Shown here in pieces: positions 1 to 64,000 of a stretch of 64,000 nucleotides of DNA; positions within the stretch are counted from its first letter, which is position 1, and each line of letters opens with the position of its first letter. The translations under genes were made by a program, and so were the position numbers. The DNA lies in the NCBI RefSeq assembly GCF_032062105.1, contig NW_026926947.1, positions 62,001-126,000 of the forward strand, read 5' to 3'. The DNA is from Saccostrea cucullata. Taxonomy: Eukaryota. The notes beneath the pieces are model-generated. The model saw nothing but the letters and a program-made list of their open reading frames with translations, did no database searches and was not told where the DNA came from.

Positions 1-540
1 AAAAATGATTGCACTGAAAATATTGTTTTACTTTTTTTGTTGCTTGTCATGAACAAAGATACAAAGAATATATGTCATTGATTTGCAAAGAAAACATCAT
101 ATCTGGATTGAGAAGGGAGTGGATTAATTGTTAATGTTTATGTCTCATAATGTTCATTTACTGTGATGTTCATCAAGTGGGATCAAAGAAATTGAATGCA
201 TCATTTTGGAATGTGTGAAAGTGATACATTGTATTTATATTAGTGTCCTTGATATGGAAGATATTGTTTGGAATGTATGTTACAAAACATTCTATTGTTG
301 ATATAAATGTATTTTTTCTTTGTTAGGCTTTTTTGTGTTCCCTAGTGTTGAGTATTAATTTATTTGCTTATAGTGCTTTTGCTCATTTTTTTTCTCTCTC
401 CAGTTTTCATTTGTTGATATATGCTGTTTCTTTTCAAGAGAAATATATTCACGAATATGGAGATCTTAAATTGCATGTGATATTAATTTGGCTGGCATTG
501 AACGATTCCATGTGATGAGGAAGAAGGGTTCCTTATTTTT

Positions 541-2552
541 AGCTCACCTCAACGAAGTTGGGGGGAGCTTATGTGATACCCTCGGCGTCGGTGTCGGCGT
601 CCCAGGTTAAGGTTAAGTTTTTTGGAGCAGTTTTCTTTTTAATTACTTCTGTGTCCTATACTGATTAGACATGCATGGAAGATGGTTTTAGTGTGTTTTA
701 TTATACCAGACAAAGTTTCAGATGCTGCAATTTCAGCAAAGGAATTACCAGGTTAATGTTTTTGGAGCAGGTTAACATTTTTGGTGCAGTTTTTGGTGTG
801 GGTTTCATTTCCAAGTAACTATAAGCCCTATGTTGACCAAACTTGCATGGATGGTACATCTAAGGATGCATACTACCGGGCTTGCTTCGGATGCTGAATC
901 TGACCTACATTTTCCGGTTGAGTGAACAGGTTAAAGTTTTTGGTGTAGGTTTCATTTCCAAGTAACTATAAGCCCTATGTTGACCAAACTTGCATGGATG
1001 ATACATCTAAGGATGCATACTACGGGGCTTGCTTCGGATGCTGAATCTGACCTACATTTTCCGGTTGAGTGAACAGGTTAAAGTTTTTGGTGTAGGTTTC
1101 ATTACCAAGTAACTATAAGCCCTATGTTGACCAAACTTGCATGGATGATACATCTAAGGATGCATACTACCGGGCTTGCTACGGATGCTGAATCTGACCT
1201 ACATTTTCTGGTTGAGTGAACAGGTAAATGTTTTTGGTGCAGGTTTCATTTGCAAGTAACTATAAGCCCTATGTTGACCAAACTTGCATGGATGATACAT
1301 CTAAGGATGCATACTACCGGGCTTGCTTCGGATGCTGAATCTGACCTACATTTTCCGGTTGAGTGAACAGGTTAAAGTTTTTGGTGTAGGTTTCATTTCC
1401 AAGTAACTATAAGCCCTATGTTGACCAAACTTGCATGGATGATACATCTAAGGATGCATACTACCGGGCTTGCTTCGGATGCTGAATCTGAGTGAACAGG
1501 TTAAAGTTTTTGGTGCAGGTTTCATTTCCAAGTAACTATAAGCCCTATGTTGACCAAACTTGCGTTGATGATACATCTAAGGATGCATACTACTGGGCTT
1601 GCTTCGGATGCTGAATCTGACCTACATTTTCCAGTTGAGTGAACAGGTAAAAGTTTTTGGTGCAGGTTTCATTTCCTAGTAACTATAAGCCCTATGTTGA
1701 CCAAACTTGCATGGATGATACATCTAAGGATGCATACTACCGGGCTTGCTTCGGATGCTGAATCTGACCTACATTTTCCAGTTGAGTGAACAGGTAAAAG
1801 TTTTTGGTGCAGGTTTCATTTCCTAGTAACTTTAAGCCCTATGTTGACCAAACTTGCATGGATGATACATCTAAGGATGCACACTACCGGGCTTGCTTCG
1901 GATGCTGAATCTGACCTACATTTTCCGGTTGAGTGAATAGTTAAAAGTTTTTGGTGCAGGTTTCATTTCCAAGGAACTATGAGTTCTTTAATGACCAATC
2001 TTGCATAGATGATACATCTAAGGATGCATACTTCCAGGCTTGCTTCGGATGCTGAATCTGACCTACTTTTTGTGGATGAGTGAAAATGCTAGTTTTGATG
2101 CATGTTTCATTTCCAATAAACTATGAGCCCTATAATGAGCAAACTTGCATGGATGATACATCTAAGGATGCACACTAATGGACTTGCTTCGGATGCTGAA
2201 TTGGACATACATTTTTCAGATAATAGACAAGGTAAAAGTTATGGTTGCAGGTCTATTACCAAAAACTATAAGGCTTATATAACATTGTATAAACCAAACT
2301 TGCACAAATGCTGCATCAAGGGATGAAAACTCAAATTTGCTTCAGATGCTGGATTTTCATTACATTTTCATGAAGAAGAAGTAGTTTAAATTTTTTATGT
2401 AGGTCTATTTCAAAGTATCAGATCAAAATTGCTTTTAAAAATATTTTCATTTTTGGAATGTATACTTTTTGTTGGTTAATTGTGTGACTTTGCCTTACTT
2501 AAAGACAACATTCGTTGAGGTGAGCTCTGTAATCTCTGATTACCTATGTTTT
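541..2552 (+). mobile_element. Non-autonomous Helentron-associated (HINE/pearl-like) element carrying a 147-bp satellite array
   Basis: T-rich flanks. Subterminal inverted repeat AGCTCACCTCAACGAA (541-556) / TTCGTTGAGGTGAGCT (2511-2526). 5' hairpin followed by short CGGCGT repeats. 3' hairpin GTAATC-TCT-GATTAC (2529-2543) then GTTTT. Confidence 0.8.
790..2360. repeat. Tandem array of ~10-11 copies of a 147-bp unit
   Basis: AAGTAACTATAAGCCCTATG recurs at 813, 960, 1107, 1254, 1401, 1530 (preceding unit has an 18-bp deletion), 1677, 1824, 1971; edge copies are degenerate. Confidence 0.95.
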
Positions 2553-2944
2553 GATTTTATGGTATTGCAAACAACATAGAAAAGATACCATTTGTTGATT
2601 ACATGACCTTGAAGCTTTGAATACATTTTTAAAACTTATTTGTTTATCTTAGCACTGAAACCCCCCAAAAATCACTAGACAATATAGACACTGAAATCAA
2701 GAAACGTTCATACTGAATTCTTGGAACATATAGAGCCAAACTGAATGTTTACTATAAAAACATTTGGTACATGTAAGACTGTAGCATGCACATACCAAAT
2801 GTCAATAAAAAATTACCGATTTGCAACAATTCACATGCATATACGTGTAATAACAATATAAATATAGTGCACATTCTGTCTACAAATGGGCATTTTAGTT
2901 TGTATAAATGTATTCCTCAGTTTGTGAATAATGAAGCTCACACT

Positions 2945-3206
2945 TAGGCAAAAAAAATTAATTTCTTGGTTCTCAAGCCCTCCCTCATCTCTTCCAAGGG
3001 TGCCTCATTGACCCTTTTTATTGCTAAATCAATAAAATATAAACACCAAAACACCTCCCTCATCATATTTTGAGGTTTTGTACAATGTAAAAAGCTGCCT
3101 CATCATGTTTTGGGGGCAATAAAAAAGAAAAAAAAATGCCTTCCTCCCTCATCATATTTCTTGAAAAAAGGCCTGAGAACCAAGTAATTAACTTTGCATG
3201 GCCTTT
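2945..3206. mobile_element. MITE with imperfect TIRs
   Basis: TAGGC..AAATTAATTTCTTGGTTCTCA at left; TGAGAACCAAGTAATTAAC..GGCCTT at right; internal CCTCCCTCATC repeats. Confidence 0.55.
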
Positions 3207-5039
3207 AGTTAGTTAAATATTTTCACATGTAGGAAGCAATGACCAAAATAACACTTATTCTTTGCTTTTTCAAGATATTTCACTTCTCCACAAAATTTAT
3301 TTGCATTATTAACAACTAAATAATGATATATTTCATTAATACACAATTATATATTAGCTATGTAAAGAAGATATCTTTGCCATGCACATATGTTAACAAA
3401 ATTGATATCTCTCAAGTTCTATTTCCTTGTCCAATTTTTTATTAATCTTAAGATTTCAAGAAAAAAAATCATGCATATTTTCAAAAAAATATATATATTT
3501 GCAATCCAAAGTTTTACTTATGCATGTATCTCAGTAAATTTTGAAATTTTTATTAGAAATTTATATGCATACTAATATTTTTTGTTTTTCAATATTTTTG
3601 TCTCGGATTCACACCTAAGATGAGATAATGTACAATAATGAAACTTAAAATGATGAAAGGTTTTGGAACAGAGGATATTTGATAATCATATGTATACCAG
3701 TAAACTTATTTAAATTTATCAGCCAACATTCCAATGAAATTAATATGTTCCTTTGTTTTTATTTAATTTACTTGTAGTACTCATATATTAATTTCTGATT
3801 ATTTTATCATCAGCTTATTTTGAATCATATTCAAACTGTTTTTTGTTAGACATCTAATGTAAGCATTTTCAATATAATGACTATTACATAGTTTTGTACA
3901 AGTTTGACAGAAAAAATTAAATAGTTAGGTCTTAGAGTTTAAGAAAACAAAGTAAAAATTAAAATCATGCCTTCTGGGAAATATGCAGATACAGTATATT
4001 GTTAATTGTGATTTTTGTTAATTTTATTTATATACATTGATTGACTTATTTCATTCCAGCGTTTGCTTTACAAGATGTCTTATTGCATTCTGCTTAATGT
4101 TGTGACACAGAATAATAAAAAAGAAATTATAATGAGATAGTGTGTGTGATTAAAAGTGACACTGAATTTAAACAGGTAATTCAAAGTCCTTAATGATCCT
4201 CAAGGTTATGTCTTGATGAAGGTTGACATTTGGTGTACTGATAAATACTTTGGAATCCTCATTGTTTGAGGGGGAACCAAATTTTCTTGATATCCTAGAT
4301 GGACCCTACCCATGAATTTACATCCCCATAAACTAGTTTTTTCAATGTATCAGGTGACTGAATTTCCCATATATATGAACTACTGCGAAAACCCATGAAA
4401 GTTTCTCTGGGAATTGGTAAAATTTTTGACACCATTAGGACATTGATCTTGGTGATTATAAACACAGGGGGCTGGTAACATACTGTTTTTGATTTTACGT
4501 AATCACTGTATATATATATATACAAAAAATCTTCCTGGATATTTCATTTTCAAAAGATTATTTCCCCAACTTTTACTGTGTTTAATATGCATGCGCTATA
4601 TAAGTCACTTGAAAAATGTATTGATGTAAACATGTTCATGGTGTATGCCTCTGTCATATGGAAAAATGTTATTGTGTTGGCATAGTTAAATAATTATACA
4701 AGCCATAATTCTCTTGACAGAGCCCTCTATGTCTCTTTCTGGATTTGTATTAATCTGTGTAGTACTATAATAAGGTGCTGTGTGACCCCCCCGCCCCCCC
4801 TAAAATTGTCAAAGTTAACGTAAATCACAGTTTCGTCTAGAAAATGTAAAGATGTCTACTTGGTAGACCTCATTTTTACCCTACAAAATCTCTAGAATCC
4901 AGGAGCTTCCGGGGGCTTCGCCCCCTGGGCCCCACCAGGGCTTTGCCCTGGACCCACTGGGGGCCTCAAGGCGGCCCCCAGACCCCTTGCCTATTTTTGG
5001 CGCCCCCTCTAACTTCAAATCCTGGATCCGCGCCTGTCC

Positions 5040-5748
5040 TTCCAGTCTTCAGAGGGAGATAACTTAAAAAAAAGGGAAAAATTAGATATGGTCAAAAAGT
5101 GAAGATTTGGTAGAGTCATTTAAAACATATCTTGGTCAGTCTTCAAATCTGGACCCACAGGTGTAGGGTTTGGCTAGTATAGATGTTTAAAGTATTACAT
5201 GGGTATTAAAAGTAACCTGATCTTCTCCAGAATATCATACCCATGATCAGTCATATTGATATGGAAGCATTCTCAGGTCACATGTACAGATTCAAGTTTG
5301 ATCACATCATGACCCAATGGGGTAGAGGTAGGGTCACAATGGATGAACAATGTTTAACATAGAATATATGGGGGAAATCTGCTTTCCGGGAATAGCAAAG
5401 CCAAGATTGGTAATATTTATGTGAAAACATCAGTCTCCAGATAGTGTAGATTGAAGTTTTTTTTTTACATCCTGAGCCTCAGGGTTAAGGGTGGGGGTCA
5501 TACTGGGAAATAAAAGTTTTACATAAGAAAATATACTAGGGGAAAAATCTTGAGGATAGCAAAGTCATGATTTGGCGGCATTCACAGGTGTTTAGATCCA
5601 AGTCTGTTCATATAACCCCAAGGATAGAGTGGCAGGGGCCACAAGAGGTTTCAAAATTTTACACAGGAATATATATGCAGGGATAGAATGCTGAGGAAGG
5701 ACATTGTTGGATTTCACTGAGCATTGTGGCCCTTGGACCTCTTGTTTT
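5040..5748 (+). mobile_element. Degenerate Cg170/HINE-like element
   Basis: Decayed units (GTAGATTCAAGTTTG..CATGACCC..GGGG) ending GAGCATTGTGGCCCTTGGACCTCTTGTTTT, the reverse complement of the end of the 8774 element. Confidence 0.6.
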
Positions 5749-6146
5749 CATCTAATTTCATGCACAACTTTGACTAACTACATGTAATTTTCCCTATCAA
5801 GATGTGCAGTCCAAAATATGTATAAATATAAGTCATTTGATAATGTACTGTGCCAGATGATTTCAGATCCATGTACTAAAACAGACACATATAAATGGCC
5901 AATATATAGATCATTAAAATATCAAACTTTATTGACTAGGAACACACAATTGTAACAAACTTTTACAAAAACTGGCCATGTAAAATTCATCAAAAAGTGT
6001 ATGAACACAAAAACACAGTGAGTTCAATTATTGCATTAAAATGTTTTGGCAGTGCAAAATTTATTTTCCTAAGAACACTCGAGAGTCTTACTGCAGACAG
6101 CCTGTTCTTTCATTGAACAGGTAAAATGCAGGCCACTCGTGACATT

Positions 6147-6155
6147 CACACACAC

Positions 6156-6192
<37 letters not shown>
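6147..6192. repeat. (CA)n microsatellite
   Basis: Direct observation. Confidence 0.95.
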
Positions 6193-6194
<2 letters not shown>

Positions 6195-6301
6195 GGAAGA
6201 CTTTTACTTGTTCAGATTTTGAAAATGGCAAGATAGAGCAAGTAAATTTGTAGTTGAGTATATTCAAAGATATTCTATTGAAATGAGTAATTTGTAAAAT
6301 A

Positions 6302-7375
6302 CAGGTAAACTTCGTTATCTCGACATCGACGGGACAATCGGAAAATGTCGAGATATCCGAGGTGTCGAGATATCAGAGTTGAGACTCGACGTCCTTAATT
6401 TTACTCTATAGTAAAACCGTAGACCTATAAACTGAACAGACATGTGACTACCTACACGTCTTTATTAGACTGTAGCTCGTTTGTTTCAGCTATCCCTATG
6501 CATGCAATGTATATTTATTAGAAAATCTAAGAAGTTATTCACAAATGTAATTTATGAAATACTTTCTTTTTTATCGAAATCTTCTCATTATACTAAAAAC
6601 AGTTTTCCATCTAGCATTCGATCCACGTGCAACTAGCTCTGTCAAAACAGGATACGAAATGCGCTCTATAAACTCCAAACAGAAATGGTAGAAGGTCGAA
6701 GTCCGTGATATGGAAAAAAAATAATGCGTATATTTTTTTTATTTATGTCATTTCATTTCATTTTTATTTTATAATCATTCATCATTAAATTTTCATTTCA
6801 TTTTCAAACCAAAATTTAATTGGAACTGCGCATTAAACAAACCTGATGATGTTACACATGCATTTACATGTATATTAAGGCTGATTCAATGGTCGCGCAT
6901 GTCATAGATTTGATTGTTTCCTGTCGAATGGATTAATTTCCACCACAATTTTTAAGTTAAATTGAATTCAATGTGTACACTCTTCATTATTATTCAGTTT
7001 CTTTTTTTTACAAAATGATAAAGTTTTGTTAGATTTCGACATAAATAAACGATTCACATTTAAGCAGAATCGAGAAGATTTATCAATGATATTACCCAAG
7101 CTGAACATTAAACAATTAACGACTCAGAGACGTCGAGGGGGCTTGGGATTCCTTTACAAACACATTTCTACAGAGCAGTATGTAGTCAAAACATGGGTGT
7201 GAAAGGTGTGAATTTTTGACGACGTCGAGATACACGGAGTCGTCCGTGTGTGACGAGCGACCAGCTGACAAACAATTAAGGTTAAGTAGAGCAAAAAATT
7301 GCCGGGACCGCGGACGGACATCGACATATCCCAGGTTGTCGACTTATCCGATGTCGAGATACCGAAGTTTACCTG
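6302..7375. mobile_element. Tc1/mariner-type (pogo/Tigger-like) non-autonomous DNA transposon
   Basis: TIRs CAGGTAAACTTCGTTATCTCGACATCG / CGATGTCGAGATACCGAAGTTTACCTG; TA on both flanks (6300-6301, 7376-7377). Confidence 0.85.
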
Positions 7376-7649
7376 TACATGTAATATGATTTCCTGAGAA
7401 AAAATTGCATCTCAAACATCAGATTGTGCGATTCATTGAACCAAAATTTTCTATGAAATTAAAAAGTTGTTTTAGAGTATATATAACAAATTACAAAAAT
7501 ATAATTGAATTTAAAAGCACTTTTCATGTATAATTGCACTTTTTAAATGAGATTATTTTTTTCAAATCTGTATAGGATAAGTCTAAAAAATATTTAAAAT
7601 GTTAAAAATCTTTAAAGTATGTTAACAGGCTATGTAAAAGTAACAAGTA

Positions 7650-8772
7650 TCAAGTATAAAATTGGACTTCAACTGAGTCCCCTGGAGAGAATCGGACATG
7701 CTTGGCTTTTCTGGATTGTGGTAAAGAAGCAGAAATGTCAAACGTAGGATGTCGACTGGATATTGTTCTTCCTCTGTACGTATCACAAGATGAGGGCTGC
7801 TCACTTTCTGACAGGTACACCTCTTTATTTAATGAATTCACCTGATTAAAAAAAAATAAGACACAGGTTATGAGGGGAATGTTGTTTTTTTTCTTGCCAC
7901 TAGTTGATCAATTGAATTTGGTCCCAAAAAGTAATTGTATTGATCTCTAAACCCTGGTCTTACCCTCTGACTGTTTGTCTTGTTTATAAGTTGTGTACTG
8001 TGGTATCTCTGGCAGTGTTTTTTATCATGTTTTGTCTGAGGTTCTCCATCAGTTCCACAGTAATACCTCTGAAATGCATAAAAGTTTTCAATGTAAAATA
8101 TTATCAACATACAATATTGATATGATGGAGGCTCAATAAAGCTTATGAATGACATAATCAAAGACCCTCAATGAATTTTTTTTTTTTTGGTCTATTCTGT
8201 TTAACTGCTAAAGGATGGGATCAAAATAAAACAATTTTTTTTAAATTGATACAATTGTATAATTTTGCATTGTGTACTACTTACATCATTTTATTGTACA
8301 TGTATAAGACATTTTGAAATGCACTTTCATAATCGTTTTGTGTTCATACAAGTACATGCATTACTGTGCCATATTAAAACATGTAAAAAAAAAAAAAACA
8401 ACACATACATGTATTGACCTACATGTAGAACCTCTGGAAAACCTTATACAGGTATGAGGTATTTCTTTTCTGCATTTTTATATACTAGAGAGATACCTCA
8501 AAGATTTTTACATTCCTATGTTTATATGTGCATAAAATTCAGTCAAGATGGTGAAATAATTTTTAATAAGTTACCTGACAGATTTGAGACATGTGACTCA
8601 TCATTGTCATTACGTCAGAGAAAGCTGACTCCAGCTCTAAATTGGGTTCCACAAACTTCTAAAATGTTAAAAGAAAATCATATCATTAAATGTGTAACTT
8701 TGTTAACTATTTGGAGTGTAAAAACAACGATAAAAAGCACTTAAATAAAACATGATGAATAGTCATATACTT

Positions 8773-8809
<37 letters not shown>

Positions 8810-10087
8810 CACTGTGGCTAGGAAAAAGTAGAAATTGGTTTAATTTTCCTATATATTTCTATGTAAAACTTTGGTCCGCCATTGTGGCCCCGTCCTACCC
8901 CCAGGGGTCATTATTTTAACAAACTTGAATCTACACTACCTGAGGATGCTTCCATAAAAATATGATCAATTTTTGCTTTGCTATTCTTGAGAAAAAGATT
9001 TTTAAAGAATTTTCCTATATATTTCTATGTAAAACTTTGGTCGGCCATTGTGGCCCCGCCCTATCCCCAGGGGTCATTATTTTAACAAACTTGAATCTAC
9101 ACTACCTGAGGATGCTTCCATATAAATATGATCAATTATGGCTTTGTTATTCTTGAGAAGAAGATTTTTAAAGAATTTTCCTATATATTTCTATGTAAAA
9201 CTTTGGTCGGCCATTGTGGCCCCGCCCTACCCCCGGGGGTCATGATTTGAACAAACTTGAATTTACACTACATGAGGACGTTTCCCCATAAGTTTCATCT
9301 TTCCTGGCACAGTGGTTCTTGAGAAGAAGATTTTTAAAGAATTTTCCTTTATATTTCTACACACACAAACCGTTCACGGTAGCTCAGTCGGTAGAGCGCT
9401 CACTCTGTGATCGAGAGGTCGTGAGTTCGTATCTTGGCCGCGACTGACCTAGTCGATAAAATGGGTAGCAACTGTTCCTTCGCCATGCGCTCGGCACTTT
9501 GAAGTGAAAGTTGCAGGTCCTTCGGATGTGACCTTAAAAACCGAGGCCCTGTGTCAGCGGCAGGCGTTGGCACGAGAAAGATCCCTCACTGCTCAATGGC
9601 CTTCATTGAGTGCCGAGTAAAGGTCAAAATTTGAAGCCCTTCACCGGCATAGGGTGACGTCTCCATATGAGTGAAAAATTCCCGAGAGGGACGTTAAACA
9701 ATATACAATCAATCAATCAATCTATGTAAAACTTTGGTCGGCCATTGTGGCCCCGCCCTACCCCCGGGGGTCATGATTTGAACAAACTTGAATCTACACT
9801 ACCTGAGGATGTTTCCCCATAAGTTTCATCTTTCCTGGCACAGTGGTTCTTGAGTAGAAGATCTTTAAAGAATTTTCCTATATATTTCTATGTAAAACTT
9901 TGGTCGGCCACTGTGGCCCCGCCCCATCCCCGGGGGTCATGATTTGAATAAATTTGAATCTACACTACCTGAGGATGTTTCCCCATAAGTTTCATCTTTC
10001 CTGGCACAGCGGTTCTTGAGAAGAAGATTTTTAAAACATTCCACCAAATTTTCATTAATTCCCCATTATCTCCCCTTGAATGAGGGC

Positions 10088-10121
<34 letters not shown>

Positions 10122-10141
10122 TACCTAAGGATGCTTTGTGG

Positions 10142-10172
<31 letters not shown>

Positions 10173-10225
10173 TGAGAAAAAGTCGAAAATGTGAAAAGTT
10201 TACAACGACGACGACAACGACGACA

Positions 10226-10267
<42 letters not shown>

Positions 10268-10500
10268 TGGCTCAGGTGAGTTAAAAATTATTAAATTAAT
10301 ATTAGGAAAAAATAAACTACCCCACATATTGGGCATGCTCCCCTCTTCTTTGACATCGGACACACTGTTGGCCTCTGTTCTCTCTGCTCGGTCCACGCTG
10401 CATGATTTTTCAGAGCTCGCTGATAAGTTTGCTGCCCAAGTCGCCGTGTTCTCTCCAGCGTACCGAATCCCCATAAAGCATCATCACAGTGGAAAAGGTG
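7650..10500 (-). CDS. Uncharacterised multi-exon gene (5' end unresolved); CxxCGK motif and C-terminal RVxF-like motif
   Basis: Four AG/GT-bounded phase-0 exons (10500-10321, ~8658-8575, ~8068-7964, 7841-7650) splice into one stop-free frame: HLFHCDDALWGFG...ACPICG|KFVEPNLELE...ICQ|RYYCG...SQR|VNSLNK...KHVRFSPGDSVEVQFYT*. Candidate AATAAA on the - strand near 5930. Confidence 0.55.
8774..10286 (-). mobile_element. Cg170-like satellite-bearing Helentron-associated element (HINE)
   Basis: Ends AACAAGAGGCCCATGGGCCACATCGCTCACCTGAG and AGCTCACTTGAGCCTTTGGCTCAGGTGAG. Internal 166-bp units (8845, 9011, 9177, 9343...) and a GACGAC microsatellite. Lies in an intron of the - strand gene. Confidence 0.85.
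9360..9724 (+). mobile_element. tRNA-derived SINE with Deu/Nin-like central domain, inserted in the satellite
   Basis: A box GGTAGCTCAGTCGGTAGAGC and B box GAGTTCGTATC. Core TTCGGATGTGACCTTAAAAACCGAGG..AAAGATCCC. (AATC)n tail. Interrupts a unit at ATATTTCTA|TGTAAAAC with TCTA duplicated. Confidence 0.85.
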
Positions 10501-11437
10501 CTACAATATAAAATGTACAAGAAGAATGTCCAAAACTGAAAGAATTTCGAAGTATTGGTCTAGGTTATGTGGATAAATGTGAATTTCAGTTTGGATATCT
10601 CTGTGGTTAGACCATTATTATGGCATCTTTTCTATTCCTGTTACATTTGGTGCACTTATAATCCAGAGATTAATGAAAATCTTCATTATATTTACCAAAC
10701 TGTGAGCTAGGTACTAATGCATAGCTCATGGTTTGCCAGTTTGTACTTCTCTTTAGCTGTCTACAGTTTAGAGAAGTGGACAGGCTTTTGCCTACAATCG
10801 CCTGTAGGCAAAAGCCTTTCCACTTCTCTAAGGAGAATAAGCTTGTACAAATGAGTAATTTCATTTCTAATATTTATTATACACCAACATGTATAAATGT
10901 CTGATACAGTGATAACCTGTCAATTTCTCTTGAGATTAACACTTGTTACACTAGTTAGAATGATCTAACTGTGTCTCGATACAAGCCCGGGTCCGTAGGA
11001 CAATATCATTTTAACGATAGAACGTTCTATCTACGGTTACACAAATAATGACACAAAGTTGAACAGCATAGACATTGATAGAAATTAGAATCAGCGAAGG
11101 AGTTTCATACCATTTTTTTTTTATTTTACCTTTGCTGGAAACATGCTTGAGATATCTCTTTAGTAAATTTAGCTGTAAAGTCAGATATTTGTATTTTTCA
11201 CTATAATCATGATAATCACGGATTTTGAAAAAGTTGACTGTTGACGTTGTATTAATATTATGCACACCGAGCCCAGTCAATATTATCAATAATTTATTTG
11301 CAATATAAAACGGCTTCTTTTACGCTTAGTTTTTGTCAGTTTCAATGTGATGGCACATTTTTGGATGATGATGATAATACATTAGACCTACAAAAAAATT
11401 AAACAAATAAAAAGTATATTATCCGAGCCCGACTTTG

Positions 11438-12493
11438 ATGTGTAGCTCTTCAGTGTTTAAAGTTAGAAATGTCCTTGGGAATTACGACGCTATGAATGAA
11501 AAACAGCTCAATCGCATTCTCCAAGAAGGTGATATAAATGCTATTGAAAAAGAGCTAAAAAGTGGTCTGGATGTTGATTTTACTTTTCAAGAGTTGTATG
11601 CGAATAGTGACAATAATGGCTACGCCCTGCTTGACGTTGCAGTGGCTGCTCGACAAAAAGAAGTTGTCCAGTTTCTTGTGGACAGGGGTGCAAATGTCAA
11701 TAGAATGCGTAAATGGCCTGGGGCTACAAAGGAACTCATCCATTCCTTCTCTCTGCAGAACACATGTATGTATCCTTGTTTAGTCCGGGGAGACGTAGAA
11801 ATCGCAAATATCCTCGTGAAAGCAGGATTTGACGTGAATTTACAAGACATTCGACAGTGTTCTTCACTTTGGCACGCGGCGGATTCTGGAAATTGTAAAC
11901 TGGTAGACGTTATTTTAAGTTCACCCACTGTAAATGTCAATTTACCTGATATGACCTTTTTACACCCACTTCACGTGGCTGCTCTTCACGGACACAGTAA
12001 AATCATCACATCTCTTCTCAGAAAAGGAGCTAATGCTAACGCAATTCACGTGTTTGGAAATACTCCTCTTATCTTGGCCTGTAAGACCAATTGTTACGAG
12101 TCGGTACATCAGCTGCTTCTTTATGGAGCAGATGTAAATGCTGCAAACATCTATGGTGTGACACCACTATCTAAATTTTTGCACAATCCGTCAACACTTC
12201 AAGATTTACGAATATTTGACTTACTTTTAAAAGCGGGTGCTTTGGTCTTTGACTGCGAGTTAAAAGAATGGAAGCAGCAAGAAGATTTACAGATTTTCTC
12301 AGATTATCCACAGATTTATGAGACTCTAATTCTTATGTCATCTAGTCCTTCATCTTTGAAGACTCTAACGTGTAAATTCATTCGATTTAGAGTTTTGCAA
12401 TGTTTAAAAGATACACCAGGTGATATATTTTCAAAAATTGATCAATTGCAACTACCATCTATTCTTAAGAAAGAATTATTGCTAGAGTTTTGA
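11438..12493 (+). CDS. Ankyrin repeat and SOCS box (ASB-like) protein, single coding exon
   Basis: ~350-aa ORF with 6-7 ankyrin repeats (HPLHVAALHGH, GNTPLILAC, GADVNAAN.YGVTPL) and a C-terminal SOCS box (PSSLKTLTCKFIR...IDQLQLPSILKKEL). Start is ATG 11438 or 11492. Confidence 0.92.
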   Translation: MCSSSVFKVRNVLGNYDAMNEKQLNRILQEGDINAIEKELKSGLDVDFTFQELYANSDNNGYALLDVAVAARQKEVVQFLVDRGANVNRMRKWPGATKELIHSFSLQNTCMYPCLVRGDVEIANILVKAGFDVNLQDIRQCSSLWHAADSGNCKLVDVILSSPTVNVNLPDMTFLHPLHVAALHGHSKIITSLLRKGANANAIHVFGNTPLILACKTNCYESVHQLLLYGADVNAANIYGVTPLSKFLHNPSTLQDLRIFDLLLKAGALVFDCELKEWKQQEDLQIFSDYPQIYETLILMSSSPSSLKTLTCKFIRFRVLQCLKDTPGDIFSKIDQLQLPSILKKELLLEF

Positions 12494-13840
12494 AAACCTA
12501 TTTGTCGAGGTTCACGATTCAAAGTTTAAAAATAGTTTGTTCTACATTAATGACTTTGTCCTGCATGAAAGGGAAGCAAATATCTTCGTATATTCAAATT
12601 AATTATAATTAATGTATGACGTCTATGTTTGGAAAAAAAAATCGATTGCTGAAAAAATATTAATAATGAGGAAGTCAATTACTAGTGTAAGATTTTTCTT
12701 ATTACAAGCTAAATCATTGTTTCAAGTCACGGTTCGGAGTTCACTCATAGCTCACTCAAACATGGGAGACGATCGTACATTTTGGCTGTGGTTTGCGACG
12801 AGGAAGCTTAGTCAAAAATTTTAAAGGATTATTATTTAATATTTTCATTTACATCTTGTTAAGCTTTATATCAACAATTTCGTTTATATGACGAGTTTTT
12901 AACAGATTTTTTGGTATAAATCAGAGTTTAAAAAAATGATATGTAAAGAAAAATGACACTTTTAACCAATGCAATTTTAAGATAATGTTATTGAATGAGA
13001 AAAAAAAAACTATAATGGCATATAAAACATTTTATTTTTTTTTTCTTACAGTAATATCAATTAAAGTATGAAAATTCAATATATTTAATTATTCCTTCGG
13101 AATCCCTCCTCAAGCGGCTGGCTCTGGTCTGGTCTAGTTTTTTTTGCGAAAAATACATTTATCTTCATCATTAATGCGGATTATTAACTGTGTTTATGGA
13201 AATACATGTAGCACCTACACATAATTTTAATGCATTTACACTTACACGTAATATGTAGTCGAAATGAATAAAAATTCTAAGTGACTTATTCATTCATTTT
13301 GAATTATTTTTCAAAAAATAAATGAGAGATCGAGAACTAAGTCGCCTCTCATTGAGAGGGTGAGAATTTTTGATTTTTTTTTTAAATAGGTCTTCTACTG
13401 AGGGGGTGGTGTTGAATTTGCCATAATTCGATGACAACAGATGAACATCTTGTAAATATTTGAGGCAATATATATAACACATATCCTTCCATTGAAGTGT
13501 AACATAAAAACCCGTATCACTTTTCTTGATTCTATTCTTGAAAACGGGAGAATCCTATTTCCTATTTTTAGAATGATATTTATGTATTGCTTACAGTGGT
13601 TACAGATAAAGATTCTCATACACGAAACATTCATTAAGCATGTTTATAAATTAATAACTAAATATACGATTTTAAGACAGTTGGTTTATTTATTTAAGTT
13701 TTTTTTATAGGCTAGGTACGTGTTACAACCAAGGGAAAGTTCAATAAGATAGTAGATTTTTTTTTTAGATAATGCTAGATGCAATTGAATTTTCAGGCTT
13801 TGTGATGTCGGTGAATGTTATTTAAGAGCTTTATTTAAAA

Positions 13841-15460
13841 GGCACCGTGTAATTCATGGACTGGAGTCTTGGAGTGGAGTTATGGAGTGGAGTTTGGAGT
13901 GGAGTTTGGAGTCAATTTTTGGAGTCCGAGATTTTCTTTAAACATAATTATGCAGAATTTTTTTCAGAAATGGCATTTGTATGATTGTCTTTAATATTCT
14001 AAAATAATCTATTTGCAAGATAAACCTCTAATTTAATAAATATTTGGTACATTTGTATATACATTGTAAGTATGTGGAGTTATGGAGTGGAGTTTGGAGT
14101 CAATTTTTGGAGTCTGAGATTTTCTTTAAACATAATTATGTAACACTTAGAATAACAATTCTTTGAGATTATGTAACTGAAAGATCTTTCATTATCAATT
14201 ATTACTAGTATGTTACCTAAAACAGTGACAGTATATCCTGTTTAATTAAATTTAACTGTTATATCAGTTATGAAACCTATTGCATTCAGTGCATAATTGG
14301 AAGGTGATTAAAACCCCTAATCTAAATTATATCTTTCTGTCACATCTCTGTTATGTCTGTTGAAACTTTTACAGGATTTGGACCATACAGCTGTATACGT
14401 AGGTTAGTAAACTATTACAAGGTTGTTTGATTTTTGCAAATTTGTACACATACATAATAACCTCTATCATTTTTATGCAGTTCTTATAAAATAATACCCT
14501 AAGCATTCTGAGAGTATTGTATAAGGGATACAAGTGCCTTACAACCATCAAAAATCATTTAAGCAGAAAACACTGCACCCTCTTTTCATTTTTTTTTTTG
14601 GTTTATTCAAGACATAAATGATACCCCTGCCTCACATATGAATTAATGGCAGTCTCCATGTTATACAATGGGAAACCCAAAATATGTCAGATAAGATAAG
14701 ATAACATTTATTTAAAGTCGGGTACATCAACAAAGAACATAAGACCTAAAGAGCTATTTTCCGACTTAATAATAATGTTACATAAAATACAACAATCATA
14801 CTTAATAAACAAGAAACAGATTTTAAAAAATTAAATTATGTGCCGGATCAAAAAGTAAAATAGGAAGTGCATAATGGCATTATATAATAAAGATTCTCTG
14901 AGGGTACAACAATGCGTAACAGACGGACTGAGGTACAGACAGATGGACGGACAGACATCCCATTACTATATACCTTCCTGGTTTCTAAGAGGGGTATATT
15001 AAATTGAAAAAATTACGTTGCTTTAATTGACTTATTTCTTACACGTAGTGACATGACCCCTAGCTGACTTTGTTGTTCTTAGATATTTTAAATTACAACG
15101 GTTTGTTAGAATTATTAGGTCTTTGATCACATTACCGATCAGTTCTATTTAGGTTAATAGTTGTAGGAAGTTATCAATTAATTTTGATTTAAGTGGTTAT
15201 TAGTTCAATAATGATGTTCAACATACTTACAGTGTATATACAAATGTACCAAATATTTATTAAATTAGAGGTTTATCTTGCCAGTAGATTATTTTAGAAT
15301 ATTAAAGACAATCATACAAATGCCATTTCTGAAAAAAAAAAAATTCTGCATAATTATGTTTAAAGAAAATCTCAGACTCCAAAAATTGACTCCAAACTCC
15401 ACTCCAAACTCCACTCCATAACTCCACTCCAAGACTCCAGTCCATGAATTACACGGTGCC
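13841..15460. mobile_element. Mutator-like (MULE) non-autonomous element
   Basis: ~235-bp TIRs GGCACCGTGTAATTCATGGACTGGAG... / ...CTCCAGTCCATGAATTACACGGTGCC; exact 9-bp TSD TATTTAAAA (13832-13840, 15461-15469). Confidence 0.88.
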
Positions 15461-17027
15461 TATTTAAAATGCGTGAATTTTCTTTCACACACGTTTTCAC
15501 ATTTCAAAATTACTTCCACAATAAATATATACACTCACATATATATATTTTTACAATAAAGGTGTCACTGGAAAAAGTTCAGACAATGTACAGTCAAGTC
15601 ATTGGAATGTTAAGCAGTTTATATATTATAAATGTATACCAGAACGCAAGTTTACAGAGCTTTTAGTGTGACAGCGAACCGAGATAACAGAATATTTTAC
15701 CTCCCAGTAACATAAACTTTCCATTGCGTATTTATAAATAGAAACCTATAAAAAGATGGCTTTTCCCAGATTTATTTTGGTGATGCATTGCCCGTCGATC
15801 CTTCGGCCTAAGCAAATATGCATTCTTTTATCTATTATTATTATTTATATATTTATTTTTTGGAATAAGTACATTTATAGGTTAATGATATGGATGTCAT
15901 TTTTTGCAAGAATTCGAAATATTGAAATATTTTAAGGCGAACCCAAATAGAAATTAAATTAAGCAGGTTGCAGGCATTTAATTTTTATAGTTGCAGCATA
16001 GTCAAAAACAGAAGATGGGGGGGGGGGGGGGGGGGGATATGCAGTAATGTGTGAAAAAAATGCATGGAACCTAACACCCCCGCCCCTCTCAAATTTAAAA
16101 GAAAGGTTTTGGAAATCATGGAAATAGGACAATTTATTTCTTTTTTCTAACACCCCTTTTAAAAACGACACTGAGTGCCTGATGTATTATTGTATCATTT
16201 TTCAAGGCTGAAATTTAGCAAATGATGATTTTAAGAACACGAGATCTTTCAGTGGATTAGCCTAGCTCTTGTAGAGCCCCCAAGAGGCCATGCTCTGGAC
16301 CCGAGTGGGTCTTAATTAAGGCGTTCCCCCAGATCACTAGCCTGATTTGCGTGGACCGTACAAACATGTATGTTAGCCAACATGTATGTTAGCCCATGAA
16401 TACATTTTTTGCATTATATAATATGTTACATACCACATCCGTGCTATTCAAAATTCATAAGTCACATGTATATTCCCCAGATTTTGCCAAATGACTTTTT
16501 CGTACTTAACCTATAAAAGTGCGACCTTCACATCAGTCATATCGCAACTACACGTACCACGAAGCGCGGACAGTTATTTATTGCAGCTTTTATGGAAGGG
16601 AATTACCGCCAAAAGTCTATGTATCTTGCTTTTATTCTTATTCTGCCTACTTCTTTATGCTTTGTTATTAATGTAGTTATATGTCACTTTATTGTTTTCA
16701 TATTCGTCTTTATTACATTTCACTTTGACTTTTATCCTTCTTCATTTCGTCCTTACTTCTATGTTTCTTTATTCTTGTTAAGTCATTTTATTTTATTTTT
16801 AAATTGATACAATATCTTAAATGATTATCTCTATTACGAACGTTAACTCAATCACGCAAACAATGAAGCATATTCAATGAAGACGAATGTAAGTTGTCAA
16901 ACCGTCAAAATTTAGTGCGGCATTATAACGCTAGGTGGTGTGGTGTTCGCTACGAGTGTTGGTAAAACTAGGTAACCAAACCCGGGTCGGGTTATTTGAG
17001 ATTCTTTAATACGCCTTAGTACTTTAA

Positions 17028-17383
17028 AGCCATATGTGGCGTAACTGATAAAAAAATATACATTTTTGAAAAATACAAAATTAAGTAAAGAAATATATTT
17101 AATACATTTAAATTAAAGCTTTTCATACAATTCTGAACATGGAAAACACCTAATAACACGATTTTATCTTCTCTGTAATGTGTTATTTAAATCTTTTGTA
17201 TTTTCTTCCGAGTCGGAGAAAATTCCGAAAATCCAAATTAAATTGTGATATCTTTATAACGCAATTGACTTAGATTTTGTAATTTACGGAAAAGTTCTAT
17301 CTTTATATAAAGTAATGATACAAATAATAAGTTCTTATAATTTTAGTCTAATAATTTTCATTGTACATACGCCATATATGGCT
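17028..17383. mobile_element. MITE with TTAA TSD (Kolobok-like)
   Basis: TTAA|AGCCATATGTGGCGTA ... TACGCCATATATGGCT|TTAA. Confidence 0.75.
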
Positions 17384-19159
17384 TTAATTATCAATCGAAT
17401 TTCTGAAGGTCTGATCCAATAATCCGATCCAATAATGGAAACTCCATATTTATTTTCTCTGGCCACACAGGATATACTGTAGTGGCCTCTTTTTTCAGAC
17501 ATAACTTTATACTATACTGAATATGTTTATTGAAAGGCCGACCCACTTTTTGTAAGAGTAAGGGTCAAATAAGTTAATGTAGTACGTATAGTAGGTAGAA
17601 AATTTAAATTTGACTCTATAGAAGAAGTTGAATCTAAGCCAAAACTCACCCCGCCTTCGAAATAGGATTTCATTGGCATCGGAAGCAAATTGAAAGTGGG
17701 GGGGGGGGGCTAAGTGTAAGAATTTTTTAAGACCATCAAAAAAAAAAACGACAAGCAAAAAAAAAAAAAAAAAGAAAGAAAGAAAGAAAAGAAAAGAAAT
17801 GTCCATTTTCCGAACTAAAATATTCAATTTCGTGGGGGTGGGTGAGGGGGGGGGGGGGGTGGTTGGAACTCCAGTGCCAAAGTTTTTTTTCCCATACACC
17901 ACCACTTTCCCCATTTTAAACCTATACTGCATCGTGCCCATGGCAAGTGGGGGGGGGGGGGGGTTATAACCTATGCAGGAACGTCTGTACTAAGTCTATC
18001 TCTGGAAAAAAAGTGGGGACTAAGTCCACCCTCCTCCACGGTTCCGACGCCTAGTATGTATTTTCAAGTTTTTTTTGCGCTTGTCAAGATGTTTTCAGCC
18101 GGGTACTTTAATATTTATTCTCTTGTTGCCCCCTCCCCACTTTCAAAAACTTACAATGCTACGTTACTTTTCTCTCGCCTGAAAAATATAACTCTATTAA
18201 AGTTATTTGTTGGATAATTGAATTCTAGTTTAATTGATATAAAAATGTTCAATATTTTGATACTAGTTAACCCTCATAAATTGGGTTGTTTTTCAGAACC
18301 TTCCACTGAACTGAAGTTTATTTCATGACAGATAGTAACTGCTCATGTGCGTGATTCTAGGGGCAGGGCTTTGCAAAGGAGTGAGGAGCGTTAATATGGG
18401 TAGGCAGGCTCGGATCCAAATTTTTTTTCCAGCGGGGGGGGGGGGGGCACCCCAGCCCAAAAACAAAAATTCCAATCCCAGAAATTACTTGACGAGCATA
18501 AAAAAACCTAAACTCGCCCAAACGTCAAAATCCAATTTCGAAGGGAGCGTTTAACTTTTTTCCTTGCTTTAGTATATACATTTTTAAACCTTGTAAATTC
18601 CAGGGGGTCCTTACACCCCACCCCCCTCTAGATCCGCGCATAGTAGGCGAAGTAAGAACTAGGCTTCATGCATCCAGACATACTAAAAACTCCCTGGTCT
18701 TATTTTCAGCGTTAATATTTCTTATTAAAATAGCAATTAATTTTCAATAAAGAAAGAAATATCTTTACATATAGTACGCGTCGTATTTGTGATCAGCCAG
18801 GACAGCTAAAAAAAAAATCTTAGAACTCGAAAATTCTGTTTGGTGGTGGTGAGGGGGGGAAGGGGTCGTCAACTTTTTTACAGGCTAAATTTTACTCATA
18901 CCAATAAGTACATGACTTTTAATATATAAATTGACAATAAGTTCTGCAACAAAAAGGGTAAGACAGGGACGTAGTATCAGAGGGGGGGGGGGCAGGGGGA
19001 GGGCTCCCCTCCCACTTTTCCCCCGACATTACCTTTACAATAGAAAATGTTTACTTAAAGGAAGATTACCCCCCCCCCCCCCCACATTTCACCACAGTGG
19101 ATATAAAAAAAATTTCCCCCAAAAAAAAATTGGAATTGAAAAATAGTTGTTCTTGAAAA

Positions 19160-19420
19160 AAGTTAGCCACTTTGCCGGTGGAGCTAGAGCTGCAAATTTG
19201 TCCTATATACTTGGCACTTATAGCCATTGAGCAATGAGGGATCTTTTCTTGTGCCAGCACCTACTGCGACACGGGACCTCGGATAACAATGTCTAGATCG
19301 ATGGATTGAAATCCACATCCTACAGTGGGATTCTTACCCACGACGTATTGATCGACTCTTTACTACTGTACTTCGTGACTCTAGAGCAGACGCCGTAACC
19401 ACAGTGCCACGCAGGCGACT
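19160..19420 (-). mobile_element. Degenerate SINE related to the 9360-9724 element
   Basis: Reverse complement contains CCGAGGTCCCGTGTCGCAGTAGG..GGCACAAGAAAAGATCCCTCATTGCTCAATGGC. Confidence 0.7.
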
Positions 19421-21807
19421 TAACCCAGGGGTGAGGGGGGGTTGTCATAATCCATATGGACTCGTGAAGATTATCTATATTTAACTATTGGTTAAAATGA
19501 TTTAATTATAAAGCACTTTTAGAATGATGTCATTTAAATATTTATTCATACATGTATCATATGTATAGGACGGATAACTTTTCTTCAAAAACTGAAAACG
19601 TTCGTATATATAAACATCGTTTTACGATTAAAAAACTATTCGGGGGAGGGGTTGCTATGAAGGGGGGATTGCTATATATAGCAAGATTTCCCACGGAAGA
19701 CTAGCTATACCCCGGGGGAAGTCCAAGTGTATAGTCTTCCAAAGGAAGCATCACTATGTTTCACTTCAAAGGGAAATCTTACCATCTAGGACTTTCGAGG
19801 GAATGGCATGTACATATATCGGGTACATACCTGAACTAATAACAAACATCATTCATTTGAAAATTTAAGTTCGATCGATAAAGTATTAAGGCAAAAAATT
19901 GGAAAAAAACTCGAATAACCCCGGCCCGGTTTGCTTACCTAATTTTACCAACACTCTTAGCGAACACCCCTGCCACCTAGCGTTATAATGCGGCACTAAA
20001 TTAGGACAACTCGTATTCGTCTTCATTGAATATGCTTCATTGTTTGCGTGATTGAGTTAACGTTCGTAATAGAAATAATCATTTAAGATACTGTATCAAT
20101 TTAAAATAAAATAAAATGACTTAACAAGAATAAAGAAACATAGAAGTAAGGACGAAATGAAGAAGGATAAAAGTCAAAGTGAAATGTAATAAAGACGAAT
20201 ATGAAAACAATAAAGTGACATATAATTACAATAATAACAAAGCATAAAGAAGTAGGCAGAATAAGAATAAAAGCAAGATACATAGACTTTTGGCGGTAAT
20301 TCCCTTCCATAGCTTTCTAGGTGGGTCGATCTGGCTGGGGTTTTCCTCCGTCTTAGCTATATATATAAATCTTAATAGGACGAGGTTCATGGGATTTCTT
20401 CAAGTTATTCACTGTGGGTTATGCGATATTTAGATAATCTGAAACGGTCTACAATTTTGGTAAGTTTCCTTCTTTTTTGGTTTCTGTTCCTGTTGCTTGC
20501 TCCAGATTAAAGACTAGACAATATGTTATCTGACTTTTTAATATATTCGATCAATTCATACTATTAATGCAAGATATATTACTGTTTTTAGCGGCAGCTC
20601 ACACAAATTGGTCCGACCAAAATAGTTCCATCATGATTAAGTAGATACAACATTATTGTTCATGATAAGAGTAAAGTTGTGTATTTCATACGTTAAAGAA
20701 ATCAAAAATAACGTCAAAATATTATTAGAAAATCACTTTCCCCCCGAAATGCAAATAAAAAATATCAATATTCCTACGCTCGCTCCCTCCTCAGCCTTTT
20801 TTTTTTTTTTTTTTTACATGTTTGATAATAGAGAATATTTAGGTCATTCTTCGATTCATATGTTATATGTATGTTTACTCGCTTGGCAACATATAATAAT
20901 TCAAACAATACTCTTGACAAATAAATGACTTCGACTTCAAGCACGTTTTACTTCATTTTATTATCGGAACTCTCTAGTCTCAAAATTATACAACTCAAAT
21001 ATGCACGGTCAAATATCCGGATTGCTATGCAATGCCATGGTCAATAATACAACATCCCCCCACAAAAATAAAATTGTTCAATTTTATAAGAACCATGAGA
21101 TTGACAAAGCAGTCCGGGTATAACATACATATACAATGACCATAATGTATGTCCATATATCACAAAGCATATGTAAGTATTGTAGAATATGATAAATGAT
21201 ACAGTCACACACACCAAAGGTACACAAGATTCATGATCCTACAAGCTGAATTCAAGACTATTCTAGTAAAGTGATAACTCAGTCAAAACTAATATGACTT
21301 CAATGACATGAACAATACCTCTTTCAAGCATCAACCTATGCAAACAAAAGTCATCGATATGGTGTGAAACTCATACAACATAACTGAGCCCAAGTGACTA
21401 AAGTATACATTTACAGAATGTATATCATGATACAACTTACAAGTAATATTATGCCATTTCAGTGATAAATCCACAATAAAGCAGACCTCAAACAAAGTGG
21501 TCACATGTAAATGTATGCAAAAATATAAATATTATTGAAAATGTAAAAAAAAAATACATGAAAATAGGTATCTCCTGTAAAAAAAATTTGCAATAAAAAA
21601 GAAATTAATATCATCATCAAATAATATGCAACACATGTTATTAATTAATATGTTGACATCAACTGACCAATTTCAGGTGAATTACCATGTCATACTACAA
21701 TTCATTACATTCTCAAGACAAATGTAGTACATGTACAGTAATGCATCCACAGCAATTTCAAATACCAGTATATGAAAGAAACACAACTCAATTGTAGTAT
21801 ACAAAAA

Positions 21808-24800
21808 TTACTTTAACATTGGGGGAGGTTTTTGTTTGATTAATTCTTGTGTCTTAGTGTTCAAAGCATCCCAAGGTAACCACATAGAATTCTGAGCTGG
21901 TTCCCCAGAGAAATGCACTAGGAACTCCTTGGAATTACCCGATCCTCTTTGTCCTAGCACTCGCTTAACCTTGTAAAGTGTTCCAGTGTCCGACATTGAA
22001 CTAACTTCAACTGAAAGAGGATCTCGATGGTCAGAGTCTCTATAGCGAAGAGGCTTCTTACACATGCGGCGAGGTCGCACTTGTTCGGGTAACACAGGTA
22101 CCTTACGTTCACGCTTCCCTGAACCATCTTTATGTGTAGAGTTCATGTCCAGGATTCCTCCCTGAGAATTCTGGGTCAAAGGGTCATCACCGGGGGTATG
22201 TACCATGGGATTCTGGAGATCTGGTGTTTGGTTGGAATCCGGTTTGGTATGAGTGTCTGTCTGTGTCTGTTGATCAGTACAAGCAGGCGAGACTGTCGTG
22301 CGAGTTATAACCGGGCCAAGTAGATAGGGTTGTGGTGATGGTGCACGAACGTAAGCCATCTTTAATCTGTTCACATGAATGGGTTCACTAAAAACTTTCC
22401 CAGTGTTCTGATCTACTAGTAATACACGAGAGTCCGAGAAAACTTGATGCACTATATGAGGTCCAGAGAACTTGGCTTGAAGCTTCTGTGCAGGGCCTAC
22501 TGCAGGAATAGACAGGTAAACATAATCCCCTTTCACGAGGTGTAAAGGATGCGAGTTTTGGTTTGCTCTGGTAACCATAGTATCCTTATTAGCCTCAATG
22601 TTGTTCCGTACTTCTGTGCGGATTGTATGTAGTTTGTCAAGAAAAGCATCCATGTACTCCTGACTCCCCTTCGGTAAAGTATGAAGGTCAGAATTAAGGG
22701 TCACTGGTGACAGGGGAAACCGTGGTCTGTATCCAAGCACTATCTCAAATGGGGAATATCCTAGAGTAGAATTTATGCTCTGATTAATGGCAAACACAAT
22801 GGATGAGAGCTTCTCGTCCCAGTTTCGTCTCTGTTTGTCCATATATGGAGTAAGTCGTTCCTCTAGTGTTCTGTGCATTCTTTCACATGCACCGAGACAG
22901 TGGTGTGCAAAACTAGGCGTAAATTGTTGGGATATGCCTAGCATTCTACAAACTTCTGTTGTTACCTGTGCGGTAAATTCAGTCCCTTGATCACTGAGTA
23001 TGGTGTCGCATCCACCAAATGTAGTAAACAGCTGATACAAGGCAGATGACACAGTAATAGCGTCCTTAGCTGGGATGGGTACAGCAAACAAAAATTTGCT
23101 GAACATACAAGTAGCAGTAAATATGTATGTATTTCCCTTATAAGACACAGGTAGTGGTCCTTGTAGATCTATTTGCCACACATCAAAGGGTTTACCTGGA
23201 GTAGGAAAGGACACTATATTTGCCTTTGTCTTTGCTTGGGTCATTTTCCGACTTTGGCAAATATTGCAAGATTTCACAAAATCACTTATGATGGATGACA
23301 TCTTGGAAAAATAATAATGTTCTTTTATGCGATCTAGGGTGTCATTAATGCCACCATGAGCTCCCATAGGTGACTCGTGGTACAACTCTAGAACTGTTTT
23401 GATAAGAGCCTGTGGAACGACAAGTTGATAGTTGTTGAGGCCCTTGGTACGCTTTGCTTTGGCTATACGCGAGTGAAATAAAACACCATCGGTCACTAGA
23501 TAATCCGGGGCTTCTAGAAGAATTTTTCGAGCAGCTTTCTGTGAAAATGGTAGTTTGTCTTGCTGCAAATAATCTAGAATAAGTCTCAAATCAGGATCTG
23601 ATTTCTGTAACATGGCAATGCTGGACAGAGAAAGGTCTGTTTTGGTAAGTAGCTCGAGTGCACTATCCTGAACAGGTTTGTCTGGTATTCTGTCCGAGGT
23701 CTCATTCTCAATTACGGTATCAGCATTGTATCTGTCAGTCACACTATCGTCAAGTACAGTATCAGAGTTAACAAGGTCCTGGTATCCATGGTTACTATCA
23801 CTTGTAGAATCAGTATTCCTTGATTCCTGAATCACAGTGTCAGAATGAACATCACTAGCACTAATTTTGTGAACATGAGTAGGAGTGTCAGTAGCACTTA
23901 AATTATCATGAAGCACAGTGTCAGTATGATGGTCAGTAGAAGTGTCATTTTCACTTGTTTTATCATAAAGCACAGTGTCACTGTGATGGTCATTCGCACT
24001 TTTAGGATGATCAAGAGTACAAGTATCACTATCACCAAGTTTGTTGTCGCAGATCAAAGGTGCACAAACATTTGAGTGTCCATTAGTTTCACTTACAACA
24101 GTGTCAATATCACTTTTGTTGGTATTGTGAATAACAGTGTCACTATCACATGCACTCATTACATGGGCAACTTTGACTGGTTTTCCAAATGGTGATTTAG
24201 GAAATGGCTTTCCATTGGGATATTTCCTCCATGGTTGGAAATCCAGAGATTTCTTATGTGGTTTTGGAAATATATTTGCAGTTGGCTCATCGGTATCTGC
24301 ATCATATCCATTGTCCAGATGAGGTTTCGTGTCCAGTCTGAGATGATTAAGCTCCTTGTGACCAGTGTTGATCAGATGCGGAGTCAGGGGTTTCCCACAT
24401 GGAAAATGAATTTGTCCAGTTTCCTCTTTAATGTAGGGAAAGAAGAGATCTTCCTGGTCTGGACTGTCAAAACTGGTGTCACTGTTATCTGGTAAGTCAC
24501 GAGACAATGAATCAGGTACACACATTTCCTTCGCTGGCTTGTAAACAATATCAAAATTAAACTCCTGTAGAATGGCTAACCAGCGCTCATAAATGGCACC
24601 CTTGAGTTTCTTCTGGTACAGGGGTTTCAGAGCTTGATGGTCACATTCCACTATGAAATGGGTTCCTCTGATGTATGACGCACATTCCAAAACAGCGTAT
24701 GTCATTCCCAAGAGTTCCAACTTTGTTGGTCCATAAGAACGCTGCCATTTGGACAGTCCTTTGGAACCATAACGTACGACATGTGGAGTTTCCAAGTTAT

Positions 24801-34480: not shown

Positions 34481-37400
34481 ATGGCAACAGCAGTTAATGA
34501 TGTCAAAGATTCCGACGAATTCAGAGGAAATGTTTCTTTGTGGAGTAATGATGGCGATGTTAAAGGTACCAAGAAGAGGTATTTTTTAAGACGTACATTT
34601 CTGTCTTAACGATTAAATATTTCAAATCAAACATATAAATCTGTGTGAATATCTAATAAAAAAAAACTTTTATTTCAGTGGGAAAGTTGGAAAAACAAAG
34701 GTAGGATTTTCATGTGTTTATTTCTATTTGAGAGTATTTGAATTGTTACATTGTACTTGTGTTGTCAGTCATGCAATGTTAAGAAGGACGACCCTCAATG
34801 TAGGTAGAAACAGAGTAAACTATATATAGGAATTTTCTCTCAATAAACTTAACTTTTTTCCAAACTAAAATCGTAGACGTATGAATGTTTTACCCTGGTC
34901 TTGCAAAATATATCCCTTTGTTTTAAAACCACACCCACATTTTAACTGATTCTTTTAGGGAGATCAAAAAGTAATGTGCACAATATGTTCAGAGATTGGA
35001 GATGAGGCAGAGGCAATTATGGTGTGCAAGGAACCCGATTGCAACGAAAAGTTATGCATTGCATGTACTAAAAGACATCAAAAGCAAAGGGCAACAAAAG
35101 GACATGACGTAATCAAGTTAGAAGATGACGTTTCTGATGACGTTAGCGTCCTCTGTGAGCTCTGCGAAGATGAAGGTGTTCCTGGTTTTGGATATTGTAC
35201 AGATTGCGATGACCCGGAAGTTCTTTGCAACAAATGCTGCAAGCGTCACACAGCATCCAGAAAATTCCAAAATCACAGAATATCACAAGATCTAAAACTT
35301 CTTATAAGGACGTAAGACTGATTTATTGAAACGTTTTAGAAATGCTATGATAATATGAAAGCATCAATAAGCATGATTAAAAGAAGTGTTTTTAAAAACC
35401 TGAAAAAAGTCATTTTGTCTTTGTAGGCGTAAACAAATTCTAACTCTTTCACCGCAAGCAGCTGTAAATAACACTTGTAATCCAGCGAGATCCCACGTAG
35501 GAAATGGCATCCAGGCTAGAGCAGCAGTGCCAGAAATTTCATCTGGCTTTCAATGTGAACCTTGTCAGTTTGAAAATATGACGGTTTCTGCAACTCAGTT
35601 TTGTCTTGATTGTGCAGAACCAGAGCCAATGTGTACACCTTGTGCGCAACAACACCTGAGACAAAAAATTGGTCGAGGTCATAAGCTGTCAAAAGGTATG
35701 CTACAATTTCGGACCCGACAAGGAGCGATGTCTTCAAGACAAGAAATTAGGTATGTTGTGATGAAACAAATAGCAAACTAACTTTACTATCCATATCATC
35801 GACAATATTATCAAAATTAAATTATTTTTTTTTATCTGAAAAGCGGAACTGTTTTATCCAAAAGACAAGCTGAAAAACAGGATGACGTAAGTTAATATCT
35901 ACATTATAAATTGCGTTAAAAAGGTTATATAAAATCGGTGATTTTGATGTACTGATTCTTAATTTCATTTGAAAGTTGAGAGTACGCAACTGTCTTATCT
36001 CTTGTGAATGTTAAACATCAAAATTTTAAGTTTCTTTCCCGTTTTATACCGGTAACACAATCACAAAATGTTTTTGTACATTTGTATACAAAACGCACAG
36101 AAACAACTTCACATACAGATGATCTAAAACCTTTACTAATAACAATAATGTCTTGTTTTTTCAAATATTTTTAAGATGCCTGGTAAACCAATGCCCGATG
36201 CTGTAAAATCAGATTCTGTCAAACTGCACTGGCGGAGATGCGATGGAGTGGACAGCTATCAAATACGATATAAAAGTAAATCTGGAAAGGAAAACTGGAA
36301 AATAATCCAAACTGACGATAATAAAAATGAAATTACCCTAGAAGGTCTAATGGCTGATACAACATACATTTTCCAAGTCCGAGGAGTGAAAGGGGACATT
36401 GAAGGTTCATACAGCCAGGCTAATGACGAAATAAGAACACAGGCATCTCTAGCCTCTTATTTTCTGTCTTACTCAGTTCAGCTTAGCAAAGGGAATCCTT
36501 CCAAGTTTGAACTGCCATTTACTGAAAATTCTAGAGCAAGAAATCAGCACTACAAGATACGTCAAATATGCTTAGGTACTAGTAAACCACAAAATATTTT
36601 TTGTCTCAATAATTCTCGAATTTAATTTTTATAAATTTGCGTGTCATTAGAGAGTGTTAAACTTTCTTAAATATTTTTAATGAAGGTGACATGACAAACA
36701 GAGGAAATCGTGAAGTTGAGAAAACCATTATGTTAGTAGGATCCACTGGGTCAGGCAAGAGCACACTGGTGGATGGAATCGTTAACTATGTGATGGGTGT
36801 GAGCTTCGAAGATCCTTTCCGATTTACTCTTGTGAAACTAGAGGACGAAGAGCGACGCAAAACCGGAAATCAAGTAATTTTTTTTTATATTTAACAAAAA
36901 TATTAGGCTATATGATCAAAGTCCATTCAAGTTATATTTGCCACTAAAGATTAAAGATAAACTTTAATTTCTATTCAAAACCACTCTAATTTTATAGGCA
37001 GTTTCTCAGACAGAATGGATAACTGTTTATAAAATCTTTCCTCAAAGAGGAGGAAGACTGGACTATACCCTCAATATCATAGATACCCCTGGCTTTGGAG
37101 ACACTAGGGGACCAGAGAGAGACAACGCCATTGTTGACCAAGTCCGATATCTTTTCTCTGCAAAGGGAGAAGAAGGGGTCCTTTTCCTGGATTCTGTTTG
37201 TTTCATTGTGAAGGCACCCGATGCTCGCCTTACTCCTGTTCAGAAATACATATTCCATGCAATCATGTCCCTATTTGGAAAAGACATAGAATCAAACATT
37301 TGTACGTTGATAACTTTTGCTGATGGAGCAGACCCGCCTGTTTTGGCTTGTCTTAAAGAAGCCAATCTTCCTTTTGGAAATACATTTCAATTCAACAATT

Positions 37401-38410
37401 CAGCACTGTTTGCCCCAAACAAAAATCTTCAAAGCAGCTCTTTGTCCCCGTTTTTCTGGGAAATGGGCTGCAAAAGCTTCGAAGCTTTTTTCAGACATAT
37501 GAGGAGATTCGAGACAAGAAGCTTGTCACAGACACAAGATGTCTTGCATGAAAGAGAACAGTTGAAAACAATCATTTGCAGCATCAGACCCCAGATAACA
37601 GCAGGCTTATCAAAATTAAGCGAGTTAAGGGAACAGCTGGATCTATTCAACCGGCACAAAAATGATATTGAAAGCAATAAAGATTTTACCTATGAAGTGG
37701 AGGAGACTAGACAGATCCAGAAAGATTTGCCTAGAGGTCAGGCTGTTACCAACTGCCTACAGTGTAACGTGACCTGTCATGAAGACTGTCATATTAGAGA
37801 TGATGACCAGAAGAGGAAATGTTCTTCAATGACGGATGGCTATTGCAGAGTCTGCTTTGATCATTGCTACTGGGATCAACACAAAAACACCCCATACATA
37901 TTTTCATACGTAACCGAAACGGTTACTAAAACCTACCAAGAAATGAAAGATCGGTACGAGAAAGCAATCGGTGAAAAGCTAACGCATGAGAAGTATATAA
38001 AAGAATTGACGATGGACGTTGACGAGCTAATGGACAACATCATGGATATGATGAATGAGATGAATCGCTGTAAGACCAGACTGAGAGAGATCGCATTAAG
38101 GCCGGAGGCGCTTACTACAGTTGAGCACATAGATCTGATGATCCAAGCAGAAGAGTCGGAGAGACAGCCAGGGTATACAAAGAGGATCAATATGCTCCAA
38201 GAAATGAAGAGGATGGCATTGGTTGATAAGGATTTTCACGATTTGGATCAACATTTTCGCAGCACTCGTAGTGACATCACTAGTGCAGTTGGTAAAGAGT
38301 TTCGAGGAAGACGTAAAATCAAGACGCGTCGTCAGGTGAAGGGAAGAAATGAAGGCGTTGTAGCTCGAGGAATTAATATGGTGAAAAAGTGGTTTGGAGA
38401 AGTAGCCTGA
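34481..38410 (+). CDS. Tandem B-box zinc finger (x3) - fibronectin type III - septin/AIG1-like P-loop GTPase - coiled-coil protein, 946 aa
   Basis: join(34481-34578,34679-34700,34959-35311,35427-35750,35844-35886,36176-36575,36686-36873,36998-38410); all introns GT-AG and phase-consistent, 2841 nt. B-boxes Cx2C..Cx2-4C..Cx2C..H..H. FN3 PGKP..VKLHW..YQIRY..LEGL..T.YIFQVRG. G1 GSTGSGKS, G2 SQT, G3 DTPG, G4-like TFAD. Confidence 0.9.
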
Positions 38411-38799
38411 AGGTATCAGCCAATGCTGCTTACATCAATATAATCTGCATTTTATTCAATATACATGTATTATACTTTAGTTGCATATTATAAGAATTGC
38501 TATTAAATTTGTTGTGGTGTTATTTACATTAAAAAGTGAAGCGAAGTGATTCTCGTTGCAATGAAAATAATAAAGGTTCTAAAAGTATTGCTTTTAGACA
38601 CCCGAATTTTGTAATGGGAGGAAAGAGTTCTATAATGTTTCCTCTTTCACCATGATTATTGTCAAACTATTTTCATTTGTAAAGCAACACTCAAAAGGCT
38701 GGTTCATTCGGCGAACAAAAAAAAAAAACAAGGAAGTTTAGATGAAAAAAAAAGAAAACCAGAAGTTAAGCCGCAAGAGCTCTGGAACCTGCAATGTAT

Positions 38800-39153
38800 T
38801 GTAATGGTTTAGGCCGTGGACATCGGCCTGGATAGCTCAGTTAGTAGAAAACCTGACAGGAGATGCAGGGATCCCGGGTTCGATTCCCGGTCCAGCCATA
38901 CATTTTCATCTTTCCTGTAACAGATTTGGTGCCGTTGACCACCCCTGGAATTGCAGGTGAAAGTCCTGCCAGGGGCTAACAAGAACTTGGGTTATGTCTC
39001 CGAGGGCGGAGACCATTAAGGAGGGAGGAATGTAATGGTTTGGGCCGTGGATATCGACCTGGATAGCTCAGTTAAAAGAGCACCTGACTGGAGGTGCAGG
39101 GGTCCCGGGTTCGATTCCCGGTCCAGCCATACATTTTCTCCTTTCCTGTTACA
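38800..39153 (+). mobile_element. TRIM (miniature non-autonomous LTR retrotransposon) with tRNA-like sequence inside each LTR (Helenus-like)
   Basis: 123-bp LTRs TGTAA..T(T/A)ACA at 38800-38922 and 39031-39153; TSD GTAT; PBS TGGTGCCGT(T)GAC (38927, tRNA-His-like); PPT AAGGAGGGAGGAA (39018-39030). Each LTR has A box TAGCTCAGTT, B box GGTTCGATTCC and a T-arm. Confidence 0.92.
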
Positions 39154-39421
39154 GTATAATCTTCGAACCGTATATTAATATTTACATTTGCTGATGTCTT
39201 TCCTTATATAACAATGCTAATAAAATTGAAATTCAATTTTTAATGACATGCAGTTGGTCACATAATCAGACTTTCTTTAATATGAAAAACAAACTGCAGG
39301 AGCCATTTGGAAAGTTCCGATTGTGATGTCACATGACGTCGTAGATACGTTATGTTGCATTTCCAAAATAAAGTCTAACTAATGTTTCTTTGTCATACGA
39401 CTAAAACGTCAAATATGAATA

Positions 39422-39592
39422 TAAGAAATAAAATATCATTTTTAGAGTTTCATTGGGTACATGTATGAAATAAAGTCGGTATGTAATTAAATCTACTATA
39501 ACTCCCTTAATTCGGGCGTTATAGAATTTGATCACGTGACCGACTTCATGTCATACCCCAATGAAACTCTTAGAATAGTATTTTATTTCGTA
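39422..39592. mobile_element. Palindromic MITE-like element
   Basis: TAAGAAATAAAATA..TAGAGTTTCATTGGG / CCCAATGAAACTCT..TATTTTATTTCGTA. Confidence 0.7.
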
Positions 39593-39881
39593 AATAAATG
39601 GCCATATTAGTGAATAATTTAATTTTGTTTTTATTCTAGCCTCTCGTTGGTTAATATCCAAAAGGAACGCAAATTATTTCTGTATAACTATAAACTGGTT
39701 TGGTATGGGAACACGCTCCATTGACAACCGGATGAATCATCTTTACGCAATTCTCGCATTTCTTTCATTTCAAGTCCTCGGAATTCATGGAAAATTCTGT
39801 ACTATGGTTGTGTTATTGAACGGCAAATTTGAACTTATAAAGAGAAAAGCAATTTTACATCAATTGTTTTAAAATTAAATT

Positions 39882-40064
39882 ATACGGAATGACTCTAATT
39901 CTTGGCCAAATTATTCGGTTATAACCTGGTTTAGGTCAGTTTACGCTTTTTCACACTTGGTGCATCAAGTATTTATGAACCTTTAACCGGGGATTATATA
40001 GCAAAAACTGACCCAAACCAGGTTATACTCGAATAATTTTGCCAAGAATTAGAATCATACGTTA
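39882..40064. mobile_element. Palindromic MITE-like element
   Basis: TCTAATTCTTGGC.AAATTATTCG..TATAACCTGGTTT.GGTCAGTTT mirrored by AAACTGACC.AAACCAGGTTATA..CGAATAATTT.GCCAAGAATTAGA. Confidence 0.7.
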
Positions 40065-40249
40065 ATTATTTGCCTAGGTGTCTGATGAAAATAACTATGT
40101 AAGGTTTGGCATTGGTAAGATTGGTTTAGCAACTTGAAAATTTAAAAGGTCAGGAGAATTCAGATTAGTTACAAACTTCCATTATCAGATAACTGTTTTA
40201 CCCGTAGCGAATTACTTACTGTAAAATTTTAAGAGAAGATTGAGAAACG

Positions 40250-41240
40250 TTAAGAAAACGAAAGGTGAACAATCGTAAAGAAAATAACAAACAAAACCGG
40301 GCATAAAACATGGACCCCCAGAAATTACAAATGGTGAAATTAAATGCTTGGGAGTGAACGTCCCCTGTAAACTGGACACACCGGCCGTTAGCCGTATTTA
40401 TTTGTCGGGTAGACGGAGAATTAATCCGTAGGTAAATTTGGTATAAAAACAAAGGCCTAAGAACTGACATGAAACAAGTCAGCAAAATATGACCCAATGA
40501 TGGGTTATGTATGATAACAAGGTCATTATAACGACCATAGTAATTACGATATATCGACTATAAACGCGGTTGATAAAATCCCCGTAGCATCAACTTACTA
40601 GTATCTGCCAGTAGCGTGTCTTGGTTTAAAAATAGATCATACACGGGGCATGCTCTTTGGTTGGGAAAAAAGTTGAAAGTTGTTAATACCTTATCCCGGT
40701 CACAATGGGATATTAATATATAGAAAAAATGACGACAGACTAAAACAAAGCTAAACTCATCTCGATTGCCATACAATACATTAGAGGTCTACGTTGTTAG
40801 CTGGCCCTTATAATCTTTAGTCAGTAAAACATCCGAACGTGACAGAATATGCAAATATTTTTTACGTTCACTGGGATACTGTCAAATGCATAACTAAAAG
40901 CAGTTGATAAACAGAAGTGATGATACGAGAATGACGTCAGGATAGACGGATATGACAAAACCTAGACCTTCTTTAGAAAGTGCGGATATTTAAAAGAAAT
41001 TGAAAACAGTATTATTGGTTTATTATAGAAGGGATTGCTTTATACGTCCTCTGTTCCTCTTAAATGACCTATTGCATGTTTTGTAATGCAATGCATATAA
41101 TTGATCTCGCCCTGTAAAAAAGCTCTTTCAAATAGGATCCTGTAAAGCCGTTCAATTCATTATTTGCAGTTTTGTAAAGCTCAAACTCTTTTATAACAGA
41201 TCGATAAACTTATGAATAAATGGGTTTGCAAAGAACTGTT
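40250..41240 (-). mobile_element. Highly degenerate Penelope-like retroelement fragment
   Basis: Shares the terminal motif (ACGG.CGGTGT..ACAGGGGA..TCACTCC) with the 44.5 and 51.2 kb fragments; remnants of RT-like coding (LYGNRDEFSF, KLMLRGFYQPRL). Confidence 0.55.
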
Positions 41241-41948
41241 GCAGTATATCCTTATTACATAACTTCATGTCGGTAACTAATACAAATATAAACGTGGTTT
41301 GAACCTAACGTAGATATTAAATCTACTTTTTTTCATTTATTTGATGATCATCATCTGACTCCCCCCCCCTTTTTTTTTACTTTCGTTTGTCTTATGACGT
41401 GTATTCTATTCACACCTGTTTGTTGTTGTGTTGGCAGCAGTTTGTTGGGATAAAATGTGTTTACACTCAAAGAAATAAGATTTTCGAAAATTCTTGGGGT
41501 TCCAGTTTTCAACTAATACAAACAATCATCATTGTTCAACTTCTCTAAATTCGTAAACATGTAAGTATATACATGTAGTTATTATCTATTTACATTTCTA
41601 ATAATTTTCCCTCTTTGATTCTTTACAAATTCAAAAACATCTAATTTTCGCATGAAATTCCGAAACTGAGCATGAATATCTACAGACTTACGTCATAATA
41701 ATGTACTTGACGTCAAAATGTAGTGCCAATGTGTAGGAACTCGTAAGAAAATTAATGTAAACGTAAGAAAGGAATTCTAAAGCATCTTAAAACCGCCATC
41801 ATCAACAATTATATCAAGCCATCGTCTACATGCTTGCACGCTCGTGTTAACTTGATTTTGAATCTGTTACTTTCTATTGTGTGATATCCTTTACATTTTA
41901 TAACTCAAGTATTCTATATCTCACCTGCATATCAAACTCATTAATAGT

Positions 41949-42579
41949 TATGGCACGCCAAATTCACAAAAATGAGATAAACATAGTTTCACAGTCGATA
42001 AACTAGGTTTATTTTGTAAACTATACTTTACGGACTGTAAACTATAGTTAACAATGTTAATCTATATTTTACATCCGTAAACCATAGTTAACGCGATAAT
42101 CTATGTTTCACAACCGTAAACTATACTTAACACTGAAAACAATCATTTGCGATTGCAAAACATAGATTATCTGATAAATACAGTTTCACGATTTGTAAAC
42201 TATAGTTTACAAACCATTAACTGTAGTTAACGATCTGATAAATATAGTTTCACGATTTGTGAAACTATGATTAACAACTCTTAACTAAAGTTTACGATTG
42301 TAAACTATAGTATACAAACGTGAATCTATGTTTATCAACAAAATCTATTGTTAACGCTTATTACAGACAGATAAACTTAGATTACCATTCGTAAACTATA
42401 GTTAACAACCGTTAAATATAGTTTTACAGATGAAAACTATACTTAACGAATCGTTAACTATACTTAACGAATCATTAACTATAGTTTACGGTTTGTAAAC
42501 TATAGTTTACAGTCGATAAACCTAGTTTTTCGACTGTGAAACTAGGTTTATCTCATTTTTGTGAATTTGGCGTACCATA
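41949..42579. mobile_element. MITE with TATGG..CCATA TIRs and an internal ~22-bp minisatellite
   Basis: ~65-bp TIR TATGGCACGCCAAATTCACAAAAATGAGATAAAC.TAGTTTCACAGTCGA; interior of TAAACTATAGTTTAC palindromic units. Confidence 0.8.
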
Positions 42580-42738
42580 ATAATGGTTGTTGTGTACACA
42601 ATTTTCAAAATTATGAAAATATGATTATTTTATAAATCAAGTAATAAATATGTCTTTCGTTACTCAAGAAATGAATTTAATTTTGAAAATTCACGAGGTT
42701 TATGAAATATGACGCTTCACGCTAACACGCTTCATTAA

Positions 42739-43685
42739 GGTAGGACAAAACACCCGTGGATTCTATTTTAACCCATTTCTTTAAAAGTACTGGAGAAAAG
42801 AAGAATAATATTACTATAGTGACAACAATGAACGATCCCTGTAAGAAAAATAATAAGTTTTGGCATGTTTGCATCATATTTTGTGAAAAAATCAGAGTAT
42901 CCTATATATTGGTCACCTGGGGGCTTACATTTTGGAGTGTTTTTATGCTAAGTGTAATAAACAAGCATGTGACAGTCTGTTATAAAATGCAGTGTAACTT
43001 TTGTTTCATACATAGTAGAGGAATGATATTTAGAAACATATATAAGGAGTCTCCATTCGCTATGTACTACTAAGGTCAAGGTCATATCAAGAGGTCAAAG
43101 GTCAAATATTGTGACGTCATCTACTGAATCTTTTAGTTTTTTTGCCATTGAAATTTTTTTGATCGCAAAAATATCTGATACCACCGGTTCATTTCTCTTT
43201 ATTTGTACACATTTTATTCTAGGACTCATTTGAATCATTCTGTTGATTTTTTTTTAAAAATGGAATCATATATTTTCTCTTAAAAAAACTTAAACTGTCG
43301 GATATTTACATGTGAATTTTCAATTCCGACACTACGTATGTTCTATTTTTACTTTACATTTTACTCAAATTTTCAAGTATCAAGTTGACATACTAAGTTA
43401 ACGTAAAGCAACAAAAAGGATATCTTTATGAAAAGTATTCCAAAAATTTGCAGTAGATCAATTGATAATTCTAAAATAAAGCTCATTCTCAAGTCTAATG
43501 TCTGATTTCACAATCTTCTTACCTGGATCTGATAGGCCATATTTCAAACTATGTAGGCAAAAAAAGTGCGGGTGAATTTCTTTCATATCATTTATAAAGA
43601 GAGATTTTGTATCCTAGAACAAAATATCAAAATTTCAGGAAAAATGAATTTGAGGAAAAATTTGCCTTATCTATTATGTCCTACC
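42739..43685. mobile_element. Non-autonomous DNA transposon with TTAA TSD (Kolobok-like)
   Basis: TTAA|GGTAGGACA ... TGTCCTACC|TTAA. Confidence 0.7.
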
Positions 43686-44127
43686 TTAAATGTTCTAAAA
43701 TAAATTTCTTAAGTAATTGAATAAAGAAAGATCTATTAATTATTTTTTTTAAAATAAAAAGATATTATTTATATATGTCCCATTTAAAAACTTTCGTGGT
43801 AATTAAACCTGTTCTAGAACATAGATGAGAACAAGTCATTATCTCTGGATTTTTTTCTATTTATTGACATTTGCCATACAAAGAAGAACGTCTGAAAAGT
43901 TTTGCACTTCATTGTACAAGATGAATAATTTAGATTGCATATTTTATATGTACATGTATTTCGGGTAACACTGATACTTTAAGAAAGGTTTACAAACCAT
44001 AGAAAACGACTTTTTGAATTATATATATTTTATTTATTTATTTATTTATTTTTTGTTTTTGTTTTTGGAACAATGATACTTAGACCAGTAATTTTCCCCC
44101 CAAAATCATGTATTTTTTTCAGCAGTT

Positions 44128-47100
44128 ATGGATAAAGGAGCCAGTGGCGTAAAGGATTCAGACGAGCACTTGAGCTTTTCCAATCTCTCGCTAGATGAAG
44201 TATGTGCATTTTTTAAAAAAAAATCAAGATCATATAATTTGTTCAGTTAGGATCTTTTAAAAAGCAATGTTTATAAAAGTTTTTGATCTGAATGCATTTT
44301 AAAAAATCATGTGAGCCCATCTTTATATTTGTTAATGGATTGCGATTGTAAGTAATAACTAAGTTCATTTTATGCATTAATTGCCCTGTCATACCCAAAT
44401 CAATGAAACATAAGAGTTAAGGTTAGGGTTAGATAACGAACAGTATTCAAGATCAAAAGTCCATAAAATAATACAAAATAAGAGCACAGCAAACATTAAA
44501 AACATCAGAGGTAGGATCAGGTGCCATGACATCCCCTGCCGACCTGTCACACACGCCATGTGCCACAGCAAGTGTTTTCTTCTTTACACGCACAAGATTT
44601 TGTACCAGTTCTTTGTTATATGAATACAAAAATAAGTCTGCTAATAACGGGGCGAAATTGGTACCCACGGAAATTCCAATAGATTGTTGGAAGGCCTGGT
44701 CTCCGAACACAACATAGATATTGTCAATCAGAAATTCAAGCATTTTTATAAGTCGACCTTAGAGTATACAATCAGAATGTTTTTAACAAAAAACAAATTA
44801 CATCTTTACTTACCTCTTAATTTTAATTTCAAACATGTATATAGAATAGAGACTAATTTAAATGTTTTTATTTCCTTTAACAAAGTTTCCTTTGAGAGTC
44901 CAGTATTCGAAAACCGGCAATGTGAAAATGCAATGTTCTTACATTTTGCCCCAAAAAAAAAAATTGATTTGAGAGCCTTCAGAAAAGACTAGCCATTTAA
45001 GAGCTCACCAATGATTCAAATAAACATGTTTTATTATTTTCAGAAATGAGTTCTATTATTATTTACCTTCGAATTTAGGAGGTTGATAAGAGGTTGAGCT
45101 ACATACAAAATACTGAAAAATAGCTTTTAAAAAAATTATTGCACAATTCCTGACGTCATAAATGCATTGGCTATAGGGAAATTTTCCTCATTTGTAATTT
45201 TAAGGGAGCCGACAGGGATTTTATTAAGTGTAAACTACAATAGAGAAACTCTTTATCATTATACCATATATATTTATATAGACTTTCGTGTACATGCCAA
45301 GTTTTCGGAAAATGTACCGTCCTGGTATTTTAAATGCCCGTTACAAAATACAGGTATATTTACTATAGAATTACAGTTGTACACTGTTTATAGGAAAGCG
45401 CATATTTTCGCACTTTATAGCAAATTATACAAAAACTATTATTATACTTCTGTTAAAATGTTTCCTATATAAAGTTCAGAAGGTAAAAATAGCTATCTTT
45501 TATAGTTCACGCATAGCAAAGCTATACCCCGGGGTATAGTTTTTGCTATCCACCCTCGGAAAATTTTCATGCAATTTTTGCCTCCAATTTTGATTTCCAA
45601 CGATAGATCTATCTACTGATGATGTCATAATGACTTCAGTAGCATTGTGACGTCATCAGGATTTCAGATTATTCTTGCAGTATTATCTTACTGCAAAAAA
45701 ATTCAAACCTCAGAAATTATATTATACATCAGTACAATAAAACGCTCATCCACTGTTTGTGAGTGGGATAACTCTTTTATCAAACCTTTGACAGAAACTA
45801 TTCCCCTCGGGCAAGCCCTCGGGGAATAGTTCTCTGTCGCGGGTTTGATAAAAGAGCTATCCCACTCACACCCAGTGGATAAATGTATACTATTGACTTT
45901 ATGCTTAAATTATGATAACTGATGCGTAATACTATATTGTACGATGTTAATCTACCTATCAGTTGAAAAAACGTTTTAAAAATCAGTTATATATATTGGT
46001 AATTAATTTTTTGAAACTGTTCTTTCTTTCTTAATTAAACGAACAATGCTTCAAAAAAATAAATATGCTTCATTTTACTATGATGCGAAATATTGCGCAA
46101 TGGAAACCCCAGTAGGACTACTTAAAATAGATTTCCAGTCACTAAGCCTTCGGAATCAAGTGATAATTGAGGCATTGTCAATTAAGATATTAACAGGAGC
46201 AAAAAAGCTCAAAGAGAACCCTGTATCTTCATACGTGTATTTATGTTACAATGATCAAAACTAATTGATGTTTTAATTCTACTTTCCTTTACTCCAAATA
46301 GAGAAGACAAGATGCTTTGTGCACAATATGTTTCGAAGTGGGGGAAAATGAAAAGGCTGTTATGGTTTGCAAAGAACCCAACTGCGGAGAAAAATTATGT
46401 GAAGGGTGCAGTAAAAGACATCAGAAACAAAAAGTCACAAAGGATCATAGCATCATTAAACTTGTGGAAGATGTGTCGGTTGATGAAGTTTTCTTCTGCG
46501 AGCTTTGCACAGATGAAGCCATCCCTGGCTTTGGATACTGCATTGAATGTATAGATCCAGAAATACTTTGTTATAAATGTTGCAAACGACATACTGAATC
46601 TAGGAGATTTCATTACCACCATATATCCCAGGACCCCCAATTGCTACAAAAGATGTAAGATAACATTACAGCTAAACATGAATAAAAAAAAAAGCTATTT
46701 TTCTCTTAAGGGCAATCAGGTGTAATAAATGCAAGTGGTATACCAATCACTATAACGGAGAGGTGCTTGGCGTTTGCCTACTTGCCTGTTTAACCAGTTG
46801 TGTTCAGCTTCATTAATTGCAAATTAAATTTATTAAATAAATAAATGGTTTTATATTTTAGACACAAATAAATAAGCTAGGAACACTAATACGATAACAG
46901 ATAATGCCATTAATTTTTACTTTGTTAATCTTTAAAGGCGTTTAGACGAGTGCTTCAAAACTGAAAAAGATTTAATGGAAAATCTACAATTGAAGTCTTG
47001 CAAGGAAAATGTTACCCAAGAGAAGATTGACATAGCATCTGATCAACCCTGTGAACCTTGCCAGTTTGAAGGTACACACGTGCCCGCTACTCAGTTTTGT

Positions 47101-47256
47101 CTTGATTGTCAAGATCCAGAGCCATTTTGTTATCCGTGTGGACAACAACATGTACGACAAAAGGCTGGAAGAGGTCATAGACTGTCACAGAGCATGCAAT
47201 TTTTTAAGTCGAAGCAAGAAGCAATGCCGGCCACACTTAATCAAACGCATGATTAA
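44128..47256 (+). CDS. Paralogue 2, 5' half: 3x B-box protein, 247 aa if translated to TAA 47256
   Basis: join(44128-44199,46302-46654,46938-47256). Exon 1 MDKGASGVKDSDE matches MATAVNDVKDSDE of copy 1. The 353-nt exon has the same size and phase as copy 1 exon 3 (70/113 aa identical by manual count). Confidence 0.7.
44400..44790 (-). mobile_element. Penelope-like retroelement RT fragment, internally deleted
   Basis: MLEFLIDNIYVVFGDQAFQQSIGISVGTNFAPLLADLFLYSY, a typical PLE RT motif, joined directly to the terminal motif. Confidence 0.75.
45748..45880. mobile_element. Palindromic MITE-like element
   Basis: ATCCACTG..TGTGAGTGGGATA.CTCTTTTATCAAACC / GGTTTGATAAAAGAG.TATCCCACTCACA..CAGTGGAT. 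Confidence 0.75.
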
Positions 47257-49088
47257 CAAGTTGTACAATATTGAATGAAGATACTGTTATATGCGTGGGG
47301 GTTGGACTTTAGAATATTGCATATTAATCACCGTGAGGCTGATGGTGGAGTGTCTTTAAGTGATGTAAAGTAGCATCCAGTTGTAAATTATTAGAAATGT
47401 TTTATTGTTCACGTTATTTTTATCGTTTACTTGAATTATTGATGCATTATACACATTGCACTTCAACATTTATGTAAACAAATTTTTTGTACAAAGTTTT
47501 TGTACTACTAGACAATCTAGTGAAATATTGTTGAATAGATAGTAAGGGACAGCGATACTAAGATGTTATACGTCAGTTTTTCATCATTATCTACCATATT
47601 ACGACTGTAATTTACTTAATCACATGAGTTGTAAAGTGGGCGCCTGCCATCTTTCTTACGAAGAAAATAGTCAAGTGGCATAAACATTGTCGTTTTACAA
47701 TTGATAAGATCAAAATAACACTGTCCATGTCATCAAATGCTTGTTATTGGTACTTACATGTTATTTTATTGCAGTATTGTCATTTAATTATGTTTTATTT
47801 TAAGAAATGTTTTGGAACTTGATTGTGTAGCGTAATACTTATGTGTGTGTATTATTGTTCGGTATTACTACGCCGTGGATTGTGTGTGTCCGTTTTATTA
47901 CAGATTGTTTGTTGAACTAATTTTATTATGTATATCAAATAGAACTTCTAGCTCCCACCTCACATGTAGAAAGGACATTTTCAGCGACATTGTTTTCTAT
48001 ATACGAGCAGCGAACGTCAGTTTCATCATAACGATCATAACGATCATCAGACCATGATACGTCATCAACATCACTGACTGTATGTAAGCTGTGAATTACT
48101 AGCGACTTAGGCATGAGAAAAAAATGTAAACTTTAATACAAATTAACGAGACCCGATCTACTTGATCTGCGCATACGTTTTAACGCAGCGTCGACTCAGG
48201 CACGTCACAGTACCCTGGACTGCCGTCACAATTGAATACAATAACGTCACAATTAAAATGACGTCAAATTGCGCTAAAATGTTTCGCTGATCTTGTTCTA
48301 TAGACTGCTTGTTGAAATCTGGCTCATTCTGGCATTTTTATTACTTACATGCCATTAGAAAATATATTTTTAAATTAATAAACAACTTTGAAACATAATT
48401 TATTTTGAGGTAACAATTTCTTGGTATGGATACATTAGTTTTACTTTGTTTTATTTCAATTTGTGAGTTAGAAAAAAAATCTCACTGCAACCAAAAGTAA
48501 ACGATCTTAGTCTTTCTCCTCAAACATGTTGAAGTGTTTATACTCACCATTTTTTATTGAGCATAAAGAAAAAATTATGTCATAATGTAAGAATGATTTA
48601 ATTTTTAGAAACTAATACGTTTTTTGATGTTTGTAAACCTATTGCAACTTATAAAATATCTAGATGGATAAAATAAGTCCTATTTTTGTGTTTTGATATG
48701 CCCCCTTTCCACTGCAATAAAGGCTACCTCCGATTTTCTTTTCATTTTTTAAAAGAGGGATGCAAATTGCATGATATATGTGAAAATCAAAACATTTCAT
48801 CATATATTTCTTTTTTAATTTGTCAATTTCTTTGTTTATTGTGGAGATTTAGTATATAATTGTGTATAAAAACACGAAAAATGGTCCATATCTTGAAAGT
48901 GCCCCCATTTGACTACAATAAAGGCAAGGTAACAAAATTTCATTTTAATTTTTCTTAGCATAATACATACAAATTTATTTCCAAGAATCAAAATTTTTTA
49001 TCATTCCGTTCTCGTAATTTCCAACTAGATTGGGCTATCATTCCGTTTTCGTAATTTCCAACTAGATTGGGCCTCGTTAAGTAAGGTA

Positions 49089-49365
49089 TAGTTTCTCCAC
49101 CGCACGGACACCGCAATCCACTGTATTTTATTAGGTCAGAGATGTTAAATTTATTATAGCTTAATATACCTACGAAATGGGCGTTATCTACACTACAGCT
49201 AGGACTTATACTCATTGGCATTTGACAGGGTGCTAAGGAAGCTTACAATTTTTGGTGTCAGAAGTGGGATGTCCTGTAATCTACGAGGACATATAGGATA
49301 CGAACCTGAATACCTGTCAAATACTGAAGTAGAGTGGATTGCGGACTGTCGAGTGGTGGAGAATA
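49089..49365. mobile_element. Small TIR element
   Basis: TTCTCCACCGC.CG.ACA.CCGCAATCCACT / AGTGGATTGCGG..TGTCG.GTGGTGGAGAA. Confidence 0.6.
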
Positions 49366-49659
49366 GAAAATCTATTTGTAAATAGCGATGTATATGTTCC
49401 TGTTACTGTTTTAATAGTTAAAAATGGAGGTTGCTACTTCGCCGGATCCTTAAGTATTTCTAATTGAACATAGGAGAAATGTTCAGTTAGGCCAAGGGGA
49501 CGAAACAGATGTCTGTGGGAGGAACACTGATGACGAATATTTAATGGAAAATGAAAACCTTTTGGGCAGACATGGCAGTGACGATGACGACGAAATAATA
49601 CGTAGTTTCCGTCGGCGATCTGATTATCAGTTAGCTGACGACGCAATAGTGATCACACT

Positions 49660-50887
49660 TGCAGTTTGATCTGCCATTCACTGAAAATTTAAGGGCAAGA
49701 AATCAGCACTACAAGATACGTCAAATATGCTTGGGTAAACCACAGAACGTTTTTGTTAATAATTTTCGTATTTTGATCTACTGGCGTGTTCCTAGACAAT
49801 GTTTAATTTTATTGATTGTCAATGAATGTGACATTACAAATAGAGGAAATCGTGAAGTGGAGAAAAATACCATGTTAGTAGGATCTACCGGATCAGGTAA
49901 GACCACACTGGTGGATGGAATCGTATGTCATGTGATGGGTGTAAGCTTCGAAGATCCTTTCCGATTTACTCTTGTGAAACTCGAGGATGAAGAAGCACCT
50001 CTGTCCCCTTTTTTCTGGGAAATGGGCTGCAAAAGTTTCGAGGCATTCTACAGACATATGAGGAGATTCGAAACAAGAATCTTGTCACAAACACAAGATG
50101 TCTTGCATGAAAGAGAACAGTTGAAAACAATCATCTGCAGCATCGGATCCAAAAAAAGCGGGAACATTTGGATCTATTCAATCGGCACAAAAATGATACT
50201 GAAAGTAATAAGGATTTCACGTATGAAGAGGAGGAGACTAGACTGATCAAAAAAAAATTTGCCTAGCAGCCAGGCTGTTACCAACTGCCTACAGTGTAAC
50301 GTGACCTATCATGAAGACTGTCATATCAGAGATGATGATCAGAAGAGGAAATGCTCTTCAATGAAAGATGGCTATTGCAGAGTCTGCTTTGATCATTGTT
50401 ATTGGGATCAACACAAAAACACCCCATACATATTTTCATACGTAACCGAAACGGTTACTAAAACCTACCAAGAAATGAAAGATCGGTACGAGAAAGCAAT
50501 CGGTGAAAAGCTAACGCATGAGAAGTATATAAAAGAATTAACGATGGACGTTGACGAGCTAATGGACAACATCATGGATATGATGAATGAGATGAATCGC
50601 TGCAAGACCAGACTGAGAGAGATCGCATTACGACCTGAGGCACTCACTACAGTTGAGCACATAGATCTGATGATCCAAGCTGAAGAGTCGGAGAGACACC
50701 CGGGTTATACAATTAAAGATTTTGATCAACATTTTCGCAGCAGTCGGAGTGATATTACTAGCGCAGTCGGCGCAAGTTTCGAGGAAGGCGTAAAATTAAG
50801 ACGTGTCGTCCGGTAAAGGGAAGAAATGAAGGCGTTGTAGCTCACGGAATTAATATGGTGTAAAAGTGGATTGGAGAAGTAGCCTGA
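49660..50887 (+). pseudogene. Paralogue 2, 3' half: GTPase/coiled-coil pseudogene
   Basis: Near-identical to 36503-38410 but lacks FN3. A deletion at ~49995 removes G2-G4 (..EDEE|APLSPFFW). Frameshifts near 50150-50260, a ~50-bp deletion at ~50712, and a late frameshift/stop. Confidence 0.88.
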
Positions 50888-51119
50888 AGTTATCAGCCAG
50901 TGTTGCTTAGATTAAAATAATCTGACTTTTTTCAACATCTTAAATCTTAGTTGCTTCTTATAAGATGCATCGAACAAGAACTACTACATATATTGTTGAA
51001 GTGTTACTGTTAGTGTAGTGTTATTTGCAATTAAATGAAGTGTTATATCTTCCCTTTTAAATTGACATGATTTTAATTGCAATGAAAATACCCTGAAACA
51101 TATGGAGATATCGAACAGT

Positions 51120-51950
51120 ATTTAAGATAAAAAATTCATAAAACAATTATAAAAAAAATAGTAGCAGAACTGAACCATCAAAACATTACAGGTGGGACCA
51201 GGTGTCATGGAAGAGTGAGCATCTCCTGTCGACCCGTCACATCCGCCGTGTGCTCCTTGGCATGATCGGGAAATGACGAAACAATCCGTCGTCAATACAG
51301 TGTATAAATAATAGACCAACAACTAGTATGAAAAACGTCAGTTAGCGTTTGACTCAATGATAAGTTGTATTTGCTGACAAGGTCATTGTATCGACCAAAG
51401 AACTTACGAAATGATGACTTCAAACGAGACTGACAGGTTGACATTCTTATTTCATCAACTTGTTTGTAAATAATTTACTTCGTTGTAGAAATTGTTCATA
51501 CGTAGAGCGTGCTCTTCCGTATCGAATCAACTGAGATATATAAATGTCGATTTGAAGGCCACAGCGAGTGTTTTCTTCTCACGTATAAGATTGTGGACAA
51601 ATTTTACTTCTTATGAATACAAAAAGGGTCTGTTAATAACGGGCCGCAAATGGTATCCATGGGAATTCCAATAGATTGTTGGAATACCTAGTCTCAAAAA
51701 AAAAAAAAATCAAACATATTGTCAATCAGAAACCCAAGAATCTTTTTGATGTCGACTTCGGAGTACTTTTGTGTACAATCAGAATGCTTTTAACAAAATA
51801 ATTTTGCAAATGACCAGTGACAAGGTAAGTAAATTTACGAGGCCCATACGAGTTCCATACTCCTATACCTGGACTTTAACTCATCGTGGGGAATGGTTGT
51901 GTATGAAGTTTTTAAGCTGTTGAACTTGTGATTGCAAATTATCCAAAAGT
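51120..51950 (-). mobile_element. Degenerate Penelope-like retroelement fragment
   Basis: Homologous to 44400-44790 (QQSIGIPMDT..PLL); upstream YTTIPHDELK motif; terminal GTGACGGGTCGACAGGAGATGCTCACTC motif. Confidence 0.75.
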
Positions 51951-52347
51951 TCTTTTTTCAATTTTTTAATTGATTTTATTGCTTTTTTTTAATTTTTAAC
52001 ACCAGAAAAATAACATTTTTGAGTGCAGAAAGGCCAAGTAATTGACTATGCAAAGTAATTTGAAGATGTTTTTGTTGTCACAATTTTTAATGTGACTGTT
52101 TTTAAAACATGGAAAAAGACTGTGTTTGAACTAATAATGAATTTGGATCAAAGTGTTGTGTTAAAGGAAAAATTATATTTTTAAATTAATGTTAGACGTT
52201 ATAACAGTGCAAAAAGGCAAACCTATCGATCCGTAGTGCTAAAAGAAGCGCAATAACCCTTATTTTTGTTTTGATATTTTATTTAGCTGTTTGAGTAGAT
52301 TCTTGAAATGTACTCGACAAAATATTCTCAATACTTTTGATAACAGG

Positions 52348-52480
52348 NNNNNNNNNNNNNNNNNNNNNNNNNNNNNNNNNNNNNNNNNNNNNNNNNNNNN
52401 NNNNNNNNNNNNNNNNNNNNNNNNNNNNNNNNNNNNNNNNNNNNNNNNNNNNNNNNNNNNNNNNNNNNNNNNNNNNNNNN
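52348..52480. other. Assembly gap (133 N)
   Basis: Run of N. Confidence 0.99.
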
Positions 52481-52661
52481 GCAACGCGTCATTTGATTGG
52501 TTAAACGTTTTTTCCATTTCGTATAACATAACTTGCCTACGTCACAATGAGTTACGTCAAAAACGTATCACTCCGCTTGACGTTACTTTTAAAATAATGC
52601 TCACTTTGAAGCCTTTTTCTGGAGGAAATATTGTCTCATTGTCTACATTGAAATTAAATTA

Positions 52662-52817
52662 TAAGAAATGAAGCTTATTCCAACTTATGTTATCCGATAT
52701 AACAAAACTTGGGGCAGTTTACGCTTATTTATAAACCTCTTCGCGGTTTATAAAGCGTAAACTGCCCCAAGTTATGTTATATCGGATAACATAAATTGAA
52801 ATAAGCTTCATTCCTTA
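52662..52817. mobile_element. Palindromic MITE-like element
   Basis: TAAG.AATGAAGCTTATT.CAA.TTATGTTATCCGATATAACA.AACTTGGGGCAGTTTACGCTT mirrored almost perfectly. Confidence 0.8.
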
Positions 52818-52819
52818 AT

Positions 52820-53975
52820 TATAACAGTAATATATCAAAATAAAACTTTAGAGATGAATTGTATAATATTAATCCATTAAACAAAGCACAATAACAAGGG
52901 ACTTTTTAACGCGCAAGAAAAATAACGTCATGTTTCTGCGTACTACGTCATCAGTTTCAGAGAGTGGTGATATGGATTCAGAAAACCACAGTGTGGTGAT
53001 CCGGAAAGTCGGATCACGACGTCACGTGATAGCGTAAAGTTAACGGTAAAACTGAGTGATACACGTTAGGTATATAATAAATATATATTATTATAACAGT
53101 AACTTGATCCGAAGGGTCGTATCACGTCGAGTTGACAGGTGCGGATCATCAGATCTAACGAGACGCGAAGCGTCGAGTTTGATCTGATGATCCGCGCCTG
53201 TCAACAAGACGTGATACGGCTCTTCGGATCAAGTTACTGTTATAATGATAACTTTATTATATACCCCCTTATAACTAGCTAAATATAGCAGAATAAAACT
53301 TTATAGATCAATTGTATAATATTTATTCATAAAACAAAGCATAATAACAAGGGACTTTTTAACGCGCAAGAAAAATAACGTCATGTTTTTGTGTACTACG
53401 TCATCAGTTTCAGAGAGTGGTGATATGGATTCAGAAAACTACAGTGTGGTGATCCGGAAAATCGGATCAAACTCTGTAAAATTAACAGTAACAAAAACAA
53501 GGAAATTGATGGGTATATAATAAATATATATTATTATAACAGCAACTTGATCCGAAGAGTCGTCACGTCGAGTTGACAGGCGCGGATCATCAGATCTAAC
53601 GAGACGCGAAGCGTCGAGTTTGATATGATGATCCGCGCCAGTCAAAAAGACGTGACACGGTTCTTCGGATCAAGTTACGTTATAATGATAAATTTATTAT
53701 ACACCCCCTTATAACTAGCTAAAAATGGCATAATAAAACTTTTAAAAATCAATTGTATAATATCGATAAAACAAAGCATAATTACAATGGACTTTTAAAC
53801 GCGCAAGAATAATAACGTCATGTTTTTGCGTACTACGTCATCAGTTTCAGAGAGTCGTGATATGGATTCAGAAAACCACAGTGTGGTGATCCGGAAAGTC
53901 GGATCACAACGACACGTGATTGCGTTAATTCTACAGTAAAATTGAGTGATCTCAATACATGTTAGGTATATAATA
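52820..53975. repeat. Tandem array (~2.6 copies, 440-453 bp); each full unit contains a ~160-bp palindrome
   Basis: TAAAACTTT anchor at 52841, 53294, 53734; hairpins at ~53089-53248 and ~53530-53688 centred on GACGC-GAA-GCGTC. Confidence 0.85.
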
Positions 53976-56900
53976 ATGCTCTGGCAACCACCAAACAAAC
54001 AAAATTTAGGATTTCTACTAAAGACCGAAGTTCTCTTAGACGTAATATTCGTTTAACTATACTGTATTTTTTTCTTCTTTCTCGCGCTGCATCGAATTCC
54101 TACTCCCGATTTGTGTGTCAAATTCAATTCATAGAAATACTAACTTCATACTTGCCCAAGAAGACTTTTCTTCCTAGAGTTTCACTCCTGTAAACTTTGA
54201 TCGCCTATATTCGATGCTGATAGAGCAATAAATTAAAGATCATCCAACAAGTCTGTAATGTTAAGATATGTCAACAGTTTACTCCTCCTAGGCACCTAGG
54301 GTTTATCCCTCTTTATATTTTGTTTTGTGTATCGGTTTATTCTACATCGATCACTGTTCGTTATCTTTATGTTTTACACTTTACACTCATTCTGTGGGTT
54401 TAGTTATTTTAAAATGGTAAAAAAAAAAGAGTTCTATGAGTCTTGGCTAGAAAAAATCTGGATGAAAAAATCACCATTTCGGAATTATTCCAAATTGTTT
54501 AGCTGTTGAATTATTAGGCTTAAAACTCAATTTGTTTACTGTACGGTTACCTGAGGAGGGGGGGGGGGTGTCTCAGTAACAGTGGTGCTATTTACCTGGA
54601 GACCCTCAATACCCAAGTTGTCAGATATCTATATTCACGTTGCATCATATACAGGATGTCTGGGTTTAGTAATCAGGATCAACATCACGTTTTTCGTATC
54701 TTAATTAACCGTCATCTGTTGAAGGAAAAATCATCAAGAAAAACTGTTTATTAAAAAAAAAAATTGTAAAATAAAAGATTAAAAGTAAAAACCACAAAGC
54801 AATCGGATCTATATTTTAAATCTTAAATAATAGAATTAAATTATAATGATTAAATAATTGTGAATATTGAAAAAAAATAAAGATATTCTGGACATTTTTC
54901 CGCGATTGGAATATTTTTTTTATTTTCTGGCGAACAATGTTGCCCAAATATTCAATATTTCCGTTTGTTTGTGTGTTAAGAAAAATCAATTGTTTCAAAG
55001 ATTTTTCTTTAGGATCGATCGCTGTTCGTTATCTTCACCTTTTCATATCAAAATTGGAAATTTGAGCAATAATTCTGAGATTTCTTTACAACATAGTGTT
55101 TACAAAGGTATACACATCTTTTGTAAACCATACCGTTTATACAATGGAAGTTGAGGCTAACAGTGGCAGAAAAGGAAAAAAAGTGCTACACTTACCAAAA
55201 GAATAGCCAAAAGCCAGCTTCTGACCATACAAAATGCGAAAGAGAAACAGTATTGGCTTAAAAATTGATATTGATTTTGATATCTGTTCACGTTAGTATC
55301 AGATACAGTACACCAAAATATTTGTCGAATGACGGGGAGCGACAGTTGTACTGCAGTGTACTGAGTATTAGTAGTAGGTTTATAACAATTAAGCTATATA
55401 TGAAAGTAATTATATAAAGATGTCCCTGAATTACACGGAAAGTCTTGCGAGAACAAGTTTTTTGCAGTTTCTGACATTTCTAGACTGTCACTGGACAACT
55501 ATAGTTGGAAAACCCACTTCTGTTGCTTTCAGTTTTAGTGGCAGTTACCAAGGGCGTTTTAGTTTACTTTATATTTTATACATGTATACTGTAAACCAAC
55601 TTTTATTTGCGTGCAACAAATAATGTATACTGTAAACAATTCAAAATTGTAACATAATTAAATAATTAGTCTGTAAGATTTCAATTTGAATATGTTTTCA
55701 GTACACATTTTTTCATAGAGTTCATTTCTTTTTAACGTTTACTGTAGGTAAATTATCTCGTGTTATTTTCATATTTTCTGTAATTTTGACTTATTATATG
55801 CTTTGTTTATTATAGATCAATGCCTTATATCCTTAATAAATGAAAACGTCTGTCTTGCTGCTCGGTTACTCATATTCGTGAAAATCAATCGACGCGGATT
55901 GATTTTAAACTTACGAATAGTGTGAATATAAGATGACGCAAATAATTGGTTGGTTTTCAGACTGTAATCGGTAAGCGATGACAAATAGCGTTCCTTCAGT
56001 CGTTTTATATACAACAAAACGATATTGATTCGAGGAGGCGATTTTGACTTAATTTAAATCAGATAATTAATTTCATAAAACAATAATTTGTAAAAAATTA
56101 ATCGATTTTCAAAAAACGATTTCCGGTGACTTTGCATTTTCGCTTTAATTACTTGGAAGCACAAAATTGCGTGCGCATACAAAAATTACGTGGAAGTATA
56201 CCCGTCGGATGACTGTGCATAAACAATGAAAACTTTTGACAGCATTTTGTTGAAAACACATTATATGTGAATCCATTTATAATCCCGATTGGACATAGAT
56301 TTTCTGTGGTAAGACTTTAATTTTCCTTGGCATTCTAATCGTTTGGGTAATTTTTTGTATTCAGATACTAGGCCTAGATATTATGATATTTAAGTCAGTT
56401 TTTTTTTTTTTTTTTTTTAGAAACAAAGTTTTATACATGTAGATGTTTACACGGTAAGCATGACGTGAAATTCTACTGGACAAAAAATTATTTAAACAAA
56501 AATTAAACATTCAAATACTTTTTTTAATCTATAGAGGTCAAAAGTTTCAAATCTTATATATGTATCAGCAAGACATTTTTGGCAAGATTAACGTTGTTTC
56601 AGGGGAAAAAAATAATTTTGATTCTGCAGACTATGAAATCTGCATATGATGTATTTTTTTTATCGCAGACAGTGCAGTCATAAATTTGAATTTACTTTCA
56701 TTTTCATGCAAGAAAGATAAGGAAATTATTCAAGGTTGACCTCAAAATAAATGCATTTGTTTAAATGGAATTTTTCTAAATATTGAAAAAATATTTTGTT
56801 CATGTTCCAATGTTGATAAATTACGTTTATTATAAGGTAAGGGTATATTTATTTTATTAAAAGAAAAATAAGTAACGTCAGGTTCCTGTGATAAGGTAAC

Positions 56901-58763
56901 AGTATTTTTTTTTTTATTAAAAGAAAAATAAGTAACGTCAGGTGCCTGTGTACCAAGGGTAAAGGTTAATAAAGTTGAGTAAATCCTTGCCAATTCGTAC
57001 TATAAAAAAGTAAAACCTTGTCAAGAATCCATTGATTCGAGGAAGCGATTTTGACCTATATGTATAATTCAAATTTCTTATTCATAAGAAATAAGTCGAC
57101 TTTTAAAAAACGATTTCGGGTGACTTCTCATTTTCGCTTTGATTACCTGGAAGCACATACAATAATAACATGGTAGTGCACAGTTCAGTGTGTATACATA
57201 ACAATGTGAAAAACCTATAAATATAGAAACTTGATTAGGCCTAAAAGATACGCTTTTTTGGAAACTGTATTAAGTATATAAAAAAAGTTGTTGGTTTTAT
57301 TACGGTAAAAAAATAAATTCTATTCGGCATAAAATGCTTTTTAAAATCAAGTTGGACACTGAAATATTTTTATATACAATAATTTCTACTCTAAATACAG
57401 GGCAATAAATACTGTATAATTATTAAATGATGGAATAATATCCCCATCTCTGATTGGCTGAGATCCAACAATGTTTGAAAAATACTACGTTATATTGACC
57501 TACACGTGCTCTTCCGGGTCAATACCATATAATGTCATATTGTATCATTTTTTTTATTTCCTGGGTTGTTAAGTAAATGCAAAATTACAAAAAGACCATT
57601 AACATACGGTAGTCAGATAACATATTCACAAAATACAGGATGTAATTCACAGAAGGAATATACATAAATAAAATATTTTCATATACGAGAGCTGTACTTT
57701 AAGATAACATCGCTTTTGTACAATATTTCCTACAAAACATTTTTAAAAATCCCCAGTTTACAGATGTGAATCTCTAAGTACTTCTGCTTTTTGGGGGAAT
57801 TTCACTTTATTACTGTTCACACACATTTTCAGTTGATAATGATTGTAATAGTTTATACATGCTAAGTATATACCAAGATACACCCTGTACAAGTTTATGA
57901 TACAGTTGACATTTTGAAATAAAATGGTACTCATATTCAAACTCCATTTGACAACAAAAGTTAAATGTATTCTCCCTAGAAATATGAGTAAATCTTCCCT
58001 TCTCAATCATTTCAATCACAAATGTGTGCTTAATCTACAGAATTCTATCAACCGTTAAAAAACTCAAAATTTTTCCATACATGATTACAAGAGTGACTCG
58101 TTCTAATAACGCCAGTACCCCTGACTCTGTGGCTAAAAATTATAAAATTGTTGATCATGCATCCTTTACTTATCATTCAATCAGATAAGCAACTACTGAA
58201 TAAAATTAATGATAACACGGATTCTTTATTTACATAATACCATTGTGCAGCTCAAAATTAGTATGTACTTATCATTACCAAGCTCTTCGTTTCTATGGTA
58301 TTTACTGTGGTGTGGTAAAAAAGAGTTTTTAAAGCATTCGAGCATTTTCTCCAATTACACAACAAAGACTTCCTTCTCATTAAAATTATGTTTTTGGTTT
58401 GTCTGCTAAATATCCAAAAGCAGAGAAAAATAGTTATATATTTGAAGAATTTATTCATATACACTATATGAACAATAGAACTCCGCTTGAACACCAGAAC
58501 TCTTGATCCTGGGACCATAAATTTCACAATTCTGGTATAGGGCCCATGTTTCTTACAATGATGCCAAAAGCTCGTCTGTTTAATGAACAGGAGTAAAAAA
58601 AGAAAGAGACTATGGAATTCACATTTTTATTTGCCTGCAATTTGTAAAATCTACATGTAATATCTAATATTTGCTTTAACTGGTTCAGGAGTTGAGAAGA
58701 GACTGAAAATGTTCAAAGTCCTCACGGACGACGCAAGTCGAAGGACGACAGACAAAAATAGAG

Positions 58764-58794
<31 letters not shown>

Positions 58795-58994
58795 TTGTCG
58801 TAAACCATGCAAAAAGAACTGAAGAGAATTCACGTTTTTAAAAAAAATCTCTTTTTGAACATTTTTTTCATCCCAAAAGTTGTTTATAATACTTTTGTTG
58901 GATATGTGTACGCCTCGCTTTAAAAAATTATAATTATGTATTTAGGTCAAAGGAAGACAATTGTGAGTTTTTTAGAAAAATAGACAATTCCAGC

Positions 58995-59141
58995 ATGTCT
59001 GATGATCGTTGTGAAGATACTGTGAGTTTTTCTTTTAATAATCAAACATTGATATCTTTGTGTATTGGTCAAAATTAACATCGATTTGGTATAATTCATT
59101 TAAGAAATTCATGTGTATTTGTTAGATAATGATATAAAGTT

Positions 59142-59176
<35 letters not shown>

Positions 59177-59668
59177 AAGCACTGTGGCTTGGAAAAAATA
59201 GAAATTGGTTTATTATTGAAAAGTTTAAATCCAAAAGTAGTCCCATGACCAATCATGGCTTTGCTATTCTTGAGAAGAAGATTTTTAAAGAATTTTCCTA
59301 TATATTTCTATGTAAAACTTTGGTTGGCCAGTTTGGCCCCGCCCTACCCCCGGGGGTCATGATTTGAACAAACTTGAATCTACACTATCTGAGGATGCTT
59401 CCATATAAATATGATCAATTATGGCTTTGTTATTCTTGAGAAGAAGATTTTTAAAGAATTTTCCTATATATTTCTATGTAAAACTTCGGTCGGCCATTGT
59501 GACCCCGCCCTACCCCCGGGGGTCATGATTTGAACAAACTTGAATCTAAACTACCTGAGGATGTTTCCCCATAAGTTTCATCTTTCCTGGCACAGTGGTT
59601 CTTGAGAAGAAGATTTTTAAAACATACCACCTAATTTTCATTAATTCCCAATTATCTCCCCTTGAATG

Positions 59669-59718
<50 letters not shown>

Positions 59719-59727
59719 ACTTCGTGG

Positions 59728-59758
<31 letters not shown>

Positions 59759-59770
59759 AGAGAAGAAGTC

Positions 59771-59813
<43 letters not shown>

Positions 59814-59830
59814 GGACGCCGGACAAAATG

Positions 59831-59873
<43 letters not shown>

Positions 59874-61584
59874 CAAGTCTTCAAGATATATAATTTATAT
59901 GTGCATGCAGTTAAAATGGCCTATATCTAATTCCTATACCTGTGCCGTATTTAAATGAAATAATTATTTGTTATTCTTCCTCTGGTATCATACTACTTAT
60001 GAAGTCAAAAACAGATATTCTTGAGGAAAATGAAAATAAAAAAGAAAATGTTCCCCGGGAGACTCTGGAAAAATGGGAAACTCTGAAAACCGAATTGGTG
60101 GAAATTGAAGATGAAAACAATGGAAATCAAATGGTTGGTATAGGACAAGTTCAAATCCCAGATTTACTCGATAAGAAGGTAATCAAAGTTCCAAACTATT
60201 CCTGTCGTACTCTTAATGTTTACCCAATTAAGTTTATAAGGAAAAAGAAAATCAGGAAATATTACGTTGTTAGTTTGTTCCTCAGTTGGTCATCGACGTT
60301 GAACATTCGTCGTAAAAAGTGGGGTAAAAACTTAGCAGACTTTAAAAAACTGAACAAAGTACTTTAAACCTTATGAATGTTACCGTTTTGAATAAGTTTT
60401 TATTTGTTTAATTCTGTTCTAAATTCAATGGCGACTGGTTTCAAATGATAGATTTGATAATAATGATTTTTGTTCATTTAGAATAAATTGATTCTCAAAG
60501 GAAACAGCGATGTCTGCACTGAACACAACTCTGAAGTTCAGAACGTTTGCATTACTTGTAAAGAAAAGCTGTGTTCTGTTTGCTCTAAATCTCATGGGTT
60601 AGAAGCCGGGAAAGATGTCCATCAGATATTACCCTTGCTACAATTTCTAGGCGATAAGTTTCCTTGCGCCAAATGCAAAATAAGTGCTTCTTATCACTGT
60701 CATTCCTGCAACTTTGATTTTTGCAACGAATGTAGAATCCGTCATCAATCCGACGTACTGATTGACCATGCATGGCTGGATATCACAACGCATGCCTTAA
60801 TCCTTGAAAGTAAATCAAGGCCCCTTTGTGGTGTCTGCAGTGGGTCCGATATAATTGAGGCACATTCCTTCTGCCAAACCTGTAAACCTTTGCTTCCTCT
60901 CTGCGAAAGATGTTCCAAAAAACACGAGAAAGCTTTTTCAACGCACAGTCTTTGCCCTGGTTTGCCACCAAAAAATGAAGAAACCGAGAGTCAAGTGGAC
61001 GATGATAAATTCTCTGTCAAATGCATTCCCTGTAAATATGAGAATGAAAGTAACAATGCCACTTCATTCTGTCAAACCTGCAATGAACCTGAACCGATGT
61101 GCTCAACATGTGCAACGCAGCATACTCGAGAGAGAAAAACACGTAATCACAAACTTTGTAGCGATCTTGAAAAGCTTCTTCGAAGTAAACGAATAGAGAA
61201 CGATCCACTATGTGAAAATTGTGCATTTAATGACATTACGTCCACAGCTATTGGATTTTGTCTTAATTGTGATGAGCCAGAGCCTTTGTGCAAAAACTGT
61301 ATAACTATGCATTTAAAACAAAAAATTTTCCGGAATCATCAAATTTGTTACGAGTTAGAAAAAATCAAAACTGATTTAGTTAAAGGGGCAAAGGTGTTGT
61401 ACTGCGAGCCTTGTTCTTTTGAGAAAGAGAACCACATTGCTACACATTTTTGTCTTGATTGTGATGAACCCGAACCACTATGCCAGGAATGTGCTACACA
61501 TCATCTCAAACAACGAAATGGCAGAGGACACAAGCTTTGTGACGATATTGAAAAAATTTCCCAGTCAACTATTTTGAGTGATAG
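58995..61584 (+). CDS. Paralogue 3 (partial, continues beyond window): six tandem B-box zinc fingers
   Basis: join(58995-59021,60005-60178,60482-61584...). The 1.1-kb exon has six B-boxes, the last closely matching B-box 3 of copy 1 (CEPC.FE...AT.FCLDC.EPEP.C..CA..HL.Q..GRGH). It ends at AG|GTAAG in phase 2, as copy 1 exon 4 does. The first two exons are less certain. Confidence 0.8.
59145..59873 (-). mobile_element. Cg170-like HINE, same family as 8774-10286, intronic
   Basis: Near-identical termini, ~3 satellite units, (GACA/GACG)n microsatellite. Confidence 0.88.
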
Positions 61585-61630
61585 GTAAGATCGATCACAA
61601 ATAGTTCTATGCAGATTACATCGTTTTCGT

Positions 61631-61966
61631 TTATTATGCCCCCCGCTTGAAAAGTGAGAGGGTATACTGTAATCGGTATGTCCGTCCGTCTGTGTTTACG
61701 TCCTTCCGTCCGTCTGTTACGCTTTGGGGTACCCATCTCTTATCTGCAACTCCTCTTATACCACTCAGTGAAATTTAATGACAATTTAATTTTCTCAGAA
61801 TCTTTATTACATATTGTACCATTGTTCACCTCCTATTTTACTTTTTGATTCGACACATATTTTGGGTTTTTCCCGGCCACAGCAAAACATGGACTTTGCT
61901 ATTATAACCATATGGGAGGCGGGGGCATCATTTAGTGAGCTCATTGCTCACAATGCCTCTAGTTTT
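61631..61966 (+). mobile_element. Short HINE, intronic
   Basis: IR ATGCCCCC(C)GC / GCGGGGGCAT; (GTCC)n; 3' hairpin GTGAGC-TCATT-GCTCAC; CTAGTTTT end. Confidence 0.75.
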
Positions 61967-62038
61967 CCTTTATATATTCAAATCGACATTTACAGAAAAC
62001 CTTATAATTCAAACTTATTAAAACACATACATGTATAC

Positions 62039-64000
62039 TGTTATGGGTCAGAATTACCCGAAATGCCAGCAAAGATCAATAACACAGTTTAAACCTAACA
62101 ATAATTTATTTACAGTAATATATAATAAATATATCAAACATAAAGTACAAACTTAGCAAGAATCTAAAAATACATACATCAGAGTGTCCGTTGCTGCACA
62201 CAATGTCCCAGTGAAAATATATCCCATTTATATCTAAATAGTGCTTATACGACAAAGTATTGTATTTGCATCGAATTGACAGGGTATTTATATAGTATCA
62301 TAAATCTAGAAAATTCTAGAAATTATTAAAACATGTTATTACTGGAACAATCTGGACATACACAAAATTTAAGAATGTTCTAGATCAAATGACCGAACAT
62401 GTTGACCACGCTGGAATTTTCAAGAAACTTAATGTTACTAATTATATACATAATGAAACAATACACATCTCACAACACCTCCCCCCTTAAAAAGTTTGAA
62501 TGTCAATGAAAAACTTAAGTTGTAAAACATGTACATTAATACAAAATCTAGTATGTTTACGATACTCTTGACAAGGCGTCTGCAATAACATTGTCTTTGC
62601 CTTTGATATGCTTAACTGTTATGTTGTATTCTTGTAACAACAAACTCCATCTAGTCAGTCTTTGATTCTTGTTTGACAATTTGTGCAAAAATGTCAGGGG
62701 GTTGTGATCTGTATATACAAGAATTGGATGCAAAGTAACATTCAGATAAACATCAAAATGCTGTAAGGCTAACAACAAAGCAAGGCATTCCTTTTCATTG
62801 GTGGAATACTTTTGTTGAAATTTTTTATGTTTATTTGAAAAATAAGAAACAACTCTATCTACCTTATCACTATGTTCTTGAAACAAAGCTGCCCCGATTC
62901 CAACATCACTAGCATCAACAGTAAGCTTAAATTGCTTAGAAAAATCTGGAGTTGACAGAACTGGGTTGCTCATAAGGACAGATTTGATTTTATGAAAGGA
63001 TTTTTCACAGCCCTTTGTCCATTTAAAGTTAACCCTCTTTTGTAAAAGATTTGTAAATGGACTAATAACTGAGGAAAATATTGGACAAAATTTTCTGTAA
63101 AACCCAGCCATGCCCAAAAACCTCATTAATTCTTTCTTGTTTGTAGGAATCGGGAACTTTGCAATAGCTTCCACTTTAGCCATAATGGGTGTAACATAAC
63201 CTTGACCTACTTTATGACCTAAATACTCTACATAAGCATGACAAAATTCGCTCTTCTCAAGATTCACAGTTAAGTTTGCTTTAGCTAAAATGTCAAATAA
63301 AGCACGCATGATTCGGAGATGTTCGTCCCATGTGTTGCTGTATATGACGACATCATCAATGTAGGCCTCGCATCCCTCAAGGTCTTGAAGAAGGGAGTGA
63401 ACCATCCTTTGGAATGTAGCCGGTGCGTTTTTCATGCCAAAAGGCATTACTTTATACTGGTAAAGTCCATCTGGTGTTGCAAAAGCAGATATTTCTTTTG
63501 CTCTTTCTGTTAACGGTACTTGCCAGTAGCCTTTCAATAGGTCAAATTTACTGACAAATTTCGCGTTTCCAATGTTGTCAATGCAGTCATCGATTCTAGG
63601 TATTGGATATGAATCAGTTTTGGTAACAGAATTCACCTTTCTAAAGTCTGTACATAATCGGTAGGTACCGTCCTGTTTTGGTATAAGAATACACGGTGAC
63701 CTCCAATCACTTTTACTAGATTCAACAATGTCATTGTCCAACATGTACTGCACTTCCCTTCTTAGGTACTGCAATTTTATTGGATTCAGACGGTACGGAT
63801 GTTGTTTGATAGGCAGAACGTCACTCACTATGACATCATGACAAGCTGCATTAGTTTTCTTTGGAACATCCGAAAAGATTTGATGATACTCATTCATCAA
63901 GTTTTTAACTTGTTCTTTTTGGTGAATGTTCAAATGTCCAAGTTTGGCATCAAAATCAGCCAAAATTTCCTATTTCTGGCATTTTTGTCATACCACATTT
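62039..64000 (-). mobile_element. 3' end of a Gypsy LTR retrotransposon (Gmr1-like domain order)
   Basis: TG..CA LTR 62039-62477; PPT AAGGGGGGAGG abutting 62478; RT-RNase H ORF stops ~80 bp before the LTR. Confidence 0.85.
62557..63963 (-). CDS. pol: Reverse transcriptase-RNase H (C-terminal part of Pol)
   Basis: HPYR, CTDFRKVN, FDLLKGYWQ, MPFGMKNAPATFQ, YIDD, VDASDVGIG, DHNPL, IADALSR*. Confidence 0.93.
   Translation of the reverse strand: MADFDAKLGHLNIHQKEQVKNLMNEYHQIFSDVPKKTNAACHDVIVSDVLPIKQHPYRLNPIKLQYLRREVQYMLDNDIVESSKSDWRSPCILIPKQDGTYRLCTDFRKVNSVTKTDSYPIPRIDDCIDNIGNAKFVSKFDLLKGYWQVPLTERAKEISAFATPDGLYQYKVMPFGMKNAPATFQRMVHSLLQDLEGCEAYIDDVVIYSNTWDEHLRIMRALFDILAKANLTVNLEKSEFCHAYVEYLGHKVGQGYVTPIMAKVEAIAKFPIPTNKKELMRFLGMAGFYRKFCPIFSSVISPFTNLLQKRVNFKWTKGCEKSFHKIKSVLMSNPVLSTPDFSKQFKLTVDASDVGIGAALFQEHSDKVDRVVSYFSNKHKKFQQKYSTNEKECLALLLALQHFDVYLNVTLHPILVYTDHNPLTFLHKLSNKNQRLTRWSLLLQEYNITVKHIKGKDNVIADALSRVS

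What the first reader, a model, noticed from the sequence alone, without database searches (positions are those of the whole stretch)
34481..61584. Tandem family of poly-B-box / FN3 / septin-AIG1-like GTPases: candidate uncharacterised innate-immune sensor-effector system
Seen: three same-strand paralogues at ~10-15-kb spacing. The intact one fuses TRIM-like B-boxes (no RING) to FN3, a TRAFAC-type GTPase and a long coiled coil. B-box number varies (3, 3, 6) and one copy is decaying. Established: B-boxes drive higher-order assembly in TRIM proteins, and GIMAP/AIG1, septin, IRG and GBP GTPases oligomerise on membranes or pathogens and evolve by birth-and-death. Inference: a variable B-box array nucleates a polymerising GTPase effector. 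I know of no functional description of this architecture but cannot search.
Basis: partly seen in the sequence, partly recalled or inferred. Interest (0 to 1): 0.8.

Follow-up and report, generated by a model that had tools for sequence, protein, structure and literature searches.

The report
Oyster B-box/FN3 GIMAP-like GTPase gene cluster
Three neighbouring oyster genes (two intact, one decayed) encode an expressed but never-studied GTPase related to the GIMAP/septin group, whose core is conserved from corals to fish and to which bivalves have added a variable array of B-box zinc fingers; an immune role is plausible but not shown.

Summary
The window (Saccostrea cucullata, contig C9084) carries three same-strand paralogues.

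- **Copy 1 (34481-38410):** eight GT-AG exons, 2841 nt, 946 aa. Spliced RNA contigs from four runs join the B-box, FN3, P-loop and GTPase exons.
- **Copy 2 (46308-50965):** a mosaic pseudogene. The FN3 exon is replaced by nested repeats, the G2-G4 region is deleted, and there are frameshifts and stops.
- **Copy 3:** starts at about 58995-60005 with 6 B-boxes in the window. It continues about 20 kb beyond the window (7th B-box, FN3, GTPase) as RefSeq model LOC134273000.
- **Gap (52348-52480):** intergenic, touching no exon.

The G domain is a divergent AIG1/GIMAP-Toc-like paraseptin GTPase. The supposed coiled coil is a helical bundle with an inserted beta-hairpin and a conserved 8-10-ligand Cys/His cluster. 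It has no match among solved structures.

The GTPase+tail core is not bivalve-specific: it is 43% identical to zebrafish si:ch73-170d6.2 and occurs in fish, amphibians, reptiles and corals. I found no name or paper for any member. Bivalves add RING-less B-box arrays (1-7). Constraint is very strong on the GTPase and tail and weaker on the B-boxes.

An immune sensor-effector role and polymerisation remain untested inference. Another note of this scan (s1-711107) covers the same stretch; I found nothing on other DNA.

The parts
34481..38410 (+). Copy 1, an intact gene of 946 aa. Coding exons: 34481-34578, 34679-34700, 34959-35311, 35427-35750, 35844-35886, 36176-36575, 36686-36873, 36998-38410. 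The 3' UTR runs to about 38510.
   Evidence: Spliced RNA contigs give the joints. GT-AG dinucleotides and the exon sum of 2841 nt are. The 22-nt micro-exon was located.
34959..35750 (+). Copy 1 B-box array. B-boxes 1 and 2 lie in exon 34959-35311 and B-box 3 in exon 35427-35750. There is no RING.
   Evidence: Pfam ANCHR-like_BBOX at E 4e-8 and 7e-4; Cys/His pattern.
36176..36575 (+). Copy 1 FN3 domain exon plus the linker to the G domain.
   Evidence: Pfam fn3 at E 6e-10.
36686..37750 (+). Copy 1 G domain. G1 (P-loop GSTGSGKS) is in exon 36686-36873. G2 (SQTE), G3 (DTPGFGDT), G4 (TFAD) and the FNNSA motif are in the first part of exon 36998-38410.
   Evidence: Translations; conserved columns; fold nearest Toc33, GIMAP7 and GIMAP4; septins are the best sequence-profile hits.
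37750..38410 (+). Copy 1 tail. It is a helical bundle with an inserted beta-hairpin and a conserved Cys/His cluster, followed by a polybasic stretch and a C-terminal amphipathic helix.
   Evidence: AF2 pLDDT 86.7; conserved C/H columns; no match among solved structures; C-termini.
46308..50965 (+). Copy 2, a mosaic pseudogene. Open B-box exons lie at 46317-46655 and 47029-47232. Nested dispersed repeats at 47260-49660 stand where the FN3 exon should be. A linker and P-loop remnant at 49663-49993 is fused to the tail at 49993-50884. A 580-nt deletion removes G2-G4. There are two frameshifts, two stops, an invariant Cys changed to Tyr, and an 18-aa deletion.
   Evidence: tblastn and blastn against copy 1; lesions; repeats; dS gradient.
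58995..61612 (+). Copy 3, 5' part only. Exons lie at about 58995-59021, 60005-60178 and 60482-61612 (6 B-boxes). The gene continues outside the window: 7th B-box at C9084:135765-135998, FN3 at 137241-137657, P-loop at 138344-138544, and GTPase with tail at 143862-145253.
   Evidence: RefSeq model P0124 (LOC134273000, 1173 aa) mapped by tblastn; B-box count. I obtained no RNA evidence for this copy.
52348..52480 (.). Assembly gap, intergenic between copy 2 and copy 3.
   Evidence: No exon or family homology lies near it. It was not filled.
62557..63963 (-). Reverse-transcriptase/RNase H ORF of a gypsy-like retroelement inside the roughly 12-kb intron of copy 3. It continues into L001:42-3017.
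   Evidence: Pfam RVT_1 and RT_RNaseH; ORFs in L001.

Best explanation
This is a tandem cluster of two intact genes and one chimeric pseudogene. They belong to a bivalve-expanded branch of an old, unstudied metazoan GTPase family.

Shown:
- Each intact protein is cytosolic, with no signal peptide or transmembrane segment.
- It reads, from the N terminus: a RING-less array of ANCHR-like B-boxes (3 in copy 1, 7 in copy 3), one FN3 domain, a divergent AIG1/GIMAP-Toc-like (paraseptin) G domain, and a roughly 280-aa tail.
- The tail is a helical bundle carrying a beta-hairpin and an 8-10-ligand Cys/His (probably two-zinc) cluster. It ends in a polybasic stretch and an amphipathic helix.
- The gene is transcribed and spliced as one unit.
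- The GTPase+tail is under very strong purifying selection and is 43% identical to a zebrafish protein. The B-box array is the variable part.

Inferred:
- By analogy with GIMAP, Toc and septin GTPases, GTP binding drives G-domain dimerisation and release or rearrangement of the tail.
- The polybasic stretch and amphipathic C-terminus then hold the assembly on a membrane.
- The B-box array and FN3 act as a lineage-variable protein-interaction or higher-order-assembly module that decides where or with what the switch assembles.
- A stress, immune or cell-death role is the likeliest biological context (about 40%), but it is not demonstrated.
For: Gene model and splicing:
-. X2 record 7 (1727 nt) runs from the B-box exons through the FN3 and P-loop exons into the GTPase exon. 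Records in X3 and X5, which are RNA-Seq libraries by record, show the same joints.

Domains:
-.

G-domain motifs and conservation:
-, set against the AIG1 motif definitions in PMC7053062.

Fold:
- AF2 model with pLDDT 83.6 and pTM 0.82.
- Foldseek gives GIMAP7, Toc34 and GIMAP2 at E about 1e-6.
- VIA gives Toc33 Z 14.6, GIMAP7 13.5, GIMAP4 13.3 and septins 11.6.
- The sequence profile against PDB chains gives septin Cdc10 at 2e-6 and Toc34 at 1e-4.

Tail:
-.

No TM segment; polybasic and amphipathic C-terminus:
-.

Family size and arrays in this genome:
-.

Breadth:
- Across bivalves.
- In vertebrates and corals.

Constraint gradient:
- dN/dS is 0.02 (G domain and tail), 0.11 (FN3), 0.13 (B-box 1-2) and 0.36 (B-box 3).
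- Against the Ostrea orthologue, identity is 90% (G domain), 83% (tail), 83% (FN3) and 65-72% (B-boxes).
Against: - No experiment or expression contrast shows induction by infection or stress.
- No direct evidence shows GTP binding, hydrolysis, dimerisation, zinc binding or membrane binding.
- The homodimer prediction gave no verdict.
- The protein scores below Pfam's AIG1 cut-off (24.7 against 27). It passes the Septin cut-off only on the first 75 of 280 profile positions, so family placement rests mostly on motifs and predicted fold.
- The RNA contigs are 93-95% identical to the window. They come from other alleles or individuals, not from this exact haplotype.
- Copy-number counts are inflated by uncollapsed haplotigs.
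Confidence: 0.55

Rival explanations
1. Housekeeping reading. The conserved GTPase+tail is a constitutive cytoskeletal or membrane-trafficking factor, septin-like in role. The bivalve paralogues with different B-box arrays are sub-functionalised tissue or compartment variants with no part in defence.
For: - Purifying selection on the G domain and tail is very strong (dN/dS 0.02).
- Oyster and zebrafish share 43% identity over 471 aa.
- Copy 1 has a retained orthologue of almost the same length in Ostrea edulis.
- Transcripts turned up in all four runs I laid, from three studies.
- The best sequence-profile hits among solved chains are septins.
Against: - Large lineage-specific expansions occur in bivalves and in cyprinid fish, with tandem arrays, pseudogenes and chimeras.
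- N-terminal modules are swapped (B-box arrays of 1-7, protein kinase, extra FN3).
- Haplotypes at this locus are very divergent.
- All of these are more usual for defence or stress families than for core machinery.
Confidence: 0.3
2. TRIM-like ubiquitin-ligase reading. The B-box array makes the protein a TRIM-type E3 ligase or adaptor, and the GTPase is only a regulatory appendage.
For: B-boxes are the best-scoring N-terminal domains. One relative is auto-named 'TIF1A-like'. B-box together with FN3 also occurs in the TRIM C-I subfamily (own knowledge).
Against: No RING or other E3 catalytic domain appears in any exon or in full-length relatives. No coiled coil follows the B-boxes. The most conserved part is the GTPase+tail, which exists without B-boxes in most animals.
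Confidence: 0.07
3. Artefact reading. The B-box exons and the GTPase exons belong to separate genes and the 946-aa model is a false fusion.
For: None found. The idea arises only because the exons are separated by introns and the family is repetitive.
Against: Single RNA contigs cross every intron from the B-box exons into the GTPase exon at GT-AG sites and in frame, in four runs from three studies. The same architecture is annotated in ten bivalve genera.
Confidence: 0.03

Closest known systems
GIMAP/AIG1 GTPases (human GIMAP2, GIMAP4, GIMAP7; mollusc AIG families, PMC7053062)
   Same: - They are the nearest predicted fold together with Toc33/34 (Z 13.3-13.5; Foldseek E about 1e-6).
- G1, G2 (SxTx), G3 (DxPG), a T-x-x-D G4 and an FNN-S-A motif matching the IAN core FNN(K/R)A are all present.
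- Both have a helical C-terminal extension.
- Both show tandem arrays and lineage expansions.
- Lu et al. describe AIG1 fused to kinase or death domains in snails; kinase-fused relatives also exist here.
   Different: - The protein scores below Pfam's AIG1 cut-off (24.7 against 27).
- The conserved box is only partly recognisable.
- The tail is far larger and carries a Cys/His cluster.
- N-terminal B-box arrays and FN3 are not described for GIMAPs in the papers I could search.
Toc33/Toc34 chloroplast import GTPases
   Same: They give the best structural match to the G domain (Toc33 2j3e Z 14.6 with 197 residues aligned; Toc34 Foldseek E 2.6e-6). They are paraseptin GTPases that dimerise across the nucleotide site (own knowledge).
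   Different: They are plant membrane-anchored receptors. There is no shared tail, B-box or FN3, and sequence identity is about 16%.
Septins
   Same: They are the best sequence-profile hits among solved chains (Cdc10 E 2e-6). The G3 motif DTPGFGD is identical. Pfam Septin scores 28.5 against a cut-off of 26.2.
   Different: Only profile positions 2-75 of 280 match. G4 is TFAD, not AKAD. No septin-unique element is matched. The structural Z (11.6) is lower than for Toc and GIMAP.
Zebrafish si:ch73-170d6.2 and its vertebrate and coral relatives (uncharacterised)
   Same: It is a true homologue of the GTPase+tail: 43% identity over 471 aa, E 9e-138, with the Cys/His cluster conserved. ESM Atlas models superpose at TM 0.81. 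FN3-fused forms exist in turtles, frogs and fish.
   Different: My Pfam scans of four non-bivalve relatives found no B-box. No function is known and no paper in the searchable library names it.
TRIM proteins, C-I subfamily (MID1, TRIM9 and others)
   Same: B-box zinc fingers and an FN3 domain occur in one cytosolic protein. B-boxes mediate higher-order assembly (own knowledge).
   Different: There is no RING, no coiled coil after the B-boxes and no SPRY. The B-boxes are of the ANCHR-like type and come in arrays of 3-7.

Membership tests
AIG1/GIMAP (PF04548) | G1 P-loop GxxxxGK(S/T) | tested here: met
   GSTGSGKS in exon 36686-36873. G33, G36, G38 and K39 are invariant in 77 relatives.
AIG1/GIMAP (PF04548) | G2 SxTx and G3 DxPG | tested here: met
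   SQTE and DTPGFGDT. Motif definitions come from PMC7053062.
AIG1/GIMAP (PF04548) | Conserved box between G3 and G4 (..LLVxQLGRF/YTxE..) | tested here: inconclusive
   The family consensus is CFxxKAPDARLTxxQ. It has a hydrophobic strand followed by R-L-T (R154 invariant), but the LLVxQLG part is not recognisable.
AIG1/GIMAP (PF04548) | G4 of T-x-x-D / NKxD type | tested here: met
   TFAD, with T183, F184 and D186 invariant.
AIG1/GIMAP (PF04548) | G5/IAN motif RxxxFNN(K/R)A | tested here: inconclusive
   FxFNNSA is present, with N210 invariant and N211 and S212 at 90% or more. The leading Arg is not conserved.
AIG1/GIMAP (PF04548) | Score at or above Pfam's gathering cut-off (27 bits) | tested here: not met
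   P0132 (other haplotype of copy 1) scores 24.7, P0124 (copy 3) 23.3, and single exons 17-19 bits. Relatives pass: zebrafish 39, coral 46.8, Dreissena 35.4.
AIG1/GIMAP (PF04548) | AIG1/Toc-type G-domain fold | tested here: met
   Predicted model only: Toc33 Z 14.6, GIMAP7 13.5, GIMAP4 13.3. Foldseek's top hits are GIMAP7, Toc34 and GIMAP2.
Septins (PF00735) | Full septin G domain with the septin-unique element and an AKAD-type G4 | tested here: not met
   The Pfam match covers only profile positions 2-75 of 280 (28.5 bits). G4 is TFAD. Septin structures rank below Toc and GIMAP (Z 11.6).
TRIM (tripartite motif) | N-terminal RING | tested here: not met
   No RING-type family appears in any exon or full-length relative at E up to 0.1.
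TRIM (tripartite motif) | B-box followed directly by a coiled coil | tested here: not met
   B-boxes are present. They are followed by short linkers, FN3 and the G domain.
DUF8206 (PF26633) | Match to the Pfam model | not testable with these tools
   The model is not in the local Pfam copy. The only evidence is a lead: ESM Atlas feature hits of 0.95-0.97 to clusters in which 24-58% of members carry it.
si:ch73-170d6.2-like metazoan GTPase+tail family (unnamed) | Collinear homology of the G domain and the Cys/His-bearing tail | tested here: met
   43% identity over 471 aa at E 9e-138, with the C/H ligands aligned. Atlas TM 0.81-0.86 over about 500 residues.

The most novel reading that the evidence does not exclude
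The G domain plus zinc-bearing tail defines an unrecognised, ancient class of animal self-assembling defence GTPases. It would stand parallel to GIMAP, IRG and GBP, be present from corals to reptiles, and be expanded in bivalves and cyprinids. In bivalves the RING-less B-box arrays would serve as diversifying recognition or nucleation modules. The very divergent haplotypes at this locus (dS about 0.2 between apparent alleles) would be kept by balancing selection.
Probability: 0.2. Interest if true: 0.8.

Novelty: new variant of a known kind. Interest (0 to 1): 0.55.

Why it matters
If the inference holds, several things follow.

- Animals outside mammals would carry a further family of nucleotide-driven assembly GTPases that nobody has studied. 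Its tail domain has no solved structural relative.
- The oyster genes would then offer natural experiments: the same engine coupled to 1-7 B-boxes, to kinases or to extra FN3 domains.
- The zebrafish homologue makes the core genetically tractable.
- For bivalve biology, the family adds to the list of expanded, haplotype-variable candidate stress and immune genes.

Even if the role turns out to be housekeeping, a protein 43% identical between oyster and zebrafish with no known function is worth a first biochemical look.

Tried and rejected
- **Homodimer prediction.** I tested the G domain (residues 15-256 of A1, two copies, with GTP). The result was no verdict (score 0.02 against a mark of 0.32). 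It counts neither for nor against binding.
- **Tail against solved structures.** By sequence I found only coiled-coil noise, best E 0.014 for tektin. Foldseek's best E was about 1. VIA-align gave only generic spectrin-like three-helix bundles at Z up to 9.9, below the level that means anything for helical proteins.
- **Literature.** Eight searches found no paper on this architecture, on DUF8206 or on si:ch73-170d6.2. The eLife 2021 TRADD-N paper and the Biomphalaria AIG paper mention AIG GTPases and B-boxes in other architectures only.
- **C12476 as a separate paralogue.** I first read the C12476 copy that way, because repeat-dominated flank searches did not list it. Direct alignment showed collinearity with window 11272-44414, so I now read it as the alternative haplotype.
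- **5' UTR exon.** I looked for the upstream exon implied by loose ends of the RNA contigs. No match to their first 30 letters lies in the window at up to 3 mismatches.
- **PF26633.** It could not be searched; it is not in the local library.
- **Joined spliced model.** Exons were searched one by one by reference. For full-length work I used RefSeq proteins returned by the searches: P0132 (the other haplotype, 946 aa) and P0124.
- **Large representative search.** Not used. It carries no names or taxa and would not have changed the reading.

Full report
**Source and gap**

The window is G000:C9084:62001-126000. RefSeq protein P0124 (LOC134273000, Saccostrea cucullata) sits on a contig of 296,121 bp, the length of C9084. 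It matches the DNA here at 100% in its last exon. The genome is therefore the hooded oyster.

The only run of N is 52348-52480. It lies between the last copy-2 homology (50965) and the first copy-3 exon (58995). No family-related sequence is near it. It touches no reading frame and only makes the copy 2 to copy 3 distance an estimate. I did not fill it.

**Copy 1 (34481-38410, + strand)**

Stop-free stretches in the right order carry these features:
- two B-boxes, then a third;
- an FN3 domain;
- a P-loop;
- a 470-aa stretch with DTPGFGDT and TFAD, followed by a Cys-rich helical tail.

Logan contigs of four public runs from three studies were laid on 34400-38600. Two of the runs are RNA-Seq libraries by record. 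The contigs skip every intron at GT-AG sites. X2 record 7 (1727 nt) runs from the B-box exons through the micro-exon, FN3 and P-loop exons into the GTPase exon.

After placing a 22-nt micro-exon, the coding exons are:

| Exon | Coordinates |
|---|---|
| 1 | 34481-34578 |
| 2 | 34679-34700 |
| 3 | 34959-35311 |
| 4 | 35427-35750 |
| 5 | 35844-35886 |
| 6 | 36176-36575 |
| 7 | 36686-36873 |
| 8 | 36998-38410 |

They sum to 2841 nt, which is 946 codons plus TGA. The refutation test 'transcripts do not join B-box to GTPase exons' therefore fails.

One caveat applies. The contigs are 93-95% identical to the window. At 27 of 40 listed variant sites they carry the letter of contig C12476. They come from other alleles or individuals, and contigs cannot give expression levels.

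**Copy 2 (46308-50965)**

- The two B-box exons are still open, with all ligands intact.
- The FN3 exon is gone. In its place, 47260-49660 consists of two dispersed repeats, one nested in the other.
- A 580-nt deletion fuses the P-loop exon to codon 145 of the last exon, removing G2-G4.
- The tail has two frameshifts, two stops, an invariant Cys changed to Tyr, and an 18-aa deletion.

Synonymous divergence from copy 1 falls along the gene:

| Segment | Synonymous divergence |
|---|---|
| B-box 1-2 | saturated (pS 0.89) |
| B-box 3 | about 1.0 |
| P-loop exon | 0.49 |
| Tail | 0.25 |

Copy 2 is therefore a chimera, or its 3' half was converted by a copy-1-like gene. This agrees with the scan's other note on this stretch (s1-711107).

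**Copy 3**

The 366-aa open exon 60482-61612 holds six B-boxes. The RefSeq model adds exons at about 58995-59021 and 60005-60178. Beyond the window it adds:
- a seventh B-box (L001:9765-9998);
- FN3 (L005:1241-1657);
- the P-loop (L005:2344-2544);
- the GTPase with tail (L005:7862-9253, open).

The roughly 12-kb intron after the B-box exon holds a gypsy-like retroelement. I have no RNA evidence for this copy. No further member lies within 10 kb on either side of the cluster.

**Contig C12476**

This contig carries a 946-aa gene (P0132) that is 90.5% identical over the gene body. It is collinear, in reverse orientation, with window 11272-44414 at 80-95% identity. It lacks the retroelement at 21808-28139. 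I read it as the uncollapsed alternative haplotype; a large recent duplication is not excluded.

Between the two copies, dS is 0.16-0.31. dN/dS by region is as follows:

| Region | dN/dS |
|---|---|
| G domain | 0.02 |
| Tail | 0.02 |
| FN3 | 0.11 |
| B-box 1-2 | 0.13 |
| B-box 3 exon | 0.36 |

**What the protein is**

The B-boxes are of the ANCHR-like type, and no RING is found. There is one FN3 domain.

For the G domain:
- The haplotype protein scores 28.5 bits on Pfam Septin, but only on positions 2-75 of 280. It scores 24.7 on AIG1, below the cut-off of 27.
- A profile of 77 relatives finds septins first among solved chains (Cdc10, E 2e-6), then Toc34.
- An AlphaFold2 model of the G domain with tail (pLDDT 83.6, pTM 0.82) is closest to GIMAP7, Toc34 and GIMAP2 by Foldseek (E about 1e-6).
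- By VIA-align it is closest to Toc33 (Z 14.6), GIMAP7 (13.5) and GIMAP4 (13.3), ahead of septins (11.6).
- Measured against the AIG1 motif set quoted in PMC7053062, the family keeps G1, G2 (SQTE), G3, a T-x-x-D G4 and an FNNSA motif. The conserved box is only partly kept.

I therefore file it as a divergent branch of the septin/AIG1 (paraseptin) clade, nearest AIG1/Toc. It is not a septin and not a canonical GIMAP.

**The tail**

Folded alone, the tail scores pLDDT 86.7. It is a long helix, a long beta-hairpin enclosing small strands, then four helices. Ten Cys/His columns are invariant or nearly so: C83, C86, C90, H91, C94, C105, C113, C116, C120 and H125 of alignment A2. This is enough for two zinc sites, which is an inference.

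The tail has no relative among solved structures by sequence, Foldseek or VIA-align. ESM Atlas feature searches point to clusters carrying Pfam DUF8206, which I could not test.

No transmembrane segment is predicted; the highest 19-residue Kyte-Doolittle mean (KD19) is 1.36. Most family members end in a polybasic stretch followed by a short aromatic amphipathic helix.

**Family**

- In this assembly the last exon has 45 matches, about 25 of them open. Arrays occur on C14205, C2533, C9084 and others. The count is inflated by haplotigs.
- B-box, FN3 and GTPase proteins are annotated as 'uncharacterized' in Crassostrea, Saccostrea, Ostrea, Pinctada, Mytilus, Mya, Mercenaria, Ruditapes and Dreissena. 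Argopecten carries a multi-FN3 relative with no B-box on record.
- Variants exist with 1-7 B-boxes, and with protein-kinase or extra FN3 N-termini.
- Copy 1 has a 950-aa Ostrea edulis counterpart. Identity is 90% in the G domain, 83% in the tail and 65-72% in the B-boxes.
- The GTPase+tail is much older. Zebrafish si:ch73-170d6.2 is 43% identical over 471 aa (E 9e-138), with the Cys/His cluster conserved.
- Relatives fill teleosts, sturgeon, gar, rays, amphibians, turtles, a lizard and corals. Some carry two FN3 domains.
- Atlas models also point to nematodes and fungi. The 'AIG1-like' group of nematodes and a Rhizophagus fungus in PMC6872716 may be the same family. I did not test that.
- None of the 120 best hits was mammalian or avian. 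That does not show absence.

**How it probably works**

Shown: a single transcribed cytosolic protein with a variable zinc-finger array, an FN3 domain, a constrained GTPase and a constrained novel tail.

Inferred from what is established for GIMAP2/7, Toc34 and septins (own knowledge):
- GTP-dependent dimerisation occurs across the nucleotide site.
- This is coupled to movement of the C-terminal helices.
- The polybasic/amphipathic end attaches the protein to a membrane.
- The B-box array and FN3 supply self-association or target choice.

The defence or stress context rests only on circumstantial genomics: expansions, arrays, chimeras, module swapping and divergent haplotypes. The main rival is a housekeeping role, favoured by the deep conservation.

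**Novelty**

The genes are in RefSeq as uncharacterised models. I found no paper on the architecture, on DUF8206 or on the zebrafish gene. I rate it a new variant of a known kind (AIG1/paraseptin GTPases) with an unstudied tail domain.

- I built no joined spliced protein of the window copy.

Noticed in passing
window 21808-28139 (- strand): A gypsy-like LTR retroelement with a long open pol ORF (1787 aa: RT, RNase H, integrase) and an upstream 363-aa ORF with a zinc knuckle. It is absent from the collinear contig C12476, so it is probably an insertion polymorphism between haplotypes. Observed only.
   Followed up: partly
window 11272-44414 vs G000:C12476:3-16962: Two collinear versions of this locus differ by 5-20% in sequence. 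Introns of copy 1 are only 65-82% identical between them, apart from one at 98%. RNA contigs from other individuals are a third mosaic of the two. This is unusually deep haplotype divergence, or else a large recent duplication.
   Followed up: partly
window 11435-12493 (+ strand): A 352-aa open frame with ankyrin repeats (Pfam Ank_2, E 1e-29). It is 95% identical on C12476. The gene was not examined further.
   Followed up: no
window 41945-42580 and 42735-43690: Two high-copy dispersed repeats with at least 20-40 copies genome-wide at 88-97% identity. The first also matches itself on the opposite strand at about 74%, so it has internal inverted symmetry.
   Followed up: no
window 47260-49660: A dispersed repeat (about 47280-48000 plus 49210-49660) is interrupted by a second repeat of about 895 bp (48143-49035). 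Together they occupy the place of copy 2's lost FN3 exon.
   Followed up: partly
window 38800-38917 and 39034-39154: A direct repeat of about 120 bp just downstream of copy 1 is present in both haplotypes. It is the element another note of the scan (s1-710987) calls a small LTR-like unit. I did not examine it.
   Followed up: no
P0143, P0147 (Crassostrea virginica), P0227 (Montipora), P0128 (Hemibagrus): Relatives carry other N-terminal modules on the same GTPase+tail: a protein kinase with FN3 in the eastern oyster, and a second P-loop/GTPase-like region in a coral and a catfish.
   Followed up: no
window 34464-34478: RNA contigs carry 50-159 further letters upstream of 34478 that do not lie on 34400-34477. 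This implies an unlocated upstream 5' UTR exon for copy 1. Their first 30 letters have no match in the window at up to 3 mismatches.
   Followed up: partly

Follow-up and report, generated by a model that had tools for sequence, protein, structure and literature searches.

A decayed Helenus-2 copy in Saccostrea cucullata and a Gypsy family that likely moves Helenus elements

A 354-nt sequence in the genome of Saccostrea cucullata carries two short long terminal repeats (LTRs), each built around a tRNA-like part, and raises the questions of whether the element is new, what transcribes it and what moves it. It lies in a window of 64,000 nucleotides, the whole stretch of DNA that was analysed. 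The reading reached here, with a probability of about 0.85, is that the sequence is a decayed copy of the published family Helenus-2_SaGl, and that this family is likely transcribed by RNA polymerase III (Pol III) from the boxes in its 5′ LTR, primed by tRNA-His and likely moved by one Gypsy family.

A first-pass annotation of this DNA had proposed a complete LTR element flanked by target-site duplications (TSDs), and the coordinates bear this out. In the window sequence, the TSD GTAT stands at 38796–38799 and again at 39154–39157. Between the two copies lie, on the forward strand, a 5′ LTR of 123 nt (38800–38922; sequence and repeat comparison), an interior of 108 nt and a 3′ LTR of 123 nt (39031–39153), both LTRs running from TG to CA. 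The interior contains a primer-binding site (PBS; 38927–38941) that is complementary, with one bulge, to tRNA-His at its 3′ end as given by a tRNA-His gene of the genome, and a polypurine tract (PPT; 39018–39030). Fold prediction places a stem-bulge-stem at 38942–38975 and a hairpin ahead of the PPT at 38996–39013.

The tRNA-like regions of both LTRs exceed the Rfam tRNA (RF00005) gathering score of 29, with 30.7 bits at 38826–38898 and 38.2 bits at 39057–39129, and the T-arm motif is matched twice in the window against 0.01 expected. As the annotation had it, the B box is intact in both LTRs (38877–38887 in the 5′ LTR), and TTTT follows the tRNA-like part at 38903–38906, where it is a candidate leaky Pol III terminator, and at 39134–39137; by eye, TTTT is absent from some published bivalve LTRs (PMC10886601). 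Sister copies keep the A-box GG, but both LTRs of the window copy have it altered: one G is lost in the 5′ LTR (about 38833–38844), and GG reads AA in the 3′ LTR. A tRNA-Lys likeness of the LTR, as put forward in the annotation, is given in the Fig. 2d legend of PMC10886601. No 5S rRNA match was obtained in the element at E up to 1, a tRNA match being found instead.

The LTR appears to contain a tRNA-derived promoter rather than a working decoding tRNA gene, because the anticodon loop is 8 nt long and yields no anticodon that could be assigned. ARAGORN called only the 3′ LTR of the window copy (tRNA-???, with a four-letter anticodon without assignment), and all nine LTRs that it called have the 8-nt loop and an unassignable anticodon. 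The acceptor stem is weak in the Rfam match and a cloverleaf-like fold was predicted for just one of three LTRs folded; the 7-nt readable anticodon loop and full acceptor stem of a functional tRNA gene are both missing. It is accordingly very improbable that the LTRs supply the host with a working tRNA or a regulatory tRNA-derived small RNA, even with an Rfam score above threshold and seven bivalve families that could encode tRNA-Thr (PMC10886601). Helenus-2_SaGl does not figure in the available rows of the tRNA-Thr alignment in the supplement to that paper, its four supplement mentions being elsewhere. The hundreds of tRNA-like sequences seeded by the Helenus-2 family can mislead tRNA annotation.

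The annotation had also recognised a TRIM of the Helenus kind and supposed that its family might not be known. The first point agrees with the LTRs, tRNA-like part, PBS, PPT and 4-bp TSD; the second fails, the family having been published in 2024 with the same lengths and sequence. Kojima 2024 describes Helenus (TRIMp3), and Table S1 of that paper (PMC10886601) gives Helenus-2_SaGl, from the oyster Saccostrea glomerata, an LTR of 123, an interior of 108, a total of 354 and a TSD of 4 bp. Its PBS corresponds to tRNA-His, with the same bulge as in the window copy, and Fig. S2C supports the tRNA-His assignment. Two sister sequences from S. cucullata, the first LTR of locus L017 and the interior of L009, match the published sequence letter for letter by eye. 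The window LTRs differ from that first LTR at 13 and 8 of 123 sites, and the window interior differs from that of L009 by four substitutions and two one-base gaps, which places the window copy some 6–11% from its Helenus-2_SaGl sister sequences. Given the Table S1 lengths, the by-eye identity of sister copies with the published sequence and these computed distances, the element can be assigned to Helenus-2_SaGl, a family already known rather than new.

Other features agree with this placement. The element has two short LTRs, a non-coding interior and a length within the overall Helenus range of 311–1263 bp; its LTRs hold tRNA-derived sequence with an A box (TRGCY..YGG, the GG being changed here) and a B box (GGTTC); and it has a PBS complementary to a tRNA 3′ end, a PPT and the 4-bp TSD of animal Helenus. 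It lacks the 5S rRNA-derived LTR of Cassandra and Ajax. Helenus-1_SaGl, Helenus-5_SaGl and Helenus-2/2B/2C_CGi share a related tRNA-like LTR core, the same PPT and, with changed letters, the same two interior stems, but differ from the window element in the 5′ part of the LTR; the Helenus-5 primer, unlike that of the window element, is tRNA-Ile (PMC10886601).

The window copy itself seems to be an ageing one. Its LTRs differ from each other at 13 of 123 sites, eight of the mismatches being transitions, and it is comparatively old since the outer LTRs of most other copies among 30 fetched loci differ at only 0–6 sites. With LTRs this far apart and both A boxes damaged, it is likely past its active life and probably no longer a source of new insertions.

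A search of the S. cucullata genome itself (1.17 Gb) returned 1,933 candidates, and the 40 that were scored include many full-length matches at 91–94%. Exact motifs gave at least 347 LTR starts and at least 213 interiors, against 0 for reversed-pattern controls; both counts are lower bounds, and haplotype duplicates may inflate both. Among the 30 fetched loci, an exact 4-bp TSD is present in 17 of 27 clusters, the window copy included, and one with a single mismatch in four more, at a chance of 0.0056 per site; the TSD sequences vary widely among clusters. Loci L011, L023, L024 and L025, which overlap L010, L016 and L018, were left out of this count.

The many copies with distinct 4-bp TSDs also settle a concern raised with the first-pass annotation, that a local duplication of a tRNA-SINE head might mimic an LTR element. 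The tRNA-like sequence taken alone would fit such an origin, as tRNA-derived SINEs (SINE2) have a tRNA-like head with A and B boxes. However, SINE2 elements lack LTRs, PBS and PPT and are moved by LINEs (PMC10886601), and in place of a single head and a LINE-type tail the window element has two LTRs, a PBS, a PPT and a fixed 4-bp TSD. Full-length copies number in the dozens, lie on other contigs and have differing TSDs, which refutes a local duplication; the probability of such an origin is negligible.

Tandem arrays of three to five LTRs are common among the fetched loci. In L005, L016, L017 and L027 the outer LTRs are identical despite differing inner ones, which would fit arrays copied as a single cDNA. 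In the main text of PMC10886601, tandem arrays are mentioned for the zebrafish family only. Helenus-1-, -4- and -5-type elements also occur in the S. cucullata genome. Single insertions can combine LTRs and interiors of Helenus-1 with those of Helenus-2 (L005, L007, L017, L019, L030, L068 and L074, the first five of them arrays); some of these are bounded by one TSD, and the mixing points to shared particles.

Cassandra, a plant TRIM with 5S RNA LTRs, resembles Helenus in having a small-RNA Pol III promoter in both LTRs and a non-coding interior, and it likewise forms tandem arrays, for which template switching has been proposed (PMC7215508). Its promoter is of 5S and not tRNA origin, and its transcription has been validated; according to PMC10886601, no autonomous partner is indicated for it. 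The bivalve TRIM biv-TRIM also has inverted repeats in its interior, but is without a canonical PBS, and a partner was not found (PMC6934838). In sugar beet, TRIM families are known to form chimeras with one another (PMC13570524).

The annotation had further named stems in the interior and taken them as a possible packaging signal. The predicted structure of the interior does contain these stems, but the window interior has no folding advantage over shuffled sequence (z −0.39; 70 of 200 shuffles as good), and Helenus-2 interiors alone gave z −0.39 and −1.21, again without an advantage. Across families, a Helenus-1-type interior takes the same stem-bulge-stem fold with other letters, and the stem of the pre-PPT hairpin is kept with different letters in Helenus-1, -2, -4 and -5 copies. 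In the window copy this hairpin has a C-G pair against U-A in most copies, a double change that keeps the pair. By eye, several published families from scallops, pen shells and oysters have this hairpin as well (PMC10886601); the main text of that paper contains neither ‘hairpin’ nor ‘packag’ (as packaging). To give the interior stems or the RNA structure a part in packaging would be speculation.

Larger-scale pairing is predicted for an RNA of ~312 nt. The segment ahead of the tRNA-like part, taken as U3 (38800–38825 in the 5′ LTR), would pair together with the PPT onto U5 and the 3′ half of the tRNA-like part of the 5′ LTR, in a fold with z −2.5 (1 of 100 shuffles as good) and a mean pairing probability of 0.61–0.84 in five elements. 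The U3 duplex beats shuffles in six of six LTRs (0–16 of 1000), against 447 of 1000 for a Gypsy control. Cross-family U3 pairs are equally good for Helenus-1, -2 and -5 and family-specific only for Helenus-4, the one family in which pairing beyond the T-arm is significant. The duplex may be a working structure or the relic of an inverted duplication. That it prevents the genome RNA from folding, and being cleaved, as a pre-tRNA is a speculative and rather doubtful idea.

Priming by tRNA-His, as claimed in the annotation, is supported both by the PBS and by copied primer sequence. The window PBS pairs with S. cucullata tRNA-His over 14 nt with one bulge, and a perfect 18-nt complement of tRNA-His occurs at 170 sites in the genome. 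At 34 loci the complement follows an LTR-type end; in 25 of the 30 of these that were read it comes after a Helenus LTR, continuing into a Helenus interior (20, with varied junctions), a Gypsy interior (three) or an inverted Helenus LTR (two). Continuous tRNA-His complement reaches 33 nt in L118, 38 nt in L107 and 39 nt in L187, longer than any PBS template. In these three Helenus-2 loci the stretches are best explained by copying of the primer itself beyond its usual stop, and thus lend direct support to a tRNA-His primer; versions of 18–19 nt could also have come from the Gypsy's own PBS.

Two further observations concern His-primed loci. In L184 and L187, at around position 1500, a perfect or extended tRNA-His primer site is followed by an inverted Helenus-2 LTR, like a fold-back product of reverse transcription. 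L117 (1500–1535) holds another His-primed Gypsy family, whose primer site likewise carries tRNA-His complement over 34 nt.

One His-primed Gypsy family, with LTRs of 1,224 nt, is the candidate helper. It carries a gag-type open reading frame of ~446 aa and a PR-RT-RH-IN frame of ~1,308 aa, open in some and broken in others of the seven copies read. With the window copy it has in common the His PBS, 14 of 15 PPT letters (the two PPTs being one letter apart) and 12 of the first 13 LTR letters, and no other similarity of note was found between this Gypsy and Helenus-2. None of four motif patterns for the Helenus interior stems was found within the helper, which rules out the Helenus interior as a plain deletion product of it.

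Mobilisation in trans by a Gypsy, another of the annotation's claims, draws genomic support from Helenus elements fused to this family. Ten distinct fused loci were found, three of them on two contigs each and counted once, and in six (L107, L165, L167, L232, L233 and L105) one TSD spans the whole fusion. L107 comprises a Gypsy LTR, 38 nt of tRNA-His, a Helenus-2 interior and two Helenus-2 LTRs, within TSD CAAT. L233 (TSD CATA) begins with a Helenus-2 LTR and interior and a partial Helenus-1 LTR that passes into the final 330 nt of a Gypsy LTR, and goes on into a near-whole Gypsy interior and 3′ LTR; both loci thus have unlike ends, one Gypsy and one Helenus-2. In L232 (TSD ATTG) the two ends carry identical hybrid LTRs of 897 nt, each of which runs from Gypsy position 1 to ~805 and then from Helenus-2 position 30–33 to 123. 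In L165 (also on a second contig) and L167, Gypsy coding pieces lie between Helenus ends, with TSDs TTAT and CATT, and L105 is a Helenus-1 element with only a ~27-nt patch of Gypsy LTR tip (TSD GTTC). No TSD was found around the fusions L166/L169 and L083/L086, while L113, at a contig start, and L077 are counted as fusions outside the TSD tally. L021 was rejected, its Gypsy LTR pieces being adjacent with no join at PBS or LTR.

By established retroelement biology, a single TSD enclosing unlike ends, or a hybrid LTR copied to the two ends, would be expected when co-packaged RNAs undergo template switching and the product integrates once. Both arrangements are observed, and the fusions point to template switching and single integration. 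The fusions might instead have arisen at the level of DNA, by recombination or gene conversion at the primer site and PPT that the two elements have in common, with Helenus moved by several His-primed Gypsy families or by a different one. At least ten His-primed element types besides the helper occur among 30 loci read, several fusion junctions fall at the shared PBS or PPT, and a 2026 sugar-beet paper suggests that non-autonomous elements use whatever machinery is at hand (PMC13570524). Separate insertions, however, would not give one TSD around the unlike ends of L107 and L233, nor recombination the identical hybrid LTR at both ends of L232, and the L107 junction contains 38 nt of tRNA-His itself.

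The choice of partner also appears selective. A Helenus LTR precedes 5 of 27 interior starts of the helper Gypsy (three distinct loci), and the 17 Helenus interiors with a perfect PBS follow a Helenus LTR in 14 cases, a helper LTR in three and any other LTR in none. The PBS-adjacent sequence of 15 other His-primed loci was not matched in any of 72 Helenus loci, which form an overlapping set. These searches, which used exact patterns, are not exhaustive and may miss other helpers, revealed no fusion to a different His-primed family. Recombination or a wider set of Gypsy partners is therefore judged unlikely, and movement by the one family is preferred.

Some other Gypsy sequences were noted beside this family. 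L176, L180 and L186 represent a further His-primed family; by eye its LTR end and leader look like those of the helper, with no BLAST match at E 1e-3, and it is a possible second helper. L111 (94–1320), a helper copy, has its own PPT ahead of the 5′ LTR, which suggests Gypsy copies arrayed in tandem or nested. The window's own Gypsy (20861–28500, reverse strand) was rejected as the helper, having a different PBS, which is not tRNA-His, a different PPT and 194-nt LTRs. It is full length, with LTRs 99% alike, TSD TATG, a gag frame of 364 aa with a zinc knuckle and a pol frame of 1,791 aa in which a long low-complexity stretch separates RNase H from integrase.

Transcription of Helenus-2 by Pol III, from the boxes of the tRNA-like part, is likely. 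Among 63 LTR copies, five sites are polymorphic; none lies inside the B box or the A-box GG, and that at position 43 occupies a spacer site of the A box that is variable. Both boxes are also kept across bivalve Helenus families (PMC10886601), and the hybrid LTR of L232 switches within 3–6 nt of the tRNA-like start, although this is one event. These observations argue against the tRNA-like part being a passenger whose boxes do little, with Helenus RNA made by Pol II read-through from nearby genes, arrays or a Gypsy LTR. The passenger explanation can draw on the damaged A boxes of the window copy and on PMC10886601, where likewise no Pol III transcript is presented. It can also draw on three oligo-dT RNA runs, apparently from a relative ~4% different in the neighbouring gene, in which Helenus reads occur in poly(A) RNA and 80–88% of them run on into unlike sequence. 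On balance it is improbable, and Pol III remains the preferred polymerase.

In the same three runs, whose library type says little about Pol III ends, Helenus reads lie in both orientations equally and show no pile-up of starts or ends. The helper Gypsy drew few reads along its interior (bins with depth 28, 30 and 11 of 30) and more along its LTR, and they gave no reliable RNA start or end for that family.

The stop of a fibronectin-III and P-loop gene, at 38410, precedes the start of the element by 390 nt, close to the ~400 bp that the annotation had given from a GTPase stop. Read depth is zero at 38584–38731, between the 3′ end of this gene and the element, giving no sign that the element belongs to its mRNA, and neither RNA depth nor position provides evidence of a functional link. 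The gene (36149–38410, forward strand) is multi-exon, with fibronectin-III and P-loop parts, an exon containing GSTGSGKS and a weak AIG1 match (E 0.003, below the cut-off), and after these a region that is rich in cysteine and helical. Its paralogue 13 kb downstream (49653–50816, forward strand) is deleted and interrupted; it has no common downstream flank, and no empty site was found in the window.

Directly after the element, 39243–39595 holds nested inverted repeats, probably another short, MITE-like repeat, near which many RNA reads end loosely (39176–39213 and 39570). Rfam miRNA matches at 39448–39566 were rejected as far under threshold and reflecting a DNA palindrome. Elsewhere in the window are a second LTR retrotransposon frame, reverse-transcriptase/RNase H-like by translation only (62557–63969, reverse strand), and an ankyrin-repeat protein with a weak C-terminal SOCS-box match (11411–12493, forward strand).

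A life cycle can be proposed from these elements. Pol III would start near LTR position 27, read through the first TTTT and stop at the second, producing an RNA of about 310 nt in which R is the tRNA-like part, U5 the last ~15 nt and U3 the first 26 nt. In the predicted structure, U3 and the PPT pair back on U5 and the 3′ half of the 5′ tRNA-like part to form a rod with two conserved hairpins. The RNA would enter a Gypsy particle, reverse transcription would be primed by tRNA-His, and template switching there would give rise to tandem arrays and fusions; packaging, copying and insertion would be carried out by proteins of one Gypsy family of the same genome, with 1.2-kb LTRs. It is reasonably probable that this one family shares particles with Helenus-1 and -2 and that its integrase accepts their ends, although they have just the primer site, PPT and LTR tips in common, with the hybrid LTR marking the Helenus RNA start near the tRNA-like +1. 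That U3 pairing would guard the genome RNA from pre-tRNA folding and cutting is the speculative, less probable step.

The window element is itself ordinary, a single copy of a family published in 2024, and the value of following it up lies in the helper and primer evidence elsewhere in the genome, hardly in this copy. PMC10886601 infers a Gypsy helper from PBS likeness only, and how the dependence of a TRIM on its autonomous partner is kept is, according to that paper, not known; the fusions bear on this question. No paper naming a Helenus partner from fusions was found, in searches mostly outside subscription journals and Repbase reports, and the fusion evidence is apparently not yet in print. 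TSD-bounded fusions offer a way to name TRIM partners from genome sequence alone, and they suggest that hitch-hiking needs no more than a primer site, a PPT and LTR tips, perhaps together with RNA structure. Helenus and its candidate helper Gypsy thereby become a defined pair for study.
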